This document shows, one piece after another, positions 1-64,000 of a stretch of DNA of 64,000 nucleotides. The position numbers and the translations under genes are program-made. Under the pieces are notes generated by a model, which had not been told where the DNA came from, ran no database searches, and worked only from the letters and a program-made list of their open reading frames with translations. Positions within the stretch are counted from its first letter, which is position 1. Every line of letters begins with the position of its first letter. The DNA lies in the IMG/VR virus record IMGVR_UViG_3300028840_002431, positions 310,001-374,000 of that record, one strand, 5' to 3'.

Positions 1-521
1 ATCTCCTGGTGATCCTTACGGATATCCCCGTGGATTCGAACGTTTGTATCCACTAGCCGGATGTCCTGTGATTGCTTAGTAAAATGAAGGATGGCGTCTT
101 CTACACCCTTGAGTTCCTTCTTGGTGCTCTTGTCTTCGACACCCTTGATCAGAATCTCGTGCGTCTCCTTGAGAAGCGCGACAGTCCTGATCTTGGCTTG
201 CTCCTCTTGCAGCGTCCGCAAGAGATGGACGAAATTCGTGCGTGCGTAAGGGCGGTTGGCCTGGACATCCTTCAATCGCTCAATCGTGTCCACGGCATTG
301 ACGCTCTGGAAATAGTCCAGAACAGTCTGGGCCGACGGCATCTCAAAGTGTTGGATAAAGAAACCTAGGACGTACTTGTACAACTGGTCGTCTTCCGGGC
401 GGCCCCACTCAAACTGACCTATCTCAATAGCCCGCCGAAGAAGCTGAAAGTTCCGCACGAGGTTCTCAGGAGAGACCTCTTTGTCGAACTCTATAACCGA
501 CCGTAGTAACCGCTTAGGCAT
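1..521 (-). CDS. 5' part of a gene running off the window edge; probable DnaB-like replicative helicase N-terminal region
   Basis: Not in the ORF track. ATG at 521-519 overlaps the TAA of the upstream gene (TAATG) and the frame is open to the edge (MPKRLLRSVIEFDKEVSPENLVRNF...). Function is inferred only from helical character and position after the DnaC-like gene; no catalytic motif lies inside the window. Confidence 0.5.
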   Translation of the reverse strand, partial: MPKRLLRSVIEFDKEVSPENLVRNFQLLRRAIEIGQFEWGRPEDDQLYKYVLGFFIQHFEMPSAQTVLDYFQSVNAVDTIERLKDVQANRPYARTNFVHLLRTLQEEQAKIRTVALLKETHEILIKGVEDKSTKKELKGVEDAILHFTKQSQDIRLVDTNVRIHGDIRKDHQE

Positions 522-1378
522 TATTCCAGATCCGATAAACCGCCACTTCCGCTTCCGCCATTCCTGCGTTTCTTCCAGGGAGGTCTTCGCTCCGCTCCGG
601 GGACCTCGAAGGTGCCATCCTCCTCGTGATAAGCAGGGGTTTGGATATTAACCCCCATAGCAATCCCCATCTCGACGGCATCTTTGAGTTCAAAGGCAGT
701 CGCCTCTTTCCTTTCCTTCGCCGCTTCCCTTTCAGCCTCTTTATCCCCGCCTAGATCAACGATGTCGTACCGGCTCTCTATGTACTCAGCCACCGCATCG
801 CTGTAGGCCGGGTGTAGATGGTTAAAAGGGTCCACACCCTCAACGATCCATGTGGGCTTGAATCTGACTTCCCTGGCCCTAAGAGTTTCGAGCAAGACAT
901 CCGGAATAGCCCGGTTGCGTGACACTTGTCCGATCCGAATGATGGTCAGAGTAGAGTCAACCACCAAATCAAGAAGGCTGTTGTAGGACTGGACGCTGTC
1001 CCTCACCTCTTTTGATCGTTGCGCATACTTTTCCGCCCCCAGCCACACACGGAGAAGCCTGTTGTCGTCCAGAATCTGGTGCGTGAAACCGGGCCAGTGC
1101 CAGAACTTCGCGCTTAACACCCACAGCAAATGGCGGCAAACCTCTTCCCAGGTACCCTTGATAAAGAGGTTGTCCTCCGTTCGATCCACGTCATTGGTAA
1201 GCAACTCGCTACGGATTAACTTGGCCTTGAAAATCTCAGGCCCAAGATGCTCCAGGAGCATCTTTCTTTTCAGGCATTTGCAGGGACGGGGCACCATCTC
1301 TACCCCATCGTCCCTGTAGAGCCATTGCTCGCCATCACAGATCGGGCAAACCTTCTCGTTCTTCTTTTTCTCTGCCAC
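521..1378 (-). CDS. Zn-ribbon plus degenerate DnaC/IstB-like AAA protein (helicase-loader-like)
   Basis: N-terminal CPIC...PCKC as in phage DnaC-like loaders; NLFIKGTWEE where Walker A is expected; LLETLRAREVRFKPTWIV resembles the DnaC ll..R....kPTii motif. Confidence 0.55.
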   Translation of the reverse strand: MAEKKKNEKVCPICDGEQWLYRDDGVEMVPRPCKCLKRKMLLEHLGPEIFKAKLIRSELLTNDVDRTEDNLFIKGTWEEVCRHLLWVLSAKFWHWPGFTHQILDDNRLLRVWLGAEKYAQRSKEVRDSVQSYNSLLDLVVDSTLTIIRIGQVSRNRAIPDVLLETLRAREVRFKPTWIVEGVDPFNHLHPAYSDAVAEYIESRYDIVDLGGDKEAEREAAKERKEATAFELKDAVEMGIAMGVNIQTPAYHEEDGTFEVPGAERRPPWKKRRNGGSGSGGLSDLE

Positions 1379-3158
1379 TGCCGTTCTCTACACCACTAGA
1401 ACGTAAACGCTCCATCAATTCGAAAGTGAAGCTACGGTCCCCTTCAAAGTCGAGAGCACCAACCGCGCTCTCCCCTAACACCTGATCAATCACCTTCTTC
1501 TTACGTTGTAAGATTTCCAGCGTGTAGTGGTCGATCGTCTTTCGCCCTCTACCTGGACGTTCTGCGACAAGATGGATAGCGACGACGTGTTGGTGCGGGG
1601 AACCGATCCGGATAGGTCGGCCCAAAAGCTGGACGTAGTTACCCCAGGACCACGGAGCGTTATAGAAGACCATGACTTCGGCGGCCTGTAGATTGATGGC
1701 CTCTGACCCCGCGTCGGAGATGAAGATAACCCTGGTGTCGGACTTCATGTCCTGGAAAGCCTTCATAGCCTTCTGCCGGGCCGGGTTTTTCTTTGTGTCC
1801 ACAACCTTGCCGGTGATGGCTGTGGACTTGATCTTGGCCTTCTTGCAGAGTTCCTGGAGCCTGGGGATAAGAGACGCAAACCTCGTATAGACAATGATCT
1901 TCTCGCTATCGAACTCCCCAGTAAGCAGATCCATGAGAGCCTGTTCCTTGGAGCTAAGCTCGGAGAGTTCGACCTGTTCTTGGTGGAACATGTCCACGTC
2001 GATGTAGTCGCCCTCCTGGTAACGAAGTAGCCAAAGGGAGTCCACTGTCTGTTGGCAATAGGTCAAGGCCACGAGGCGCTTATGTTCCTCGTAGTCTCGG
2101 ACTTCACCGTCGCCAAGAGACAAGATTCCAGTCAGGGCCTCCTCGTACTTCGAGTTTTCGGCCTCGGATATACGGACCAACACCTCACGAGTGATCAGCT
2201 TGGGAAGCTCGTCAGAAATCTGGTGTTTGGGCCTCCCCAGGAAAAACGGGTCGATACGCATCCGGAAAAGTTCGAGGTTTTTGTACCCAATAACAATCGG
2301 GATTTTCCGGCCACGCGCCACCGGTTGCATCCTTGTGACACAGTAATGATCCAGGAACCGTGTTTTTGTTGTGAACACGTCCGGGTATATGCATTTGTAT
2401 ATGCAAAAGCCCTCCATCAAATTGTTCTTGAGGAGGGTCGCAGTCAGGCCGTAACAACGGTCGGCTCTATCGGACAGTTCCCGGCACACCTGCCATGTCT
2501 TGGTCCGGTTGTTTTTGAAGGCGGTACACTCGTCGAATGTGACACTCAGATGAGGGATGCCCTGAGTGATCTTGTTCAACAGACCGGGACTCAACGGGAC
2601 CTTCATGTTGGGCTGGCCGTCAGGCCGTAAGGGTCTGGAAGCACCCTTGTTCCAGTCCTTCACGATCGAGGCGTACCCGGCGATCATCACAGCCTTGGGG
2701 TCGTCCTCTCCCGTGGGGTGGGCAGCGAAAGCCTTGTAGGTTTTCTCCCTCTCCTCAGGTTTCCCCTGGACGAGATAGACCTTGATACCCTTGGAGAACC
2801 GGAGAATCTCAGCCCTCCATTGCCAGAGGGCACTCTTCGGGGCTACGACGATGACCTTGTTCGTCGGCTCTTTCTCCCATGCGTAACAATAGGAGGCGAT
2901 TGCGACGATGGTCTTGCCAGTCCCGGTGGCGTCTCCCAGGACAAAACGCTTCATGGAGAGCAGATGGAATATCGCCTGGACCTGATAGTACCGGAGCCTG
3001 AATTTCTCAGGCGTCCCGTCCAGGGCCGTGACCTCCGAACGAAGCATCGGAGTCGATTTGAGCGCTACCGTCTTACTCGCCCTGACCTTCTTGAGAAGCT
3101 CGTACACCTTCTCGTGTGCGGCGAGAAGATTCTTCTCTTCGGCTTTCTTTCGAGGCAT
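1335..3158 (-). CDS. SNF2-family (SF2) helicase/ATPase
   Basis: LRYYQ Q-motif, GDATGTGKT Walker A, FDECT Walker B, GLTAT motif III, SDAGSEAINLQ motif V, QLLGRPIRIG motif VI. Confidence 0.9.
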   Translation of the reverse strand: MPRKKAEEKNLLAAHEKVYELLKKVRASKTVALKSTPMLRSEVTALDGTPEKFRLRYYQVQAIFHLLSMKRFVLGDATGTGKTIVAIASYCYAWEKEPTNKVIVVAPKSALWQWRAEILRFSKGIKVYLVQGKPEEREKTYKAFAAHPTGEDDPKAVMIAGYASIVKDWNKGASRPLRPDGQPNMKVPLSPGLLNKITQGIPHLSVTFDECTAFKNNRTKTWQVCRELSDRADRCYGLTATLLKNNLMEGFCIYKCIYPDVFTTKTRFLDHYCVTRMQPVARGRKIPIVIGYKNLELFRMRIDPFFLGRPKHQISDELPKLITREVLVRISEAENSKYEEALTGILSLGDGEVRDYEEHKRLVALTYCQQTVDSLWLLRYQEGDYIDVDMFHQEQVELSELSSKEQALMDLLTGEFDSEKIIVYTRFASLIPRLQELCKKAKIKSTAITGKVVDTKKNPARQKAMKAFQDMKSDTRVIFISDAGSEAINLQAAEVMVFYNAPWSWGNYVQLLGRPIRIGSPHQHVVAIHLVAERPGRGRKTIDHYTLEILQRKKKVIDQVLGESAVGALDFEGDRSFTFELMERLRSSGVENGSGREKEEREGLPDL

Positions 3159-3179
3159 ACAGCCGGGTATCTACACCGA

Positions 3180-3470
3180 CTAAAAGGAGCGGTAGAATTC
3201 TTTATATTCGTCCGGGCTTAACGACCGTTCGGCGGCTTTCATCATGTCTTGATAGAGACTGTACCGGTACTCAGAAAGCTGGTGGGGTAAGTGCCCTTCA
3301 AGCCTGTTAAGCCCTTCAACCAACTCGAATTTCTTACCCAACTGGCGAGCGCCGATCATCTTACAACCCTCGATGTAGGCGTTGTTGTGGTCGTTCCGCT
3401 TCGTCATCTTGCGGATCTTCTCGATCGTTCTCTCGTCGTACCGGGCCGCTTTCCAGGTCTTGTGTTCCAT
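3180..3470 (-). CDS. hypothetical phage protein
   Basis: 96-aa ORF tightly packed in the operon, GAGG SD upstream. Confidence 0.7.
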   Translation of the reverse strand: MEHKTWKAARYDERTIEKIRKMTKRNDHNNAYIEGCKMIGARQLGKKFELVEGLNRLEGHLPHQLSEYRYSLYQDMMKAAERSLSPDEYKEFYRSF

Positions 3471-3478
3471 CTCTGCCT

Positions 3479-4510
3479 CTATTTCATTTGCGCTTCGGCG
3501 GCCCTGAGGGCTTCCATCGCGTTGTCCGGTAAATCCCTCATATTCTCGACCAACCAGCCAAGGAGTTTCTTTCCCTTGGCCCGCATACGAGTAAGGTTCT
3601 TCTTCGAGCCACCGTAGTAATAAGTGCCAAAAACAGCGTTCGGGAGCCGTTTCTTCTTGGCTAACTCCTGATCCCTGTCCGAAAGCTCAAAAGGCTTGCC
3701 GTTGATTTTCAGGATCAACTTCTCCTCTCGGTAGGAACCGCCAATCTCCAACTCCACGACCTGTTTGCGCCCGGCGACCGACGGGTCGGTTCCGGACACC
3801 TGACCGCTGTTCACGAGCCAGTGTTTGATGGAGGTCTCGGACCCTGTCGGCAGACGGTCATCGAGACGCCAGTCCTTGGCGTCTATAACCTTGGAATTGA
3901 AACGGCCTTTGAACCCGACAGCCTTGAGCGCCTTGACCACGTTCCCATAGAGCCACCGGGGTTGGGTGCCCTCGTCCTTCTTGATCGGAAACTCAATCGA
4001 CTTCACAGTCCAGATGTCTTCGTTGAAGGTGCCCCCGATGTAGAAGTCCTGACGGTAGTAGTTGTGAGCGGCTACAAAGACGTGCTGTCGGTCTGTACGG
4101 CCATAGGCGACGAAGGTCCGATTACTCTGACTGGACTCGTCTGAGGACCACGAGGTTCCCCGTTGGGTTGGGGTAACAAACAACCAGTCAACACCTGAGG
4201 GTATACCAGCCTTGGACTTTGCCTCGTCGAACGTGACCTCCTTCTTCTCAGGAGGTTCGTACTTGGGTCTCGACGGAGCACGCCTGTCATAAGACGGACG
4301 TGCTTTGCCTTCCAGGATGTCCTTGGCAACGTTGAGATTCTCCATCTCTTTCGCGTCACCACCGGGCCTGTCCGGGTGAAGTTTCAGAGCGAGTTCCCGG
4401 TAGGCTTCTTTGATATCGCGGTCGCTCGGAGTGCTGTCAGGAGGGAAGCCAAGAACCTCCTTGGCCTCGGCCATCGACATCGCGGTTAGTAGAAAGGCGT
4501 AGCGGTCCAT
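3479..4510 (-). CDS. J-domain (DnaJ-type HPD) protein with unknown C-terminal domain
   Basis: AKEVLGF...IKEAYRELALKLHPDRPGGD...LNVAKDIL is a canonical J-domain. Confidence 0.85.
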   Translation of the reverse strand: MDRYAFLLTAMSMAEAKEVLGFPPDSTPSDRDIKEAYRELALKLHPDRPGGDAKEMENLNVAKDILEGKARPSYDRRAPSRPKYEPPEKKEVTFDEAKSKAGIPSGVDWLFVTPTQRGTSWSSDESSQSNRTFVAYGRTDRQHVFVAAHNYYRQDFYIGGTFNEDIWTVKSIEFPIKKDEGTQPRWLYGNVVKALKAVGFKGRFNSKVIDAKDWRLDDRLPTGSETSIKHWLVNSGQVSGTDPSVAGRKQVVELEIGGSYREEKLILKINGKPFELSDRDQELAKKKRLPNAVFGTYYYGGSKKNLTRMRAKGKKLLGWLVENMRDLPDNAMEALRAAEAQMK

Positions 4511-4537
4511 CTTACCTTAGCAAACCATAAGTTGAAT

Positions 4538-4978
4538 TTATGTCACGTACAGGCTTCTAACGTCAGCTTCCGCGCCCTTCTTACGGTAGATGATATTAAC
4601 ACTGGCCGATTTGACACCAAGGCGTCTACAGATAGCGTCTATCACCACATGGGGCAGATACGTCCCACATGAGAAAACGTCCATGCTAAAGAAGCTCTGG
4701 AGCGGCCACGCATGAATACTGACGTGGCTTTTGTTGATCACACAAAAGCTCGTGATCCCGCCCTCGTCATGGAACTCCCCGCTCTCCCGAGACCGACGTA
4801 GGATTCCAGGATCGAGCGGCACTTCTACGAACTCAGGCCCGGCTAGAATCTTAGCGTCCAGGATCTTGATCACACTCTCAAAAAGCGCTGTTAGCTTGTC
4901 CTTCTCGAAGACAGACGGGTCCTTAACATAAGCGTCCAGGGTGACGTGTATACCGGCACTTTGGATTGGCGGAGCCAT
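4538..4978 (-). CDS. divergent pyruvoyl-dependent AdoMet decarboxylase-family protein
   Basis: GIHVTLD, GGITSFCVINK-SHVSIHAWP and MDVFSCG match the class 1B AdoMetDC pattern, with K instead of E before the Ser. Confidence 0.8.
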   Translation of the reverse strand: MAPPIQSAGIHVTLDAYVKDPSVFEKDKLTALFESVIKILDAKILAGPEFVEVPLDPGILRRSRESGEFHDEGGITSFCVINKSHVSIHAWPLQSFFSMDVFSCGTYLPHVVIDAICRRLGVKSASVNIIYRKKGAEADVRSLYVT

Positions 4979-4993
4979 CTGACATAACCGATC

Positions 4994-5638
4994 CTAAAAA
5001 GCAAAATAAATGGAAACAAACGGGTTGGACCGCCAGCCGCTCCACGTGATGGAGTACCCGGCGTAAGCTCCGAAGTTTGTCGTGATGTCAAATCCCAGGC
5101 CACCACCCACGGACCGGACCCCAACGTACACATTCAGATTGAACCACTGGACATAGAACGGCTCGATGAGAATACCGCCGTCCAGGGTCTTGTGGAACAC
5201 GTCAACTTCGTCGCTGAAAATATCGGCCACGAGAAGGCCAAAGGTCGCCTTAGGCCGGAAGCGGAAACCCCACGTCGGCTCGACCCGCTGGGCTACCTGT
5301 AGCTGGACCTCCGATTTGGCGTCGATTTGATAGTTGCACCAGTCGATGTGCAGTTCGTATGGCTTCGGGCCGGTACCAGAACCGTAAACACGTCCCTCCC
5401 GATCAACCACGATGTTGACGGAGTCTGCGGTGATCTTGGGGGCCGTCTCCGACCGGCACTTGTGCCACTCGGCAAGTTGAATAAATACCTCCAAGTCAGC
5501 TTTACCGACGCACGTCCCATCAGGGCACGCGGGCGGCTCAGGGGCTACAGGAGGCTCCGTGGGGGTCTCTTCGGCCGGTTGGGCGGCGGCCGTGACCGGC
5601 GCAAGCAACAGGGTCAGGAGTAATAGCCGCCACATCAC
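4994..5638 (-). CDS. secreted protein with C-terminal amphipathic beta-strands (outer-membrane beta protein, spanin-like candidate)
   Basis: Signal peptide MWRLLLLTLLLAPVTAAA, Pro-rich linker, four Cys, alternating hydrophobic strands, terminal SIYFAF. Confidence 0.55.
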   Translation of the reverse strand: MMWRLLLLTLLLAPVTAAAQPAEETPTEPPVAPEPPACPDGTCVGKADLEVFIQLAEWHKCRSETAPKITADSVNIVVDREGRVYGSGTGPKPYELHIDWCNYQIDAKSEVQLQVAQRVEPTWGFRFRPKATFGLLVADIFSDEVDVFHKTLDGGILIEPFYVQWFNLNVYVGVRSVGGGLGFDITTNFGAYAGYSITWSGWRSNPFVSIYFAF

Positions 5639-5653
5639 TGTTCACCGGTTCAG

Positions 5654-6241
5654 TTAGCTGGAATACCTACTCAGGAGGTCGTCAATCTTATTGGCCTCGA
5701 TGCCGGAATCGTCTTTGACCGTGACAGCGAACTGTTTGGGCTTCACGACCACGACCTTGTCCACATCCTTGGCCTTGACGCCGTCCGGCAGTTGGATCTC
5801 GACGGGCTTGGTCTCACCGGGCGGTGTGAACTTCACAGTATCCGGGTTTGAGAAGATGCCGGGCTTCTCTATCGGGACCACGACAGCCTGGGTCATCCCC
5901 TTGGAGTCCGCTTCACCGGGCTTGATTATCTTGCCGTCCTTGTCCACCCGGTCTTCCGGCACCGAATTAGCTGTGTCGATGGCCCGGTCGCCGGGTGTCT
6001 TCTTCCCAAACAGCTTGCCCAGAATACCGCCGACCTGGATGTTCTTCACACCCAACACTATTAAAAGGATGGCCACGGCCACGACAACCAGTGCCACACC
6101 GGGTGCCACGAGTACCCTGGACAGCCACTTGAGAATGGCCATGGTCTTGTCCTTCACAGTCGCCCAGAACGAGGGTTCCGGAGGGTCCGACGGAGGAGGT
6201 GGGATCGCTGGATTATTTGGGGGCAGGGGTGTCTTCGGCAT
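5654..6241 (-). CDS. single-pass membrane protein (i-spanin-like candidate)
   Basis: Pro-rich N-terminus, one long hydrophobic segment (VLVAPGVALVVVAVAILLIVLGV), polar C-terminal domain. Confidence 0.55.
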   Translation of the reverse strand: MPKTPLPPNNPAIPPPPSDPPEPSFWATVKDKTMAILKWLSRVLVAPGVALVVVAVAILLIVLGVKNIQVGGILGKLFGKKTPGDRAIDTANSVPEDRVDKDGKIIKPGEADSKGMTQAVVVPIEKPGIFSNPDTVKFTPPGETKPVEIQLPDGVKAKDVDKVVVVKPKQFAVTVKDDSGIEANKIDDLLSRYSS

Positions 6242-6641
6242 CGTTGTCCTTGTCCGGTGGAGGAGGTGCTTGACTCGGATCTACACCGGGAAGGGTCAAA
6301 TCAATGCCTCTTTTCTTCGCGAGACCCTTGACCGTTTCATACCCCCAAACGGAAAGGCCGCCAGAAGCCGCGAAGTAGCACACAGAGGCCGCTACGCCCT
6401 CGACCCCAGGCTCTGGGTTCTGCCAGAAAGCGCCCAAAAGACCGCCGAAAAAAATCGGTTGCAACGCAAGGGTCTTACGGCCCCACCACCAAAACCACAC
6501 AGGCTTACGCTCCATGTGCGCTGTCTTGGTGAAGATGTTCTTCTTGATGGTCTGGCCGGTGATCATGAAAATCACGAAGCCAGCGAAGAACGGCCAGTGC
6601 GGAATTACATAGTTGTTAACAAACCCCGATACGTCTTCCAT
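6213..6641 (-). CDS. holin-like small membrane protein (about 3 TM)
   Basis: Three hydrophobic segments followed by YETVKGLAKKRG and a charged tail, typical of holin architecture. Confidence 0.55.
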   Translation of the reverse strand: MEDVSGFVNNYVIPHWPFFAGFVIFMITGQTIKKNIFTKTAHMERKPVWFWWWGRKTLALQPIFFGGLLGAFWQNPEPGVEGVAASVCYFAASGGLSVWGYETVKGLAKKRGIDLTLPGVDPSQAPPPPDKDNDAEDTPAPK

Positions 6642-6654
6642 ATAGTCCTCCCGC

Positions 6655-6933
6655 CTAGCTCTTAGGCGTATGCAAATCCTTCAGTTTCTGGACAAACTGC
6701 GGGCTGATTTTCTTCTCTTCGACAGGCGGGGGATTGTCATGAGCCGCTGGTCGTTCCAGAACCCCTTTCTCCCACTTCTCGATCTTCATCAATCGTTCGT
6801 GAAGTTGCTTCATCTGGTCCGGAGCAAGATCCGGCTGTGACAGGGAAGCCTTGATGCGCTCCTTCACGGGCTTGGCACCGCTCTTCCGTTGCTCAGGAGA
6901 GAGATCCAGATAGCTCATGCGAATGACCGGCAT
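6655..6933 (-). CDS. hypothetical protein
   Basis: 92-aa charged ORF filling the gap between adjacent genes on the same strand. Confidence 0.65.
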   Translation of the reverse strand: MPVIRMSYLDLSPEQRKSGAKPVKERIKASLSQPDLAPDQMKQLHERLMKIEKWEKGVLERPAAHDNPPPVEEKKISPQFVQKLKDLHTPKS

Positions 6934-6935
6934 TG

Positions 6936-9900
6936 TTACGCCTTTCTAGCTAGTTGGATGGTGGAGGGGTCGATGAGCAACTTGACGTGATCGCTGACCA
7001 TCGGGTGCCCCTCGATACGGTAGAGATCGGCCGCCGCATACCCCTCGCCAGCCCCGTTGGTGCCGATAAGGACCAGCCCAGGCTCAAGACCCGCCGCTGG
7101 CCGATTGACGTTTGTCAAAACGAGCAACATCAACTCATCCCCGGCCGAAACCTCGTTAGAACCCACGTTCGTGACAGTGTTACGAACCAGGAGCGCTCGA
7201 CCCTGAATGACGTTCACATGGTCTGTGTTAACGACCTGTAAAGAGTTCTGTAATGACACCGACGAACCAGGGTGTGACCCGTTACCCGTGAACACCGACC
7301 CACCACGAAGCACGCGGAAATTGGTGAGCAACGAGTAGTTGCCTTGCTCGCCGTCCACGTGGACCAGGACATCTCCCGGCGAACCAACGCCCGAAGACGA
7401 CGTGCTCAGTGGGATTTCCGCCTGTTCGACCTCACTGTTGGCCGCAAAGCCAGTCGAAGGACCGTTCGCCACGACATTCTCGTAAACGAGTGCTGCGGGT
7501 AGGAACCCGTACACCTGACCACGGAAGTCCTTGTCCCGGAACAGCGAACCTAACGGCAACCTCTCCGTGCATCCCACGTACTCCGTACCGACGTTGGTAG
7601 CGTCGGAGGGATCGAAGTTGCCAGGGAGAGAGTTGGGCCGGTCAGCGACCGCCGAAGACGGCGGGTAAACGGCCGGATCTTCGTAGGCCACGTCCTTGAA
7701 GTCGAGTTCGTCGGTCGTGGCGTCCGCCGAATAACGGCCCGTCCCAAGTGTTGTGGAGAAACCGGTTGAAGCCAGGATTTCTAACACCTTCTCGTTCGGC
7801 CGTGTCAGATTGTCCTGATCCAACTCCGTGGACACGATTTCATACGCTGTGCCCGAAGTTAGAGGACCCGGCGTGTACGGGATGTCAATGTAGTTGGTCT
7901 GACTGCCCCACGCATCGCCCTGGTATGGTGTGCGCGAGTAGTTGATCAGGATCTGATCAGCCTGTTCGGCCGGTCCAGGGAGAAGCCCAGCCGGGGTGGC
8001 TACGAACTCGTTGAGGTTCTGGCTCCGGTCCGAAAGATGAACGGTCCCGGTTCCAACATCCTCCCAACCGTTGAGGTTCGGGGATATCGCCTGGGGGCGT
8101 CTCATGACCAACCGGAATTCGGAGTCGAGATCGAAGGACCCTCTGTCGAATCCAAAAACAACAGCCTCGATCACGTAGTTGCCCGACGCGAAATCAGGGA
8201 TCGGCACAGGAGACTTGGATATATCGATCGCATTCGCGTTCAGAATGAAGGTGGAGTCCCCGTCATCGTCGATTTCGATCCACAAGGGCGCTCCGTCGCC
8301 GGGTTGCATGGTTTGACGAAGCAAGTTCACAGCCGTGCCAATTCCACCCGTCGCACGCTCGTTAGTGAAGGGGCTGTCGTTGGTTGTGTAGTCCGACGCC
8401 TCGTACACACCAAAGATACGAACCACACCGTAAAACGGAGGAAACTCCAAGCCCTCGCGACCCAACCCTCGCGTGTCGGTGAAGAACCGCATCCCGGCCC
8501 ATTCGTTACTGCCGGTTCCCGTGATGGCGGTGTTGTATGGAATGGGCGTAGAGGTCGGATCTACCTGACTGAATATACAATACTCGTTCGAGCCACCGCT
8601 GCCGTTGAAGTACGCCGCGTAGTTGCTCTGGGTCGGGGTCACGGTCCCCGGAAGGCTCCGGATCATGTAGTTGATACCGCTGGCAAAGGTAGTCCCGTCG
8701 GTGTGCCGTAAGGGTATATGAAGCTCTCCCCACCCAGGAACTAAGTGCCGGGGCAAGGATACGTATATGTTCTTCCAAGACGCCCCAGGCGCAGTCTCAC
8801 CACAAAACAGATTCAATGGGTCAGTTGTGGTCCACTTGGGGGTGGAGTTGTCCGCCTTGAGAAGAGGCATCACACCTTGCGCCTCATGTACAGTGAAAGT
8901 GACAGCACCTGCTTTGGCTCTGACAGACCGATCCACTTGGATCGAGGTGGCGGGGACAACGTTAGTTATAGTGTAACGGCCCGCCCCAACGTTGCCGCTG
9001 GCGATAATCAGGGCGTCTCCTGCCGCTGCCGTGCCAGTCACACCCATAGTTATAGTGTCGCTGTTATCACCTGAGAGCGTGCCCGTAGTGGGAGAGCCAG
9101 CCTTCGCAGTCGAAACCGGATTAGCCGCGTCCCCGTCAACCGTTAACGGGGTCGTGAAGTCCATGCGTCGAAACGGCGTGGCCATCACGGTCTTACTGCC
9201 CAGGTCCGCGTACATCTCGGATGTGACCGGGAGCAAGTTGTTAAAAGTGCTGGACCTGTACTTGCTCCACAGGGGTGCCCATCCAACACGTGCCTGAAGG
9301 TTGTTGTTGGGGATACCCCACTGTTGGGTAAGAAGATCCGCACCGGGATTGAGGTACGAAATGGAGTGTAAGGAATCAGGCCGACGAGACAGACCGCGTC
9401 CAGGTCCATACACAGCGTGTACCTTGATGTGTAACAAACGGGGCGAATCAGTGGTCGTTAATTGATCCGGGAAAGTGCCACCTAGCGTGATCGTGAGATC
9501 GTCCCCTGGTCCGGGCACCGCTGGTGTCACTGTGTACATCGAAGACGGCATAGCGTCCGTCTCCCCGTCGAAACGAAGCTCGACGGCCCCAGCGACACTA
9601 TCGTTCAGCCATCGGATCTGGTCCGTGGCACCGGCCTGTAAGCCGGTCTTGAGTTGGTTGACCGGTATTACGATGATATCGCCAGCCGTGAACTGGTTGG
9701 CCACAGTCTGGTTCGTAGTCTCGACCGTGATGTCTAACGACCACGAAACGTTGATCGCCACGCCTGGACCCGGAGGCACAACACCCGTGTTCGGCTGGCA
9801 TACGCACTCTATAGGCTGGACCGTAGCCGCATCAGAATAGACCATCCGGATATTGTCCGGAGCATCCAACTGTGTGACACCCAAGGACACCGCCGCCGAC

Positions 9901-11276
9901 TGGATGGCGTCCTGGTAGTGAACGAAGGAACCCTGAGGCCCCGCGCCGGATCTCTTCCAGTTGGCCCTGAGTTGGCCTCGTAGAAGCTTGTCGAGATTGG
10001 AACGGAGAAGGGTTGTGAAATCCATTCCGTTTGGATTAACCAAATGGCGGAGATCCAGAATGTCAGTGTTAGCAATCTGATCAGAAAACAACTCGTCAGG
10101 GCGTCCTGAAATAACCGTGATGGTCGAACCGGACAAATGACCCTGTGCCAAGGTTCCGTTCAGACCACGGGTCAGACCGCTGATTGTGGTCCCTGTGATC
10201 GACGAGTACGTCATGATCTCGTCGTTGATCTGAATCGTCACAGGGGTGGCCGGTGTGGTGGGCAACGGAATGTTGCTCGCGCTCACAAGGGTCGCCGTTG
10301 TGTCCGTGTCAGTGATGTCGGCGTCCAACGTGGGAACCGTCGAGAAGGTTTTAACACCAGTCCTATCAACAGCCGTGGGGTTACGGTCGAACGCGCCGTT
10401 CAGATTCTGAGACGGATTGCCATTCCATGAGACTGTGTTGCGACGAAAGATAACGGCGATAGGGACCGCGTACGAATAACCGTCTACTGATCCCAGATCG
10501 TTCTGAGTGCCGTCTCCCGCTCGCCAAAGGCCCGGATCTCCCAGAGCCTGTCGCATGTTGGTGAAAGTGTAAGAAGTTGGAGATGCAGCCGCGCCCTGAG
10601 CCTTCACCACCACCGGGTCAAACCCATCAGGATAGGTGGTCAGCCCGACCAGACCCTTCACAACTCGGATACGATATTGAAGCTGAACCCTTTGCTCGGT
10701 TTCAAAACCCAGAGCCGGATCAACTAGATCGTCGGCCAAGTAGCTCCAACCACCTTCTACGTTACCATAACGGTAAATCGCGCTGGCCGAAGGCTTGTTT
10801 GTGGTCGATGGGTCAGGTTGAATCCTGGCCTTCCAAACTTCCAAAAAAGCGAAGTCGATGCGAAAGTCCCCGGAGTTCTCGGGAGGCGGGTCCAACGCGA
10901 TAACGTTGGTCGTATCTGTGTCGTTTGGAGATCCAGGAGGAGTCCCTGTCCGTGTCCCCGTGACCGGAATGAGCCAACCATTGACGTTGGCCCACATGAC
11001 GGACTTCTGCTCGCCTGACTTTTGCGGGCCGAATTTGAACCAGTTAGACCAGTTCGCGTCCGTGATGAAGTCAGCCTGAGGGTTAGTCTCGTTCCCCAAA
11101 AAACCAGAAGGCATGTCGCGCAAAAGCGCTGATTGTACCGATCCGCTGGCCAGTTGCTGCATCAGGTTCAGGGCCGCGTCTGTCGGAGGCTTGCCTTCTT
11201 GCCAGATAGCAAGTTGATATAGGGTCTCGTCCGCTAGAAGAACCCTGGATACCCCAGAGCCAAAATTGTCTGTCAT
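6936..11276 (-). CDS. large virion tail/baseplate protein, DUF4815/DUF6519-like N-terminus
   Basis: 1446 aa, T/G/P/D-rich beta character; WQEGKPPTDAALNLMQ, FLEVW, RVQLQYRIRV and GDPGLW are shared with 29622..32195. Confidence 0.7.
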   Translation of the reverse strand: MTDNFGSGVSRVLLADETLYQLAIWQEGKPPTDAALNLMQQLASGSVQSALLRDMPSGFLGNETNPQADFITDANWSNWFKFGPQKSGEQKSVMWANVNGWLIPVTGTRTGTPPGSPNDTDTTNVIALDPPPENSGDFRIDFAFLEVWKARIQPDPSTTNKPSASAIYRYGNVEGGWSYLADDLVDPALGFETEQRVQLQYRIRVVKGLVGLTTYPDGFDPVVVKAQGAAASPTSYTFTNMRQALGDPGLWRAGDGTQNDLGSVDGYSYAVPIAVIFRRNTVSWNGNPSQNLNGAFDRNPTAVDRTGVKTFSTVPTLDADITDTDTTATLVSASNIPLPTTPATPVTIQINDEIMTYSSITGTTISGLTRGLNGTLAQGHLSGSTITVISGRPDELFSDQIANTDILDLRHLVNPNGMDFTTLLRSNLDKLLRGQLRANWKRSGAGPQGSFVHYQDAIQSAAVSLGVTQLDAPDNIRMVYSDAATVQPIECVCQPNTGVVPPGPGVAINVSWSLDITVETTNQTVANQFTAGDIIVIPVNQLKTGLQAGATDQIRWLNDSVAGAVELRFDGETDAMPSSMYTVTPAVPGPGDDLTITLGGTFPDQLTTTDSPRLLHIKVHAVYGPGRGLSRRPDSLHSISYLNPGADLLTQQWGIPNNNLQARVGWAPLWSKYRSSTFNNLLPVTSEMYADLGSKTVMATPFRRMDFTTPLTVDGDAANPVSTAKAGSPTTGTLSGDNSDTITMGVTGTAAAGDALIIASGNVGAGRYTITNVVPATSIQVDRSVRAKAGAVTFTVHEAQGVMPLLKADNSTPKWTTTDPLNLFCGETAPGASWKNIYVSLPRHLVPGWGELHIPLRHTDGTTFASGINYMIRSLPGTVTPTQSNYAAYFNGSGGSNEYCIFSQVDPTSTPIPYNTAITGTGSNEWAGMRFFTDTRGLGREGLEFPPFYGVVRIFGVYEASDYTTNDSPFTNERATGGIGTAVNLLRQTMQPGDGAPLWIEIDDDGDSTFILNANAIDISKSPVPIPDFASGNYVIEAVVFGFDRGSFDLDSEFRLVMRRPQAISPNLNGWEDVGTGTVHLSDRSQNLNEFVATPAGLLPGPAEQADQILINYSRTPYQGDAWGSQTNYIDIPYTPGPLTSGTAYEIVSTELDQDNLTRPNEKVLEILASTGFSTTLGTGRYSADATTDELDFKDVAYEDPAVYPPSSAVADRPNSLPGNFDPSDATNVGTEYVGCTERLPLGSLFRDKDFRGQVYGFLPAALVYENVVANGPSTGFAANSEVEQAEIPLSTSSSGVGSPGDVLVHVDGEQGNYSLLTNFRVLRGGSVFTGNGSHPGSSVSLQNSLQVVNTDHVNVIQGRALLVRNTVTNVGSNEVSAGDELMLLVLTNVNRPAAGLEPGLVLIGTNGAGEGYAAADLYRIEGHPMVSDHVKLLIDPSTIQLARKA

Positions 11277-11294
11277 GTCTTTTTACCTTCTGAT

Positions 11295-11315
11295 GTGATC
11301 CCGGAAGTGATCCCG
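11295..11315. repeat. direct repeat GTGATCCCG x2 (12-nt period) in the divergent intergenic region
   Basis: Copies at 11295-11303 and 11307-11315. Confidence 0.6.
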
Positions 11316-11420
11316 TTCAAAAAGGGTGGGCTTATAAGGACATTTGGAACAAACGACGACCGCCAGCGCCCCCTGGTACACCACCCCCAGAAGTGTTATC
11401 TTTGGAAAGTAGAATTTCTC

Positions 11421-11449
11421 TTGAATTTCGCCCTTCCCATCAGTAGTCC
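11421..11449 (+). promoter_or_regulatory. possible sigma70-like promoter for a leaderless lipoprotein mRNA
   Basis: TTGAAT-17 nt-TAGTCC ends 4 nt before ATG 11454 and no SD is visible; the -10 match is poor. Confidence 0.25.
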
Positions 11450-11453
11450 GAAT

Positions 11454-13778
11454 ATGGAAAGGTTTTTACTTCTAACCCTCATTCTGGCGGCGGCTTGTGG
11501 TTCTAACCCCGCCTCAACTGACGACCCCAACCCGGTCGAATTACCACCCACTGTTATAAACAGTGATGCTGGAATTCCCGACGCAGAAGAGCCTCCCGCC
11601 CCTGATGGCGGCCCTCCCGTTGTGGATTCCGGCCCTCCAATTCAGGACGGCGGTCAACCACCCGTTGAAGACGCTTCCGACGCGGCCACAGAGCCTATAG
11701 ACGCCGGAAACCTCGATTCTGGAGCGGATGCCGGGGATTCCGGCATCCCGGACACCGGCTCTGACGCCAGCGACAGCGGAACTGACGGCGGCTCTCCGGA
11801 GTGTACGAGCGGTACGAAGAAATGCGTCGCTCTAACGGTCCACGAGTGTGTAGACGAAACCTGGACAGAGCAGAACACTTGCCCTTACATCTGCGACAAC
11901 GGGACATGCAAAGGAGTCTGCGAACCCGGCGACACCCGTTGCGACGGCAAGGACTCCCAGGAATGCGGGGCCGACGGCAAGTGGGTGACGACAACCACTT
12001 GCCCCTACATATGTTCAGGAGACGGAGACTGTATGGGTAGTTGCGCCCCGAATGATAAGGACTGCGACGGCCTCGTTCCGCGAACATGCGGGGCCGACGG
12101 CGAATGGGACAATGGTTCGGCCTGTCCTTACGTTTGCTCTGGTGGTGATTGTACCGGGGTCTGCGTCCCTACCACTAACCGCTGCGACGGGAATAAATCC
12201 CAGACGTGTAACGCGGCCGGTCAGTGGACTACGAACCAAACATGCCCCTACCTTTGCACCGGGGCCGGAAACTGTACCGGGGAGTGCTCCCCAACCTCCA
12301 AACGGTGTGATGATCTGACGCCACAGACGTGCGACGCCAACGGCTTCTGGCAAAGCGGCTCTGACTGTCCTTACGTTTGCGACGGCGGTGACTGCACTGG
12401 CGTTTGTGTACCTGAGACCGATCGCTGCGACGGAAGAGACTCGCAGACTTGTAACGCTTCTGGTCAATGGCAATCGACCCGAACCTGTCCTTACGTCTGC
12501 ACCGGAGAAGGTGACTGTACCGGCGAGTGCTTCCCCGACACCAAGAGTTGCCAGGGAGACGTGCCTAGAACATGTAACGACCAAGGGGAGTGGGTAGAAG
12601 GTTCCGAATGCGAGTTCGTTTGCATGGGCGGTAACTGTATGGGTGTCTGCGAACCCGGCGACACCATGTGCCAAGGCGAACAAATCCGGACTTGTACGGC
12701 GGTGGGGCAGTGGGGTGGCCCCGGCAACTGTGACGCCGTACCAGGAGCCGATTCATATTGCGACGCCGGGTCCTGTACTTACGCTTGCGACCTCGATTAC
12801 GACGACTGTGACGGCAACACCGATAACGGTTGTGAAGTCAATCTTAGCACCGACACCGACCATTGCGGAAGCTGTGACAATTACTGTTGCGGCGGGACCT
12901 GTACCGACGGGGCTTGTGGCGTCAACGTTACCGGCCTCTACGGCAACTACGAGGTCGATGACGAGAACCTCTACTGGGTAGAGGGGCGGGACCTAAACCG
13001 ACGCTCGCGGACGGGGAATGGTAGCGACGCCACGACGATGAACACGCTGCCCGCTGGTAACATCGACGATATCGACTCGAACGGGACCTTGATCTTCTGG
13101 ACCCAAGACGCCGACACGGACAGCGGCCTGTACGCCATGCCGGTCGAAGGCGGCGACATCGTGAAGTACAACAGTAGCGCCAAGGATGACGAGCTTGTTC
13201 TTGGACCTGACCGGGCTTTGTACCATGTCAGTGGCGGCAATTGGGTTGGCTACGAGCTTATCGATGAACCCTACCAGAGTGCTGGCGGAGCGGGATTCGA
13301 CCAACAACCCACCTATTATGTCTCGGACGGCACCTATATGTACGTCGCATCCGGCTCTCTACAGCCGTTGCAGCGGTACCAATACACCTTCCCTCAGACG
13401 AAAGACGACTTCGTCACCTCAGAGGCATCCAACTACGAGTTCGGCCGGTTGGCCATCGACTCGACCAACCTCTACTACATCTTCTTCAACGCCATTACCC
13501 CGTCGGAGAACGGCGTCTGGAAGAAGCCCCTGAGCGGCGGAAGTCCTACTCAACTGGCGGCTGTGCCCAACGTCTGGTCGATCGCCACTGACGGCGAGTA
13601 CGTCTACTACGCGGAACACGTCGGGTCGGGTAACATGAACATCCAACGAGTCCCTGTAGGGGGCGGCGACTCGGAACTCCTGGTCAACCGTGCGTCGATC
13701 TTCGATATCAAACTGGCCGGTGGCTGCGTCTACTGGAACGAGTACGGACAGGTCCACGCCATCTCTGGCGCACCTTAA
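11454..13778 (+). CDS. myxobacterial-type Cys-rich repeat lipoprotein with C-terminal beta-propeller-like domain
   Basis: Start reassigned to ATG 11454 (MERFLLLTLILAAA-C, a lipobox). Followed by a DAG/DSG acidic linker, about 8 six-Cys repeats, a DCDGNTDNGCEVNLSTDTDHCGSC motif, and VDDENLYW / AIDSTNLYY / ATDGEYVYY propeller blades. Confidence 0.8.
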   Translation: MERFLLLTLILAAACGSNPASTDDPNPVELPPTVINSDAGIPDAEEPPAPDGGPPVVDSGPPIQDGGQPPVEDASDAATEPIDAGNLDSGADAGDSGIPDTGSDASDSGTDGGSPECTSGTKKCVALTVHECVDETWTEQNTCPYICDNGTCKGVCEPGDTRCDGKDSQECGADGKWVTTTTCPYICSGDGDCMGSCAPNDKDCDGLVPRTCGADGEWDNGSACPYVCSGGDCTGVCVPTTNRCDGNKSQTCNAAGQWTTNQTCPYLCTGAGNCTGECSPTSKRCDDLTPQTCDANGFWQSGSDCPYVCDGGDCTGVCVPETDRCDGRDSQTCNASGQWQSTRTCPYVCTGEGDCTGECFPDTKSCQGDVPRTCNDQGEWVEGSECEFVCMGGNCMGVCEPGDTMCQGEQIRTCTAVGQWGGPGNCDAVPGADSYCDAGSCTYACDLDYDDCDGNTDNGCEVNLSTDTDHCGSCDNYCCGGTCTDGACGVNVTGLYGNYEVDDENLYWVEGRDLNRRSRTGNGSDATTMNTLPAGNIDDIDSNGTLIFWTQDADTDSGLYAMPVEGGDIVKYNSSAKDDELVLGPDRALYHVSGGNWVGYELIDEPYQSAGGAGFDQQPTYYVSDGTYMYVASGSLQPLQRYQYTFPQTKDDFVTSEASNYEFGRLAIDSTNLYYIFFNAITPSENGVWKKPLSGGSPTQLAAVPNVWSIATDGEYVYYAEHVGSGNMNIQRVPVGGGDSELLVNRASIFDIKLAGGCVYWNEYGQVHAISGAP
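11802..12730 (+). repeat. coding tandem repeat, about 8 units of 39-41 aa with six Cys each
   Basis: Consensus CxPxxxRCDGxxxQTCxxxGxWxxxxxCPYVCxGGxCxGx. Confidence 0.9.
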
Positions 13779-14044
13779 CCAGACGGCCAGAGTAGTTTCA
13801 GAATCCAAACGGCCAGGGCGATCAGCACCGGGATTGCCCCGCCGATCAAACCCCACACGTGTGACTTGACCTTTAGAACACCGATCTCAACCTTCATATC
13901 GGTCATGTCCGACCGAATCTTCTCGATGTTCTGGCCTAGCCTCTTGATCTCCTTGAGGACGTGAATCGTGTATTCACTGACATCACGTTGCTGGCTGGGA
14001 CTTCGGGGAGGAGCGAGGCTGTCATCGTCATAATGTCGTGCCAT
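13775..14044 (-). CDS. small coiled-coil protein with C-terminal TM (XhlA/holin-like)
   Basis: Heptad stretch IKRLGQNIEKIRSDMTDMKVEI followed by a hydrophobic C-terminus. Confidence 0.55.
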   Translation of the reverse strand: MARHYDDDSLAPPRSPSQQRDVSEYTIHVLKEIKRLGQNIEKIRSDMTDMKVEIGVLKVKSHVWGLIGGAIPVLIALAVWILKLLWPSG

Positions 14045-14228
14045 TTAGTCTTCTTTCTCGTTCGACAATTCTATTTGCAAGCTTTTCGATCTTGACTATT
14101 TCCCCACCACTCTCCTCTTCTTTCTTGTGGTACCCGTTTTTCTTTCGGCGCTCCAACAAGCGGACGATTGCGACACTGGCGATGACAGAGATACAAACGG
14201 AAGCCAAAAGTAAAAACGCTGTTTCCAT
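14028..14228 (-). CDS. small N-terminal TM protein
   Basis: Strong SD GGAGGTGG; one TM followed by RRKK. Confidence 0.65.
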   Translation of the reverse strand: METAFLLLASVCISVIASVAIVRLLERRKKNGYHKKEEESGGEIVKIEKLANRIVERERRLNGTTL

Positions 14229-14252
14229 GCCACCACCTCCGTTAGAAACGAG

Positions 14253-15446
14253 TCATTTAACCAAATTATAAAACAGTTTTGCCCAGGAATTGGCAATTTC
14301 GCCCCAATTACAATGCTTTTTAATCCATGAGTAGGCGGCTCTGGACCGTTTAGCGGCTTCTTTTGGCCGGTCGTGTACGTCACAGATACAAGAGGCCATG
14401 CTATCAACCGATGTGAGCGGTCTGATGTGAGAATTATCGTATTCCGGCAAGACCGTGAAATCTGAGCAGTCGGCCAACCAGCCGCGTTCTTGACGCTCGC
14501 CAATGATCTCCTGACACGACGTGTGCCGTGGCATGACGACCGGAACCTTACAAGCCATAGCCTCCGTGGTGCTCAAACCCCACCCCTCCCCCAAGGTGGT
14601 GGACACGACAACATCAGAGGCACAATAAATATTCCTCAGGAGATCTTTTGGGAAGCCGCTCGGTCCAAAATCCCTAGGGTACAGAACGTCTCCCCGCAAT
14701 TCTTCGGGCACCTGACGGCTGATGAAATTGATAAGGTCTCCGTTCCCAGAGTGAACGTCGGTGTGTAAGTAGAGCTTCGCGTTTGAGATTCTTTCCTTGA
14801 CCTTCAGCCAAACCATTACCGTCCTCGGCAGATCCTTTCTCGGTTGATTCTTGTTCACGTTCGTGATGATGAAATCCTTCGAAGAAACCGAAAAAAGGTC
14901 CCGCTTCAACCTCTTACGCTTGGCTTTCTCGACAGGCTTGAACGTCTTGGTGTCAACACCATGGTATAAAACCCGCAACTTTTCGTCAGAGTGTTTCCGG
15001 ACCTCCCTCTTACCGTATTCGGTGTACGCGACAGCCCTGTCTGCCGTCTCCACAGCGTTCGTGACCCATAGCCGATCCAGCGGGGCGTCCACAGGGAAAT
15101 ACAAAGCGTATTTGAACTTCTTAGCCCCACGCACACGCCGGATGGACTCGTCCATGGATACAAGGTTGAAAGTATCCTGAAGGGCGAACAAAATATCATA
15201 GTCACCTTGCTCTAAAAGCTCGATGACCCTTCCACGGCCCAAGGGATCGCCGCCCGACGCAGCCGGGTACACTGGGATATCCCGGAACTTGTAATAAGGG
15301 CTGTTTTGTGTGTTGTAAGGGTCGCCGTGGTAATTGATCCCCACCACAGTAAATTCGAATCTGTCAACGAGCCGGGAAATCAACTCTTCGGCAACATTTC
15401 CGAATCCCGTCGGGCACAGGAAATCACTATACCAAAGGACCTTCAT
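14253..15446 (-). CDS. GT4-family glycosyltransferase
   Basis: TGFGNV N-terminal motif, HGVD, NKNQPRK, and STTLGEGWGLSTTEAMACKVPVV (EX7E). Confidence 0.92.
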   Translation of the reverse strand: MKVLWYSDFLCPTGFGNVAEELISRLVDRFEFTVVGINYHGDPYNTQNSPYYKFRDIPVYPAASGGDPLGRGRVIELLEQGDYDILFALQDTFNLVSMDESIRRVRGAKKFKYALYFPVDAPLDRLWVTNAVETADRAVAYTEYGKREVRKHSDEKLRVLYHGVDTKTFKPVEKAKRKRLKRDLFSVSSKDFIITNVNKNQPRKDLPRTVMVWLKVKERISNAKLYLHTDVHSGNGDLINFISRQVPEELRGDVLYPRDFGPSGFPKDLLRNIYCASDVVVSTTLGEGWGLSTTEAMACKVPVVMPRHTSCQEIIGERQERGWLADCSDFTVLPEYDNSHIRPLTSVDSMASCICDVHDRPKEAAKRSRAAYSWIKKHCNWGEIANSWAKLFYNLVK

Positions 15447-16451
15447 TCAAAACATTCTCTCGGTCCACGTCCTAGGCGTGTGTTGGTTACGGATCTCAAC
15501 TTCTATGTTGTAGTCGAACTTACGGGTCCCGTGGCGCTCGATGTGTGTGACAATGGACTCCAAGCCTTCTCTCAGAGGCACCTTGGCCTTGTAGCCAAGC
15601 CGCCGTCGAGCCTTGTCAGCCGAACAATTCGCAAACCGGACCTCCATCGGCCGGTCCGGGACATAGATTGGCTCAAGGTCTACCCCGATAATGTCAGCGA
15701 GGATTAGGGATAGCTCGTTTATAGTTATGAACGCATCGTCAGGACCAAGGTTGAACACTTCCCCGTCCAACCCCTCGTCAAACGCCAACCGCAACATAGG
15801 CTCAGCCACGTCACTAACAAACGAAAAACAACGCCGCTGTTCGCCGTCCCCGTAGATTATAGGTTGCCGTTTTTGCAGCATGAGGTTTGCCATGATGCTG
15901 GCAACGTTGCGAAACGGGTCATCCCACTTCTGTCGCGGACCAATGATGTTGTGGGGTACAACGGTTACGTGTTCCATCCCATGTACGCCACAAAGGTTAC
16001 GGAGCATTTGCTCTACAGAGACTTTACCGATCCCATAAGGATCTTGAGGCCGGGGTTCCATCTCCTCGACGAACGGCGTCTCGTTACTCCCGTACCGGGC
16101 CATGCTGGAACAATTCACAAAACGTCGGACCCCGTTCCGTACAGAAGCTGATATCAGCGACACAGACGCTTGGACGATATTCTGGGTGATGAACGAAGGG
16201 CTGAAAACGCTCAATCCTTCGTAGGCGGTGGCAGCACAATGGTACACAACCTCCGCGTCTCGGGTTAGGCGTGTCATGGCTTCCAGGTCGGCGCAATCCT
16301 CTTGGTAGAACTCCACCTCTTCGGACACGTTCGCCAGTTCACCGCCCACCAGATTGTCGCATCCGATGACGCGATGATCTTCTTTGACCAGAAGATCAGC
16401 CAAGTGGCTTCCCAGAAACCCCGCAACGCCTGATACAAATACTGTGCTCAT
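15447..16451 (-). CDS. NAD-dependent NDP-sugar epimerase/dehydratase (extended SDR)
   Basis: GVAGFLG Rossmann motif, SSMARYG, YGIGK (YxxxK), GDGEQRRCFSFV. Confidence 0.93.
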   Translation of the reverse strand: MSTVFVSGVAGFLGSHLADLLVKEDHRVIGCDNLVGGELANVSEEVEFYQEDCADLEAMTRLTRDAEVVYHCAATAYEGLSVFSPSFITQNIVQASVSLISASVRNGVRRFVNCSSMARYGSNETPFVEEMEPRPQDPYGIGKVSVEQMLRNLCGVHGMEHVTVVPHNIIGPRQKWDDPFRNVASIMANLMLQKRQPIIYGDGEQRRCFSFVSDVAEPMLRLAFDEGLDGEVFNLGPDDAFITINELSLILADIIGVDLEPIYVPDRPMEVRFANCSADKARRRLGYKAKVPLREGLESIVTHIERHGTRKFDYNIEVEIRNQHTPRTWTERMF

Positions 16452-16912
16452 GCTTGTTTCCTAGCCATCAAAACGGTGTCTGCTACGCCCATCGTGCATT
16501 CCAAAATATCCAGGTCCTTGAACAACCACGTCATACCGTCCGGAAAGATGCGCCAACAATCCTTTGGGTGCCGGTGGTGCCCCCACGTATGCGGGGCTAT
16601 TACACAGAGGTGGCCGCCCGGCTTCACGATCTTGATGATCGCATCACGCCAGCGATGGGTGTCCTCCACGTGCTCAAGAACCTGACCGCTAACGACAACA
16701 TCATACTGCTCATCCCCGAAGTCGTAGGTCCCTACGACACGATCCACGTTCGGCCCGGCGACAATATCTAAGCCCGTATAGGCGCACCCGTCGAACAGTT
16801 CTCGGTACGTGCCGTTCAAGTCGTAACTCCCCACGTCGGCCACACTACACGGAGGTTTCACATACTGTTCTACAAAAGCCCGCATGTAACTCATTGAAGA
16901 AGGGTGCATCAA
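16448..16912 (-). CDS. class I SAM-dependent methyltransferase (Methyltransf_11-like)
   Basis: ADVGS, GLDI, YDVVVSGQVLEHV, VKPGG, HRHPKDCWR; ATGA translational coupling. Confidence 0.88.
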   Translation of the reverse strand: MMHPSSMSYMRAFVEQYVKPPCSVADVGSYDLNGTYRELFDGCAYTGLDIVAGPNVDRVVGTYDFGDEQYDVVVSGQVLEHVEDTHRWRDAIIKIVKPGGHLCVIAPHTWGHHRHPKDCWRIFPDGMTWLFKDLDILECTMGVADTVLMARKQA

Positions 16913-18129
16913 ATCCTCCGGAGGTAGCCGTGCGGGTTCCAGGTTATTAAGAATGACTCTCTCGACCTATCAGCTTCGAAAGCCGGATTCTCCAGCAAGA
17001 ACGTGTGTACGGCTTCAAAAGGACCGGGAGATGGACCCACCTCCAAACCGTGGTGGCAGATGCCATCCTCAACGATGAAGTAACCTCCCCGCCCTACCAG
17101 CTTCGAATAGAGCCGAAGAATACCCAGTGTGTTCTCGTAGCCGTGGGAACTATCCTCGATGACCATCACCGACGCTCCCTCCGGAACCAACCGCTGCACC
17201 TCTTGGAAAACGTTAAGGGCGTTGCCCTCTATCAGACGTATCCTTGGGTGCGCCTTCACTTTCTCGGCCACCGCCGAGTGGTCTACGTCAATACCTAACA
17301 CCTCCCCTTTCCCCATCGCGTCACACAGGTGAGCGAGAGCCAACAAGGCTCCGCCACAGGCGTTGCCTATCTCGATTATGAGGTCCGGTTTCGTTTCATA
17401 GAGGAGTTCTTGATACACCCAAAAATCGACAGGACTCTGATACGCCCGGACCCCAAAATAACTGGTGTTCGTCATGATTTTGCGTTGCATCGCCTCAAGA
17501 ACTTCCCGCAACGGCGTGTCCAAGGACATCTCCATGGGCCTCAAAACCCCAGACACGTAGAAATACTTCCACGTGTCCCAGGACACGAGATTCAATAGCT
17601 CCGCTTTATTGTTTACCAAGAATTGGTAATCGAGGACCTCCGTCTTCGGGAAGCATTTCTGTGCCCCTCTCTCGATCACACCGCAACCGAGATCGACATC
17701 GACAACACGCATTGACAAGTCGGGCCGGTACATCCTGTTCCAAGCCCAAGCCTTCCACACGTCCCCGGTCCACAGCACCTGGACCGGAGGGACCCGTTGC
17801 GCGTCCTCTGACGGAGGTAGACAGTCGTGGAGAACGACCGCGCCTCCTTCGTTCAAACACGCGAGAGAGTTATCGATATCGCGTCTTACCTGATCGGCTA
17901 CATGATAACCGTCTATGAAAATCAGGTCCCAACGCTTGTCTTTTCCAGGCCCCGCGAAGAAGTCGTCAGATGACATTGCGTACGTCGCATCGTGGGCGGG
18001 GTCTACCGACTCTTTGTGTTCTACCAGAACACCATTGAAATTATCCTTCAACCCGACCCCTATCTCCAGATAGGTCTTATAAGAGCGGGCTGTGGCTAAA
18101 GTATTTAGGACTTGAGTGCGCGTTATCAT
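16909..18129 (-). CDS. fusion: Methyltransf_24-like plus CmcI/rhamnosyl O-methyltransferase-like domain
   Basis: Start reassigned to ATG 18129 (ATGA overlap). N-half has YLEIGV, DLIFIDGYH, VLHDC; C-half has YQELLYETKPDLIIEIG, MVIEDSSH, YFIVEDG, NPHGYL. Confidence 0.85.
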   Translation of the reverse strand: MITRTQVLNTLATARSYKTYLEIGVGLKDNFNGVLVEHKESVDPAHDATYAMSSDDFFAGPGKDKRWDLIFIDGYHVADQVRRDIDNSLACLNEGGAVVLHDCLPPSEDAQRVPPVQVLWTGDVWKAWAWNRMYRPDLSMRVVDVDLGCGVIERGAQKCFPKTEVLDYQFLVNNKAELLNLVSWDTWKYFYVSGVLRPMEMSLDTPLREVLEAMQRKIMTNTSYFGVRAYQSPVDFWVYQELLYETKPDLIIEIGNACGGALLALAHLCDAMGKGEVLGIDVDHSAVAEKVKAHPRIRLIEGNALNVFQEVQRLVPEGASVMVIEDSSHGYENTLGILRLYSKLVGRGGYFIVEDGICHHGLEVGPSPGPFEAVHTFLLENPAFEADRSRESFLITWNPHGYLRRI

Positions 18130-18971
18130 GGGAACATCGACGGAATAGCTACGTAACCACCAACCGGTTTCTTGCATTTAGGACAACGCGCCCTCTTAGA
18201 GACTATAGTGTTGAACTCCCCGCATGTCTCACAGGAGTAGTTCCCTATAACATCCCACGTCAATCGAAAATGAGTGGGCAACGGCAACAACTCGAACACT
18301 TCTTGTCGAGAGAACATCCCCGCTAAGTATATTTCCGGCCCTATACGATGCGGTACAACATGCGTCCAATTCGGGTGTGAGAAAAGACGGGCACTGTTCA
18401 CCCAGTAAAAAGATCCGCTAAACATCCATACATTCTCAGGGACCGGTAGCCCAACCGAAGACATAGAACCAAGCATTTTCTCTGACGGTTTCCCCCAAAA
18501 AGAGCCGCACGCGGCATACTTCGTTAAAATAGATTCGATCTTACCCACGTCGTGCAAACACTCGTGGTACATCCTGTTTCGCAATTGCCGCAAAGCTATC
18601 ATGTGGTGTTCGAAGCTCTCGCAAGGGTACGACTCGATCTCTTCACGGCGTTGGGGGTGCGTCACACCTTTATCATGAGCGTAAAATATAGCCTCGTCGG
18701 GATTCGAGGACTTGAGCATCGACAGGATGTCTATGAACCCAGCCGCTTCGTGTTGGCCAGGGTGGTTTGGTAGCTCTATGTATTCCACGTCCCTAACCCC
18801 GAACTCTGCCTTTACGGCGTCCGCAGACTCCAAACCCTCTCCGGTTCGTACAACCATGAGCCGACGGTTGTTGAAGGCGTCCATATACCGGCGTAACCAT
18901 CTAAGGTTATCCCGCCAGACCTCCGCGCCAGACTCTAACGGAGCGCAATTGTACACAAGGTTACGCAGCAT
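18126..18971 (-). CDS. RgpF/rhamnan-synthesis-like putative glycosyltransferase with C-terminal Zn ribbon
   Basis: IFYAHDKGVT (HxKG) and FSGSFYW motifs; C-terminal CETC...CPKC. Confidence 0.55.
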   Translation of the reverse strand: MLRNLVYNCAPLESGAEVWRDNLRWLRRYMDAFNNRRLMVVRTGEGLESADAVKAEFGVRDVEYIELPNHPGQHEAAGFIDILSMLKSSNPDEAIFYAHDKGVTHPQRREEIESYPCESFEHHMIALRQLRNRMYHECLHDVGKIESILTKYAACGSFWGKPSEKMLGSMSSVGLPVPENVWMFSGSFYWVNSARLFSHPNWTHVVPHRIGPEIYLAGMFSRQEVFELLPLPTHFRLTWDVIGNYSCETCGEFNTIVSKRARCPKCKKPVGGYVAIPSMFP

Positions 18972-20310
18972 CCTCGTCCTCGTAGTACACCTTGTTCTTT
19001 TCTTGCGGATCTACGATGGTATCGCCCACAGGGCTGTGTAACGTGCCTGTGTGATACTTTAGCCCTATATGAGGCAGCCAGAGCTTCACCCCTTCTTCAC
19101 ACAGGCCCTCGTACGGAACGATCTCAACTTCGGCTCCGTTGGCCTTGAGTTCCGTAATGTTCCTAACGAGGGTCCTATTGCGCGACCCAAGCATCGAGCC
19201 TAAGTCGTTCGTGAAACCATGTTTTTTAATGGCCGACCTCATAGCCGCGATAGGTTCTCTGATCATGACAACACCTGTTATATGGGAGTATCCGGCTCGA
19301 CGTAGGCCGCCCACCCATCCGACAATATTGCCGTGTTGGACCATGACAAACGGCTCGCCTTTGGACACTAGGATTTCTTCTTCTCTCTGTGGTTGCTCGT
19401 CGCCATGAAACCCAATGCAACCGCTTCTGAGCAATATAGAGGCCATCAGCCTATTCCCGCTGGCGACCGGACCGCACACCAGATACGCCGCGTGGATCAA
19501 ACCATGATCACGGAACTCGATAGGTTCTAGCCAGTCATAGCCAAACGGGTGCCACCACATCACCTCACCAGCGAGATGAGGATAGTGTCTTGGTTTTATG
19601 GCAGTCTTCGACAAGATCGACGGGCCGTCCGTAATCCGTTCACAGAAAAAGCTGCCCAAATCGGCCGCGCCGACGATATTGACATAGTGGGTAGACATCA
19701 GCTTCTGCATGATGGGCCAGAAGCGTTTGATGTCGTGATACTCGCCCGCCATGAACCGGATTCTCTTGAGCGTCTTCTCAGACGCAGACCCCAGAAAACT
19801 ACACTCCGCCCCCTCACTATCTGTCTTTAAATAATCTAGCTCCTCTCCCTCGTTCACTATGTCGTTCAACGCCTCTTCCAGAGTTTTGCACGCCACGGTG
19901 TCCGCCAGTTCTTTGTGGTTTCCCCCACTGGCTACCCCGGCTGGCGCGATGAAAGAGCCGCCTTCGTACCCAGGACCGCCATCCGGTAAGCCTAGGTACA
20001 CATGTAAGGGGCCTTGACCCCCTCGCGGAACCTCTCCAAAATCATCCTGGTACAAATGTGCCGCTGTCACAGCCTCTGAGCGGATCTGTACCTGTTTGAG
20101 ACCTTGCGTTTTGGACCGCGCCTTTTGCGCGTATCTCTCTACTGGTTCATAAGACACGATACGTGCTTCTGGAAAGCATTTCGCCATCTCGATGGTGATA
20201 TCACCGACGTTCGCACCCACCTCTAAAATGGTCCTGATAGGCGGCCCTTTCTGTGCGTCTACGAACCGTCGGATCGTGTAATATTTGTAACAGGCATTGC
20301 CTTCCATCAC
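18961..20310 (-). CDS. fusion: FkbM-family methyltransferase plus sulfotransferase-like domain
   Basis: LEVGANVG, YEP, LKTDSEGAE, GEYH (FkbM); then VCGPVASGNRLM, IREPIAAMRS, VPYEGL (5'PSB, 3'PB and YEDL-like motifs). Confidence 0.75.
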   Translation of the reverse strand: MMEGNACYKYYTIRRFVDAQKGPPIRTILEVGANVGDITIEMAKCFPEARIVSYEPVERYAQKARSKTQGLKQVQIRSEAVTAAHLYQDDFGEVPRGGQGPLHVYLGLPDGGPGYEGGSFIAPAGVASGGNHKELADTVACKTLEEALNDIVNEGEELDYLKTDSEGAECSFLGSASEKTLKRIRFMAGEYHDIKRFWPIMQKLMSTHYVNIVGAADLGSFFCERITDGPSILSKTAIKPRHYPHLAGEVMWWHPFGYDWLEPIEFRDHGLIHAAYLVCGPVASGNRLMASILLRSGCIGFHGDEQPQREEEILVSKGEPFVMVQHGNIVGWVGGLRRAGYSHITGVVMIREPIAAMRSAIKKHGFTNDLGSMLGSRNRTLVRNITELKANGAEVEIVPYEGLCEEGVKLWLPHIGLKYHTGTLHSPVGDTIVDPQEKNKVYYEDEDAA

Positions 20311-21050
20311 TTACCCCACTTAAATCTGTCTTCTACGTCCCAACGAATATGATCTTCTACCAACTGTTGGGGAGAAAGAGTCTTGATGTTACCCACCATG
20401 TGCTCAAACTTATAATCCCCCCATGTGTAGGTGACACGACCATCCGTCGCCACACAGATGCTCTTACCGCCTCCGTAGACCGGGTCCCACTTATACAAGG
20501 GGCGCGATGCTTGGTACGTTATGTTAGGGGCCGTTATCTCAAAACCGCGCCAGTCGTCCGAAAAAGATACGACATGGATGTTGTCAAATTCAGCGTGCCG
20601 ATCGAGCAGGTTCAAAAGGTTAGCTTTAGCGGTTGGGTAGTGGTCCGTTCGAGTTCGACGGGCGTATTCTTCTTCCCCTGTCTCGAACATGCTAAACCAT
20701 ACCCGACGTAAGCCGATGTTTTTAAGTTCGGTCAACCGGGCGTCGTTGAGCAAGACTCCGTTGGTACAAAGCCAGACTCTGGTGTTGGGCAACGCGCACA
20801 CACGTTTTAAATAGGCGTCTAGCCCTTTGAACAACAACGGTTCCCCGGCGACGTGTGGGTAGAACCAGAAGGTACAGTCGGGGTTCGCGTGTAACAATTG
20901 CACCACCGCGTCCATGGTCTCCTGGTCCACAAACGGGGGCCGGTCAACTTTTTCCTCCATCCCGCCCACGCACATGGAACACCGGTTCTGACAGTGAGTG
21001 GTAACTTCACTGTAAAGCAACGCTACTCTTGCATCGCAGGTTTCGGTCAC
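20307..21050 (-). CDS. radical SAM protein
   Basis: EVTTHCQNRCSMC (CxxxCxxC), GEPLL, TNGVLL. Confidence 0.9.
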   Translation of the reverse strand: MTETCDARVALLYSEVTTHCQNRCSMCVGGMEEKVDRPPFVDQETMDAVVQLLHANPDCTFWFYPHVAGEPLLFKGLDAYLKRVCALPNTRVWLCTNGVLLNDARLTELKNIGLRRVWFSMFETGEEEYARRTRTDHYPTAKANLLNLLDRHAEFDNIHVVSFSDDWRGFEITAPNITYQASRPLYKWDPVYGGGKSICVATDGRVTYTWGDYKFEHMVGNIKTLSPQQLVEDHIRWDVEDRFKWGK

Positions 21051-21075
21051 AGCACCGCCTATAGGCTAGATTTCT

Positions 21076-21107
21076 CTACGCCAGAATAGCTCCCACCTAC
21101 ACCAGAA
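21076..21107 (-). promoter_or_regulatory. tandem TTCTGGYGTAG motif (21-nt period) upstream of the glycan operon
   Basis: Plus-strand CTACGCCAGAA at 21076-21086 and CTACACCAGAA at 21097-21107, in an intergenic gap. Confidence 0.5.
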
Positions 21108-21115
21108 ACGGGAGA

Positions 21116-21544
21116 CTACGAGTAGTTCGCACCCAGGAGCGTCAAATAAATATCGGTGCCGTCCGAAAAATATTCGATGAGATCAATGGCGTTGATCGAA
21201 GCGGTGATAACATGAGGTGATCCACCGGGCCATTTCACCGAACCGGGGCCTGAGTAAGCCAGTGTGCCGGGCGTGGTCGGTGCTTGCGTGACCTTGATAA
21301 TACCCCGTTGGGCCGTCCGTAGACCACCAACGTTGGTGAAAGAAAGAGTCTCCGCACCGCTGTTGGAGAGCACCAGTTCGATGTCCGTGGCGTCCCGCAT
21401 GTCGTAGGTGAAAGTGCTTCCCGACACTGTGAGAGTCGCCATAACACGCTGAAGAATGGCAACCGCCGCGTTAGGGGCCGCCCCACGCGGAACTTCACCA
21501 GAAGCAAGTTGCGCTGCCGTCGCTACCGAAAATCGCCTAGCCAT
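21116..21544 (-). CDS. small phage tail-fibre-associated beta-sandwich protein
   Basis: LSFTNV...GIIKVTQ...VKWPGG.P...AIDLIEYFSDGT pattern, seen in phage fibre-tip domains. Confidence 0.6.
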   Translation of the reverse strand: MARRFSVATAAQLASGEVPRGAAPNAAVAILQRVMATLTVSGSTFTYDMRDATDIELVLSNSGAETLSFTNVGGLRTAQRGIIKVTQAPTTPGTLAYSGPGSVKWPGGSPHVITASINAIDLIEYFSDGTDIYLTLLGANYS

Positions 21545-24209
21545 GTTCGCTTACCTCCATCTGGCAACGCCACTCAATCGTTTTACTTGCCTCGCCAGTG
21601 ACCTGAACTTGAATATCTTGGCTACTGATATTGAACGTCACATCCCAGGCTGCCTGATCCTCGTAGCTGATCACGAAGTTCTCGTCCTTGCTCGTGACAA
21701 CACTGCCGCTACTCCGCTCGAACAGGGCCTCGACCACATACTTGGCGGAGTCCCCGACGGTCCCCACACCAGCACTCTGACGCGCAAATACCGTAACCTT
21801 CATGGAGATTGCCTTGGAGTCGGCAAGCGTCGAGTAGGTAACGATCGTGTTAGCGCCAGCACCAGTTGTTTGGAGCGTGGCGTCGCCAAGAGTGTCGCCG
21901 TTTCCTCCAACATTCTGCCACGCGGTGCCATTGTGGAGCCGAACATGGCCGACACCAGCCGAGTGGCTGGCGTTCGTCGTGATGATATCGCCACTAACAC
22001 CGGAAGAAGGATCAGCGTCCTGTGGTTGTATATGAAGTGCTGAGCGTACCGGAGAACCGCCCGTGTCTCCGTGGGCTTCAACACCGTAGCCGCCAGCACC
22101 GCCCGTGCCTTTGACACCTGTCCCGCCAGCACCGGAACCGTCGCCAGCACCGCCTTGTCCTTTGACGCCGATACCGCCGTTCTGGTTACTGGCAGCCGCG
22201 CCGTCACCAGCATTACCGACTACGCCAGTGCCACCATCACCGCTGTCATTATCAGCACCTGTGCCTTCAACTCCATCGCCACCCTTATTTGTACCAAACG
22301 TTGACCCGCCGCCACCTATGAACCAACCGCCAAGACCGCCGTTAGGACCACCTGTCCCACCAACACCAATAGCGCTCGAAGAAGAGGTAGCGACATTACC
22401 AAGGCCCATTACGCCGAAACCGAATTGATCTGTGCCTTCGGTTTCTCCAAGAACTCCTACGGAGTAGTTGGGAGAACCACCGGCATCTTCTGACACTCCG
22501 TGGATAGCGCCTACAGATCCCGCAAGAACGAGAGCGGGCGCAACACCAGAACCGGCACTAGGTGTCTTACCAACGACGCCAAGGCCGTTTGTGCCACCCC
22601 CCGTCCCGGTCACACCCGCACCACTTACTCCGGTACCCGTCGCGGCTGCACCTGTTCCAACAACGCCGGTACCACCGTCATTGTTGCCCGTACCAGAGGC
22701 GTTGGAGCCGATACCTTCGACGCCGGTACCGCCATCGTTATCACCGGTAGGAGTCCCGCCAGTACCCTTAACTCCTATGCCAGCACCGTTGCCACCGTAG
22801 CCATGGACACCCGGACCGGCGGAGCTGCCGCCAGTCCCTCGAACACCTGCGTGTGTCCCGGCACCAGCGCCGGTAATACCTATGTCGCCCGACGAAATTG
22901 CTGTCACAGCAACGTTGTTAGTAGACGTTGCGTAGACGCCATAGTGACCCGTACTAGCCCCATGGACTCCGATTCCGGTTGTGCCGGTGCCCTTAACACC
23001 AGTACCGCCTCCGCCGCCTACGCCCTCGACGCCGGTACCGTTGCCGGAAGCACCGCCTTCGCCATACACACCTTGAGAGGCCGGGGTGGGGACGGGTGTT
23101 AGAAAGTCTCCACCACCAATGACACCAATGCCGTTAGTACTGCCACCTCTGCCAGAAACGCCGGGTCCAGTGCCCGCACCGGAGCCTCGAACGCCTCCCG
23201 CTCCGGAGGCAGTACCCTCACCGTGAACACCGAAGCTCGACGCCGAAAAAGTGAACCCCCGGACGCCATACGTCAGCGACGAAGTCCCATCAACACCATA
23301 GTGGTTAGTGGATTCTCCTCTAACACCCTGTGCCGATGAGCCTACTCCCTTAATCGCGATACCTGATCCGGTGCCAATACCTTCAACACCAATGCCGTGA
23401 GGAGCACCGCCCGTGCCTTTGACACCCGTTCCGGTAGATGTGCCGCCCGTACCCTCAACACCGACCCCGGAACCAGCGCCCGTACCTTTGACACCAATGC
23501 CGTTAGAAGCACCGCCCGTGCCTTTGACACCAATACCGGTGCCAGCGCCTTGGCCTTCAACACCAATGCCGCCAGATGCCCCACCTAAACCATAAACACC
23601 CTGTCCGCCAGAGATCACTGGGACCGGTTGTTGGTCGCCAACGAACATACCACCGACACCGTTAGCACCGCCTCCGATACCGCGTACTCCCTGTAAACTA
23701 CTGCTTGCCCCAGCGGTCCCCACAATACCGGTCCCGGTCTCAGAATGCCCCTGCATCCCGGTTCCGGAGTTAGACTCTCCACGGACGCCTACCGATGTGG
23801 TGGAAACACCCCAAACACCGAAACTATCGGTGGCCGTGCCTTTGACACCCTTACCGGTAGTACCCCCGGCGACCCCTAAAACACCAATGCCGCCGACATC
23901 GCCGCCCGTGCCTTTGATCCCCTCCGAACTACCACCACTACCGCCCGTGCCCTCAACGGCTATTTCACCCACGCTGGGTGTGAAGGTCTGTTTCCGCGTC
24001 CAGGTGTTAGGAACGTTTAACTGCACACCGCCGCCGCCAGCGTCCTGCCACTCGTAAGTTGTGGCGCTGGTCGCGGTCGGAACCTGACCCACTGTGGGGG
24101 GAGCGGCTGCGGCGCTAGATACCGGATCTCCGGTAGTAGCTAACTCCAAGGCTCCGAACTGACCGGGTGCCGGTTTGATCTTGCTTGCTGAGTTATAGCG
24201 ATCGACCAT
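21537..24209 (-). CDS. Gly-rich tail fibre protein
   Basis: NTWTRKQTF, many GxGVxGxG repeats, C-terminal beta domain ending VTGEASKTIEWRC. Confidence 0.7.
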   Translation of the reverse strand: MVDRYNSASKIKPAPGQFGALELATTGDPVSSAAAAPPTVGQVPTATSATTYEWQDAGGGGVQLNVPNTWTRKQTFTPSVGEIAVEGTGGSGGSSEGIKGTGGDVGGIGVLGVAGGTTGKGVKGTATDSFGVWGVSTTSVGVRGESNSGTGMQGHSETGTGIVGTAGASSSLQGVRGIGGGANGVGGMFVGDQQPVPVISGGQGVYGLGGASGGIGVEGQGAGTGIGVKGTGGASNGIGVKGTGAGSGVGVEGTGGTSTGTGVKGTGGAPHGIGVEGIGTGSGIAIKGVGSSAQGVRGESTNHYGVDGTSSLTYGVRGFTFSASSFGVHGEGTASGAGGVRGSGAGTGPGVSGRGGSTNGIGVIGGGDFLTPVPTPASQGVYGEGGASGNGTGVEGVGGGGGTGVKGTGTTGIGVHGASTGHYGVYATSTNNVAVTAISSGDIGITGAGAGTHAGVRGTGGSSAGPGVHGYGGNGAGIGVKGTGGTPTGDNDGGTGVEGIGSNASGTGNNDGGTGVVGTGAAATGTGVSGAGVTGTGGGTNGLGVVGKTPSAGSGVAPALVLAGSVGAIHGVSEDAGGSPNYSVGVLGETEGTDQFGFGVMGLGNVATSSSSAIGVGGTGGPNGGLGGWFIGGGGSTFGTNKGGDGVEGTGADNDSGDGGTGVVGNAGDGAAASNQNGGIGVKGQGGAGDGSGAGGTGVKGTGGAGGYGVEAHGDTGGSPVRSALHIQPQDADPSSGVSGDIITTNASHSAGVGHVRLHNGTAWQNVGGNGDTLGDATLQTTGAGANTIVTYSTLADSKAISMKVTVFARQSAGVGTVGDSAKYVVEALFERSSGSVVTSKDENFVISYEDQAAWDVTFNISSQDIQVQVTGEASKTIEWRCQMEVSEHG

Positions 24210-24211
24210 TG

Positions 24212-24242
24212 TTTATCACTCCCACACTTGGGAAATGATAAA
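24212..24242 (-). promoter_or_regulatory. stem-loop covering the SD of the fibre gene
   Basis: mRNA reads UUUAUCA-UU-UCCCA-AGUG-UGGGA-G-UGAUAAA-CA-AUG. Confidence 0.65.
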
Positions 24243-24252
24243 TGGATCTCCG

Positions 24253-24681
24253 CTACTTAAGACGCGGCCGGAACCGGCACGGGGCGTCCGAGAGAGACCT
24301 CCTAACATGGTCCTGTAGTTGCATCGCCATTTGGGCCTTCAAAAGGCCACGATCAACGCGAATCATCTCGTACCCGGTCGCCTGGAGTCCCACCAAAATA
24401 ACCTCATGGGCCGCGTCTGGCTCACCCTGGCCGCAAGTATAAAAGTCTACCGTGGCGTACCCGTGCTCTGGCCATGTGTGGACGGAGAGGTGCGACTCCT
24501 CAATGACCACGACGCCGGTCACTCCCTGAGGCTCGAAAGGGCGGAATATGGAATCTACAATTCGGGTGTTAGCCGCGTAAGCCGCCCGCATGAGGAGCGT
24601 TTGTATCTCTGACACATCGTCGAGTATAGATTGATTGCACCCCCAGTATTCAACCAAGAGATGTCTACCCCGTGTGTCCAA
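24253..24681 (-). CDS. speD: S-adenosylmethionine decarboxylase proenzyme (class 1B)
   Basis: GRHLLVE, FEPQGVTGVVVIEE-SHLSVHTWPEHGYATVDFYTCG; TTG start with GGAG SD. Confidence 0.92.
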   Translation of the reverse strand: MDTRGRHLLVEYWGCNQSILDDVSEIQTLLMRAAYAANTRIVDSIFRPFEPQGVTGVVVIEESHLSVHTWPEHGYATVDFYTCGQGEPDAAHEVILVGLQATGYEMIRVDRGLLKAQMAMQLQDHVRRSLSDAPCRFRPRLK

Positions 24682-24700
24682 CGCTGTCTCCGCTCAAGCA

Positions 24701-25318
24701 TCAGTAGATCATAGCCCACGAACCCAAGTAGATACGACTACTCGCCAGATTGGTTAGTCCGATCGTAAAAGAAGTTCCTTGGTCAGGAACAGGAACGTTG
24801 AGAACCGCTCCATTGCTGGCAAAGTTAGAAGTGGCCCCATTGAAACTGACGAGACACGCCAGATTGGACCCCGATTCTTCGGAGTACACCCTCCGGAGAC
24901 GTTCGGTCTTATCGTCAGAATCTAAGAACTCGTACTCCTCCCAGATCAAAACGCATTGAGCCACGGGCGCTCCCAGAGGGAATGTGGTCGAAACAAAAAT
25001 CCCACCACCTGGGAGTATGCTGTGGTTAACGAACCCGGAACTCGCCAATAGGCCCTGACTGCTCGACATATCCGCTGTCAGAACATCCAGACACGGATCG
25101 GCCAGGATGTCCGTGAAACCAGCGTAAAAAGACAACAAACCCGCGTACTTCTGAGTCAGAAGGTCTGCAAGATCGGCTGGCTGATCATAGATCGCCACAC
25201 CGTCCGGAACACGGATAAGAGTCGCCCCGGTTGATTCCGTGTCACCGGTCTCCGACGTGACCACGTCGATGACATCGCCGTTGGTCGTGAAAGGGTCTAT
25301 TAGATAGTGAATGGTCAT
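24701..25318 (-). CDS. putative virion structural protein
   Basis: Acidic, beta-rich 205-aa ORF within the tail region. Confidence 0.55.
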   Translation of the reverse strand: MTIHYLIDPFTTNGDVIDVVTSETGDTESTGATLIRVPDGVAIYDQPADLADLLTQKYAGLLSFYAGFTDILADPCLDVLTADMSSSQGLLASSGFVNHSILPGGGIFVSTTFPLGAPVAQCVLIWEEYEFLDSDDKTERLRRVYSEESGSNLACLVSFNGATSNFASNGAVLNVPVPDQGTSFTIGLTNLASSRIYLGSWAMIY

Positions 25319-25323
25319 CGGTT

Positions 25324-25674
25324 CTACGGTGTTTTCTCAGAGTCCTTCTGGCCCGGTTCCGTTACTGTTGGGATTATATTAAAACTAACGCCATCCGGGT
25401 TGAGTTGCCACGACTGACCTTGCTCGTAGCCCAGTTCTTCGGCTATCTCGTTCAGGGTGCTCTGATGCTCAGCTTCGGCTTGTCTCAAAGCTGTCCGTAC
25501 CTTGGTCTCACCCTCTTCGGCCAGCCTGAGTTGGTCTCTTATCTCCCCGACCTGTCTCGCGACTTGCATGTACTCCTGGGATAAATTATCGATCCGGCGA
25601 TTTGCCGCCCCGATGAGAGTAGTCTGGTCCGGGGTCATCTTGACCGTCTCGTTCTTACCGTTTTTCTTCCCCAT
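25324..25674 (-). CDS. coiled-coil protein (fibre-chaperone-like)
   Basis: Long heptad region, located downstream of a fibre gene. Confidence 0.5.
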   Translation of the reverse strand: MGKKNGKNETVKMTPDQTTLIGAANRRIDNLSQEYMQVARQVGEIRDQLRLAEEGETKVRTALRQAEAEHQSTLNEIAEELGYEQGQSWQLNPDGVSFNIIPTVTEPGQKDSEKTP

Positions 25675-25693
25675 CTATATGATCCCTTCTGAT

Positions 25694-26251
25694 CTATATG
25701 TTTATCTGCAAGCCACCTAAGGCCACCCACTCCTCGAAAGAGAGCTTCTCCTGCATCAACCTTCTTGTGGTGTCTTGGTTGTTTTTGTCTCCCAACAAGT
25801 GGAGATGTGACGCTATATTCATCAAGGCCGAGACGTAAGCCATCCCGCTCAGCTTCTTGTGTACACTGTCGCTCAAGATCTTACACAAATTATGAGCCGC
25901 CAGGACAAGACGCCAGTCCGCGTAATCCTCAAGGGTCTTGCCCATCGCATGATGCTGCTTCGACCACAACTGTATGAGCTTAATCTCTTCTGCACTCGCA
26001 TCAACACGCAATGACAGAAGAACTGTCTTCGCCCACGAGTCCTCCAACTTGGCCGCCTGATCCTTAATCAGGTCACAAAGTAGTTGCTTCGTCCGGTCCG
26101 GATAGAAATGCCCCAACGTGAATATGAAATGGACAGGGTTGGCAGTATCGTAAAAATGCCGTTCGTCCTCATACCCTTTGATCTCAGACTTATGAGGAGA
26201 GCAAACCGCCCTCCATTCAGGCAATGACTCCCAGTAATCTACGTTGACCAT
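25694..26251 (-). CDS. helical orphan protein, paralogue of 26260..26889
   Basis: Shares FY..NPV, SA....H and S.EE....GG with its neighbour. Confidence 0.7.
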   Translation of the reverse strand: MVNVDYWESLPEWRAVCSPHKSEIKGYEDERHFYDTANPVHFIFTLGHFYPDRTKQLLCDLIKDQAAKLEDSWAKTVLLSLRVDASAEEIKLIQLWSKQHHAMGKTLEDYADWRLVLAAHNLCKILSDSVHKKLSGMAYVSALMNIASHLHLLGDKNNQDTTRRLMQEKLSFEEWVALGGLQINI

Positions 26252-26259
26252 TCTAGCAC

Positions 26260-26889
26260 CTAAGAGATAACATCGTCGAAGCGTGGGTTCTGGGGATCAC
26301 CCCCCACGTAGAGGAACTCCTCAAGGCTTATTGCAGCCTTAACCTCACCCATGAGCCGGGAATGCAGGATTTCAACGTCTTCTTTACCCTCTGCCATATG
26401 GGCCACAACCAAATTCATTGCGGATAGTATTGTGTCCCCGCGCACCCAACCGCTCACTCTGGCTTCCAAAACCCTGTGAATTGCTTGATACATAAACAGG
26501 GAGCGGCATATAATGTCACCCTTCTCCGGATCAGGGCGGAGAACTGCTTTCACAGCGTTGAGCGCGTCCTGAAGCTCTTGCTCCGTGGCAGCGGCTTCTG
26601 ACGCTTTTGCTATATGAGGCAGTAACTCCTCGGTCAATTCTTCCGCGACCAATGAAGTGTCCAGGTTCTGTAGAATTGTATATAAAACTTCGACCGCCCG
26701 TTCATGCTCAAACAATGAAAACGCCGTCAACAAATACACCGGATTAGTTTCACCGTTGTAGAACGCCTGATTAGTGGAGTACGCACCGATACGCCTTCTT
26801 ACGTCGATCATGACGTAATCACAGATACCACTCAGGGTCTCGTCGTTTTGCAGTTCGTCCTGCAACCATTCCATGAACGTAGCCATCAA
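26260..26889 (-). CDS. helical orphan protein, paralogue of 25694..26251
   Basis: Same shared motifs; GAGGT SD. Confidence 0.7.
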   Translation of the reverse strand: MMATFMEWLQDELQNDETLSGICDYVMIDVRRRIGAYSTNQAFYNGETNPVYLLTAFSLFEHERAVEVLYTILQNLDTSLVAEELTEELLPHIAKASEAAATEQELQDALNAVKAVLRPDPEKGDIICRSLFMYQAIHRVLEARVSGWVRGDTILSAMNLVVAHMAEGKEDVEILHSRLMGEVKAAISLEEFLYVGGDPQNPRFDDVIS

Positions 26890-26895
26890 GAACCT

Positions 26896-29610
26896 CTACG
26901 GCGGGATGTCGTCAGTATACGCAAGGGCCTTCCATGCGCCACTGACACGAAAAAGAATTCGATCTTTACCCGAGTGAAAGGCCAAATCACCATTCGTTGG
27001 GTTCGCAGGGGCACCGCCGATGCCCCAGTCATAACCCACGAGATTGATATGCCCTCTATCAGCGCACGCGAAGAATAAACCTCCTACACCATCAACGGCT
27101 CCGCCTCTTATCCCCGCCGTCCAAGTGTTAGTGTTAGAAGGATTATTGTTGTATCCGTACACACCGGCCTTAGCGTTATCGGCCGAGAGACCGTAGATTC
27201 CGTGGTAATCGGCCGAGTACCCCTCGACACCATAGCCGTCGTTACCGGTCCCATAAACACCCGCGCCATCACCAGCGTTAGTCCCTTTCACACCGTATGT
27301 GGCGGTCCCAGCACTGCCGCTGGTCATTTGGCCCAAAACACCAACACCTCCCGCGTTGTTGTCAGACGTGCCGTACACACCCATTTGAGTGTCGGACTTG
27401 CCATAGACTCCCGGACCATCGGTGTTCAACCCCTTAACGCCCGCACCGGTAAGATCCGTATCAGCTTGCCCTGTCACACCAGTGAATGTGGTGCCCGCAT
27501 CCGTGGTGCCGTACAGGCCGTGGTAGGCTGTCGCGTGTCCGTAAACACCCGGCCCGGTGGTGTTGGTACCCTTAACACCCGCGCCAGTGGCGTCTGTGTT
27601 AGCAGAACCAATCACGCCCGCCACGGCAGCACCCGCGCTTGTTATACCGTAAATGCCATGGAAGTCAGCCGAGATCCCATAAACACCTGGACCGCCTGTA
27701 TTGGTCCCCTTGACCCCGGCACCCGAGTCGTCTGTCTCAGCCTCGCCTGAGACCCCCGAATGGCCGCCACTCGCGTCCGTCTTACCGGCCACGCCATGTC
27801 CGGCCGCTGAGTACCCGTAGACGCCCGGCCCGAGCCAATCGTTGGAACCTTTCACACCAGCGCCGGTAACGTCGGTAGTGGCCGCACCGACCACGCCAGC
27901 GGCGGCGGCACCAGCATTTGTTAGGCCGTAAACACCATGATAGCCGTCCGACGCACCATAAACACCAACGCCCGTACCATTATTGAAGCCTTTCACACCA
28001 GCCCCAGTAGGATCGGAATTCGCCTCACCAGTGACACCGGCAGTAGCAGCGCCCGCGTTCGTTTTACCGTGGACCCCATGGTGTGAGTCCGACTCACCTG
28101 AAATGCCAACCCCCAACGTGTTGTGGCCGTAGACCCCAGCTTTAGTGGCGTCTTGCGACGTGCCCCGGACACCAATACCAACGGCGTTCGAACCGTGGAC
28201 GCCGTAATGGGAAGCGGACGTGGACACGCCATAAAGCGCCGTTCCGGAGTTGTTTCTGCCAAACATCGCGTAGTGGCTGGCGTGATTCGTTTGCCCGTAA
28301 ATACCGGTCCCCGCTCCGGTGCATACCCCTCGGATACCAGGACCACTTGAGGAGATTCCGTGGACACCAACACTTCCGCCGATACCGACGACACCAGCGT
28401 TCTCGGCTTCAGCAACTTCGGCTTCTACAGCCCCACGACCCCAGCCCACGACCCCGACGCCCTTGACGGTCGGAATGTCCGCGTCAACTTCACCTTTTCC
28501 GAACACGCCTACAGAAGACTCTGTGACGCTGTCCACCATCGCATACAGGCCGAGAGCGGTGCGTCCAGCTTGCGGGTTATCGGCTTGGCATTGTATCCCT
28601 TTGGGATCATCGCCGGGCAATCCAGTGCCATCAGCCAGCCCAAAGATACCGTTCGATACACCTTTTCCGTAAACCCCAGCGTTGCCCGCTGACGTAGCTT
28701 CACCATAGACGCCCAACGAGGCGCTCGAAACAGCCTTGACGGCGTAATCAAGCGCCGAAGTGGTGTCGATACCCTTACCGGTACCGGTCGCCGTAATGGT
28801 CAGAGCGTCGGTATTAATGGGTGGTGTTATAGTCTGATCGCCACCCCAAGTATTGCTTCTGGAGTTCAGCATCAAATTGACGAAATCAACGATGATCTTC
28901 GCCTGATCATACACAGACTCGCCAGCACCCAAGCTCACGTTGGAACCGGCCACAGCGTCGGAGCCGACACGATCCGAACCGGCGTTAGCCACCAGATCCG
29001 TGACAATCTTATCCAATCTAGCCTCGATTGAGGCAGCCGGGTTCGTTGTCCCGTCGTGCCAATTCGGACCGGCATTGGCACCGACACGATCAGCGCCTTG
29101 ATCAGCCACGAGGTCCGTGATGATTTTGTTGAGTCTGACCAAGATCGAAGCGGCGGGGTTGGTTGTGCCGTCCTTCCAGTTAGAACCAGCTTGCGCACCC
29201 ACACGGGCAGCGCCTTCGTCGGCTATGAGGTCTGTGATGATCTTGTTGAGTCTGGCGTCAAGATTAGCGGCAGGGTTGGCCGTTGCATCCTTCCAAGCGG
29301 GGCCAGCCGGGGCCGTCAACTTACCAGCACCTCTTTGCCCGGCCGTGGAAGTTAGGTCGTCTACGAAGTCAGCAAACGCGGCCTGGACGTTGATCTCATT
29401 GTTAGGGGTTCCGTCTGCCCACGGACCCACAGCCACGGTGCTGATAGCCGATGCCGCGTGAGCGCCGACGGGATCATTGATGTGAGCTTGCAGAGCGGCG
29501 TCAGAACCACCTCCCGGTGGGTAAATCAGAGCCGCTGCCGGGACCGTTCCGGCTGGAAGGCGTCCGGGTCCGGGTTGAACTGTTGCTACGGGATCTCTAG
29601 TAGATGGCAT
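26896..29610 (-). CDS. Gly-rich tail fibre protein with two repeat classes
   Basis: HINDPVGAHAASAI fibre motif, 39-aa helical repeats, then GVxG repeats. Confidence 0.75.
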   Translation of the reverse strand: MPSTRDPVATVQPGPGRLPAGTVPAAALIYPPGGGSDAALQAHINDPVGAHAASAISTVAVGPWADGTPNNEINVQAAFADFVDDLTSTAGQRGAGKLTAPAGPAWKDATANPAANLDARLNKIITDLIADEGAARVGAQAGSNWKDGTTNPAASILVRLNKIITDLVADQGADRVGANAGPNWHDGTTNPAASIEARLDKIVTDLVANAGSDRVGSDAVAGSNVSLGAGESVYDQAKIIVDFVNLMLNSRSNTWGGDQTITPPINTDALTITATGTGKGIDTTSALDYAVKAVSSASLGVYGEATSAGNAGVYGKGVSNGIFGLADGTGLPGDDPKGIQCQADNPQAGRTALGLYAMVDSVTESSVGVFGKGEVDADIPTVKGVGVVGWGRGAVEAEVAEAENAGVVGIGGSVGVHGISSSGPGIRGVCTGAGTGIYGQTNHASHYAMFGRNNSGTALYGVSTSASHYGVHGSNAVGIGVRGTSQDATKAGVYGHNTLGVGISGESDSHHGVHGKTNAGAATAGVTGEANSDPTGAGVKGFNNGTGVGVYGASDGYHGVYGLTNAGAAAAGVVGAATTDVTGAGVKGSNDWLGPGVYGYSAAGHGVAGKTDASGGHSGVSGEAETDDSGAGVKGTNTGGPGVYGISADFHGIYGITSAGAAVAGVIGSANTDATGAGVKGTNTTGPGVYGHATAYHGLYGTTDAGTTFTGVTGQADTDLTGAGVKGLNTDGPGVYGKSDTQMGVYGTSDNNAGGVGVLGQMTSGSAGTATYGVKGTNAGDGAGVYGTGNDGYGVEGYSADYHGIYGLSADNAKAGVYGYNNNPSNTNTWTAGIRGGAVDGVGGLFFACADRGHINLVGYDWGIGGAPANPTNGDLAFHSGKDRILFRVSGAWKALAYTDDIPP
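27400..28113 (-). repeat. about 5 coding repeats of 46-47 aa (GPGVYGxSxxxHGxxGxTxAGxxxAGVxGxAxTDxTGAGVKGxN)
   Basis: Read directly from the translation. Confidence 0.85.
28960..29430 (-). repeat. three 39-aa coding repeats plus one degenerate copy (AGxNWxDGTTNPAASIxxRLxKIxTDLVAxxGxxRVG)
   Basis: Read directly from the translation. Confidence 0.85.
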
Positions 29611-29621
29611 ACCGCTGCCTC

Positions 29622-32195
29622 CTATACTTGTCGCTTGTTCAGAAGATTCCCCTTGATCCGAAACACTGCCGCCGTGGTCGTGTTGTTATTCAGGTCGGCA
29701 TCAAAGAACACACCATTGGTGTCGTCGAAGATGGCCCAGCGGATAAGGAGGACCAGGACCAACTGTCCCCGGTGCCCTAAGGGTGTGTCTTCGGCCAACT
29801 CAGCGAGTATTGGAAAGACATCCTTGTGTTTGTCAGGGTCGCTCAAGTCCTGAGCGTAAGCGTTCGGGATGTAGCCAGCGGGGACGGTCTTGAAATACGT
29901 GCGTCCCTCAACGTCGATATCGCCCAAACCTCGTGTGAACTCCAGAGCCTCAGGGCTGGCTACCATGGGTACGTAAATCGGAAGACTCAGAAGCCCCGTC
30001 TGAGCATCGAAATCCGCGACGGAGATTTCCGCCCGCCCCGACATTTCAGACTCTCCGGAGTACGTGTGAGTATTACTTGGGAAAACGCCACCGGTCTGGA
30101 CGTACGACGTGGCAAACGGATAACCTTCGTCCTGAGAACCGGAACCGACGGTAAGCGCGAACATCTTGGTGTTCGTGATCTTCGGGACGACTTTTATGCT
30201 TCCACTAAGCAGCGCGTTACGAGCCGTCTGAGGTACCGCCGTCCGGAAGTAAATCGTCATCTGCTCGTCGTTTTGGGGCAACGGCCGCAAAGCTGTGTAA
30301 TCGACCTGGACGCCATCTCCAGGAGCGGTCGGTCCGGCCAATGTCAAAACTCGCCCGGTCGCGTCCAAAACAGCGGCAACAGGAGCCGCGTTCACCAGAA
30401 CAGCGGTCACACTTTGCGCTCGCTCCGGGAGGTAGACCGTGGAAGTCGGCGCTTCGGTGTCGGCCGCAAAAGAGTACGAGATGGCCAAGGTCTCGTATTC
30501 AAGGTGGACCTCACGGTGCGGGTAATCTAACGCCTGAACAGCAAACGAGCCGAAGTTGACCAATGGAAGGGCGGGCAACTGAGCGGGGTTGTTAACGTAA
30601 AAGCTCCCAGCGCCGAAATCGTCGATGGGTGTATGCGACAGCCCAACACCCGTTGGGTACCCAACCACAAGAGTCACATGAATCGGCTCAGTCGAGGGGG
30701 CGGGCGGTCCAGCCGGAACTGTGTTGATCGTAATATCCAGAGGCAGAATAGGGGCTGCCCCAAGGTTGACGACATTGTAGTCCGTGGCCAGGGCCGTGGC
30801 AGCGCCCGGTGCCGCACCAGTCCATTGGACCTGCAACACATCCATGAAGAGAACGTCGGCCGGGGCGCGAGAAGCCCAGTTGAAAGGTGGGTAGGGGTAG
30901 ATGGCCAGGGCCGTGGGATCTACCTGGACCGTGGACCCAGGCACCCAACCGCCGCCCGGAGCGTTGACCACGACTGTAATGACCTCGTAGATGGACCGGT
31001 CAGAGAATCGCCTACGGGTAGCGTCGAATTGACCCGCGAAATAACCGGCCGTTGTGTCTCCCGTAATGGTGCCATCTCCTGGGAGAACGCCGATCTCATT
31101 GGCCATGAAAACGGTCGTCCCTCTGTAGCCACCACCGCTGGGGGACGTGTCACCGATTTCTGTCTTGAGAACGTTGTCGAACAAGAAGTTCGTGTTCTTC
31201 TCTAATAGTTCCGGTAGAGACCATCCATCAGGGGTCACACCCAGCCTGAGATCAACAAGGTCTTCGGCCACGATCATGTCGTAGAAAAGACCGTCCGGCC
31301 TGTCAGAAGGTCCCGGCGAGGCCACACCGCCATTGTGGTTCGTGAGGCGGTCAAAAGCGTTGTCATTGCGTCGGAACACCCCGAACAACGGGACGGCGTA
31401 CATATAGCCATCAACGGTGCCCAACGTGTTAGCTGGGTTGCCGTCTCCCGCGATCCAAAGGCCAGGGTCCCCGTTGCTGGACTGATTCACGTAAGGGAAA
31501 GCTGTCGGCGTCCCGTCTGGTGTGGCCGCGTCCGGAGGAACGGAGTTGGCCAACAGGGAAGGATCATCGAGAGCGTACGGGAAAGCGAAAACGTCAATCC
31601 CGTTGAAAACTCGCAAACGGTATTGAATCTGAACACGTTTGGTCGTTTCAGCGCCCACGTTTGTATCCAGGATGTCATCCGGGTAGTTCAGGACCAGATC
31701 ATTCGCCGGGTCGGTCTTAACGTTACCCTCCTGCCAGATGCGGCCAGAAGCGCTTTTACCGGTTGTGTCAGGTGAAGCGGAGATCAGGCGACGCCAAACC
31801 TCCAAGAAGACGATGTCGGTTCGCTGCGCCCCAACGCCTGAGGGGCTGACCCCGAGATCCAACTGATTGGACCCAGTGGCATTCGTATGACGAACCTTAA
31901 CGAGCCAACCGTTAACATGAGCCAGGATGTCGTTAGGAATCTCGACCGTGTCCGCTACAGCAATAGGTGTGAAAATAGCCCCGACTGCATCGGAAGTTAG
32001 GAGGTAGTCGTCCGCCAACCAACCTGAAGGGGTAGAACGCTTCAAGACGGCTTGGGCCGCACCGCCGTCAACGTCCTGGCTGAGATTCAACTCGCGGTCG
32101 AGAACCGGCTTACCAGCCTGGAAAGCAACCGTTTCCCACGCTCGTCCATCGGGGATGTCGTAACCGCTAACTCCAGGCCCTAAATTCTTGGTCAT
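29622..32195 (-). CDS. virion tail/baseplate protein, DUF4815/DUF6519-like N-terminus
   Basis: FQAGKPVLDRELNLSQ; paralogue of 6936..11276. Confidence 0.7.
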   Translation of the reverse strand: MTKNLGPGVSGYDIPDGRAWETVAFQAGKPVLDRELNLSQDVDGGAAQAVLKRSTPSGWLADDYLLTSDAVGAIFTPIAVADTVEIPNDILAHVNGWLVKVRHTNATGSNQLDLGVSPSGVGAQRTDIVFLEVWRRLISASPDTTGKSASGRIWQEGNVKTDPANDLVLNYPDDILDTNVGAETTKRVQIQYRLRVFNGIDVFAFPYALDDPSLLANSVPPDAATPDGTPTAFPYVNQSSNGDPGLWIAGDGNPANTLGTVDGYMYAVPLFGVFRRNDNAFDRLTNHNGGVASPGPSDRPDGLFYDMIVAEDLVDLRLGVTPDGWSLPELLEKNTNFLFDNVLKTEIGDTSPSGGGYRGTTVFMANEIGVLPGDGTITGDTTAGYFAGQFDATRRRFSDRSIYEVITVVVNAPGGGWVPGSTVQVDPTALAIYPYPPFNWASRAPADVLFMDVLQVQWTGAAPGAATALATDYNVVNLGAAPILPLDITINTVPAGPPAPSTEPIHVTLVVGYPTGVGLSHTPIDDFGAGSFYVNNPAQLPALPLVNFGSFAVQALDYPHREVHLEYETLAISYSFAADTEAPTSTVYLPERAQSVTAVLVNAAPVAAVLDATGRVLTLAGPTAPGDGVQVDYTALRPLPQNDEQMTIYFRTAVPQTARNALLSGSIKVVPKITNTKMFALTVGSGSQDEGYPFATSYVQTGGVFPSNTHTYSGESEMSGRAEISVADFDAQTGLLSLPIYVPMVASPEALEFTRGLGDIDVEGRTYFKTVPAGYIPNAYAQDLSDPDKHKDVFPILAELAEDTPLGHRGQLVLVLLIRWAIFDDTNGVFFDADLNNNTTTAAVFRIKGNLLNKRQV

Positions 32196-32217
32196 GTCCT
32201 AAGCTCCCGGCGTGGAC

Positions 32218-32859
32218 TCAAAACGTAAGCCGCCAGACTATCGTCAAGGTCGATGTGGCTGGCTTGTTGATGACTGGGAAGGTGAGGTAGTTGATGAGCG
32301 TGTCGAAGGAGGTCAAATCCACAGTCGGATCGTAAGGACCATTCGGAGGCAATACGGGCTTCTTTACGCTCATGTTGGTATCGACGTTGCCTCCAATGAG
32401 ACCCATCTCCACCAACGGGCCGACAGCCTCTGATTCCGTGAAGGTTGTCGTGAAGTCCACCACATGGGTTGGAATCGCAGTTGGGACACCACCGGAGTCT
32501 ATGAATTCAGTGTCGGCGTAAGTCTTACGAGCCAACTCAGAATACAAGGACCGCTGAGTGTCCGTGGGAGCCGGTGGGTTCATCGGGTCCCAACCCGTAT
32601 CTCCGGTTCCGACTGCCAACGCATACGCGCCGTGAGGCGGCTCCGCGTTGTCTTTCATGAGACGAGCAATCAAGATCGAGGCGTCGAGAACTACCAGATT
32701 GTACTCGCGTTGCTCCTGTATTGCCCCCGTGGCCCCATCCCGTAGTGTTAGAAAAACATCACCCTTGATGTTGTAACGGGGGAAGTCGTCTCGAAAAAGG
32801 CTGCGGACAGCAACGCTCGCTCTCTCCGCTGCCTTCTTGAACAATTCGATTTCTCTCAT
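32218..32859 (-). CDS. tail-collar/fibre-attachment-like baseplate protein
   Basis: NLVVL...AVGTG...LYSELARK...EMGL...KPATSTLTIVWRLTF pattern common in myophage baseplates. Confidence 0.65.
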   Translation of the reverse strand: MREIELFKKAAERASVAVRSLFRDDFPRYNIKGDVFLTLRDGATGAIQEQREYNLVVLDASILIARLMKDNAEPPHGAYALAVGTGDTGWDPMNPPAPTDTQRSLYSELARKTYADTEFIDSGGVPTAIPTHVVDFTTTFTESEAVGPLVEMGLIGGNVDTNMSVKKPVLPPNGPYDPTVDLTSFDTLINYLTFPVINKPATSTLTIVWRLTF

Positions 32860-32943
32860 CTACATCTCCACGGTTCGATTCAGCACTTAGGATGAACATC
32901 CATCGCCAATCCAGCTATCCCATAAGAGGAAACAAAAGCTGAA

Positions 32944-34143
32944 TTATGGTGGCGGCGGCTGTAGTTGTACGGTCACAACTGGCCCCGGTGGGATCGGAGC
33001 TAGATTGTTAGCAGTAATGAAATACTCAGGGGGCGTACCGGCATTATCAAACAGCTTCCAAGCCGTGCTATTTAACAGTGACACGAAATTAAGATCCCAA
33101 ATTTCCCTGAACGTGGCGTCACAAGGACCGTCCACCGGAGCCGGGACCGTGTCTTCCAGCCGGTTCTCAAGAGTAAGCGTGGCCTCCATTAGTCGTGGGA
33201 AATCGGCCCACAGAACCGCCGCCGAGTTCAGGGTTGTAACAAGCGGGGTAGGGACAACACCCGCGCCATGTGTGTATATGACGTGGGGATCTAAGGGTTG
33301 GGGGAAGTGGTACTCGTCGTAGGCTTTGGTGCAGACGTGGACATCGTCCACCTGGATGACGGAGTCGGCGGCCGGGGCTTCCAAGGCCGGGGAGAAAAAC
33401 ACGAGACCGCCGTGAATGCCGTACAGGCCGGTTTGCACCTCACCTGAGAAAAGATCCAACGGCACTTCCGTGTGCAACTGGTTCGCCACCCACTGGAACA
33501 CCGACGTGTCAGGAGACAACGGATCGCCAGACTCCGTGACCACTCCAGTCAAAATCGTGAGTTTGTAATGTTCCTCGTCTTCCAGGTCAGCGCCGAGTGT
33601 CAAAACAACAGAACGAACATCCGTGCTCTGCTCTGCTTGAACTGTAAGAACAGGGACCGGAGCGTTGTTCAAGTCCATGACAACGTAGTAAGACGGGTCC
33701 GTTAGGGCCGCGTTTTGAAGCATCGGCTCCGAGAAAACAGCACGAACACGAGTCTCCCTCGTGGCGACGGCAAAGAACGTCGGTGAAACCGGGACACCCA
33801 AAAAGGTCCCGGAGTCCAAGTTAGGGTCTAACGGCTGCCCGAAATACCCCTCCGCCTCATCGATCGTGAGGGTGTAAAGTGTCGCTACCTGCGGTTCAGT
33901 GACCAGGAGTACGGTCTGAGCCGTCTCGATGACCACCGAATGGATAGTTAGTGCTGGAAAAATCGAGTAATTGGCGATGGTAGAAAGAGGCGGAAACGCT
34001 GGATTGAACAGCGCCGTGTATCGGACACGGACGAGCGTTGGGGTCAGAGCGGTAACAGACTCAATCCCATATGGAGGGAAAGCGCTTCCGTATGGCCCCG
34101 CTCCGTACTCACCACTGCCGTATGGGCCAATCAGATCAACCAT
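32944..34143 (-). CDS. virion protein with Ig-like (SbsA/Big-type) repeats
   Basis: VRAVFSEPM...Y.LTI......G.PL repeats, also present in 34152..39128. Confidence 0.6.
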   Translation of the reverse strand: MVDLIGPYGSGEYGAGPYGSAFPPYGIESVTALTPTLVRVRYTALFNPAFPPLSTIANYSIFPALTIHSVVIETAQTVLLVTEPQVATLYTLTIDEAEGYFGQPLDPNLDSGTFLGVPVSPTFFAVATRETRVRAVFSEPMLQNAALTDPSYYVVMDLNNAPVPVLTVQAEQSTDVRSVVLTLGADLEDEEHYKLTILTGVVTESGDPLSPDTSVFQWVANQLHTEVPLDLFSGEVQTGLYGIHGGLVFFSPALEAPAADSVIQVDDVHVCTKAYDEYHFPQPLDPHVIYTHGAGVVPTPLVTTLNSAAVLWADFPRLMEATLTLENRLEDTVPAPVDGPCDATFREIWDLNFVSLLNSTAWKLFDNAGTPPEYFITANNLAPIPPGPVVTVQLQPPPP

Positions 34144-34151
34144 TGCTTACC

Positions 34152-37100
34152 CTAAGAATCAATGAAAATTTGGATTGCAGCCGATCCTGGATCTCGAACG
34201 AGCCGGTAATCGTGGTAGGAGCCGTCGTAGAAATCAAAGGGGATACCGCCAACAACATCTCCAGAGTTCAGGTCCACAGCGAGAACATAACGCTCTCCCA
34301 AAGGCGTGGTTACAAAAGCTAACCCCACCGTTACACCAGGAGATGAGAAGCCGATCCGGATTTGGCTATCCCCCAGGCCGCCCGTGGAATCCTGTAAAAC
34401 CTTTAGCCGAAACAGAACCTCTGTTTGAAGACTGATCGCGTCGGGCAACGGAGTGTTATTCCGGTACGTGGTCCTTGTGCCCACACCGTCCGTACCGTAG
34501 GTCAGGATACCAGCGAAAGCGCTGGCGAACTGGTGCGTAGGATCATCGCTCACCCGAGTCCATGGAGTGATGGCCGTCGGGTCATCTTCCGGCAAGACCG
34601 CACCGTCGTAGCTGAGACAGACACGGTCCTGGTAGAAAATCGTTCCCCAATCGGGCTGACACTCATCACTGAACGGGGCGATATTGGCGTCTTCCGAGCC
34701 AGAGGTTGTCTCGATGACTTTCAGGCAGTTGTACAAAACATCGTCGGGAACAATGATTTGAATCTTCCGCGTCGATTCGTTTAACAAGAAGCCCTGGCTG
34801 TTCAGCACGTCCTCAGGTCGGTTTAATCCGGACACCGGGACCAGTGTCGGTGAAGGGTTCCGGATTTCGTATGTCTGCGTCTCCGGGACCAAAGGTGTCC
34901 CGTCGTTCAGCAACGTGTAAGCCACGAGGTTAGGGTCCCGTAGAAAATCAGGCTCTGTTTGGGGCGGGATACCCTGAGACTCGCTCCAGAAATTGGTGTG
35001 CGTGTGCGGAATGGTCGTCTGGTGGTGCTCGTACGAAGCCATTATATTCCGCTGGTTGAGAACCATGTGGTGCGGAACGATTCCAAGGTCGGTTTGAGAC
35101 CGAATGGCCCCGAAGCGGACGTAGTCCCACGAACTCTGGGAGATGTTCGTCGGATCGAAAGCACCCCAGAGTATGGAAGGCAGACCGTTGGCGATTGTCC
35201 ACGCGATCCCGCTCGTGCTTGGAGGCAAATCCAGGCTGCTATAGTCAGCGTGAATCCACGGGTCAGTGTCGGCATCGAGAAGGACTGTCACACCGCCGCC
35301 CGGCGCTTTGACGATCCTATACTTATGGTAAGTGGTCCAGTCGGTTTCTAACACTATCCGATAGTCCACCTCAGACGGTTGCAACGGGAAGAGGCTCGAA
35401 ATTGTAAGCTTCGTCACATCCCCAAGAGGTGCGACTGACGCCACGGTATAGACACCCTTGTTCGCGCCGTCATCGACTACGAGTTGATCCCCGACCAAAA
35501 CACCGGCTGTTACAAAGTCGGCGTTAACGTCCGTGATAGTGTTCCCGTTTACAGCCGCTTCCCGGCCCGTTATCCGTAATGGAAGGTGATATCCGGTAAG
35601 AGAATCAGAGTCGTATCCCTTCCAAATCCCCGCAAACTTTCGGACGTTGTTGTTGACCTTCCAGAAGTTAGCGTACGCCCAAGTCACAACCGATTCAGCT
35701 TGCACACTGAGCGCGGTGGACGAACCGAAGGACACCATCCCGGACGGCGAGAAAACCGGCACGGTGAAGTCGCTATAAGGTATCGAACCGATGTAAGAAT
35801 CGTCGATGAACAAGCTTACAAGGTTGCCAGAAGTGGATTTGACAGCCCGGTATGTGTGAAAAGCGTTGTCGTACCAGTCAAACGCAAAACGGCCTCCCAG
35901 GATAGGAACCCCGTCAGAGTGGAATGTGACGTACCGTTGCCCGGCGATCTCTTCTAACATCATACCGACGGCTCGCTGGCTGTCATATACAGAGGTCATG
36001 ACCCCGGCAAACCCAGCGAGATCCGGAATGTAACTTGACACCTGAGTTCTGAACTCGAAGATATAGTCGGCTGTGTGATCCACAACGCGGTTGTCCGATC
36101 CAACCGGTTCCGAGTCGTCCAGGTAGTACACAAGGCCGTCTGTCGTGGAAGCATCGTCGATCTTCAATAGTTGCCCCACCATGGTCGGCGTTGCTCCACC
36201 TGTCTTACCCCACAAATATGGAGCGAAGTCCTCCGGGAACGCCCGGCCACCGTAGCTGAACTTTGGAGCCGCCTGATCCGGGAAGAAACAAAGCTGTATG
36301 AGTCGTCGGCCGTCGTCTATGGCAGCCAAAAGGGCGTTAGGCGTGATGCCATGCGTGTGCGTATAAAGGGCCAGATTCACGTCCAGAACGGTATTGAAGG
36401 ACTCAGAAAGCAAAGGCTCGATACGGAAATAACCCTTGAAATCGCCGCTGATGAGACCGGCAGCGCTCGACGAAGGCAGGTCCGTGGCGCTCGTGGAATC
36501 AAGGAGAAGGAACTCGCTGGCCGTGATGGTTTCCGTTCCATGGAAGCCGACCGGCGTCCAAGGTTGTGACGCTTCTTCCGGTGGTGTTGTGCCTTCGTAA
36601 GAGACGAAAACGGAGGGCGCTGTCTGTAGCGGGTTAATCGGGATCGACGTATACCTAACGAAACTCCAGGTTGAAGTGCTCTCCGCCTCCCGTGACAACG
36701 AGCCGAAGAACGCCCCCTGTAACTCGTTGAACGGGTCGTTTAGCTCCTCCAAATAAGGTAGCTCTTCCGCCGCCACCTGTAGAACCGGGACAACGGAGCC
36801 ATTCACGAACACCGTGACGTTGCCTGTACGGCTACGGAAAATCCGATAGCTACTAAGAACGCTCCAGTCTGACTCGATGGGAGCGTTCGTCGGTGCGCCG
36901 GAACTGTCGAGACCTCCCGTCCAGGCTGTGATGGCCGATGGATCGTTACCCGAACCGCCCTTCAAAATCCCTATCTTCTTAGCGCCGTCGTCCAGGAACC
37001 CAACCACGACTGCCCGGTCGTCGTCCGAATAGCCGCACGCAACCCCTGTGAAGACTCCGTCGGGAGTCGGAACAGCATCGACCATCATTCGCCACGCGAT

Positions 37101-39128
37101 AGCGAACACGTGATCATAGGTAAGGTCGATCGACCTAGCCCAATAAATGGGGTGCCCGGTCGGGAAGGGGCCAGAGGTGTTATCCACTACCACCAGTTCG
37201 GTGACGACGATTGAGGCCGAGCCGATACCCTTTCTTTCCCACGGGGCTACCGGGTCAGACTCCGGTAAGTAAACAGGCTGGTAGTTGACGAACTCAGACT
37301 CCAACGTGCGAGAAAGAGGCGGGTACGCAATCTTGTGTATGGGCGTGTTTAACAACAACAGGTTGGGGTCATTCAAGGCCGTGGAGTACGCTCGTTCATA
37401 CGCCCTATACTTCAAGTCACGTTGTAGCGGTTGCTCGATTCCAGCCCGGATATCCGACGCCACAAAAATGTCCGGCTGGACCAACGTGTTGTTATACCGG
37501 TATTTGTGTTGCGTGGTATCTACCGGCCGACCGGCATCCCGATTCCAATTGTTGAGACGGAATTCCTTGGAGTTCAAACGCCGGAAATCCACCGTTGGAT
37601 TACAGATCCAACAGTAGTCCACGCTCACCGTGTCCGCTGGATCTGGAACGGTCGGTAAAACAATCTGGCCCAAGAGGCCGACGACCGCGTCCGGAGTGAC
37701 CGGAAACCCGTTGATCGTTACCGTAACATCCGACGGATCATCGGCTATTTCACCGTCTCTGGGGTCGAAGAGGTCCCAGCTAATCGAACCGCTGGCCGGG
37801 TCCGGCACGGTGAAGCTCGCCACCACTTTCACAACTGTGGCCGAGACACGGGTGACTATTTTGAACGTCCCCGCGTTGAGAGTCGTTCCCGTAAGGGCGA
37901 TATAAAGACCCACGTGGGACGGGTCGATTATGGCTGTCGGGAGGGTCAACTGGGTCGCGCTGTCGATGGTGGCTGTAGCGCCCGTCTGGATGGACAAGGC
38001 CGGTTTTGTTATCGGACCCTGGTCTGTGAAAACGCTTCGAGACGTGATAGCCGGACTACCTGTGAAAGCTGCCTGATTCCACGTCGGGTCCAGTGGGTTC
38101 CCCGCTATGTCGTGGGGTGTGCTCGTGGCATTGACTGTCAGCAAATAATCCCCGCTGGAAAGGCCCACCGTCGTGAGCGCCACCTCTACGTCCGACAGGG
38201 TTCTGACGGTCTGGACAGCAACAGTAGTGGGTCCAGTAATTTCATACTCTCCGGGGTCCAGTAGAACCGAATCGATCCTCATGGGATAGGAGAATGTGGC
38301 GACTACCTGACCATCGTCCAAAGGCTCCGCGCCTGTGACTCGTGGTTGCGGAGCGCACCCCGTGTACGCCTGAGAGTCGTCGTAGGAGACCCCCAGACGG
38401 TCGAAGAGAGCACTGACCTCCAAGGTATAAGGCTCGCCCCCTGTGTGTCGGGAAGTCGTTAACAGGACCCCTTCTAACCCCTTGGTGTGGACCCATGGGA
38501 TAGAGCCGTTCCTGGGGTCCTTGATCATCAGATCCTGGTCCAACTCCAACGAACCGTCGGAGAAAACCGTCACGATCTGGGCAAACTGGATGTTGTTCGC
38601 GGCACTTGATAGTGAGATGAAGTCCCCAACCTCGAATGGCTGGGTTGCGTTCGCTGGTAAAAACCTGCGGGTCGTGGAGTTCGAGTACGCAAGCTCCGCC
38701 TGAAAAGATGACGCCCCTTCAGCCGTCGTCTTAGAATCAACGACCGGCTCGAAGCTAGAGACGGCCTCGAAAGTAGCCTGTGCGGACTTGAAGAGGCCCG
38801 GCGAGGGCGTCATGGAGCTTTCCCCGTCAGCCTCAACAGCTATCCCACTACCATACAAAACGCCGCTGGCTATCAAGGTGGGCTTCGCGTGTAACGAGGA
38901 GGAGCCTACCAGTGCGGCAGCGTTATCGAATAAAGGGCCGACGAACCCGACCCCAGACTGGACCACCGTGTACCGCAAGTCCACGTCGGAAACGGCGACA
39001 GAAACCGCGTCAGCGGAAGGTCGGATCTGGTACGAAGACAGATCTAAGGCATCGTGGAAGGAGAGTAAGCTTCCGAACGTTACTTCCAGGCCATTGTCAG
39101 TGCAAATTACAAGCATGGGGTGATTCAC
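34152..39128 (-). CDS. very large baseplate/receptor-binding protein with Ig-like and lectin-like beta-sandwich repeats
   Basis: 1658 aa; repeated DW...H.YR........V..D modules and Y.G...PE.....PW linkers. Confidence 0.6.
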   Translation of the reverse strand: MNHPMLVICTDNGLEVTFGSLLSFHDALDLSSYQIRPSADAVSVAVSDVDLRYTVVQSGVGFVGPLFDNAAALVGSSSLHAKPTLIASGVLYGSGIAVEADGESSMTPSPGLFKSAQATFEAVSSFEPVVDSKTTAEGASSFQAELAYSNSTTRRFLPANATQPFEVGDFISLSSAANNIQFAQIVTVFSDGSLELDQDLMIKDPRNGSIPWVHTKGLEGVLLTTSRHTGGEPYTLEVSALFDRLGVSYDDSQAYTGCAPQPRVTGAEPLDDGQVVATFSYPMRIDSVLLDPGEYEITGPTTVAVQTVRTLSDVEVALTTVGLSSGDYLLTVNATSTPHDIAGNPLDPTWNQAAFTGSPAITSRSVFTDQGPITKPALSIQTGATATIDSATQLTLPTAIIDPSHVGLYIALTGTTLNAGTFKIVTRVSATVVKVVASFTVPDPASGSISWDLFDPRDGEIADDPSDVTVTINGFPVTPDAVVGLLGQIVLPTVPDPADTVSVDYCWICNPTVDFRRLNSKEFRLNNWNRDAGRPVDTTQHKYRYNNTLVQPDIFVASDIRAGIEQPLQRDLKYRAYERAYSTALNDPNLLLLNTPIHKIAYPPLSRTLESEFVNYQPVYLPESDPVAPWERKGIGSASIVVTELVVVDNTSGPFPTGHPIYWARSIDLTYDHVFAIAWRMMVDAVPTPDGVFTGVACGYSDDDRAVVVGFLDDGAKKIGILKGGSGNDPSAITAWTGGLDSSGAPTNAPIESDWSVLSSYRIFRSRTGNVTVFVNGSVVPVLQVAAEELPYLEELNDPFNELQGAFFGSLSREAESTSTWSFVRYTSIPINPLQTAPSVFVSYEGTTPPEEASQPWTPVGFHGTETITASEFLLLDSTSATDLPSSSAAGLISGDFKGYFRIEPLLSESFNTVLDVNLALYTHTHGITPNALLAAIDDGRRLIQLCFFPDQAAPKFSYGGRAFPEDFAPYLWGKTGGATPTMVGQLLKIDDASTTDGLVYYLDDSEPVGSDNRVVDHTADYIFEFRTQVSSYIPDLAGFAGVMTSVYDSQRAVGMMLEEIAGQRYVTFHSDGVPILGGRFAFDWYDNAFHTYRAVKSTSGNLVSLFIDDSYIGSIPYSDFTVPVFSPSGMVSFGSSTALSVQAESVVTWAYANFWKVNNNVRKFAGIWKGYDSDSLTGYHLPLRITGREAAVNGNTITDVNADFVTAGVLVGDQLVVDDGANKGVYTVASVAPLGDVTKLTISSLFPLQPSEVDYRIVLETDWTTYHKYRIVKAPGGGVTVLLDADTDPWIHADYSSLDLPPSTSGIAWTIANGLPSILWGAFDPTNISQSSWDYVRFGAIRSQTDLGIVPHHMVLNQRNIMASYEHHQTTIPHTHTNFWSESQGIPPQTEPDFLRDPNLVAYTLLNDGTPLVPETQTYEIRNPSPTLVPVSGLNRPEDVLNSQGFLLNESTRKIQIIVPDDVLYNCLKVIETTSGSEDANIAPFSDECQPDWGTIFYQDRVCLSYDGAVLPEDDPTAITPWTRVSDDPTHQFASAFAGILTYGTDGVGTRTTYRNNTPLPDAISLQTEVLFRLKVLQDSTGGLGDSQIRIGFSSPGVTVGLAFVTTPLGERYVLAVDLNSGDVVGGIPFDFYDGSYHDYRLVRDPGSAAIQIFIDS

Positions 39129-39157
39129 TACTTGCTGAGCTAGAGAATCTTTCTCGA

Positions 39158-39973
39158 TTAGAAGTCATCGGAATGATCCTCCCCGACAACACAACGGTTC
39201 GTCTTCTTTCCGAGCCGGTCGCGGTCCCGTATCCCCTGCCAATAAGAACGGAAGTCATCATAGTAATAGATGCCCATCCTCCACCGCATGGCGTCAAGAA
39301 CCTTACCGATCGGGTCGTTCGGAAAATACTCGTCTGAGAAGATGTAACGGATACGAAAGAGCGTGTGTGCCGGGCGCACCAAATCCAATATCTGACGGAT
39401 AGCCGCGTCAGCGTCGAACACGTCAGGAGGAAAGCCGCCACCGGGAGGCACCAAGTAGTCTACGCTGAACCCAAACTGGTCCGAGATGTCATATCCCCCG
39501 GCCCCTTGCCGAGTAAGCAAGAAGTTCTCCGTCACGATAATGTTCTCGGAAATGAACAACTCCACGGCGTCGCTCATCGACTCAGGAACAGAGCCTTGAA
39601 AGTAAATCCGGATAAGGTTCAAAAAGAAGTTTCGGAACTCCTCGTCTGACCAACCGAGATCGGGCAATTTGCTGTTGACCAAGACCATGTACCCGACGAT
39701 CGACCAGAGAAAGTCCGACCGAGTTGTCGCGTATTGCCTATCCCGATCGATGTCCTCAAGTGCCAACTCTAACCGAGCTATCTCTACCGCCACGGCTTTG
39801 AGGGCCTGTGTGTAGTTCGGCCCCTGGACACTCGACAGATAGTTAGAAGCGAGCAGATTTAACAGGGTAGTGAATATTGTCTGTGCTCGTTGAATGAGCC
39901 GCAGATTATACTCTTTACCTTTCTGCTCGACTGTCGAGTTGAGACGGTCATCGCCAAAAACGAATCTAGCCAT
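39158..39973 (-). CDS. baseplate wedge protein (P2 gpI / T4 gp7-like)
   Basis: SDEEFRNF...IYFQGS and LDLVRPAHT motifs; follows the baseplate J gene. Confidence 0.7.
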   Translation of the reverse strand: MARFVFGDDRLNSTVEQKGKEYNLRLIQRAQTIFTTLLNLLASNYLSSVQGPNYTQALKAVAVEIARLELALEDIDRDRQYATTRSDFLWSIVGYMVLVNSKLPDLGWSDEEFRNFFLNLIRIYFQGSVPESMSDAVELFISENIIVTENFLLTRQGAGGYDISDQFGFSVDYLVPPGGGFPPDVFDADAAIRQILDLVRPAHTLFRIRYIFSDEYFPNDPIGKVLDAMRWRMGIYYYDDFRSYWQGIRDRDRLGKKTNRCVVGEDHSDDF

Positions 39974-39986
39974 TCTTACCGCCTCT

Positions 39987-42900
39987 TCACACTTCCGTGT
40001 AAGCTCTGTAGGTTATCGTGAACACTCCCAGATTCAGAGCCTCCATCGAAGCCACCGTGATGTCGTGGGAGCCAGAGTCTCCTCGAATCACATAACTGAT
40101 CGCGTACTCATGCTCTTCGGGGTTGTCGGGAGGAGTCCCAGTCCCCAACAGGGACAGGACCACGTGGTTGGCCGTACGGCGTAAGCGCTCCGCCTCATAC
40201 TCGTTGGGTAGAAACCCTTCGGCTGCGAGCGTGGCATCGTCGGAGTACCCCACGATTACCGCGCCACCGGACCCTATGATGTAGGCTTGGTCCTCCGCCG
40301 AACATACGAGAGCCAGGGTAGTCGAGAGCGTCATGGCCTCATCGTCCTGGAACACGCCTTTATGCTCTGTATCCAGACCGCCTCCGTCGGTGGTTGGGTA
40401 ATTCAGGGCATCCGTCAGGATGTAGGCGAGGTTCCCTCCAATATCCAGCGACGGGAGCCGAACGTATGTTGAACGTAACCCTTCCCGGAGGCGTTGACTC
40501 ACATCCTGGTACGCCATCCGAGCCATTGGCAAGACGTTGAATTGAACGCCCGTGCTGTTGTTGATCGCAGCATCCACGTTCGATTGCGCGGTGTCCTCTC
40601 CGATGAGCTTCTTGTTCAGGTCAAGAGAGACGTTGTTCCGGATAACAGGGTCAGAGTTGTCCTTCGTAGCCCCCTTCTCCAACTGGACGGTCGTCTCGAT
40701 ATCGACGGCGTTGAGGACAGCTTGCTTGACCAGAACGTCGGCCGTCACATGCCGCTTGTTGTTAACGATGGCCTGTAGCTGTTGGATAAGGTCGTTGATC
40801 ACGTACGTGACGATGAAGTTCTCGTCGTGGACATAATCCACGGACACCTCTTCGCCGTTGGCAATCTGGGAAGCCTCTGTCCGAACTATCCTGGCAGGGG
40901 TAGTAGCCGTTCCCTGGACTATGTCATAATCGGGTGCTGTAGCGCCGGGAGGTTCGTATTCGAGCGTTCGACTCTCGTTGAACACCCGTATTGTAGCAGT
41001 GTTGATACCAACACTCCCTAACGGCTCCTGTTCGAATCCAATGAGAACGTGAAGCTCGTCGTTGACAGTTATTGTGTTCCCACTGGGCACTCCGCCCGAC
41101 GGAGTGATAGCCACGTAGTTCTGTGCAATTGTGCTCTCGCCGTCCAGGAGCGGATCGTCGGTTTTGTACAACTGATAGTGAGTGCTTGGGTCCAGCGCAC
41201 CCGATATCTGTCCCACAACCGACACGACCCGGCGTACTGGTTGTAAGGTCATGTAGAAGCGGTTCACGACCCGGAACCGGTAATCCGCCTGAATGATATC
41301 GTCGATGGCTGTCGCCGGTTGCGGGATACCTGTGTTTATCTGGAACGTCTCGTAGTCCAGGATAACAACGCCGGTCAAATCGTAGTCCGTCCCCGTGGTG
41401 ACGTTCCGAACACCAAGCCCCTGAGACGGATTGTTCAAAATCTCGATGATAGGCGTGGTTGGCGTCACACGCGAATCCAAGACACGGAAGATGAGGTTGG
41501 TTACGTCTATAATCTGACACTGGGTATCGCGGGCCACGTCGAAGGTGAAAGCGAACGTGTCCTGAACTTGCCGCTCCTGGACGCCTTGAATCCAAACATC
41601 GACCTTACCGCCGATGTGCTTCTTTCGCACCTCATCGTAGTCACGCATCATGAGGTTGTCGCCGCTCTTGATGATCTTGTTCTTGATGACGCCGATCTTG
41701 GCGGCGGCAGTCGCGGCATAACCAGTTTCTGTACCAGTATCCACTGACGCGAAAGCCAGTATCGACCGACTGGCCAGGGCGGCGTTGGATTCCCTGTCAT
41801 CACCAAAAACGGTGGCAGCCTCATTGGTAGCTTGTAGACCGCTAACGCCGACCAGGGTCGTGATCGCCCCGGCTGGAACATTGCCCGCCGAGCCAGCGGC
41901 TTCCGCCACAATCGAGACTCGTAGCTCGTACCGGCGAGCGTCGAAGTTGTAATAAGCGTCTGCGTTATCGGCCGGAAGCACAAACGATCCGCCGATTCTG
42001 AACCGCTGAGCCGTGACACCGGTCTCTTCGTCGGCCGTGGAAATAGCAGTAGACCCCGCTGGTACGGTAATATCCTGGGAGGGCCGAGTTGCCGTGTAGA
42101 GGGTCAGAGTGCCGGTCGCCTGTCGGCCAGCCAGTCGTGTTAGATTGACGTTGGCGGCCAACTTATCGAACTGTTGATCGATAAGAGACTGGACCGACGT
42201 GTCGTTCGTGTACCCGAGAGCAGCCTTAAGGGCTTGCTTATAAGCACTGCTCACAACCGGGTCCGAAGTCCCGTCCCCACTCACATTGTCAATAGCAAGC
42301 AGGGTCAGGAAACTCTGGCTCCGGTGAACAAAATCCAGCAAGAACCAAATGCGCTCAGCTTCCGACGCAAACGGGTCGATGTTTACGTCTCTTGAGACAG
42401 AACCAGGAACAAGGGAGATTTCGGCGTTGACCCTGAGGACGGCGGCTACATAGTCCGTGACAATCTGGGCTTGCGTACGACCTGGAAGATCTCGAATCGT
42501 GGTGTCGATGACCAATGGGGACCCAAGAACCTCCTGCGAATATGGTGTTTCCACCTCTGTGTTCGTGGTTGGGTCCCAATAGACACCCGTCACAACATAG
42601 TAAAGCGGGGCAGCGTCATCGACACTAATGAACTGATCCGTATTGATGAAACCAGTCCCTCCTGCGCGACTATGGGTCCATGCGATAAACTCGTCGAACC
42701 TGTAGTTCTGAAGAGTGCTCGTGAAACGAAGTCGCCCCGCCAACTGTTGGTTGTCGTGGAAGGAGTCCATCCGAATTTCTAACTCATTGCCGAACTCGTC
42801 TTCTTCCGTAACCCGGATTCGCAGATTCTTGTTGGCACTCACATCCCATTCGGCCAAGTCCTCGTAGTCCAGGATGTCTGATTCTTCATACTCAATAGGA

Positions 42901-43463
42901 GTCGTTACCGGTTTCTCGTTAATCCGGTAGTAACCAGAGGTTCCAGACGGTTCTACCGACGCATAGAAGTTGAAACCCAAGAACGTGGCCGTGTCAGTGG
43001 TAACAATGACGAGATCACCCTCATCGTCCTGGATTACGTTCTCGATAGGTTGGGGTTTGGCGACGAGAATGTCGATCGTGTCTCTATTCCGATGGACTCT
43101 TATTCCCGTGGGAGTCTGTGTTTCTTGAGTGTCCGGCTCCGCCACCCGTGTCACAACAACCGAAGAAGGTGCCGAAACACTCCCTACAATATCCACAGTC
43201 CTGATCAGGATTGTGTTAACGCCAAACTCTATGGGCAGTCCGGTCGGATAGACCGATAAATTGGGGATCGTGAAGCCTTGTAGAACAAAGCTTACCAAGT
43301 CGGGGTCAGATACGAACGGAGCACCGTTCACAGAGATCTGGATCGAAACCGTTGGGACATCAACGGTACCCTCGATAACGATCGCCTCTTGGTTAGTGGT
43401 GAACACAAGGTTAGTGGTGTACCCACTACCGTCTCGAAGCGCTATTTGTGGAGCCGTTGCCAT
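39987..43463 (-). CDS. baseplate J-like wedge protein
   Basis: PGSVSRD, ATGTLT...VPAGS, AEAAGSAGNVPAGAI, TNEAATVFGDDRESNAAL, GGKVDVWI. Confidence 0.88.
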   Translation of the reverse strand: MATAPQIALRDGSGYTTNLVFTTNQEAIVIEGTVDVPTVSIQISVNGAPFVSDPDLVSFVLQGFTIPNLSVYPTGLPIEFGVNTILIRTVDIVGSVSAPSSVVVTRVAEPDTQETQTPTGIRVHRNRDTIDILVAKPQPIENVIQDDEGDLVIVTTDTATFLGFNFYASVEPSGTSGYYRINEKPVTTPIEYEESDILDYEDLAEWDVSANKNLRIRVTEEDEFGNELEIRMDSFHDNQQLAGRLRFTSTLQNYRFDEFIAWTHSRAGGTGFINTDQFISVDDAAPLYYVVTGVYWDPTTNTEVETPYSQEVLGSPLVIDTTIRDLPGRTQAQIVTDYVAAVLRVNAEISLVPGSVSRDVNIDPFASEAERIWFLLDFVHRSQSFLTLLAIDNVSGDGTSDPVVSSAYKQALKAALGYTNDTSVQSLIDQQFDKLAANVNLTRLAGRQATGTLTLYTATRPSQDITVPAGSTAISTADEETGVTAQRFRIGGSFVLPADNADAYYNFDARRYELRVSIVAEAAGSAGNVPAGAITTLVGVSGLQATNEAATVFGDDRESNAALASRSILAFASVDTGTETGYAATAAAKIGVIKNKIIKSGDNLMMRDYDEVRKKHIGGKVDVWIQGVQERQVQDTFAFTFDVARDTQCQIIDVTNLIFRVLDSRVTPTTPIIEILNNPSQGLGVRNVTTGTDYDLTGVVILDYETFQINTGIPQPATAIDDIIQADYRFRVVNRFYMTLQPVRRVVSVVGQISGALDPSTHYQLYKTDDPLLDGESTIAQNYVAITPSGGVPSGNTITVNDELHVLIGFEQEPLGSVGINTATIRVFNESRTLEYEPPGATAPDYDIVQGTATTPARIVRTEASQIANGEEVSVDYVHDENFIVTYVINDLIQQLQAIVNNKRHVTADVLVKQAVLNAVDIETTVQLEKGATKDNSDPVIRNNVSLDLNKKLIGEDTAQSNVDAAINNSTGVQFNVLPMARMAYQDVSQRLREGLRSTYVRLPSLDIGGNLAYILTDALNYPTTDGGGLDTEHKGVFQDDEAMTLSTTLALVCSAEDQAYIIGSGGAVIVGYSDDATLAAEGFLPNEYEAERLRRTANHVVLSLLGTGTPPDNPEEHEYAISYVIRGDSGSHDITVASMEALNLGVFTITYRAYTEV

Positions 43464-43466
43464 ACT

Positions 43467-44600
43467 CTAACCCGATAAGACCGTCCCGCTTAGTGATTGC
43501 CGGATAGTTCCGCCTGTTGTGTCTGGGAGTTCCAAAGCCTCTGGCAACTGCAAGCCACGAGTGAGTTGGATAGGTTCACTAGAACGATTTTGAACAGTAC
43601 ATGTGACGAAAACAACAGTCGGGTCCTGGGTGCTTTGTTCTAACACCACCGACAAAAGCCTGAACGGAAACTCCCTGTCCGTCACGGTTTGCCCGACATT
43701 TTCTTCTTGCTGCCTCTTGATAGACTGCCAACGGTTGAAAGCTTGGTACAAATCCGCTGTGATAATGTTCTGGGTGAAACCGCCCGCTGCCATCTTCTTG
43801 CCTATAGACTCGATGAGTTGAGTCCCGTACCACGTGTGCAGAGGGTTGCTCCCCTGTATCGTGTAAAAGTCTTTCTGTAGCTCTTGGATGAGCAAAGCCT
43901 CATCCCGAAGCTCGATGATCTTGCCATTCCTGTCATAACGCCAGTCGTGCTCGACGCCGACGCCACCACACCGCCGACATTCTTCGCGGATCGTAACATA
44001 CGAGATCTCAACGAAGTCGGAGCCGCTCCGTAGGGGTTCGTCGAAGATAACCAAACGAGTAGGACGATCCTCAAGGGTTGTGGGATCGCCAACAAGAGTC
44101 CACCCCGGAACAAGTTGTTGGCCACGGTAATTCCGGTGTGCCTGGAACCCGAAGACGCTGGCTGCCGTGCTCGTGCTCTCTATGAAAAAACTGTTGGCCG
44201 GACCACTTTCCAGGGTGGATAGCGCCAACCGCTCATTCACCACGGAAAAGGTAATACCTCGAACCTGCCGATTCAGGAGCGCCGCCACCCGAGCAGCGTC
44301 CATACGATCCAAAGCGGGAAGAACGGCTGTCTGGACACTTCCCTGGTTCACCGATATGTCCAATGTGTCATCAACCCCAGTCGTGACGCTAAAAGGACCT
44401 CTCTTGGTGCCCGAAGTCTTGGCCGGGAGGGAGACACCCTCCGATGGCACCGAAACCTCGTTATTTAACAAGACTTTGACGGACGTTGTAGATGAAATCG
44501 GCCGTATTGGGCGAACAGTCTGTCGGTCGTCGGCTACGAACAGCGCCTCTTCGACCACCTCGTGTGGGCACACCTGATCTATTTGCAAGTCAAAAGACAT
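43467..44600 (-). CDS. gp25-like baseplate wedge / sheath-initiator protein with extra domains
   Basis: C-terminal LLIQELQK...GSNPLHTWYGT; position directly before baseplate J; CRRCGGVG. Confidence 0.65.
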   Translation of the reverse strand: MSFDLQIDQVCPHEVVEEALFVADDRQTVRPIRPISSTTSVKVLLNNEVSVPSEGVSLPAKTSGTKRGPFSVTTGVDDTLDISVNQGSVQTAVLPALDRMDAARVAALLNRQVRGITFSVVNERLALSTLESGPANSFFIESTSTAASVFGFQAHRNYRGQQLVPGWTLVGDPTTLEDRPTRLVIFDEPLRSGSDFVEISYVTIREECRRCGGVGVEHDWRYDRNGKIIELRDEALLIQELQKDFYTIQGSNPLHTWYGTQLIESIGKKMAAGGFTQNIITADLYQAFNRWQSIKRQQEENVGQTVTDREFPFRLLSVVLEQSTQDPTVVFVTCTVQNRSSEPIQLTRGLQLPEALELPDTTGGTIRQSLSGTVLSG

Positions 44601-44601
44601 G

Positions 44602-45336
44602 TTACGCCTTCGGCTTGACGGCCCCGTCCAAGGTCCGCTCGTAAGAAACAGGATCGCCGCGTTCCGGCCCTGGCATATACCCAGCTACAGGGGCGCGGGC
44701 GAGCTTACCGTGCGGATCTGGGTCCGCCTTATCGTTCGTGATCGCCATGTATTGCCGATCATTGGCTAGAGCCTCGATTTCACTAATGTAGAAGGCCAAG
44801 GACCCGTCAGTCTCAACACTCTCCTTGAGTAGCCTCAACTCGCTGATTTCGGCTTCTAACTGATCGGCGTAATCCAAGGCCCGTTGGATCTTACGCTCTA
44901 GGGCCTCCCTCCTCCTGTGGAGGTCCTCACCGACCCAGTGACGCATCTTTTGGATCAGGAGAGCCGATTCGGCGTCAGACATGCCCAAAACACTAAGAAC
45001 TTCACCATTGCTCATGAGTTGCGCCGGTTTTGTCTCGTCCCCGGCAAGCTGGTAGACAGGTTGCTTCTTGCTCCGGACCTGTAAATCGAATTCGACCTCG
45101 CCTCCAAGGGCCTCGTAAACCCCAAACAATTTCCCCACATATGTGGTGGGCGGGTCGCCAGCGTAAGCCGACGGGACGCCTCCGTCATCAAACGCAAAGG
45201 CCAAGTTGCCTATCCGGTCTCGCTCAGACTCCAGGTGTACGATCCGAGCGTCAATAAGCTGTACCTGATCCTGTACATACTTCTTGAACCGCTCGAACTG
45301 ACTGGCCGTAAACGTACCGTTAAAATCAAAAGACAC
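44602..45336 (-). CDS. hypothetical coiled-coil virion protein
   Basis: GGAGG SD with GTG start; heptad segments. Confidence 0.65.
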   Translation of the reverse strand: MSFDFNGTFTASQFERFKKYVQDQVQLIDARIVHLESERDRIGNLAFAFDDGGVPSAYAGDPPTTYVGKLFGVYEALGGEVEFDLQVRSKKQPVYQLAGDETKPAQLMSNGEVLSVLGMSDAESALLIQKMRHWVGEDLHRRREALERKIQRALDYADQLEAEISELRLLKESVETDGSLAFYISEIEALANDRQYMAITNDKADPDPHGKLARAPVAGYMPGPERGDPVSYERTLDGAVKPKA

Positions 45337-45362
45337 TTACGCCTCCACGTTATACGGCACCA

Positions 45363-47543
45363 TTAGAAGATCAGAGAAAAAGCCTCCTCAAATGGGCCGA
45401 TATCAACCGCTACGTACGCAAAGGACACGCCTCCTGTGTACCCTCCGGGACCGCTGGGTGGCGGTGTCCCCCCGGCGTTATCGATCAACCTTACCCATTC
45501 GTTGACATCCCCTTCCACAGACGGAACACTTAGAATGTAGAAGCCGACCGAAAGACTTAACACAAAATCCAAAATCGAAATCAAATAAGCCAAGAACTCT
45601 TCTAGGACATCGATCTTACGGATAAGAAGATCGATGAAAGCCTTGAGTTCGTCTATAACACCCTTGTAGGCGTCAAGAAGAGCTTGCATCTTGGCGAGCA
45701 AGTCATATAGAAGCTGCCCCGACCAAGGTACGATATCCCTGAGAAGGCTGATCTGAATCCAGTCCGGGGGCGTTCCACCAAGAGTAAAAGCCTTACAGAA
45801 GTTCACAGCCCTTAACACGTTTTCGCGAACTTTGGTGTCCTCAAAAGCACGAGAGTAAAGAACTCCCGCGTCCTGTACCCCTCCCTGACCCGCCTCCGTG
45901 GGGTCCTGGACTTCTGTGATCTCGAACACAAGTTCTGAGATATTAGTAGCCGTCAGACCCTCTACGTCCGGGTCGCCCTCAGGGTAAGGGCCTTCCATAA
46001 GGGCCTTGAACGAAACGGCGTTGTTGGCCTCTAACATCGCCCCGGCCACGATCGACGCCAGACGGGTTGAGTTCCTCCTGACCAAGGAATTATTCCAAGG
46101 GAGTTCTGGTAGCTCGCCTGTGGCCGGGTCCGGTTGGAAGATAGAGGTGATATCAGTGGACCCGGCCCCCTCGAACTCCCCGCCAACCAACGGGATAGCC
46201 GCAAACGACGACAAAGGCCCGGACAGAGAGGTCAAAGACCCTTTTCCAATATCCTCAGGATCTGTGGGATCTTGGGCCTGACCGTTCTCATCCTTATCAG
46301 GAGGCAGGTGAAAGTTCAGGGAGAACGCCGTCTGGAACAACCGCTTGAGGTTCTCGATGACATCGAAGTCCTCCGGGTATTCCGGAATCCGTATAGGGCT
46401 GACAGGGGAAGCCTTTCCCATGACGGGCGCGTCGTTCGGGTCGGTGCCGGGCCACTCTATAAAAGGGACCTGATCCACCACGTTGGCTTCCGGTGATTTG
46501 AAGTTAACTGTCGTGCCCGTGATATCCAGGTTGCCGCTGTAAGCCCTGACTCTGTAATAATACGTCTTGTTCAACTCAACATCGTCGTCGATGTATCTGT
46601 AGGTGCCGAGTTGCCCCAGAAGAAAAGTCGCGGTGTTGGTAGTGGCGTCGATGACGATATACTTCTGAAACTTGTAGAACGGGTCGTTGTATTGATCGAA
46701 CAGACGGGTCTTGCGTATGATGTTTTGGCCCGGCTCTCCGCGAGCCTCGAACTTCGTAGGGACTTCCGCCGTGACCTGACCACAGGCGTCAGGATTCCCT
46801 AGCTCAGATACATCGACCTCCCCTACCGCTGGGTTCTTCTCACTCTTCTCAATGAGGAACCTGGGAGGGATAAACTGAGTAGCAATTTGCCCGAATAGAT
46901 CGGAGAAACCTGGATCTCCTGGGACAGTTGTCGGAGGCAGGGACCACTCAACCACAACAGACTCTGGCTGGTCCTGGAACACCTTGACGACAGAAAGTAT
47001 AGGGTCCCCGTCGTCGCCTAACGGAAGTACTTTGAAGTTAGCCGGGGCCAAATATTGAGGGGATAGAAACTCCTTACCCAAGAAATCGAGCAGGATTTTC
47101 ATCAGCCGGACGAGACCCAGCGGCCCCTCTGCGTCCGCCACAATAATAACAAACCCACTCTTCGTCACGACCGGGATAGGTTGCGGCCTGTTAGGGTCCC
47201 TGGAATCATATAACCCGGCCTTGTAGCGAGTCGTGAACGCGGGAAAACCACCAACGAAACGGTTGAAGTTAGGATCTACAAGAGGGTCGGGGACATCGAA
47301 CCACCCGTAAATACCCGTCCGTTTGAGGGCTTCGAATAGCTGTAAGATCCTCTGGATGAGTGCTTCCAGGAGCGCCTTGAGCGGGTTGCCGAAGTCAATT
47401 AAGAAAGCCTTCACAGTCTCCAAAATGGCCTTGATGACCTCCAAAAAGACCATCAGGGTTTCGAGGATGTTCCTTGCCCCTTCCAGCAAATCCTCGCCGG
47501 GGAGTTTGATCTCGAAAGACTGCCAATTTGGAGGTGCGGCCAT
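45363..47543 (-). CDS. virion protein with amphipathic helical ends and central FN3-like region
   Basis: YIDDDVELNKTYYYRVRAY is FN3-like; both termini are long amphipathic helices. Confidence 0.6.
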   Translation of the reverse strand: MAAPPNWQSFEIKLPGEDLLEGARNILETLMVFLEVIKAILETVKAFLIDFGNPLKALLEALIQRILQLFEALKRTGIYGWFDVPDPLVDPNFNRFVGGFPAFTTRYKAGLYDSRDPNRPQPIPVVTKSGFVIIVADAEGPLGLVRLMKILLDFLGKEFLSPQYLAPANFKVLPLGDDGDPILSVVKVFQDQPESVVVEWSLPPTTVPGDPGFSDLFGQIATQFIPPRFLIEKSEKNPAVGEVDVSELGNPDACGQVTAEVPTKFEARGEPGQNIIRKTRLFDQYNDPFYKFQKYIVIDATTNTATFLLGQLGTYRYIDDDVELNKTYYYRVRAYSGNLDITGTTVNFKSPEANVVDQVPFIEWPGTDPNDAPVMGKASPVSPIRIPEYPEDFDVIENLKRLFQTAFSLNFHLPPDKDENGQAQDPTDPEDIGKGSLTSLSGPLSSFAAIPLVGGEFEGAGSTDITSIFQPDPATGELPELPWNNSLVRRNSTRLASIVAGAMLEANNAVSFKALMEGPYPEGDPDVEGLTATNISELVFEITEVQDPTEAGQGGVQDAGVLYSRAFEDTKVRENVLRAVNFCKAFTLGGTPPDWIQISLLRDIVPWSGQLLYDLLAKMQALLDAYKGVIDELKAFIDLLIRKIDVLEEFLAYLISILDFVLSLSVGFYILSVPSVEGDVNEWVRLIDNAGGTPPPSGPGGYTGGVSFAYVAVDIGPFEEAFSLIF

Positions 47544-47719
47544 TAGCTACCGTATTGAAGCTTCTCTAGCTTCCGTTTGAGGCTGGCGATCTCGGCCTTG
47601 GTCGCGGCAATACCGAGTTCGCAGACCTGTTTCATGTGTTCGTTGAGCGCGAAGTTGCGCTTCTCCCATTTTGGAAACTCTTGCTTTTGAGTCTCACCCG
47701 GCTTCTTTTCGTTGTCCAT
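47543..47719 (-). CDS. small coiled-coil protein
   Basis: Start reassigned to ATG 47719 (GGAGG SD upstream); TAATG coupling to the next gene. Confidence 0.6.
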   Translation of the reverse strand: MDNEKKPGETQKQEFPKWEKRNFALNEHMKQVCELGIAATKAEIASLKRKLEKLQYGS

Positions 47720-47720
47720 T

Positions 47721-50700
47721 CTAAGCCTCCTCAACGGCAAGCAGTTTGATCAGTTGGTTGTAGAAGTCCTCTTGCGCCTCTATCCGATTATCAACGGCTA
47801 TGGCCTGTTGCACGATCAGGCCGGACTTCAAATTGATCCTTGTGTCAATCCACGTGTACCGGCCATCGTACAATTTGTCGGTGTTGGCCAGGATGTTCTC
47901 GATAAGTTCTATCGTAGCCGGGATATCAGTAGTTAGACGGGCGTCCACGAGAACGTCCCTGGCATCCAGGTCGGATGTCAGCGTCGGCCGTGCAAACGCC
48001 GCTGGAACCCCCGCTACGGGAACCGGGTCGTTAATCAATGTCTGGAAGGCGATGGTGTTAGCTTCCAGGGCCGCAATACTCTGATAGAGAGTAAAGAGGG
48101 CCTGGACCGTGGCCTTGGACACACCAAAGAGCTTCACGATCCGGTAAGAAATACCGGACTGGGTGGCCGGGAAGGGCGTCTCAACCTCCAACTGGGTCTC
48201 CGAAAGGACGTTTTCGACCTGATAGATGCCCGCGTTGGGTCCGGCCACGATGTACACGAAATGGGCCTGAGACACCTCTGATGTAAGAAAGGTGCCGTTC
48301 ACGTCATCGAGCGTCTTCAAGCCAACGGTTGTCTCTCCCGTAGCACTGGTGAAGATGTCGGTGAAGACCTGATCCAGGAAATCCAAAATGTACGTTTGCT
48401 CGTCGGCGTATACCCCCAACTGGCCCGTCAAAGCATCGTTCAAAAGAGCCAAGTAGTCGTTGGAGGAACCGCCATACGTGGCCAGCGAGTTATCAATTCG
48501 ATACGCACCACCGGCTGTAGACGGCAAAGGCGCGTCCAACCGTACGTGCGTGTTATCTATAATATCTATGATTTGACGACGCTCCCCAGTGTTAGCACTG
48601 GGCGGGTCAACATAAACCACGGTGTAACCTACCCTCGCTTGACTCAGAAAGATCGCGGTGGCGTCGAAGAGTATGGTTGGATCGGGATCAAACATACCCA
48701 ACCCGCCCACTGTGATGGAGCTAACCGCTATCTCGAACGTGACCGCGCCCGGCGTGGACCCGAGTGCCGTGTCCACCGTGATCGTGTTAGCCCCGACGGT
48801 CGTTATGCGAGCAAAAGCAGAAGGTCCATCGGGACCAGCGATGACACGGGCTATATCGTACTTCTCCGGATCTAAAGGCGGAGGAGGCCATGGACCCGCC
48901 CCGTTAGTAATGATCGTCCCGGTGCCGTCAATAGTACCTGTAGCCACGTACGGAGAGGTCGTCAGACCTCTTATGATGCCCGTCGGATTATGGATTATCT
49001 GGTCTTCTGTCCACAGGAACCCGTTCTGCTCGTTATCCGGGTCCGGCGTCTGGATCGGGAAGCTCAGATCCCCGTCGTCGTCTGTGATGCCACCATAAAG
49101 GGCCGGGAACTTTTCAGGCGCTGTTAAGGTATTGATCAGATTAATCTTACCCGAAAGAGCCTGTTCCTCCTTCAGAGGCGTGTTGGATATCGAAGAAATC
49201 TCCTCGATGTAAATGATCTGGCCGCTCTCTCCGTTGAACGAGTAATCCCGGCTAAAGAGATAATAAATCAACTCGTCAGGACCGGTTTGAGCGGAGCCGT
49301 CAATTGGGGAACGATAAATAGTAGTCCCCACGTCCGCCGTGCCCGCCAAGCCAGTTATACCAAGAGTAGTCGCTGTGACCGAAGTAACGGTAACAGGCGA
49401 ACTGCTATCGTTGATATAGGTGCCGTCACGGCGCTGAACGATACACTCCATGCCGGTTTTGAAAGGTGGCCGAGCGTACTCCTCCGAGCCTTCCGCGACA
49501 TCTACCTTGAGTAAAGCCGGACCAGAAAACTCGGTAGACTCCATGACGACAGCCCACGCGAGCCGTGTGCGCAAACCAAATACGAGTGTGATATTGGTTG
49601 ACCCAGTGTCCGCGACCTCGTCCCCGGTTTCCGATGTGGGCGTGACCGCCGACACAGCGTAGAAATTCTTGTCCGTCGGGTAGAAACGACTCCTGGTTCC
49701 AGGGATGTAATACTTCTGGAAGGTGCCGATAGAGGTAACAGCGAAAGGCGGGAAGGTTATCTCGTAGGGAGCGTCGGATACCTTGATAACATCGTCAATC
49801 TGGTTCGTAACTGGTCCAGGAGGATGCTCCGCGCCCGTTGTCCCGTCAAACAGCAACAGCCCGTCATTGTTGCCCACAACACGACCGTCCAGAGCACGAA
49901 GATAGACTTCGAGGAGGTTGACGGCGTCGTTGTAGAAAAGAAGCGTGGATCTGGCGATGATATCCTGGTTGGCAAGATGTTTTTCGTCGAAATAAAGAGA
50001 CGGTCGGCCTTGCTCAAACAGTTGGGGTTGCGAAGCGTTCTCCGTCTGCGGGCCAGAAGAACCACTGCTCGCGTCTGACGCTATCTCCTGAGCATACTCG
50101 CCCCGGAAATTGGTCATCGTCTCAACGCGATAGTAGAACGAGTCAGGGGACAGGATGGAATAGTTGGCCAACAAAATCTGGCCCAGCAAACCGTTAGAAC
50201 TGTTGGGTGTTATCTGACTCGTGTAAGAAGCACGTAGATTGATGCCCGCTTCCGCCACTTCGTAGCCCGTGTAAAAAATCGAGAACTCTTCTCTGGCCTT
50301 GAGAGCCTCCGAAAAGATTACCCGACCAGAGTTGTCGATCTGGAACTGGGTTGGTTCAACGAGAATAACACCCGGTTCCCCTTCGACACGCCGATAGACC
50401 GTGTAAGGTTCCGTTAGAACCGGAACACGACTTGTCTGTACCTCAGTGGTCGGAGGCTCGAAGATTGGTCGCACCGAGTAAAACAGAAGCTGGGAGCCGG
50501 ACACATACTGCCGAATCGCATTGGCTGTTAACGAGACCTCCGTACGATTGGTTTCGCCGTCGTAATCCGTCCCTGACACCTGTAGGAAATCGGTGAAAGA
50601 GCCTCCGCTATCCGTGAACAACAACACTGTGCCGGTGCGGTAGGCATTGGTCCGATCCCCCGAAATCAAAAACGTGTTGCTCCCACGCGCAATGGCCTCA

Positions 50701-53645
50701 AAACTCTCAAGCTCCGCTGCGAAATACGACGGAGCCAGCGGGGCGCTCGTGATAGGAGTTGCTCCTGAAGAGACGAACACGTTCGGGTCCGTGAACGCAT
50801 CCTGGAAAACCTGATTCCCATAGAGTTCGACAGTGGTCTCGTTTGTCGTCGGGTTGTATGTCGAGCTACCTATCAGATAGACCTGCTCGTTCTCGATACG
50901 AAGCAAGTAGTCTGGTGGGAAGCTCGCGGTGTGGTCTCCATGGACGGTGAATTTATTGTTCGGGTCCCCGTTCTCGTCAATCACGGCAATGTTAACAACA
51001 GCCGTCAGAATGGGCGGATTGAGCACCGTGATGGTCTTCTCCCCGCCCACAGCCTGAGTCACGTAGTAGTCGATGTAGACACGCTCGTCCGGCCCGATGG
51101 TCGCCCCATGGGGCAGCGCATCTGTCAAATGGTCGTCGGGGAGAAACGTAATCGTAGATGCCGCCGTATCTACCGTACATTGAACCCCGAGTTCCTGTGG
51201 GCGACCGCCTCGAAACACCGCAGGGGGTGGGTCATCAGCCACATCCAATCCAGCCACGTTGAATTCCAAGGTGGACGTAGGGGTTGGATGATCCTGAGTG
51301 ATCTCCTTACGGATCAAGAACCGGCCATACTCCTGTTGAGGAGGATCAGGGTCCGTCGGCGGTTCAGTGGAAGGCGGTTCCGTTGTGTATGTAACCAGGA
51401 TCTCCTCTAGGGAGAGCATTCGGTCAGTAAATTGGATCAGCCCCAAACCAGCTTGAAGGATATAGTCGGTCTTGATGACCAGTTCCCGCATCCAGAAGAC
51501 TTCGGTCCCAAGATCGGCTGCGGAGAAGTTCAGATTACCCGTCGCCTCGCTTATCTCCACGGTCCCGGCTGGCGGGCTGGTGAAATCAAGGTCCGTAGGT
51601 ACGAGCACAACCGTGGCAAACTGGGCGGCGGCGGCCGGGCCGAAGCGGAAACCAGAGGTTGTGACGTATGCCGTCGGGATGTTCAGACGAGGAGCGTTAG
51701 TAGCTGGCCCCAGTGACCGTAAGCGTTGTACCTTGGTGGACGGATCGATCAGTATCACTTCACCAAAGAACCGGTCCGCGAGGATTTCCCGGTTCTGCCG
51801 AATAGTATAAGCCGCCCCGGTAACACTCGCGGGAGACGCTACGTCCGTCTCCAATTCCGTCGCGGACACAACATTGGCGACCGTGTAGACCCCTTCGGCG
51901 GCCGTTGTGGACACCTCTATCAAATACCCAGGTTGAATGCCCGTGCTGACAAAATCAGCTAGAGGGTCTTCAAATGTGGTCCCTGAAAACGAGGCCACCC
52001 CTTCCACGATGATCGGATAGCTCGTTACAAGGGAGACAACACCAGAAGTCGGATCAAGTAGTGCGTCAGTCCCAAGAACCAGCGGAGTGTAAGTACCGGT
52101 CCCTGGACCTGTCTCAAGCTCCAAAACAATGTTACCAGTCAAGACCAATGGGTCCGGTAACGCGACACCCGTGGTCGGCTGAAGAATTGGCACCAGTGTC
52201 TGATACTTACGCTGGGCGAAATACAACACGCCTTCGTCGAAGCCGATGTAATACCCAAGCCCTGTCGGCGGAGAAGGCACATCGAGACGCGGGAAATTGC
52301 TCGATATGTATGTGCCTTGGCCCTGAGCGATTTCTATGACGAGGGGGTAGGCTGGATCGTCGATAGGCGTCGAGGGTAAGAACACCTGAGGGGACGCGAT
52401 AATAGGGTCGGCCCAAACCGCGTTCGTAACCTCATAAAACGCTGTGACATCCTTGATTGTCTGGGACGCATCGAGATTCACAGGTGTGCGTAGGAACCGG
52501 ACCGAAATACCACGCTCGATCGGAAGGTCTCCGAATATGACAGTTACCGACTCCCCGGCATATTTGGCTTGATCGGCGGCCGAAAACTGGACCGCACCGG
52601 AAGACGGGTCAACCTGGACCACCCCGGTCTTGCCCGAAGAGAACAAGGCGCTGTCCAGATACGTGAATTGAGGGAACTGGTAATAAGGGCTGGCGTTAGG
52701 GAGCGCGAAAATCAAATCCACGCCGGTCGGCGGCAACCCTGTGATAGCCGCTGGCGCGGCGATATCGCCCAGTACCTGTCTTGGAAGCGTCAGCCCTTTA
52801 TCGTACAACACGCCGTCGTAATAAACCGGTGTCCCGGAGTAGTTAGATATGTCAGTCGGGTTGAACTTCAATCGTCCTGTGTCCAAGGCCCAGTTGACCG
52901 TTCCAGACGCCGGGGACGGCAAAGGCTCAGTCGGGAACTCGACAGTCTCCAAGTACAACCCGAACCCGAACCTCAGTAATGGGATCTGACCGGTACCCGG
53001 TATGGGGTTCAAGAGGACAACGTCATCGTCGATCAACCCGATGCTTGTCGAATCTTTGAACTCGAAGAACTGTTGCTGTTGCCACCGAACAAGCTGACCG
53101 GAGTAGGTCGTCAGGTCCCCGGTGTTCCAGTTCAGGTGCCCTGTCTCAAGAGACAACTCGGCTGTCCCGGAAGGAGGACTGCCAAACCCGGAGTCATCGG
53201 CTACGATGGAAACTGTCCAGGTTGTGCCACTTCCCGTGGAACCGACCGCCAGACGGTATGGCGCTCCCAGCACAGGGGCGGACCTTACCGGAGGTCGAAC
53301 CGTTATCCGATCGACGTTGGAGTCTACAGTGAGAGTCCCCGCCTCTGTTACAACGCTCCCAGGCAAAGGTGCGAATCGACCGGCAGCGGCCTGATAATCG
53401 AGGCGCTGGACAACCTCGTTCTTGGTCCACCCGAACTCCGCGTTCGCCAAAAGACCGGCGATTGGCGTCCCCTCAGAGGTGATCAAAACCAGATAATCGT
53501 TACGAGGCTCCGACTCATCAGAAGGGTAGGCTGTGTCGAAAGCCGTCTGATCTGAAATATAGTTGTCCGGCGTCTGTGTGAACGGAGAATTGGCTTGACC
53601 AACTCTAATCGGTTCCAACACATATCCGCTGATACTGAAAGCCAT
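47721..53645 (-). CDS. giant (1974 aa) virion structural/baseplate protein
   Basis: Repeated P.SGT.E.S..TG.LNF and F....V..G..V.I..G...G.Y.V..V.S.T.L modules; helical C-terminus. Confidence 0.7.
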   Translation of the reverse strand: MAFSISGYVLEPIRVGQANSPFTQTPDNYISDQTAFDTAYPSDESEPRNDYLVLITSEGTPIAGLLANAEFGWTKNEVVQRLDYQAAAGRFAPLPGSVVTEAGTLTVDSNVDRITVRPPVRSAPVLGAPYRLAVGSTGSGTTWTVSIVADDSGFGSPPSGTAELSLETGHLNWNTGDLTTYSGQLVRWQQQQFFEFKDSTSIGLIDDDVVLLNPIPGTGQIPLLRFGFGLYLETVEFPTEPLPSPASGTVNWALDTGRLKFNPTDISNYSGTPVYYDGVLYDKGLTLPRQVLGDIAAPAAITGLPPTGVDLIFALPNASPYYQFPQFTYLDSALFSSGKTGVVQVDPSSGAVQFSAADQAKYAGESVTVIFGDLPIERGISVRFLRTPVNLDASQTIKDVTAFYEVTNAVWADPIIASPQVFLPSTPIDDPAYPLVIEIAQGQGTYISSNFPRLDVPSPPTGLGYYIGFDEGVLYFAQRKYQTLVPILQPTTGVALPDPLVLTGNIVLELETGPGTGTYTPLVLGTDALLDPTSGVVSLVTSYPIIVEGVASFSGTTFEDPLADFVSTGIQPGYLIEVSTTAAEGVYTVANVVSATELETDVASPASVTGAAYTIRQNREILADRFFGEVILIDPSTKVQRLRSLGPATNAPRLNIPTAYVTTSGFRFGPAAAAQFATVVLVPTDLDFTSPPAGTVEISEATGNLNFSAADLGTEVFWMRELVIKTDYILQAGLGLIQFTDRMLSLEEILVTYTTEPPSTEPPTDPDPPQQEYGRFLIRKEITQDHPTPTSTLEFNVAGLDVADDPPPAVFRGGRPQELGVQCTVDTAASTITFLPDDHLTDALPHGATIGPDERVYIDYYVTQAVGGEKTITVLNPPILTAVVNIAVIDENGDPNNKFTVHGDHTASFPPDYLLRIENEQVYLIGSSTYNPTTNETTVELYGNQVFQDAFTDPNVFVSSGATPITSAPLAPSYFAAELESFEAIARGSNTFLISGDRTNAYRTGTVLLFTDSGGSFTDFLQVSGTDYDGETNRTEVSLTANAIRQYVSGSQLLFYSVRPIFEPPTTEVQTSRVPVLTEPYTVYRRVEGEPGVILVEPTQFQIDNSGRVIFSEALKAREEFSIFYTGYEVAEAGINLRASYTSQITPNSSNGLLGQILLANYSILSPDSFYYRVETMTNFRGEYAQEIASDASSGSSGPQTENASQPQLFEQGRPSLYFDEKHLANQDIIARSTLLFYNDAVNLLEVYLRALDGRVVGNNDGLLLFDGTTGAEHPPGPVTNQIDDVIKVSDAPYEITFPPFAVTSIGTFQKYYIPGTRSRFYPTDKNFYAVSAVTPTSETGDEVADTGSTNITLVFGLRTRLAWAVVMESTEFSGPALLKVDVAEGSEEYARPPFKTGMECIVQRRDGTYINDSSSPVTVTSVTATTLGITGLAGTADVGTTIYRSPIDGSAQTGPDELIYYLFSRDYSFNGESGQIIYIEEISSISNTPLKEEQALSGKINLINTLTAPEKFPALYGGITDDDGDLSFPIQTPDPDNEQNGFLWTEDQIIHNPTGIIRGLTTSPYVATGTIDGTGTIITNGAGPWPPPPLDPEKYDIARVIAGPDGPSAFARITTVGANTITVDTALGSTPGAVTFEIAVSSITVGGLGMFDPDPTILFDATAIFLSQARVGYTVVYVDPPSANTGERRQIIDIIDNTHVRLDAPLPSTAGGAYRIDNSLATYGGSSNDYLALLNDALTGQLGVYADEQTYILDFLDQVFTDIFTSATGETTVGLKTLDDVNGTFLTSEVSQAHFVYIVAGPNAGIYQVENVLSETQLEVETPFPATQSGISYRIVKLFGVSKATVQALFTLYQSIAALEANTIAFQTLINDPVPVAGVPAAFARPTLTSDLDARDVLVDARLTTDIPATIELIENILANTDKLYDGRYTWIDTRINLKSGLIVQQAIAVDNRIEAQEDFYNQLIKLLAVEEA

Positions 53646-54223
53646 TAGATCACCGACCCGAATCCAACACCCACTCCGCCCGCAGGAGAGGCCGAACCCA
53701 CGATAGGCACAGGTTGAACAAACGCCGCAAAAGTTATGTCCAAGGCCATGCCAATAGCTGTCGCCGTTTTGATGGACCCTTCACCGACCATCCCCACCGC
53801 CGCCAGACCAGTGATCATGGCCGGAATCGCAGAAGCCCCGACGATCTTGGCCACTCCCGTGCCCGTTCCGATACCGGGATGATTCGTCTGTATAAGCGCC
53901 AACGCTATCCAACCTGTCATGAGTCCATTTGATAGCCCGGTAATCATCAAGGGCGACATCGGGCCTAAGATTCCCATCGATGAAAAGCCGGTATACAAAG
54001 AGGCTTGTAAAAGAGGGAACGGTACGATCAATGGTATGATGCTGGTGCCTACACCAAGGGTCCCGGTATCAACCGTTGTAACCTTGGCGTAAATCCCAAA
54101 GTATTGGCAGACCCCAATCGCCACTCCGAGTGAGAACTTAGGCACACCGATCCCAATGTTGCCGACGGCAAGTAGGTTCGGGGCGACGAATCCCGTCGCA
54201 AGTGCTGGCGGGTTTAAAGGCAT
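53645..54223 (-). CDS. Gly-rich hydrophobic protein downstream of the spike
   Basis: Start reassigned to ATG 54223 (TGATG overlap); very few charged residues. Confidence 0.65.
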   Translation of the reverse strand: MPLNPPALATGFVAPNLLAVGNIGIGVPKFSLGVAIGVCQYFGIYAKVTTVDTGTLGVGTSIIPLIVPFPLLQASLYTGFSSMGILGPMSPLMITGLSNGLMTGWIALALIQTNHPGIGTGTGVAKIVGASAIPAMITGLAAVGMVGEGSIKTATAIGMALDITFAAFVQPVPIVGSASPAGGVGVGFGSVI

Positions 54224-56385
54224 CAGACAGATCTCACCACAGCGCACCCTTGTAATGGTAAGCCCGTGATCCAATCCAGGCTGGGCGAGCCAGGAGGCAG
54301 CATAGGTATACCTCTTGACACACCAAAGGCTGCGGCGGGCGCTCCAAGGAGGACCTGAGCGGAAGTAAGGACTATCCCCACAGGAGCCGTCAACGTCATG
54401 GCTGACCCGGCTGTGAGACTCAATGCCAAACCGGCTGTGACCGACACCGCTCCAGCGGCGGCAGCCAGAGACAGTGCTCCGGAAGCGGTAGAAATCGAAA
54501 CAGCACCCGTCCCGACAGTTACCGAATAGGCCCCAGCCGGAACATTCACGGCCATGGCACCGCTGGCGACGGTGGTACTCTTTGCCCCAACAGTGATGGT
54601 TTCTGCCACTCCACCGGCCAGGACGGTCGATACCTTTCCTCCGACCACCACGGTTTCCAACACCTGCATGGCGTACTGGTACTGACTCTTCCCGGAGACA
54701 AGGACATTGTACTCGCCAGCGTTTACCCCCATGCCGGACTGAGCATTGACGCTGTACCGGTCGGCCAGGACAGCGTAGCCGCCGTTCACAGTCGTGGCCT
54801 TGGCCCCAGCGACGTTCTCAACACTATCCCCAGAACTGTAGGCTTCACGGTTGCCTTGAAGGTTCTCGCTGTACGCCACATTGTTGTTGTCCTGGACGCC
54901 TTGAGCCTCCACAACATAGGACGAGTGCGTGCGGAATTTCAGGCCAGCGCCGGACGAACTGCCCTTGAAGTCGAAGACAGCCCCGCCTTCGAGAGTCAAA
55001 TGGAGAGCAATGTTGTCGGGTTTGGCTGCTCCGAGACGCATCTTGAGAGCGCCGTCCATGTTAACTTCGGCGGATACGTTCTTGGTCGCCCCGGAACTAT
55101 ACTTCTCAGCCCTCGACCCTGGAATGTTGACAAACAGCTTGCCCTGCTTAGAGATAGCGGCGGCGAAGGCGCTCGTCGTATCCGACTTCCCAGCCGGACT
55201 TGGCGGCGGCACGATGCGAAGCAAAAAAGCGCCAGCCGTCGTGTAAGTCTCCTGGTCGTCCAGGGGCGATCTAGCGATAGGCTCTGTAACGAAATTGGCT
55301 TTCCCCGTGGCCAGAAAATCATCGAAGATCCTGGGACGAAGTATCTGACCGTATTGTTGTAGCCCTGTAGACGAGGAGGTGTCGTTCCCGATTAAGGTTC
55401 CAAGGATGCGTTCGATGTAGACCGGACGCCTGTCCATTTGAAAACCATCGACCTCTTCGCGCACCTCCTGAGTCAAATCAGTGGTGTGGGATATCTCTAC
55501 GCGATCCTCTGTGTACACTTCCGCCACACCCCTGTTGTCGGGGTTCGCATCCTCTGTGTTCGCGCCAGACAAATTGGCGGGGTAATGAGCCTGACGCCCA
55601 TTGGAAAACGTTATGGACGGGAATGCTGTTTCATTGTTGATGGCGTCCAACACCGTGCCTTCAGACACAGTAAACCGCTTGAGAATGTCACCGCCGTAGT
55701 AACCCTCGTCGGTAGTTTTGAGCTTCTTACCCTCTGAGAATATGTCGGGCGGCAGAAAGAACCCGCTCCTGCGAGCGGCACCAGAGAGGCGAAACACCCC
55801 AGCATCACTCTCCACACGATGTAGGGACTGCGATACCAATGTCCTATCGCTGTCTCGAAGCTCGAAGAGATCCCCGGCCCGGTTGATCATCCTCACATCT
55901 TTGGTGAGGGCAAACTCAGACCCCGAAGCGGACATCCCGCCAACGTCACCCGGCTGTAGCTTCAGTCGCTTATAACGGGTCTGAGGGGTGAATACTTTTC
56001 TGTAAAGGTCGGCGTCCTCCGGGTCGATCTCGGCCGGGTTCGACGCGGACAACGGATCAAAACGCATGGCCGAACGTTTGCCGGTAGGGACGTACCCAAG
56101 AATCACAGCGTCCCAGATCTGCTTATGGCGTCGCCGGTACCCGATGAGCACCATGGAGTTGACCTCAGGAATACCTCCCCAAAAGCTGCGCGGGCCGGTC
56201 ATAGCCTGAGTCAAATCGATCTCGAAACGTTCCGCTCCGCCAGTGATCACCCTGACATCACACTTGAGTTCCACCTCGTCAACGCGGGTTATGATCCCGA
56301 GCTTTAAGCCGTAAGGGTCTCCCTGATCAACGAACTCAGTTCCAGGCACGTACCCCGACGGGGTCTTTGGTATATAGTCAGTCAT
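54223..56385 (-). CDS. baseplate central spike (gp5/VgrG/gpV-like)
   Basis: N-terminal OB-fold pattern (GIITRVD...GGIPEVNSMVLIGY), C-terminal beta-helix repeats (SVTVGTGAVSISTASGALSL), tip DWITGLPL. Confidence 0.8.
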   Translation of the reverse strand: MTDYIPKTPSGYVPGTEFVDQGDPYGLKLGIITRVDEVELKCDVRVITGGAERFEIDLTQAMTGPRSFWGGIPEVNSMVLIGYRRRHKQIWDAVILGYVPTGKRSAMRFDPLSASNPAEIDPEDADLYRKVFTPQTRYKRLKLQPGDVGGMSASGSEFALTKDVRMINRAGDLFELRDSDRTLVSQSLHRVESDAGVFRLSGAARRSGFFLPPDIFSEGKKLKTTDEGYYGGDILKRFTVSEGTVLDAINNETAFPSITFSNGRQAHYPANLSGANTEDANPDNRGVAEVYTEDRVEISHTTDLTQEVREEVDGFQMDRRPVYIERILGTLIGNDTSSSTGLQQYGQILRPRIFDDFLATGKANFVTEPIARSPLDDQETYTTAGAFLLRIVPPPSPAGKSDTTSAFAAAISKQGKLFVNIPGSRAEKYSSGATKNVSAEVNMDGALKMRLGAAKPDNIALHLTLEGGAVFDFKGSSSGAGLKFRTHSSYVVEAQGVQDNNNVAYSENLQGNREAYSSGDSVENVAGAKATTVNGGYAVLADRYSVNAQSGMGVNAGEYNVLVSGKSQYQYAMQVLETVVVGGKVSTVLAGGVAETITVGAKSTTVASGAMAVNVPAGAYSVTVGTGAVSISTASGALSLAAAAGAVSVTAGLALSLTAGSAMTLTAPVGIVLTSAQVLLGAPAAAFGVSRGIPMLPPGSPSLDWITGLPLQGCAVVRSV

Positions 56386-59300
56386 CAGGTGTTAGTTCTT
56401 AGCTCAAGTTGTTTGTTGGCCACGTCCTGGCGGAGTTCGGCAATTCTTTCATCGATAGATTCAATGGCCTTGGGGACATCAGTGCCAACCACAACAGCGT
56501 CGGATTCCAATTGCTGGACCAGACGTTCACGGGTTTGCGTGAGGCGTTGGATGCTGGCCTGATCCTGGCTGATCTCTTTTGTCAACGAAGACTTCTTCGC
56601 GTTGCTCCTGAGATTCTTGCCGAACGCCTCCCATGACTTCGAGATGTTATCCCGGTTAGTTCCGATGGCCCCAGAAGTGGCCTCTGGATCACCCAAGGAG
56701 AAACGGTTAGGAGCAGAGAAGGGAGGGGCGAACTGCGACGGACGTTCAATCTCCTCGGCTTGTGTGGCAACCACTCTTGGAGTCTTAGGTAAGTAGTCGC
56801 CTCGGATAGCCTTTTCAAACTCCTGGTGAGGAGTATCGAGTTTCTTGTAGAGATCAACTAGAAACCGGTCAACCTTGGAGATCAGTTCTGTGCTGGACTG
56901 CCCGAATATGGAATTCTCGGTTTGATACTTGCTCTGCACCTCCTCTAATCTCTCTTCCGCCTCCGTGAGGCGGACCTTCAATCTTCTAACCACCCTTTGC
57001 TGATCCAGATGTTCGTTGGTGATAGCGGCTACATCAGCGTCAGGTTGGTTTAGCCGCCGGTCGAGTTCGGCCAATCTTTCCTCCGCCGTGCGTACCTGGG
57101 CCGTCAAGGAATTGACGTTCCGGGCGGCAGCTTGTGACGCCCCGCTATTAACCGGACCGCCCAACGCTTCCAAGGAGGACAAGGCTGTTTGTTCTTCTTC
57201 GGCCGACGAACCTCCCGTGAGAGTTCTAACTTGATACCCGGAATTGATGAAAGCCAGATCTTGTCGCCCTGTAAGACAAACACAGTTCTCATTGTTGTAT
57301 GTGGAAGCGTCTTTGACGGACATCTCCATCAAAGTTAAGGCCCGAGACAATTGCGAGGCTTCGACTTCGGGGGAACCCTGATTTTGCTGTGACCCGAGAG
57401 GAGCGTTATCGACAAAGTTGTCCCCAACATCAACGAATTCCGGTTCCCGGCTATCTGGGTTCAGAACGGCCGCGCTCTGTCGTTCCTCAGGAGTCAGAGT
57501 GGTCAGAGTTCCGGCCGGGTTAGCATAACCTGTGTGGACCGTGGTCAACCCTTGAGACTCGGCTGTTAACATCTCCTGCATACCGCCCGATAACGCCAGT
57601 TGCACATCAACCGTGGCCCGGCTCTGAGTTTTGGCGTCCACGTTCGTGATCAGTCGGCCGTCCTTCAACGAGACACGTCTGCCATAGCGGTAATGGCCAA
57701 TGACCTCGAACCCCCTTTCGTCGCTCACCGGACGTATCATGGCTGTTTGAGACGCAAGGACATTCAAAGAAGAATCCGACTTCGGCGTGACGTTTAGGTT
57801 CTTCTTCGGTAGTGTTAGAATCTCGCTAATCGCGCCGCCTCTGGCAGAAGCGTCGTGGGCGTAAATGTAGACACCAGCGGAATTCAAACCGTATTGATAA
57901 CGATTGTTCAGGTACTTGTCGGTCAACGCATCTTCATCATTTGCCTTAAACTTCGGATGGATTCTCTCGTCGTAAGCATCCTTGGCTAACTGGGTCTGAG
58001 CCTGAGCCTCCTTTGGAACATACTTGTTCGCGCCACCCTTTTTCTCACCCGCCTGATCACTTATGTCAGCCGGGGCGAACGGCCGAGTGTAAGCCATCAC
58101 CACGTTCGGATAGCCTACGATTCGACCAGTTTTCGGGTGCCGTAGAATGAGGGGTTCATAAGGGTTGTCGTCTCCCGATTTAGAATTGAAAGCCTCTTCG
58201 GTCGGCGGCACGGAGGCGGCGTTGCGGACATCCAAACTGAACACGCCGCTTTTGGATAGCTGCCGGGAACTGTAATGAAAGGAGTCGGGAGTCCCCGCCT
58301 TGTTCTTTTCCGCTTCACCGGAAAACTTCTGTAACTTCAATACTCCGACCCCGCGAGGCGCGATGAACTTGGAACGCTTGGCCGTCAGGTTCAGAGTCGT
58401 CATAGCCCGGCTTCCCGCCGAAAAACTATGGCTTATACCTTGCAGGTACCAGACTTGATCCTTGGGGGCGACATATACAGGGAACCCTATACGCAACTCA
58501 GGGCGCATCGGAATCGTCACCGTCCCCCTATGACGACGAGAGTTGAGCCTGTCCAGCAAATCCAAGCCATGGTAGAACATGGTATGGACGTTGCCCATGA
58601 ACTCAGAATTGAGGGGCCTTGATCTCCAACCGTACTTTCTCAATAGGTGGTAGTCCGTAACAGATGTGAACGGTGTCACGTCGGCGGGCATCCCATAGTC
58701 GTTAATGCCTCCCCACTGTCCTTGTAGGATAATCTGTGTGACTACCTCTGACTCCGAATCTCCGAAATCCCAGCTTTCAATATCAATATCCTGAATCCAG
58801 GAGACAGGCTTGTTCCCCAACACGTCGAGGTTGTAAAAAGGCGGCTTGAAGACGATATCCCCTGTCACATCCATGTAAAATTCGAAACCTATGGCCTCCT
58901 TAGCAGCGTTCGCCAACTCTAACTTCGTCTGGAATTCAGACTGCCAAAGATCTACCTGCCCGGCTTGAGAAAAGACGTTCCGGTAGGCGGCTACATTGGA
59001 GGACGTGGGGTCGAATACCATCTGACCGCCATCGTTCCCCCCGTTGGCGTAGCTTACCGCCGTAGACGCAAAGCGCTTCTTTGGGACGGTGCCCGGTGGA
59101 TTGCTCTGGGAATAGGCTTGGTAGAGCGTGTCCCCGCGAACTGCTACGCCCTGAGTCCCATAGAGAACCAGATTACTCCTCATGCGAGAGAAGCGTTGCT
59201 GCCAGTAGCCCATCAAATCAGCCAAAGCAGCGTCAAACACCGGCCGTTGGGCCGTTTCTTTTACCAACTGGTTCAAAGATCCTGTTCCCACGACGATGTC

Positions 59301-59867
59301 CCCGAACGACTGGAAAGCAAGGGAGAAAATAATGTCGTAGGGGTTCGTCTGGGCGTAGACGTTCTGCCCCATGTTCCTGCCTCTTTGTCCAGCGGGGACA
59401 GTGTAGGCAGGGTTGATGTTCATCTGACAGAGTTCCCACCACTTGAGTATGTCCGAACAACTGATGCTAACCGTGTGCTCTCCGCCAGAGTAGTTGTCCG
59501 TGACCTCCGTGATGATCCCCCAGAAGATCGGGTAATACTGCGGAATACCTTCGACCAGATAATACCCCTTGGCATAGATCTCTACTTCCATCATAGGGGT
59601 AATGATCGCGGTACCGTCAAAGTAAAAGTCGTCTATAGTGTGCCTCGGAATCGACAACTGTATAGACGCGCTGCCCGGCACACTCTCCACGCTCAAATCT
59701 GTCTGGATAGACGTGATATACCTATTGAAATCAAACGACCTGGAGCACTGCGGGCAACTCACCACCTCCTGTTCCCCATTAATGAAAACAATAGCGTCTG
59801 GAGCCGTGACTATTGTCGGCCGAACATTGGGGAGAAAAGTACCCTGGTAAGGTCCACGAGCCATCAA
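56385..59867 (-). CDS. baseplate hub protein (gp27/gpD-like) with C-terminal coiled coil
   Basis: PGSASIQL, MMEVEIYAKG, FWGII, FEFYMDVTGDIVFKPPFYN, RPELRIGFPVY. Confidence 0.8.
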   Translation of the reverse strand: MMARGPYQGTFLPNVRPTIVTAPDAIVFINGEQEVVSCPQCSRSFDFNRYITSIQTDLSVESVPGSASIQLSIPRHTIDDFYFDGTAIITPMMEVEIYAKGYYLVEGIPQYYPIFWGIITEVTDNYSGGEHTVSISCSDILKWWELCQMNINPAYTVPAGQRGRNMGQNVYAQTNPYDIIFSLAFQSFGDIVVGTGSLNQLVKETAQRPVFDAALADLMGYWQQRFSRMRSNLVLYGTQGVAVRGDTLYQAYSQSNPPGTVPKKRFASTAVSYANGGNDGGQMVFDPTSSNVAAYRNVFSQAGQVDLWQSEFQTKLELANAAKEAIGFEFYMDVTGDIVFKPPFYNLDVLGNKPVSWIQDIDIESWDFGDSESEVVTQIILQGQWGGINDYGMPADVTPFTSVTDYHLLRKYGWRSRPLNSEFMGNVHTMFYHGLDLLDRLNSRRHRGTVTIPMRPELRIGFPVYVAPKDQVWYLQGISHSFSAGSRAMTTLNLTAKRSKFIAPRGVGVLKLQKFSGEAEKNKAGTPDSFHYSSRQLSKSGVFSLDVRNAASVPPTEEAFNSKSGDDNPYEPLILRHPKTGRIVGYPNVVMAYTRPFAPADISDQAGEKKGGANKYVPKEAQAQTQLAKDAYDERIHPKFKANDEDALTDKYLNNRYQYGLNSAGVYIYAHDASARGGAISEILTLPKKNLNVTPKSDSSLNVLASQTAMIRPVSDERGFEVIGHYRYGRRVSLKDGRLITNVDAKTQSRATVDVQLALSGGMQEMLTAESQGLTTVHTGYANPAGTLTTLTPEERQSAAVLNPDSREPEFVDVGDNFVDNAPLGSQQNQGSPEVEASQLSRALTLMEMSVKDASTYNNENCVCLTGRQDLAFINSGYQVRTLTGGSSAEEEQTALSSLEALGGPVNSGASQAAARNVNSLTAQVRTAEERLAELDRRLNQPDADVAAITNEHLDQQRVVRRLKVRLTEAEERLEEVQSKYQTENSIFGQSSTELISKVDRFLVDLYKKLDTPHQEFEKAIRGDYLPKTPRVVATQAEEIERPSQFAPPFSAPNRFSLGDPEATSGAIGTNRDNISKSWEAFGKNLRSNAKKSSLTKEISQDQASIQRLTQTRERLVQQLESDAVVVGTDVPKAIESIDERIAELRQDVANKQLELRTNT

Positions 59868-61696
59868 ACGTCTCCAAGATCAAAATCAAACTCGCCGCCG
59901 CCAGTGAAAGCCTCTTCTTCTATCCTCGCCTCTTCGACTCCGGGGGGTAGGGGCACATCTGGGGCAGGTTGTTCGTTGTTACCCGTGGATAAGGGCGGAT
60001 CAGCCGAACCTGTCGGCAACGATGGAACGGGAGGACCTTGACCGTATGTGTACTGATCATCGCCCAGATGATCGAGAAGGAACCAAGCCCGCACCGTAAA
60101 GGCGAATGTGTATTCCAACGTAAACGGGTCTGCGTCGGCCTCGGTGAGGTTGAACGTGTCAAAAGACCCCACGTATAGAATCCCGTCGTAATAAAGGTAC
60201 ACAGAACCTAACACCGAGAGATTCTTGGCGTGAGAGTTGCTGGCGGCAAGGGGATCGGGAAAATATATACCACCGTTGTTCTTGTAAATAAGCCACAAAG
60301 CCAGGAGGTTCTGGTAGCTGGCTGAGAACTGCCGAGCCGTACGAGAGAGACCAGGGCTATTACCTTCCGTCGTGTCCAAGGAATAGAACGCGGCAATCTT
60401 ACCGGAACCCTCAATCGTATCCTGGTTGTCGCCCCAGTGTTCGATGATATGACCGTTCCGGCCCCAACCACCGTCGGCTATCAACTTCTCGGCCGATACC
60501 CTGAACGACTGAGGGTTGACCAGAAGACGCAGCGGCGGGGTCTTGGCCATCTGGTCCAGCGCGTCAAGCGTTTGATTGATCATCGCCCGCTGGGCGTGCA
60601 TGAACTCCTTCCCAAGGTTTGTCTGATTCAAGTCCTTGTTGGCCACCGCCCACGCCGTCTTGAACGCTTTGTTAGCGTTCCTGGAACCTCCTTTTGCCCA
60701 TTTACCCGAACTACGACCGTCTGGCTGAAACGGCTCGTACCCAACCGCCATACCAAGCTTACGTCTGGCTTGATTGATCTTGGAACGGTACTTCTTTCTT
60801 AACGGTTTCTTCGCCAGACGGAAGGCTACGTCCTCCGGAGTGAGATACCCCTTCGGCGGGGGCGGCTTATCTAGAGCTTTGTTCCTCTGGTAAGCTGAGC
60901 GTTGTCTCTTGGCGTTCCTGTATTCGGGTTCTCTGGCGTTACCGTGGTAGATAGAACCGTCCGGGTTGTTGAAGCCCCCGAGTGTCACGGCCTTGAGTTC
61001 GAAAGCGTTTCTCCCTTTCGACCGACCTTTGTAGAAACGCTCTATGAACGTAAGCTGTTCCTCCCGAGACATGGTCTCCATATTGTCCCACTGCTCCGGA
61101 GTCATACCTATCTTCTTACCCGTGGCCGTTGACTTGATGAATTGGATCAAACCCTTGGCTGTAACCTTACCGTCCTTATTCTTGGCCCCCGCTGCCGGAT
61201 TCCAGCCGCTCTCGGCCTGGATCACACGTGCCAACTCTTCCGGCTGACAACCTAGTCGGTTACACATCACCACATACCGGACCCAGAAGTCCTTGTTTGA
61301 CGTTGACGTTGGGCCATTAGGCTCCGTCGTTCTCGTTGAAATACCACCCGTCTCGCCTGGAAGATCTCCCGTGGAAGAAGAACTCACATCCGGGTTTTCC
61401 TGTTGTAGCTCTTCCAGGTTTTGCTCTTCGAGGGTGCGGATAGTGGCTGTACGATCCAGCAACCGGCCGGTGACGTTAGAAGAAGGTGGAATCAGACCGA
61501 CAGCGAACATCAACGTCCGCTCTTGTTCCCACGGCTGAACCGTCGTTAGAGGAATGAACTGACCGTCAAGAGGGTCCTCGTGGAGCGCGAGAGCATGATA
61601 AAAACTCAACAATTCGTAGACGGCTGGCTGATAAAAGTCGGCCTCCTGTTCGATTTGCTGGTACGTCTTTAGCTCTGAGTTTTCAGTTGTCGTCAT
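59864..61696 (-). CDS. tail-tube-initiator-like protein with inserted SLT/lysozyme-like domain
   Basis: VIQAESGWNPAA...AKGLIQFI (transglycosylase motifs); C-terminal LVNPQS...EHWGD domain paralogous to the adjacent gene. Confidence 0.75.
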   Translation of the reverse strand: MTTTENSELKTYQQIEQEADFYQPAVYELLSFYHALALHEDPLDGQFIPLTTVQPWEQERTLMFAVGLIPPSSNVTGRLLDRTATIRTLEEQNLEELQQENPDVSSSSTGDLPGETGGISTRTTEPNGPTSTSNKDFWVRYVVMCNRLGCQPEELARVIQAESGWNPAAGAKNKDGKVTAKGLIQFIKSTATGKKIGMTPEQWDNMETMSREEQLTFIERFYKGRSKGRNAFELKAVTLGGFNNPDGSIYHGNAREPEYRNAKRQRSAYQRNKALDKPPPPKGYLTPEDVAFRLAKKPLRKKYRSKINQARRKLGMAVGYEPFQPDGRSSGKWAKGGSRNANKAFKTAWAVANKDLNQTNLGKEFMHAQRAMINQTLDALDQMAKTPPLRLLVNPQSFRVSAEKLIADGGWGRNGHIIEHWGDNQDTIEGSGKIAAFYSLDTTEGNSPGLSRTARQFSASYQNLLALWLIYKNNGGIYFPDPLAASNSHAKNLSVLGSVYLYYDGILYVGSFDTFNLTEADADPFTLEYTFAFTVRAWFLLDHLGDDQYTYGQGPPVPSLPTGSADPPLSTGNNEQPAPDVPLPPGVEEARIEEEAFTGGGEFDFDLGDV

Positions 61697-62388
61697 GCTC
61701 CAACCTCTGGTTCTGAGGTGGTAACGATTTTCTTAACGTTATTAGTGCTCCCGAAGTATTTAGCGCTCGCGTCGTATTTACCTCTTTGTGTTGGATTAAC
61801 ACCCAGGCCAGGAATTCTCATAATCTCCTCTTCGACCTTGAACGCCCACGACACGCGAAACGCGAAAGGTTGTTCATCGCTCTCTTCGGCGTCGAACGAC
61901 CGGAAATACCCCAAGTAGGTCCCCCGGTCATACATGAGCATCACATGGCCTTGGAGCACAACATTCCCATACGGGTCGTAGACGCTCCCATTATTACGGT
62001 ATAGGTCGTGGAGGTCCCGGTAACGGTCCCAGGCTATGGTCTTCTGCCGTAGCACGGACGACAACCCCGTGTAGATGTTCATGAAAGCACCGGTAGAGCC
62101 GTCGCAGTTGAGGTCCGAAAGCTCATCGCCCCAGTGTTGCTCTACGTACCCACCACGGGTCTGGAAACGTTCGACCTTCTTGATGTGGTTCTCTTGGAGG
62201 CTCTCCGGATTGACATGCATGACGAGAGCGTGCGGAAGAAGCACCCTCCGACTGTTGAACGGACTTGTTATCTGAAACGCCATGGGGATATTGGTCTTCC
62301 GCCGCTCAAGCCCGTGGGAGTAGTTAGGACTCTCGGTGGGGACCTGTAGCTCGTCGAAATCAGGGTTTGCTGACGGAATACGTGGCAT
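61693..62388 (-). CDS. tail-tube-initiator-like (gp48/gp54/CIS tube-fold) protein
   Basis: VNPESL...TRGGYVEQHWGDEL...GYFRSF...PF; lies right after the tape measure gene. Confidence 0.7.
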   Translation of the reverse strand: MPRIPSANPDFDELQVPTESPNYSHGLERRKTNIPMAFQITSPFNSRRVLLPHALVMHVNPESLQENHIKKVERFQTRGGYVEQHWGDELSDLNCDGSTGAFMNIYTGLSSVLRQKTIAWDRYRDLHDLYRNNGSVYDPYGNVVLQGHVMLMYDRGTYLGYFRSFDAEESDEQPFAFRVSWAFKVEEEIMRIPGLGVNPTQRGKYDASAKYFGSTNNVKKIVTTSEPEVGA

Positions 62389-62395
62389 CTATCCC

Positions 62396-64000
62396 TCAAC
62401 GCAGACGTTTGTTCTTCTCGAACTGAGCCGTGCCCTCGATGACGCGAGCCTGGATAAACCGGCCGAAATCGCCTTTCAACGCCAACTCGACCTTCACACT
62501 GCCGCCCCCGCCAGCCCCAGCGGGAAGAATCCGCTCTCCAACACCTATAGGAGTCCACCCCTCCCCAGGAGGCAATCTGGATAACGTGGCCTTACCATCC
62601 ACTATACTGGCAACAAGGCCACCAGCTTGCGCTGGTTTCACTCTTTTAGCTTCGACAAGGCTCGTAATCGTTGTGTCTGCCACGTCTCCTTTCTTCGTCG
62701 CGCCTTCGGCAACTTTCTCTCCAAACGTCGTTGGATCAAAGGCCCCTGACTTCATGCCTTCGGCCACCATCGCTCGATCTTCAAACGCGGAGTACATGTA
62801 ATATTCAAAAAGCCCTTTGCGGATGGCTTCGAGAGTGGAGTCAGTGACCGCTTTCTTGTGATCACTCGAAGGTTTGTCGATAGCCTTCTTGACCTCCTCT
62901 ACACCCTTAATGGTTTCTTTAGCCCCTGCCGCGACGGTCTCCCCTACAGCATCCACGGAATCCTTGGTTGACGCTTGAGCCTTCAAGTCCTCCTTGGCCA
63001 CCTCTTCGGCAACCTTTTTCGGGACCGGCGCGTCGTCAGGAGGAGGGGAAGGAGCCGCTTTGGCTACGGCCTTGGTTTCGGCCGTGGCTTTAGTTTTGCC
63101 CCCGGCTCCCTCGAACCCCGACTCAGCAATCGCCTTCTTCATCTCACCCAGGTACCACACGAGATAATCAGGACCCATCTCCTTGCTCATCTTGTAGAGT
63201 TCTTCTTTCGTGGTACCCACATACCCCGCAATTGACTCTGTCCCTTCCAACTCCTTTAAACGCTTTTCCCGTTCTTCTTTCGGTAGTTCCCATAGGTCTT
63301 TGGAGAGTTCTTGTACTTTCTTATTACCCGCTTCGAGGTCCGCTATCATCTCCTTCCCCATGGACTCGATCATCAAGTTCCTGGCTTTCCATATGTCACC
63401 CTCGGAGTCCTCCAAGGCTTTGGTCATCCTTGGGTCGCCCACCCTTGTGGCCGCCATTCTGAAACGCTGACCGCGTTCGGCCTCCACCCCACGCCCAACA
63501 ACCTTGCCGAACTTGTCTCCTAACCACTTGAAGATGTCCCCTATAGAATGCCACACCCCCATCATGATGTTATAGAGCTTGTTCAACAAGAAATCGGCTA
63601 TGATCCCCAACCTCTCCGCAATACTAACTTGATGGTCAGCAATCTCTTTTTGAAAATTCCTTTGGTCTTCGACGCCTTTGATCAAATCCTTTTGTTTAGC
63701 GTCCATACTGTGCCAAATTTTTGAAGCCGTGGCGTCACGGACCTCTTTCGCGGCCCCGTCCTTCTCTAAAGTGACACCCAAATTCTTCATTAGAGTTTCT
63801 TCAACAGCGGTGATACCTATCTGCTTACGCAACTCTTTGAGTTGCTCCTCACTCTTGCCCACTGACTCCTTCTGATACCTCTCGATCTTGAAGGCCAAAT
63901 CCATTTGTACCTGCTCAACCCCGGCAGCCGCCTTCCGGTTTTGATCGATCATCTCATCGTTAAAACCGGTCATAGCCTCGAACGCAATCTTCTGTTGCCC
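62396..64000 (-). CDS. C-terminal part of a tape-measure-like protein (5' end outside the window)
   Basis: The frame stays open beyond the track's Met at 63973 to the edge; A/K/E-rich helical sequence ending AQAGG...GERILP; expected gene order. Confidence 0.7.
   Translation of the reverse strand, partial: GQQKIAFEAMTGFNDEMIDQNRKAAAGVEQVQMDLAFKIERYQKESVGKSEEQLKELRKQIGITAVEETLMKNLGVTLEKDGAAKEVRDATASKIWHSMDAKQKDLIKGVEDQRNFQKEIADHQVSIAERLGIIADFLLNKLYNIMMGVWHSIGDIFKWLGDKFGKVVGRGVEAERGQRFRMAATRVGDPRMTKALEDSEGDIWKARNLMIESMGKEMIADLEAGNKKVQELSKDLWELPKEEREKRLKELEGTESIAGYVGTTKEELYKMSKEMGPDYLVWYLGEMKKAIAESGFEGAGGKTKATAETKAVAKAAPSPPPDDAPVPKKVAEEVAKEDLKAQASTKDSVDAVGETVAAGAKETIKGVEEVKKAIDKPSSDHKKAVTDSTLEAIRKGLFEYYMYSAFEDRAMVAEGMKSGAFDPTTFGEKVAEGATKKGDVADTTITSLVEAKRVKPAQAGGLVASIVDGKATLSRLPPGEGWTPIGVGERILPAGAGGGGSVKVELALKGDFGRFIQARVIEGTAQFEKNKRLR

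What the first reader, a model, noticed from the sequence alone, without database searches (positions are those of the whole stretch)
4538..24681. Two different AdoMet-decarboxylase homologues embedded among structural and lysis genes
Seen: a canonical SpeD (24253..24681) between the fibre genes and a divergent copy (4538..4978) after the lysis-like trio, with no aminopropyltransferase in the window. With five other SAM-using domains, this 20-kb span is unusually SAM-centred. Inference, three options: a two-enzyme polyamine precursor module (dcSAM plus putrescine/agmatine); SAM depletion against SAM-dependent restriction or BREX, analogous to T3 SAMase; or dcSAM supply to a methyltransferase-fold enzyme for aminopropylation of glycan or DNA.
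Basis: partly seen in the sequence, partly recalled or inferred. Interest (0 to 1): 0.65.

Follow-up and report, generated by a model that had tools for sequence, protein, structure and literature searches.

The report
Jumbo phage SpeD plus arginine-decarboxylase-like paralogue
A 416-kb marine-sediment phage carries one ordinary S-adenosylmethionine decarboxylase and one diverged copy that has lost the SAM-binding residues and most likely decarboxylates arginine, so the pair would feed both precursors of spermidine to host enzymes; this extends a known kind of viral polyamine metabolism and is not a new system.

Summary
Both ORFs are real AdoMetDC-fold genes at the stated coordinates, and they are the only two in the 416.5-kb phage record.

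**Window 24253-24681(-)** is a canonical class 1b SpeD. It passes the NCBIfam equivalog cut-off and keeps Ser/His/Cys and both SAM-binding glutamates. It clusters with biochemically validated phage AdoMetDCs.

**Window 4538-4978(-)** keeps the self-processing Ser/His/Cys, but both SAM-binding glutamates are replaced (Lys83, Leu93). It also has a DEGG-containing helical insertion. It belongs to a separate large clade:
- Most bacterial genomes sampled with this clade have no canonical SpeD and no strong SpeE.
- In four bacterial loci the gene sits next to agmatinase; in one organism it sits next to a homospermidine-synthase-type gene.

This is the published signature of SpeD homologues turned into pyruvoyl arginine decarboxylases. 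I could not place the clade beside a characterised SpeDA sequence.

The diverged copy is conserved across 22 related jumbo-phage records. The canonical copy is accessory: 4 of 22, once in tandem with a 4-nt overlap. No phage in the group encodes SpeE or agmatinase above cut-off.

Best reading: dcSAM plus agmatine supply for host spermidine synthesis. SAM depletion and aminopropylation of glycan or DNA have no support. The five neighbouring SAM-using domains lie in a variable glycan-modification island and look incidental.

The parts
24253..24681 (-). Canonical class 1b S-adenosylmethionine decarboxylase proenzyme (SpeD), 142 aa, TTG start. Predicted pyruvoyl Ser63 (EES|H), His68, Cys83. Both SAM-binding glutamates are present (Glu62, Glu72 in HTWPE).
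   Evidence: PF02675 123 bits and TIGR03330 131.9 bits, above the 75.65 cut-off. 100 bits to T. maritima AdoMetDC 1TLU over residues 3-112. 44-48% identity to cyanophage SpeD. Clusters with validated AdoMetDCs of S-PM2, phiYS40 and P2559S (validation in PMC9992855). GGAG 8 nt upstream of the TTG.
4538..4978 (-). Divergent AdoMetDC-fold proenzyme (clade I, SpeDA-like), 146 aa. Predicted pyruvoyl Ser84 (NKS|H), His89, Cys104, Pro92. The SAM-binding glutamates are replaced by Lys83 and Leu93. Clade-specific insertion at residues ~55-72, ending in the invariant Asp71-Glu72-Gly-Gly. Inferred L-arginine (less likely L-ornithine) decarboxylase.
   Evidence: PF02675 58 bits but below the TIGR03330 cut-off. 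AF2 model pLDDT 95.3, with T. maritima AdoMetDC structures as best Foldseek matches (TMq 0.66, TMt 0.78-0.80). Family alignments A1/A2. Tree and residue counts. Bacterial kin next to agmatinase or SpeY.
11295..24681 (.). 13.4-kb variable island between two genes that are adjacent in relatives. It carries the canonical speD, an 890-aa protein, a tail-fibre-like 142-aa protein, the glycan/SAM cluster and a + strand 827-aa gene.
   Evidence: In L007, L008 and other relatives the homologue of 24701-25318 lies directly upstream of the homologue of 6936-11276. Domain content.
14253..21050 (-). Sugar-modification cluster, context only and not part of the polyamine module. GT4 glycosyltransferase 14253-15446; NAD epimerase/dehydratase 15447-16451; methyltransferase 16448-16912; Methyltransf_24 plus CmcI-like O-methyltransferase 16909-18177; Zn-ribbon protein 18126-18971; FkbM methyltransferase 18961-20310; radical SAM 20307-21050.
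   Evidence: Pfam and NCBIfam scans.
3479..11276 (-). Conserved syntenic block that holds the divergent gene in this jumbo-phage lineage. It comprises the 1446-aa tail-like protein, four small ORFs (92, 142, 195, 214 aa; one with a signal peptide, one with a hydrophobic segment), the divergent decarboxylase, and a DnaJ-domain protein (3479-4510).
   Evidence: Same order in L004, L007, L008, L097, L098, L101, L104, L108. DnaJ PF00226. Weak tail phrogs. Hydropathy.

Best explanation
The phage encodes two pyruvoyl-dependent decarboxylases of the AdoMetDC fold with different substrates.

**The canonical copy (24253-24681)** self-cleaves at Ser63 and decarboxylates S-adenosylmethionine to dcSAM, the aminopropyl donor.

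**The divergent copy (4538-4978)** also self-cleaves, at Ser84, but can no longer hold the adenosine moiety. It most likely decarboxylates L-arginine to agmatine (a SpeDA-type enzyme). L-ornithine to putrescine is the second choice.

**How the module would work.** The phage has no agmatinase, no agmatine deiminase pathway, no spermidine synthase and no homospermidine synthase. Its products must therefore be finished by host enzymes: SpeB or AguAB plus SpeE, or an agmatine aminopropyltransferase route. The effect would be to raise spermidine in the infected cell. This would suit a 416-kb phage that brings 52 tRNAs and a tmRNA and so invests heavily in translation.

**Shown:** fold, catalytic residues, loss of the SAM-binding glutamates, clade separation, genome contexts, and distribution among related phages.

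**Inferred:** the actual substrates, self-processing, and dependence on host enzymes.
For: 1. **The canonical copy is a good AdoMetDC.**
   - It is above the equivalog cut-off and close to T. maritima AdoMetDC and to cyanophage SpeD.
   - In the tree it sits with S-PM2, phiYS40 and P2559S SpeD, which restored spermidine in E. coli ΔspeD (PMC9992855).

2. **The divergent copy has lost SAM binding but not catalysis.**
   - AdoMetDC binds SAM through the Glu before the pyruvoyl Ser (contacts the base) and the Glu after HxxP (binds both ribose hydroxyls) (PMC1282579).
   - P0002 has both. P0001 has Lys83 and Leu93.
   - In its clade the first position is Thr or Lys in 106/106 sequences and the second is Leu in 88/106. 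Ser, His and Cys are kept.

3. **The clade is distinct.** A tree of 147 homologues splits this 'T/K-S-H...WPL + DEGG' clade from canonical 'E-S-H...WPE' proteins, with SH-like support 0.85.

4. **Bacterial genomes with the clade-I gene behave as the published logic predicts (25 sampled).**
   - 19 lack a second homologue.
   - Strong SpeE (174-194 bits) is found only beside canonical SpeD, in 4 genomes.
   - Most have a single PF02784 hit, probably LysA.
   - 22 of 25 have an arginase-family gene.

5. **Direct gene neighbours point to agmatine and putrescine.**
   - In 4 loci the clade-I gene is next to a gene scoring as agmatinase. Three were scored against TIGR01230 at 200-207 bits (cut-off 174.3); the fourth is a 73%-identical homologue.
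   - In one MAG (seen on two contigs) it sits directly upstream of a homospermidine biosynthesis protein, NF001980 at 558 bits.
   - These are the criteria and the clusters used to find SpeDA in PMC10407285.

6. **The two phage genes are linked in relatives.**
   - In one relative they are tandem and overlap by 4 nt (same record as G081).
   - Three others keep them 18-24 kb apart, as here.

7. **Translation-related context in another phage sub-lineage.** There the clade-I gene lies beside peptide deformylase and a CCA-adding-enzyme-like gene.
Against: - No clade-I protein could be tied to a biochemically characterised SpeDA. I could not obtain those sequences, so ADC activity rests on context and residue logic only.
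- Agmatinase or SpeY adjacency was seen in 5 organisms. Most Myxococcota loci have unrelated neighbours.
- PMC10407285 says the Pro after His-x-Trp is not conserved in SpeDA proteins, yet clade I mostly keeps it.
- The second glutamate is not universal even outside clade I (23/41).
- Neither this phage nor any of its 22 relatives encodes agmatinase. Agmatine is therefore useful only if the unknown host can convert it. An ornithine decarboxylase would not need that.
- The phage subclade has Lys rather than Thr before the Ser in several members, and could differ in specificity from the bacterial kin.
Confidence: 0.6

Rival explanations
1. The divergent copy is a pyruvoyl L-ornithine decarboxylase (SpeDC-like in function) that makes putrescine directly. 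The phage would then supply putrescine plus dcSAM and need only the host's SpeE.
For: The phage and all 22 relatives lack agmatinase and agmatine deiminase. PMC10407285 argues that an ODC integrates more easily after transfer because it needs no agmatine-converting enzyme. Five uncultured phage SpeD homologues were shown to be ODCs (PMC9992855).
Against: P0001 lacks the SpeDC signature. The SpeDC motif read from the paper's fusion-protein alignment is Q..(E)T-S....G-H-F...Y. P0001 has VINK-S-HVSI-H-AWP. tblastn of P0001 against 50,697 phage records finds only 12, all canonical-type or unannotated and below 36% identity. Bacterial kin sit next to agmatinase, which is pointless for an ODC.
Confidence: 0.15
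2. Both proteins are plain AdoMetDCs, a redundant or differently regulated pair of ordinary auxiliary metabolic genes.
For: Both hit PF02675 and keep Ser/His/Cys and the Pro of HxWP. AdoMetDC is the commonest polyamine gene in phages (PMC9992855).
Against: Both SAM-contacting glutamates are lost in P0001 and throughout its clade. It scores below the TIGR03330 cut-off. Clade-I-only bacterial genomes lack a strong SpeE partner. In published cases of two SpeD homologues in one genome, one was always not an AdoMetDC (PMC10407285).
Confidence: 0.08
3. The decarboxylases feed a phage-specific modification rather than free polyamine pools. For example, agmatine and/or dcSAM could be used by the phage's SpeE/GAMT-like methyltransferase-fold protein (G000:C1:279070-279690) to make aminopropyl- or methyl-agmatine, or to decorate glycan or DNA.
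For: The genome has a 206-aa protein whose best sequence match in the PDB is E. coli spermidine synthase (E=0.028). Its model aligns over 150-200 residues with spermidine and spermine synthases and best with guanidinoacetate N-methyltransferase (Z 13.3). Homologues lie 2-5.5 kb from the clade-I gene in three related loci. The canonical speD lies in an island with glycan-modifying SAM enzymes.
Against: PF01564 scores 17 bits, below cut-off, and generic methyltransferase models score equally. The family has GLGxG where aminopropyltransferases have GGGDG, so the Asp that selects dcSAM is absent (the role of that Asp is from my own knowledge). The three linked loci are one syntenic lineage, so they count as one event. 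In this genome the genes are 35 kb apart. In the tandem relative there is no SAM cluster nearby.
Confidence: 0.07
4. SAM depletion as counter-defence. The decarboxylases would drain SAM to disable SAM-dependent restriction or BREX, by analogy with T3 SAM lyase.
For: AdoMetDC consumes SAM. Counter-defence by SAM removal exists in T3 (own knowledge).
Against: The divergent copy lacks the SAM-binding residues. The phage itself encodes at least five SAM-dependent domains next door. The pyruvoyl ADC/ODC homologues of this fold assayed in the two papers are slow (kcat about 0.003-0.9 per s). The Foldseek match to phage SAM lyase 6zm9 is weak (rank 37, TM 0.38). The conserved gene of the lineage is the non-SAM copy.
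Confidence: 0.03
5. The divergent copy is a regulatory partner that forms a heterodimer with the canonical enzyme, like the trypanosomatid AdoMetDC/prozyme pair.
For: Class 1b enzymes are dimers with shared active sites (own knowledge). The two genes are translationally coupled in one relative. Foldseek lists the T. brucei prozyme heterodimer among distant matches.
Against: The divergent copy keeps all catalytic residues. It occurs without any canonical partner in 18 of 22 related phage records, including complete ones, and in 19 of 25 bacterial genomes. No complex prediction was run.
Confidence: 0.03

Closest known systems
SpeDA: AdoMetDC/SpeD homologues neofunctionalised into pyruvoyl-dependent L-arginine decarboxylases (Li, Liang, Phillips & Michael, J Biol Chem 2023, PMC10407285; crenarchaeal precedent cited there)
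   Same: - Class 1b AdoMetDC fold with Ser/His/Cys retained.
- Occurs as a second SpeD homologue beside a bona fide one, or alone without SpeE.
- Bacterial kin cluster with speB (agmatinase) and speY (homospermidine synthase).
- Genomes mostly lack a separate PLP ADC/ODC.
   Different: - No clade-I member could be matched to a characterised SpeDA, so activity is untested.
- Clade I mostly keeps the Pro that the paper reports as not conserved in SpeDA.
- Clade I has a DEGG-containing helical insertion that the paper does not describe.
- The phage copy has Lys, not Thr, before the pyruvoyl Ser.
Phage-encoded AdoMetDC homologues (Li et al., PNAS 2023, PMC9992855): bona fide SpeD of S-PM2, phiYS40, phiN3, P2559S; pelagiphage HTVC201P ADC; freshwater phage ODCs
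   Same: - Small PLP-independent polyamine enzymes carried by phages without the rest of the pathway.
- They rely on host enzymes.
- The canonical copy here is 44% identical to the validated S-PM2 SpeD over the aligned 65% of its length.
   Different: - That survey found more than one polyamine enzyme in only one phage (AdoMetDC plus spermidine synthase).
- Here a bona fide-type SpeD and a neofunctionalised-type paralogue co-occur in one phage.
- The divergent copy has no detectable close relative among 50,697 deposited phage records.
Vampirovibrio chlorellavorus speD1/speD2-speE-speB cluster (PMC10407285)
   Same: Two SpeD homologues work together, one an AdoMetDC and one an ADC, giving dcSAM plus agmatine for spermidine.
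   Different: The bacterium also encodes SpeE and SpeB in the cluster. The phage encodes neither.
SpeDC pyruvoyl ornithine decarboxylases (PMC10407285)
   Same: Same fold and the same kind of substrate shift. Thr before the pyruvoyl Ser, as in most of clade I.
   Different: The four diagnostic residues (Gln, Thr, Phe, Tyr) are not present together in P0001. SpeDC lacks the Trp-Pro after the His, which clade I keeps.

Membership tests
Class 1b AdoMetDC/SpeD (PF02675, TIGR03330) | Profile match above curated cut-offs | tested here: met
   For 24253-24681: PF02675 123 bits and TIGR03330 131.9 bits (cut-off 75.65). For 4538-4978 only the broad Pfam model is passed (58 bits); TIGR03330 gives 57.5 bits, below cut-off, so the equivalog test is NOT met for that copy.
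Class 1b AdoMetDC/SpeD | Self-processing and catalytic residues (T. maritima Ser63, His68, Cys83) | tested here: met
   Both copies have them. P0002: S63, H68, C83. P0001: S84, H89, C104, with the same +5 and +20 spacing. Residue roles are from PMC10407285. Actual cleavage was not tested.
Class 1b AdoMetDC/SpeD | Two SAM-binding glutamates: the Glu preceding the pyruvoyl Ser (contacts the base) and the Glu after HxxP (binds the ribose hydroxyls) | tested here: not met
   This applies to 4538-4978, which has Lys83 and Leu93. Its clade has T/K in 106/106 and Leu in 88/106. The feature is met for 24253-24681 (Glu62, Glu72). Residue roles are from PMC1282579.
Class 1b AdoMetDC/SpeD | Obligatory partner spermidine synthase in the same genome | tested here: not met
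   No PF01564 match over cut-off in the 416-kb record or in 22 related records. This is usual for phage speD, which uses host SpeE (PMC9992855). The record is 87% complete by CheckV.
SpeDA (pyruvoyl arginine decarboxylase derived from SpeD) | Anomalous SpeD homologue: second copy, or present without SpeE, in genomes lacking canonical ADC/ODC | tested here: met
   It is the second copy in this phage. In 25 bacterial genomes, 19 have the clade-I gene as their only homologue. Strong SpeE is found only next to canonical SpeD. PF02784 is mostly single copy. AAT-fold decarboxylases were not checked.
SpeDA | Gene clustering with agmatine-to-putrescine or homospermidine genes (speB, aguAB, speY) | tested here: met
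   Met for bacterial kin. Agmatinase is adjacent in L045, L049, L050 and L051; three were scored against TIGR01230 at 200-207 bits (cut-off 174.3). SpeY-type NF001980 at 558 bits is adjacent in L005/L006. Not met in the phage itself, which has none of these genes.
SpeDA | Phylogenetic grouping with, or demonstrated activity like, characterised SpeDA enzymes | not testable with these tools
   Characterised sequences (for example WP_081459519, PIS27863, WP_119321511) could not be fetched. Searches gave no organism names or accessions that match them.
SpeDC (pyruvoyl ornithine decarboxylase) | Four diagnostic residues Gln, Thr, Phe, Tyr around the processing site | tested here: not met
   The SpeDC motif from the paper's Fig. 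S5 is VQLIETS-L.SGHF...Y.D.FSC. P0001 has CVINKS-HVSIHAWP...MDVFSC. Positions were inferred by me from the text and the fusion alignment, because the logo figure is not readable.
Phage SAM lyase (T3 SAMase type) | SAM lyase fold | tested here: not met
   The Foldseek match to 6zm9 is only rank 37, with TM 0.38 and E=0.014. The top matches are AdoMetDC structures.
Aminopropyltransferase (SpeE) for the 206-aa protein at G000:C1:279070-279690 | PF01564 above cut-off, GGGDG loop with the dcSAM-selecting Asp, spermidine-synthase fold | tested here: inconclusive
   PF01564 scores 17 bits, below the 22.9 cut-off. The loop is GLGLG and is invariant in the family. The fold is a class-I methyltransferase. 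Spermidine and spermine synthases are among the longest alignments, but guanidinoacetate methyltransferase ranks first.

The most novel reading that the evidence does not exclude
Clade I (T/K-S-H, WPL, DEGG insertion) is a separate, so far uncharacterised neofunctionalisation of AdoMetDC. Its substrate in the jumbo phages might not be plain arginine or ornithine. It may also act in concert with the phage's widespread short SpeE/GAMT-like methyltransferase-fold protein to make a modified polyamine, such as aminopropyl- or methyl-agmatine, that the host does not make. That would make it a phage-specific polyamine pathway rather than a booster of host spermidine.
Probability: 0.1. Interest if true: 0.7.

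Novelty: new member of a known kind. Interest (0 to 1): 0.4.

Why it matters
**What it would add.** If the assignment holds, this is a phage lineage that carries both a bona fide AdoMetDC and an AdoMetDC-derived amino-acid decarboxylase. It would supply both halves of spermidine synthesis (aminopropyl donor and diamine precursor) from two tiny cofactor-independent proteins.

The 2023 survey of viral polyamine metabolism found multi-enzyme polyamine sets almost only in eukaryotic giant viruses, and in one phage (PMC9992855). This would extend such sets to jumbo phages. It would also fit that paper's suggestion that viruses with large translation gene sets need extra polyamine.

**Practical use.**
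- A simple residue rule separates the two kinds of 'SpeD' annotation: the Glu before the pyruvoyl Ser and the Glu after HxWP are both lost, and a DEGG insertion is present.
- The rule flags a large clade as probably mis-annotated 'S-adenosylmethionine decarboxylase'. The profile search gave 745 representative clusters at E<=1e-10, though part of that count is canonical proteins. The GTDB scan found 274 matching stretches.

**Limits.** The finding does not open a long-standing question. The concept and the bacterial precedent are already published.

Tried and rejected
**Searches that found nothing**
- Near-identity search of the 23-kb span against deposited phages: no match.
- Whole-record searches for other polyamine genes were negative or below cut-off: speE, PLP ADC/ODC, arginase/agmatinase, deoxyhypusine/homospermidine synthase, agmatine deiminase, saccharopine-dehydrogenase-type CASDH/HSS.
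- The record's one CN_hydrolase is nitrilase-like, not N-carbamoylputrescine amidase: TIGR03381 scores 27.8 bits against a cut-off of 410.
- Neighbourhoods of Myxococcota clade-I genes hold no polyamine genes.

**Attempts to anchor clade I to a characterised SpeDA, all unsuccessful**
- The pattern scan of GTDB genomes with the narrow family found nothing.
- The wider scan named only MAGs.
- The class-level genome search returned no taxon names.
- The word search with the SpeY-linked bacterial member returned no named proteins.
- The cluster look-up returned no accessions.
- Paper supplements held no usable sequences apart from one fusion-protein alignment.
- The T. maritima complex paper and the AdoMetDC structural review were not held.

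**The sub-threshold SpeE-like protein.** I examined it as a hidden aminopropyltransferase. The result was inconclusive, leaning to no.

**Not run**
- Complex prediction for a heterodimer, because I do not claim binding.
- Read laying. The run search found only DNA metagenomes (sediment, seawater) that may be the source of the record, so there was no expression evidence to gain.

**Housekeeping**
- Only table 11 was used.
- No spliced models were involved.


Full report
**What is there**

The window is bases 310001-374000 of a single 416,539-bp virus record. CheckV puts it at 87% complete, and it has no terminal repeats. GC content is 55%, and the record carries 52 tRNA genes and a tmRNA. Its DNA is found in sediment and seawater metagenomes.

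Both match the AdoMetDC family PF02675 far beyond chance, at E=1.4e-15 and 7.5e-36. They are the only two such matches in the record and are about 20% identical to each other. Both have plausible ribosome-binding sites.

**The canonical copy (24253-24681, P0002)**

- It passes NCBI's equivalog model for class 1b AdoMetDC: 131.9 bits against a cut-off of 75.65.
- It aligns end to end with the T. maritima enzyme at 100 bits.
- It is 44-48% identical to cyanophage SpeD proteins.
- It has the EES|H processing site, with His at +5 and Cys at +20. These are the residues that PMC10407285 names as essential.
- In a tree of 147 homologues it groups with the SpeD proteins of phages S-PM2, phiYS40 and P2559S. 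PMC9992855 showed that these restore spermidine synthesis in E. coli ΔspeD.

I take it to be a working AdoMetDC.

**The divergent copy (4538-4978, P0001)**

It passes only the broad Pfam model and falls below the equivalog cut-off. A confident AlphaFold model (pLDDT 95.3) has the T. maritima and Aquifex AdoMetDC structures as its best matches. The fold is therefore not in doubt. Ser84, His89 and Cys104 are in register with the catalytic triad, and the Pro of HxWP is kept.

What has changed is substrate binding. According to PMC1282579, SAM is held by two glutamates:
- the one just before the pyruvoyl serine, which contacts the base;
- the one at the end of the His strand, which binds both ribose hydroxyls.

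In class 1b enzymes these are the Glu of E-S-H and the Glu of H-T-W-P-E. P0002 has both. P0001 has Lys83 and Leu93.

P0001 also has an insertion of about 15-20 residues before the cleavage strand. It forms a helix in the model and ends in an invariant Asp-Glu-Gly-Gly. I speculate that this acidic pair could bind a cationic side chain. This is inference only.

**A distinct clade**

- The word search found only 24 relatives of P0001, several on contigs of 137-323 kb.
- A tblastn of P0001 against 50,697 deposited phage genomes found 12 distant matches, all below 36% identity.
- The exhaustive profile search found 5,341 representative clusters at E<=1e-3 and 745 at E<=1e-10.
- The motif listing and tree of the best 150 plus controls show a clean split. 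Clade I holds 106 sequences with SH-like support 0.85. The residue before the serine is Thr or Lys in all of them, Leu follows Trp-Pro in 88, and nearly all have the DEGG motif. Outside the clade, 38 of 41 have Glu before the serine.
- P0001 does not carry the SpeDC (ornithine decarboxylase) signature that PMC10407285 gives as diagnostic, as far as I can read it from the text and the fusion-protein alignment.

**What clade I does in bacteria**

I applied the logic of PMC10407285: an anomalous SpeD without SpeE, a second SpeD in one genome, no canonical ADC/ODC, and clustering with speB or speY. A scan of GTDB species genomes found 274 clade-I-type stretches. Most are in Myxococcota and Planctomycetota.

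In 25 of those genomes:
- 19 have the clade-I gene as their only AdoMetDC homologue;
- strong spermidine synthase hits (174-194 bits) occur only in four genomes, each immediately beside a canonical SpeD, while the clade-I-only genomes have only partial, weaker PF01564 hits;
- most have a single PF02784 gene, which is probably LysA;
- 22 have an arginase-family gene.

In four loci that gene lies directly beside the clade-I gene. The three I scored pass the agmatinase equivalog at 200-207 bits (cut-off 174.3), and the fourth is a 73%-identical homologue. In another MAG the clade-I gene is immediately upstream of a homospermidine biosynthesis protein, NF001980 at 558 bits.

Homospermidine synthesis needs putrescine and no dcSAM. 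Agmatinase needs agmatine. This context points to arginine decarboxylation.

Most Myxococcota loci, however, have unrelated neighbours. I also could not link any clade-I protein to one of the enzymes actually assayed in the paper. The assignment is therefore an inference, not a demonstrated membership.

**The pair in the phage lineage**

A scan of IMG/VR found 22 related loci, mostly on contigs of 280-412 kb. All 22 records carry the clade-I gene. Only four also carry a canonical SpeD:
- in two complete genomes and one fragment, the two genes are 18-24 kb apart, as in this window;
- in one record they are in tandem, and there the two ORFs overlap by 4 nt.

Two complete genomes have the clade-I gene alone. 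The diverged gene is thus the conserved one and the canonical gene is accessory.

In this window the diverged gene sits in a conserved block: 1446-aa tail-like protein, four small ORFs, decarboxylase, DnaJ protein, then the SNF2 helicase gene just downstream of the block (1335-3158). The same order is found in many relatives.

The canonical gene lies at the edge of a 13.4-kb island (11295-24681), inserted between two genes that are adjacent in other relatives. That island also holds the GT4 glycosyltransferase, the sugar epimerase/dehydratase, three methyltransferase genes and the radical SAM gene. I see no evidence that the sugar cluster and speD work together.

None of the 23 phage records encodes agmatinase or a spermidine synthase above cut-off. 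This record also lacks deoxyhypusine/homospermidine synthase, agmatine deiminase and PLP ADC/ODC.

In a different sub-lineage the clade-I gene lies beside peptide deformylase and a CCA-adding-enzyme-like gene. This fits a translation-support role.

**Mechanism proposed**

Both proenzymes would self-cleave to make a pyruvoyl group.
- One converts SAM to dcSAM.
- The other converts arginine to agmatine, or less likely ornithine to putrescine.

Host enzymes would then complete spermidine. This matches what PMC9992855 proposes for single phage SpeD, ADC or ODC genes, and matches the SpeD1/SpeD2 arrangement of Vampirovibrio chlorellavorus in PMC10407285.

Rivals, with my estimates:

| Rival | Estimate |
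|---|---|
| Ornithine decarboxylase | 0.15 |
| Two plain AdoMetDCs | 0.08 |
| Phage-specific modification pathway using a SpeE/GAMT-like protein | 0.07 |
| SAM depletion | 0.03 |
| Prozyme-like heterodimer | 0.03 |

**A side observation**

About 31 kb upstream of the window (G000:C1:279070-279690) lies a 206-aa protein. Its best PDB sequence match is E. coli spermidine synthase, at E=0.028. It belongs to a family of at least 183 clusters on phage-like contigs, and JGI labels some of them 'spermidine synthase'.

Its model is a class-I methyltransferase fold. The best match is guanidinoacetate N-methyltransferase, and the long alignments are to spermidine and spermine synthases. The glycine loop is GLGxG rather than GGGDG. 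By my own knowledge of aminopropyltransferases and putrescine N-methyltransferase, this argues against dcSAM use.

Homologues lie 2-5.5 kb from the clade-I gene in three loci of one sub-lineage. This leaves a small chance of a phage-specific agmatine-modifying pathway.

**Verdict**

The other two are not.
- The finding is a new member of a known kind: virus-encoded polyamine enzymes that include neofunctionalised SpeD homologues. The modestly new points are that a phage carries both types and that the diverged type is a conserved gene of a jumbo-phage lineage.

Only genetic code 11 was used.

Noticed in passing
G000:C1:279070-279690 (+), outside the window (= L003:1315-1935, P0174): A 206-aa SpeE/GAMT-like class-I methyltransferase-fold protein. 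It belongs to a large phage-associated family (at least 183 clusters) that JGI sometimes auto-names 'spermidine synthase'. The glycine loop is an invariant GLGxG, and 'VMSDT.ME..TN' and 'FDTIYFDIW' are conserved. Homologues lie 2-5.5 kb from the clade-I decarboxylase in L100, L105 and L118.
   Followed up: partly
window 11295-24681: A 13.4-kb variable island between two genes that are adjacent in relatives. It carries a sugar-modification cluster (GT4, epimerase/dehydratase, three methyltransferase genes including a CmcI/rhamnosyl-O-MT-like and an FkbM type, radical SAM), a tail-fibre-like 142-aa protein and an 890-aa protein with no family. This suggests methylated-glycan decoration linked to fibre or host-recognition genes.
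   Followed up: partly
window 4994-6933 (-): Four small ORFs conserved in synteny upstream of the divergent decarboxylase, with no family match. The 214-aa one has a signal-peptide-like N-terminus, the 195-aa one has a strongly hydrophobic segment (34-75) and a Pro-rich N-terminus, and the 142-aa one is Trp/Phe-rich.
   Followed up: partly
G000:C1:64058-93894, 209611-229594 and 87655-88405 (outside the window): 52 tRNA genes in two clusters and a tmRNA (tag ANDNAAPLAIAA), by ARAGORN. This is a large translation-related investment and is relevant to a polyamine role.
   Followed up: no
L004:15499-18363 (related phage) versus window 1335-3158: The SNF2-family helicase is 607 aa here but 954 aa in the relative. 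There the gene carries faint intein-splicing and clear LAGLIDADG_2 hits between the two helicase halves, so an intein is probably inserted in the relative's helicase.
   Followed up: no
P0004 (250 aa) and P0005 (179 aa), relatives of the divergent gene: In some relatives the gene call for the clade-I decarboxylase is extended at the C-terminus by a GIY-YIG domain (PF01541). This is probably a homing endonuclease inserted or fused just downstream.
   Followed up: no
G000:C1:298371-299141 (-) (= L010:1489-2274): A CN_hydrolase (nitrilase-superfamily) gene, also seen about 5 kb from the clade-I gene on a 31-kb relative contig. It does not match N-carbamoylputrescine amidase (27.8 bits against a cut-off of 410). 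Function unknown.
   Followed up: partly
L118:8304-14483, L100 and L105 (another jumbo-phage sub-lineage): Here the clade-I decarboxylase lies between a papain-like protease gene and a peptide deformylase gene. Nearby are a CCA-adding-enzyme-like (HD plus PolyA_pol) gene and a Ku homologue.
   Followed up: partly
G001-G025 (Myxococcota and Planctomycetota genomes): Many carry several long ORFs (600-1300 aa open frames) with partial Spermine_synth matches of 25-75 bits, unlinked to any SpeD. These are spermidine-synthase-like domains of unknown role.
   Followed up: no

What the first reader, a model, noticed from the sequence alone, without database searches (positions are those of the whole stretch)
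11454..13778. Lone opposite-strand myxobacterial-type surface lipoprotein inserted in the tail module
Seen: the only convincing plus-strand gene in 64 kb, with its own intergenic region and a stop codon overlapping the convergent gene (TTAA 13775-13778). Architecture is lipobox, DAG-rich linker, disulfide-repeat stalk, DCDG..NGCE..L..D..HCG.C motif and a propeller head. Known: this architecture is characteristic of Myxococcota (especially Polyangia) exported proteins, and myxobacteria exchange outer-membrane lipoproteins through TraAB. Inference: it points to the host and is a captured moron acting in superinfection exclusion, adhesion or kin-recognition interference. It might even be passed to neighbouring cells.
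Basis: partly seen in the sequence, partly recalled or inferred. Interest (0 to 1): 0.7.

Follow-up and report, generated by a model that had tools for sequence, protein, structure and literature searches.

The report
Huge-phage stalked propeller lipoprotein
A 416-kb phage and at least a dozen related huge phages carry a separately transcribed gene for a large lipid-anchored envelope protein (flexible tether, rigid disulfide stalk, seven-bladed propeller head) whose head changes far faster than the rest of the genome, which suggests a tool for manipulating the host cell surface rather than a chance pick-up.

Summary
Window 11454-13778 (+) is a real 774-aa gene and the only real plus-strand gene in the 64 kb. 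It has a lipobox (Cys15), a 100-aa disordered linker, eight 40-aa six-Cys repeats, a DCDG/NGCE/CCGG cap and a propeller. AlphaFold2 gives pLDDT 92 for the head, and the best structural matches are seven-bladed.

The window is part of a 416.5-kb virus record. The gene is not a lone recent capture:
- Full-length homologues (34-47% identity) with a conserved lipobox sit on at least 12 other huge-phage-like contigs (up to 434 kb).
- In 8 of 13 contexts they lie beside a conserved ~1445-aa tail-appendage-like gene.
- In the window and its closest relative the gene also borders a hypervariable glycan-synthesis island.

The propeller is 22-46% identical between phages whose neighbouring gene is 52-81% identical. 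Only the stalk resembles cellular proteins, mostly lipoproteins, and all five that carry an organism name are Myxococcota. A myxobacterial host is therefore plausible but not shown.

My best reading is a phage-made outer-membrane lipoprotein that binds a variable envelope ligand, for example for superinfection exclusion. That function is inferred. TraAB transfer is untested.

The parts
11277..11453 (+). 177-nt upstream region shared with the divergent 1446-aa gene. It holds a conserved hairpin-like element followed by GCTTATAAGG (11330-11339).
   Evidence: The element aligns with the upstream regions in L002, L005 and L018, and partly in L003. The motif occurs only here among intergenic sites of the 416-kb genome. 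There is no Rfam match and no unusual fold energy, and no sigma-70-like site.
11454..11498 (+). Lipoprotein-type signal peptide MERFLLLTLILAAA|C, with Cys15 as the predicted lipidation site.
   Evidence: Read from the sequence. All 22 N-terminally complete family members keep a lipobox, with G/S/T at +2.
11499..11798 (+). Disordered P/D/G/S/A-rich tether, residues 16-115.
   Evidence: Composition. pLDDT is below 50 for residues 1-115. It is not conserved beyond the closest relative.
11799..12758 (+). Stalk of eight ~40-aa six-cysteine repeats, residues 116-435.
   Evidence: Cys spacing. The modules are beta-hairpin-rich with pLDDT 70-88. They match thousands of proteins. No Pfam or NCBIfam family matches.
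12759..12923 (+). Cap motif C..C...C.LDYDDCDG..NGCE..L..D..HCG.C...CCGG.C...C, residues 436-490.
   Evidence: It is the most conserved part, with 13 invariant columns and 43-69% identity between phages. It occurs as a repeat unit in giant cellular proteins. No Pfam family covers it.
12924..13775 (+). Seven-bladed beta-propeller head, residues 491-774. Cys758 is nearly invariant.
6936..11276 (-). Divergent neighbour: a conserved 1446-aa protein that looks like a tail appendage.
   Evidence: Residues 303-391 hit tail and tail-fibre PHROGs. The N-terminal ~290 aa are 35% identical (E 3e-39) to the 857-aa protein at 29622-32195 in the baseplate block. It is 52-81% identical across relatives. It lies next to the lipoprotein gene in 8 of 13 contexts.
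13775..14228 (-). Two small convergent membrane-protein genes: 89 aa with a C-terminal TM segment, and 66 aa with an N-terminal TM segment.
   Evidence: ORFs and sequences. Homologues in L002 are 84% and 54% identical.
14253..21050 (-). Glycan-synthesis and modification island: GT4 glycosyltransferase, NAD-dependent sugar epimerase/dehydratase, SAM methyltransferases including an RMNT/CmcI rhamnosyl O-methyltransferase domain, FkbM, and radical SAM.
   Evidence: Pfam and PHROG hits. In the closest relative, L002, the same position holds entirely different sugar genes that have no match in this genome.

Best explanation
This is an independently transcribed accessory gene of a clade of huge phages. 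It encodes a host-envelope lipoprotein.

Shown:
- The domain order is SPII-type signal with lipobox Cys15, a ~100-aa disordered tether, eight disulfide-knotted modules, a conserved Cys-rich cap, and a seven-bladed propeller.
- The lipobox is conserved across the family.
- The gene is recurrently linked to a ~1445-aa tail-appendage-like gene. In the two phages compared, it also sits at the edge of a hypervariable glycan island.
- The propeller diverges far faster than the neighbouring genes.

Inferred:
- The protein is made in the infected cell, exported by Sec, lipidated, and sorted to the outer membrane. The +2 residue is G/S/T, never D or K.
- The 58 non-lipid cysteines form disulfides in the oxidising envelope. 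The odd Cys count in stalk plus cap suggests that Cys758 staples the head to the cap.
- The stalk holds the propeller tens of nanometres from the membrane, where it binds a variable envelope or extracellular ligand.

Most likely role, about 40%: it masks or occupies adsorption sites for this or rival phages, giving superinfection exclusion and protecting progeny from cell debris. It would do this together with the adjacent glycan-remodelling genes.
For: - The gene is real and conserved. Homologues reach E 1e-216, with full coverage on contigs of 116-433 kb. Further copies sit on IMG/VR contigs of 208-411 kb.
- The lipobox is kept in 22 of 22 complete members. By a crude regex it is the only lipobox protein in the 416-kb genome.
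- The structure models are confident, and the fold matches are propellers.
- Of 197 other stalk-bearing proteins, 110 also begin with a lipobox and carry varied heads (FGE-sulfatase, LamG, RCC1, NHL). The stalk is therefore a display platform for lipoproteins.
- The gene lies next to the tail-appendage-like gene in 8 of 13 contexts and within 6 kb in 10.
- The glycan island beside it is replaced wholesale in the nearest relative.
- Propeller identity is 22-46%, against 52-81% for the neighbour, over 45 phage pairs and without correlation. Against the closest relative the values are stalk 66%, cap 60% and propeller 32.5%, while flanking genes are 54-84%.
- Precedents for phage lipoproteins in exclusion are T5 Llp, whose gene is adjacent to the gene for the receptor-binding protein pb5 (PMC9586334), and Ltp (PMC3952083).
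Against: - There is no homology to Llp, Cor, Ltp or any PHROG of known function.
- The protein is ten times larger than the known exclusion lipoproteins.
- The neighbouring 1446-aa protein is conserved rather than variable, so the head does not visibly co-vary with a receptor-binding protein.
- Lipidation, membrane sorting, surface exposure, timing of expression, ligand and host are all untested. No RNA run holding the gene was found.
- The propeller fold is generic and says nothing about the ligand.
Confidence: 0.45

Rival explanations
1. It is a cell-cell or cell-substrate recognition or adhesion receptor, working like myxobacterial TraA: a lipid anchor, a rigid Cys-rich stalk and a polymorphic head. 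The phage would use it to change how infected cells stick to or recognise neighbours, prey or surfaces.
For: The design logic is the same as TraA's PA14 head, Cys-rich stalk and lipid-type anchor (PMC3325183). The head is hypervariable. The stalk is shared with Myxococcota proteins.
Against: There is no PA14 domain, no TIGR04201 repeat and no MYXO-CTERM tag. The anchor is at the opposite end of the protein. The homodimer prediction for the head gave no answer. The host is unknown.
Confidence: 0.15
2. It is a periplasm-facing lipoprotein that reaches across the envelope to bind a host machine, as BamB, TolB or LpoB do. That would either modulate outer-membrane or cell-wall biogenesis during a long huge-phage infection, or block a receptor allosterically from inside, as T5 Llp does.
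For: Llp acts from the periplasmic face (PMC9586334). BamB propeller lipoproteins are among the fold hits at TM about 0.5. The long tether resembles linkers that reach through peptidoglycan (from general knowledge).
Against: A target inside the periplasm would be conserved, and that fits poorly with a head only 22-46% identical between close phages. The cellular stalk proteins carry heads typical of secreted or surface proteins.
Confidence: 0.12
3. It is a lectin-like partner of the adjacent glycan island. It would bind or organise the phage-modified polysaccharide (O-antigen, EPS or capsule) on the infected cell.
For: The gene sits directly at the border of a hypervariable sugar-gene island. 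Both the head and the island vary between close relatives.
Against: In other relatives the gene lies elsewhere, for example between SNF2 and DnaJ in L019 or next to P63C and methyltransferase genes in L003. No carbohydrate-binding family was detected.
Confidence: 0.13
4. It is a virion component, a tail-fibre accessory or receptor-binding protein encoded beside the fibre gene.
For: It is adjacent to a tail-appendage-like gene. Some BFVD propeller matches are labelled as tail fibres.
Against: The SPII lipobox is conserved in all complete members. Its 58 cysteines need an oxidising compartment, whereas tailed-phage virions assemble in the cytoplasm (general knowledge). In 12 of 13 contexts the gene is transcribed against the neighbouring - strand genes or lies in a mixed-strand region.
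Confidence: 0.05
5. One reading: a recently captured host (myxobacterial) moron with no long history in the phage.
For: The stalk resembles Myxococcota lipoproteins at 40-47% identity. The gene has its own upstream region.
Against: Orthologues with the same full architecture occur in at least 12 related huge-phage contigs whose GC ranges from 44 to 65%. The GC of the gene region (0.554-0.581) is close to the genome's (0.55). No cellular full-length homologue was found.
Confidence: 0.05

Closest known systems
Phage T5 Llp and the Cor lipoproteins (superinfection exclusion)
   Same: They are phage-encoded lipoproteins targeted to the host outer membrane. The T5 llp gene lies adjacent to the gene for the receptor-binding protein pb5 (PMC9586334).
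   Different: Llp and Cor are small single domains that act at the periplasmic face of FhuA. This protein has 774 aa with a tether, stalk and propeller and shows no sequence similarity to them. Its neighbour is conserved, not a variable receptor-binding protein.
Myxococcus TraA cell-surface receptor
   Same: It has a rigid cysteine-rich repeat stalk presenting a polymorphic recognition head on a lipid-type anchor (PMC3325183). The stalk-type proteins are also associated with Myxococcota.
   Different: TraA has an N-terminal PA14 head, TIGR04201 repeats and a C-terminal MYXO-CTERM tag. Here the anchor is an N-terminal lipobox, the head is a C-terminal propeller, and no TIGR04201 or PA14 match was found.
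Cellular lipobox-stalk-head proteins of Myxococcota, for example those with an FGE-sulfatase head
   Same: They share the six-Cys ~40-aa stalk repeat at 40-47% identity, and most have an N-terminal lipobox.
   Different: Their heads are FGE-sulfatase, LamG, RCC1, NHL or EGF domains. The combination of DCDG cap and this propeller was seen full-length only on phage-like contigs.
LDL-receptor family ectodomains (LRP6, LRP2/megalin) and DUF5050 propellers
   Same: They combine disulfide-rich small modules with a propeller. The top Foldseek hits are LRP6, LRP2 and DUF5050 proteins, and there is a sub-threshold PF16472 match.
   Different: YWTD propellers have six blades. This head superposes best on seven-bladed propellers. 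Global TM is only about 0.2. The resemblance is one of architecture, not membership.
Ltp-type surface lipoproteins of Streptococcus phages
   Same: They are phage-encoded, surface-exposed lipoproteins that exclude superinfecting phages (PMC3952083).
   Different: They come from Gram-positive prophages, have small helical repeat domains, and show no homology.

Membership tests
Bacterial lipoproteins (SPII/Lgt-Lsp substrates) | A short N-region with K/R, an uncharged hydrophobic core, and a lipobox [LVI..][ASTG..][GAS]C with the Cys at about position 15-35. | tested here: met
   The N-terminus is MERFLLLTLILAAAC. The same layout is found in 22 of 22 complete homologues.
Bacterial lipoproteins (SPII/Lgt-Lsp substrates) | Actual acylation and signal peptidase II cleavage. 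| not testable with these tools
   This needs globomycin and palmitate labelling. SignalP and LipoP were not available.
T5 Llp / Cor exclusion lipoproteins | Sequence homology to Llp or Cor. | tested here: not met
   The only PHROG hit is an unknown-function family, on one stalk repeat. Pfam and NCBIfam give nothing relevant.
T5 Llp / Cor exclusion lipoproteins | The gene lies next to a tail or receptor-binding gene. | tested here: met
   It is adjacent to the ~1445-aa tail-appendage-like gene in 8 of 13 contexts. The receptor-binding role of that protein is not shown.
T5 Llp / Cor exclusion lipoproteins | Blocks adsorption by inactivating the receptor. | not testable with these tools
   This needs a host and phage adsorption assays.
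TraA kin-recognition receptor | A PA14 variable domain. | tested here: not met
   No PA14 hit in Pfam at E<=1. The head is a propeller.
TraA kin-recognition receptor | TIGR04201 Cys-rich repeats and a MYXO-CTERM (TIGR03901) tag. | tested here: not met
   NCBIfam gave 0 families at E<=1. The C-terminus is the last propeller blade, ending ...HAISGAP.
DUF5050 / LRP1-like beta-propeller (PF16472) | A Pfam score above the gathering threshold. | tested here: inconclusive
   It scores 25.4 bits against a cut-off of 27, covering residues 681-770 only. Homologues P0003, P0022, P0028 and P0107 carry precomputed PF16472 hits. The best AFDB cluster hit is a DUF5050 protein.
YWTD/LDL-receptor class B propeller | A six-bladed propeller with Ldl_recept_b repeats flanked by EGF domains. 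| tested here: not met
Moron (independently transcribed extra gene, present in some relatives and absent in others) | Its own transcription unit set apart from the surrounding operon. | tested here: met
   It is on the opposite strand, with a 177-nt upstream region holding a conserved gene-specific element. No promoter was identified.
Moron (independently transcribed extra gene, present in some relatives and absent in others) | A sporadic, recent insertion relative to close relatives. | tested here: not met
   It is present in every related contig that covers the region. Its position shifts, but the gene is kept.
o-spanin (Rz1-type lysis lipoprotein) | A small proline-rich outer-membrane lipoprotein encoded with an i-spanin, holin and endolysin. 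| tested here: not met
   It has 774 aa, and no lysis gene was recognised next to it. The two small downstream membrane proteins are uncharacterised.

The most novel reading that the evidence does not exclude
Huge phages of Myxococcota-like hosts encode their own polymorphic, lipid-anchored, stalked cell-surface receptor, a functional mirror image of TraA. It would reprogram contact-dependent social behaviour of infected cells: adhesion, kin recognition or outer-membrane exchange. As an outer-membrane lipoprotein it could itself be handed to neighbouring cells, marking or protecting them.
Probability: 0.08. Interest if true: 0.85.

Novelty: new variant of a known kind. Interest (0 to 1): 0.5.

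Why it matters
Known phage-encoded envelope lipoproteins (Llp, Cor, Ltp, Bor, spanins) are small. This family is large and modular. It is conserved across a clade of 200-430-kb phages and has a head that diversifies much faster than the genome, the pattern expected at a host or rival-phage interface.

It gives a concrete, testable handle on how uncultivated huge phages remodel the host surface. It offers a candidate host marker, the stalk shared with Myxococcota lipoproteins. It also defines two uncurated cysteine-rich modules and a seven-bladed propeller family that could be added to domain databases.

Tried and rejected
- Homodimer prediction of the head: no answer. It is not evidence either way.
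- Genome-contig scan with the head alignment. The first alignment was too diverse. The second found only one Myxococcales MAG locus, matching the cap motif.
- Control phylum for the stalk tally. An E. coli record only yields a W handle, which has no relatives, so phylum specificity could not be measured.
- Host signal from the neighbouring epimerase. Named hits at about 60% identity are Woesearchaeota, Nanoarchaeota, Planctomycetaceae and Gammaproteobacteria, which is uninformative.
- The listing of cluster members returned no organism names.
- The upstream element as a genome-wide phage promoter. The motif is unique to this gene. There is no Rfam family, no unusual RNA fold (z = +1.25) and no sigma-70-like site.
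- The stalk and cap as known families. Pfam and NCBIfam are negative for this protein. Giant cap-repeat proteins give only a weak Stig1 hit.
- The 1446-aa neighbour. Pfam and PDB sequence searches are negative. The Atlas lead to DUF4815 scores 0.86 and is only a lead.
- Literature. No paper pairs a phage-encoded lipoprotein with a beta-propeller. A myxophage CRISPR survey does not mention huge phages of this type or lipoproteins.
- o-spanin and virion-protein readings were rejected (see the membership tests and rival explanations).
Full report
**Context**

The window is bases 310001-374000 of a 416,539-bp linear IMG/VR virus record. CheckV puts its completeness at 87% and its GC is 55%. The genome carries about 52 tRNA genes and a tmRNA, so this is a huge phage. 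From about 285 kb to the end, nearly all genes are on the minus strand.

**Observation**

The ORF at 11295-13778 (+) is the only real plus-strand gene in the window.
- All other + ORFs of 150 aa or more lie inside longer - ORFs.
- Two that a crude caller picked are shadows of - genes with homologues in a related phage.
- The supported start is ATG 11454 (774 aa, P0002), because homologues begin at the equivalent M-E/D-K/R.
- The stop TAA (13776-13778) overlaps the stop of the convergent 89-aa gene within TTAA 13775-13778.
- Contigs of 82-120 kb from three runs cover 10500-14500 without a single difference. These runs may be the source samples. The same gene order also recurs in other assemblies, so a chimeric assembly is excluded.

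**Anatomy**

- Residues 1-15 are MERFLLLTLILAAAC, a lipoprotein-type signal.
- Residues 16-115 are P/D/G/S/A-rich and modelled as disordered, with pLDDT below 50.
- Residues 116-435 hold eight modules of about 40 aa. Each has six Cys, with a constant spacing of 7-8-12-4-5/6-4. They are modelled as beta-hairpin units with pLDDT 70-88.
- Residues 436-490 are the most conserved part, C..C...C.LDYDDCDG..NGCE...HCG.C...CCGG.C...C.
- Residues 491-774 form a beta-propeller. The model of residues 436-774, built on 28 sequences, has pLDDT 92.3 and pTM 0.90.
  - Foldseek ranks LRP6 and LRP2 propellers, BamB and DUF5050 proteins first.
  - Pfam gives only a sub-threshold DUF5050 hit, 25.4 bits against 27. 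NCBIfam gives nothing.
- The stalk and cap hold 57 Cys, an odd number. The propeller has one nearly invariant Cys (C758), so a cap-to-head disulfide is likely. This is an inference.

**Relatives**

Full-length homologues (34-47% identity, 100% coverage) lie on contigs of 116, 149, 283, 291, 398, 411 and 433 kb. Others lie on contigs of 167 and 182 kb, 208 and 323 kb and 434 kb.

All 13 gene neighbourhoods inspected look like the same kind of huge phage. They contain an SNF2 helicase, a DnaJ-domain protein, AdoMet decarboxylase, homing endonucleases and very large structural proteins.

All 22 N-terminally complete members keep the lipobox, with G, S or T at +2.

The gene usually points against its neighbours, but in L033 it lies in tandem with the large gene. 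Its position shifts:
- beside the ~1445-aa gene in the window, L002, L005, L018, L027, L029, L031 and L033;
- 1.6 kb from that gene in L004;
- 6 kb from it in L003;
- between the SNF2 and DnaJ genes in L019.

It is therefore an old, clade-wide accessory gene and not a lone recent insertion.

**Neighbours**

The 1446-aa protein hits tail and tail-fibre PHROGs at residues 303-391. It shares an N-terminal module of about 290 aa (35% identity, E 3e-39) with the 857-aa protein encoded in the baseplate block. That pattern is typical of alternative tail appendages with a common anchor. The protein is well conserved, at 52-81% identity.

On the other side lie two small membrane-protein genes. Beyond them is an island of glycan genes: GT4, an epimerase/dehydratase, a rhamnosyl O-methyltransferase-type domain, FkbM and radical SAM. 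In the nearest relative this island is replaced by unrelated sugar genes.

**Evolutionary rate**

Figures against the closest relative (L002):

| Region | Identity |
|---|---|
| Flanking genes | 54-84% |
| Lipoprotein, whole | 47% |
| Stalk | 66% |
| Cap | 60% |
| Propeller | 32.5% |

Over 45 pairs of ten phages, the propeller is 22-46% identical, or too diverged for BLAST to detect. The neighbour is 52-81% identical, and the two do not correlate. The head is therefore either diversifying rapidly or being shuffled between phages.

**Link to cells and host**

Only the stalk, and separately the cap, has strong cellular relatives. There are about 3,900 representative proteins at E<=1e-3.
- Of 197 retrieved non-head proteins, 110 begin with a lipobox. 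They carry other heads, such as FGE-sulfatase, LamG, RCC1, NHL and EGF.
- The five that carry an organism name are Polyangia, Chondromyces, Vulgatibacter, Myxococcales and 'Deltaproteobacteria'.
- Atlas leads also name Myxococcota, but at low scores.
- In 301 genomes of the phylum of a Myxococcales MAG, 23 match the stalk at E<=1e-10. Thirteen match two or three blades of the propeller weakly. None holds the full protein.
- I could not run a control phylum.
- A neighbouring epimerase gives no host signal.
- The phage clade has 44-65% GC. The Myxococcota loci hit have 62-71%, apart from one at 47%.

A Myxococcota host is plausible, about even odds, and not demonstrated.

**Mechanism**

Shown: the domain order, the conserved lipobox, the confident propeller, the linkage to the tail-appendage-like gene, the position at the edge of the glycan island in the two phages compared, and the fast-evolving head.

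Inferred:
- export and lipidation;
- outer-membrane sorting. Neither the D(+2) rule of E. coli nor the K(+2) retention signal described for M. xanthus applies. This is from my own knowledge;
- disulfide formation in the envelope;
- a stalk roughly 20 nm or longer that displays the head.

My preferred function is binding of a variable envelope ligand to block adsorption. This would give superinfection exclusion or protect progeny from debris. The precedents are T5 Llp, whose gene is adjacent to that of pb5 (PMC9586334), and Ltp (PMC3952083).

Rivals are a TraA-like adhesion or recognition receptor (design analogy, PMC3325183), a periplasmic binder of host machinery, a lectin partner of the glycan island, and a virion protein. 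The virion reading is disfavoured by the lipobox and the 58 cysteines. The homodimer test of the head returned no answer.

**Verdict**

This is a new, large, modular variant of the known kind 'phage-encoded envelope lipoprotein'. It is of moderate interest.

Noticed in passing
G000:C1 64058-93894 and 209611-229594 (outside the window): The phage genome carries about 52 tRNA genes in two clusters and a tmRNA with the tag peptide ANDNAAPLAIAA (G000:C1 88026-88405).
   Followed up: no
window 11286-11343: A gene-specific upstream element, a hairpin-like CCC..GGG with apparent compensatory changes followed by GCTTATA(A/G)GGA. It is conserved in four or five related phages and travels with the gene. 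It is unique in the genome, has no Rfam match, and resembles the TATAGGGAGA start region of T7-type promoters.
   Followed up: partly
window 14253-21050 versus L002 13116-22334: The glycan-synthesis island next to the gene is completely different in the closest relative, which has a dTDP-sugar isomerase, sulfotransferase, GSCFA, radical SAM/SPASM and GT2 genes. It is a hypervariable surface-sugar cassette.
   Followed up: partly
window 6936-11276 and 29622-32195: The 1446-aa and 857-aa proteins share an N-terminal ~290-aa module (35% identity). They are probably alternative tail appendages with a common anchor. L005 shows the same pair.
   Followed up: partly
window 13775-14228: Two small conserved membrane-protein genes. 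One encodes 89 aa with a coiled-coil-like segment and a C-terminal TM segment, the other 66 aa with an N-terminal TM segment. They lie convergent to the lipoprotein gene, and their function is unknown.
   Followed up: no
L005 1-1951 and 8893-9753; L004 2450-3073: Homing-endonuclease-type genes sit beside or near the lipoprotein gene in relatives: LAGLIDADG in L005 and T5orf172/MUG113 in L004. The L005 SNF2 helicase carries intein and LAGLIDADG hits. This may explain why the gene's position shifts.
   Followed up: no
L033 3079-3716 and 6995-7447: A related phage contig carries ParE/ParD and a PIN-domain gene just upstream of its lipoprotein gene.
   Followed up: no
P0129, P0154, P0157, P0194 (search hits): The ~55-aa DCDG/NGCE/CG.C cap motif occurs as 20-40 tandem copies in giant cellular proteins and has no Pfam family. 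Only one weak Stig1 hit was found.
   Followed up: partly
L002, L003/L030 versus L017, L018: Related phages that carry this gene span 44-65% GC. That is a wide range for one clade and may mean the hosts are diverse.
   Followed up: no
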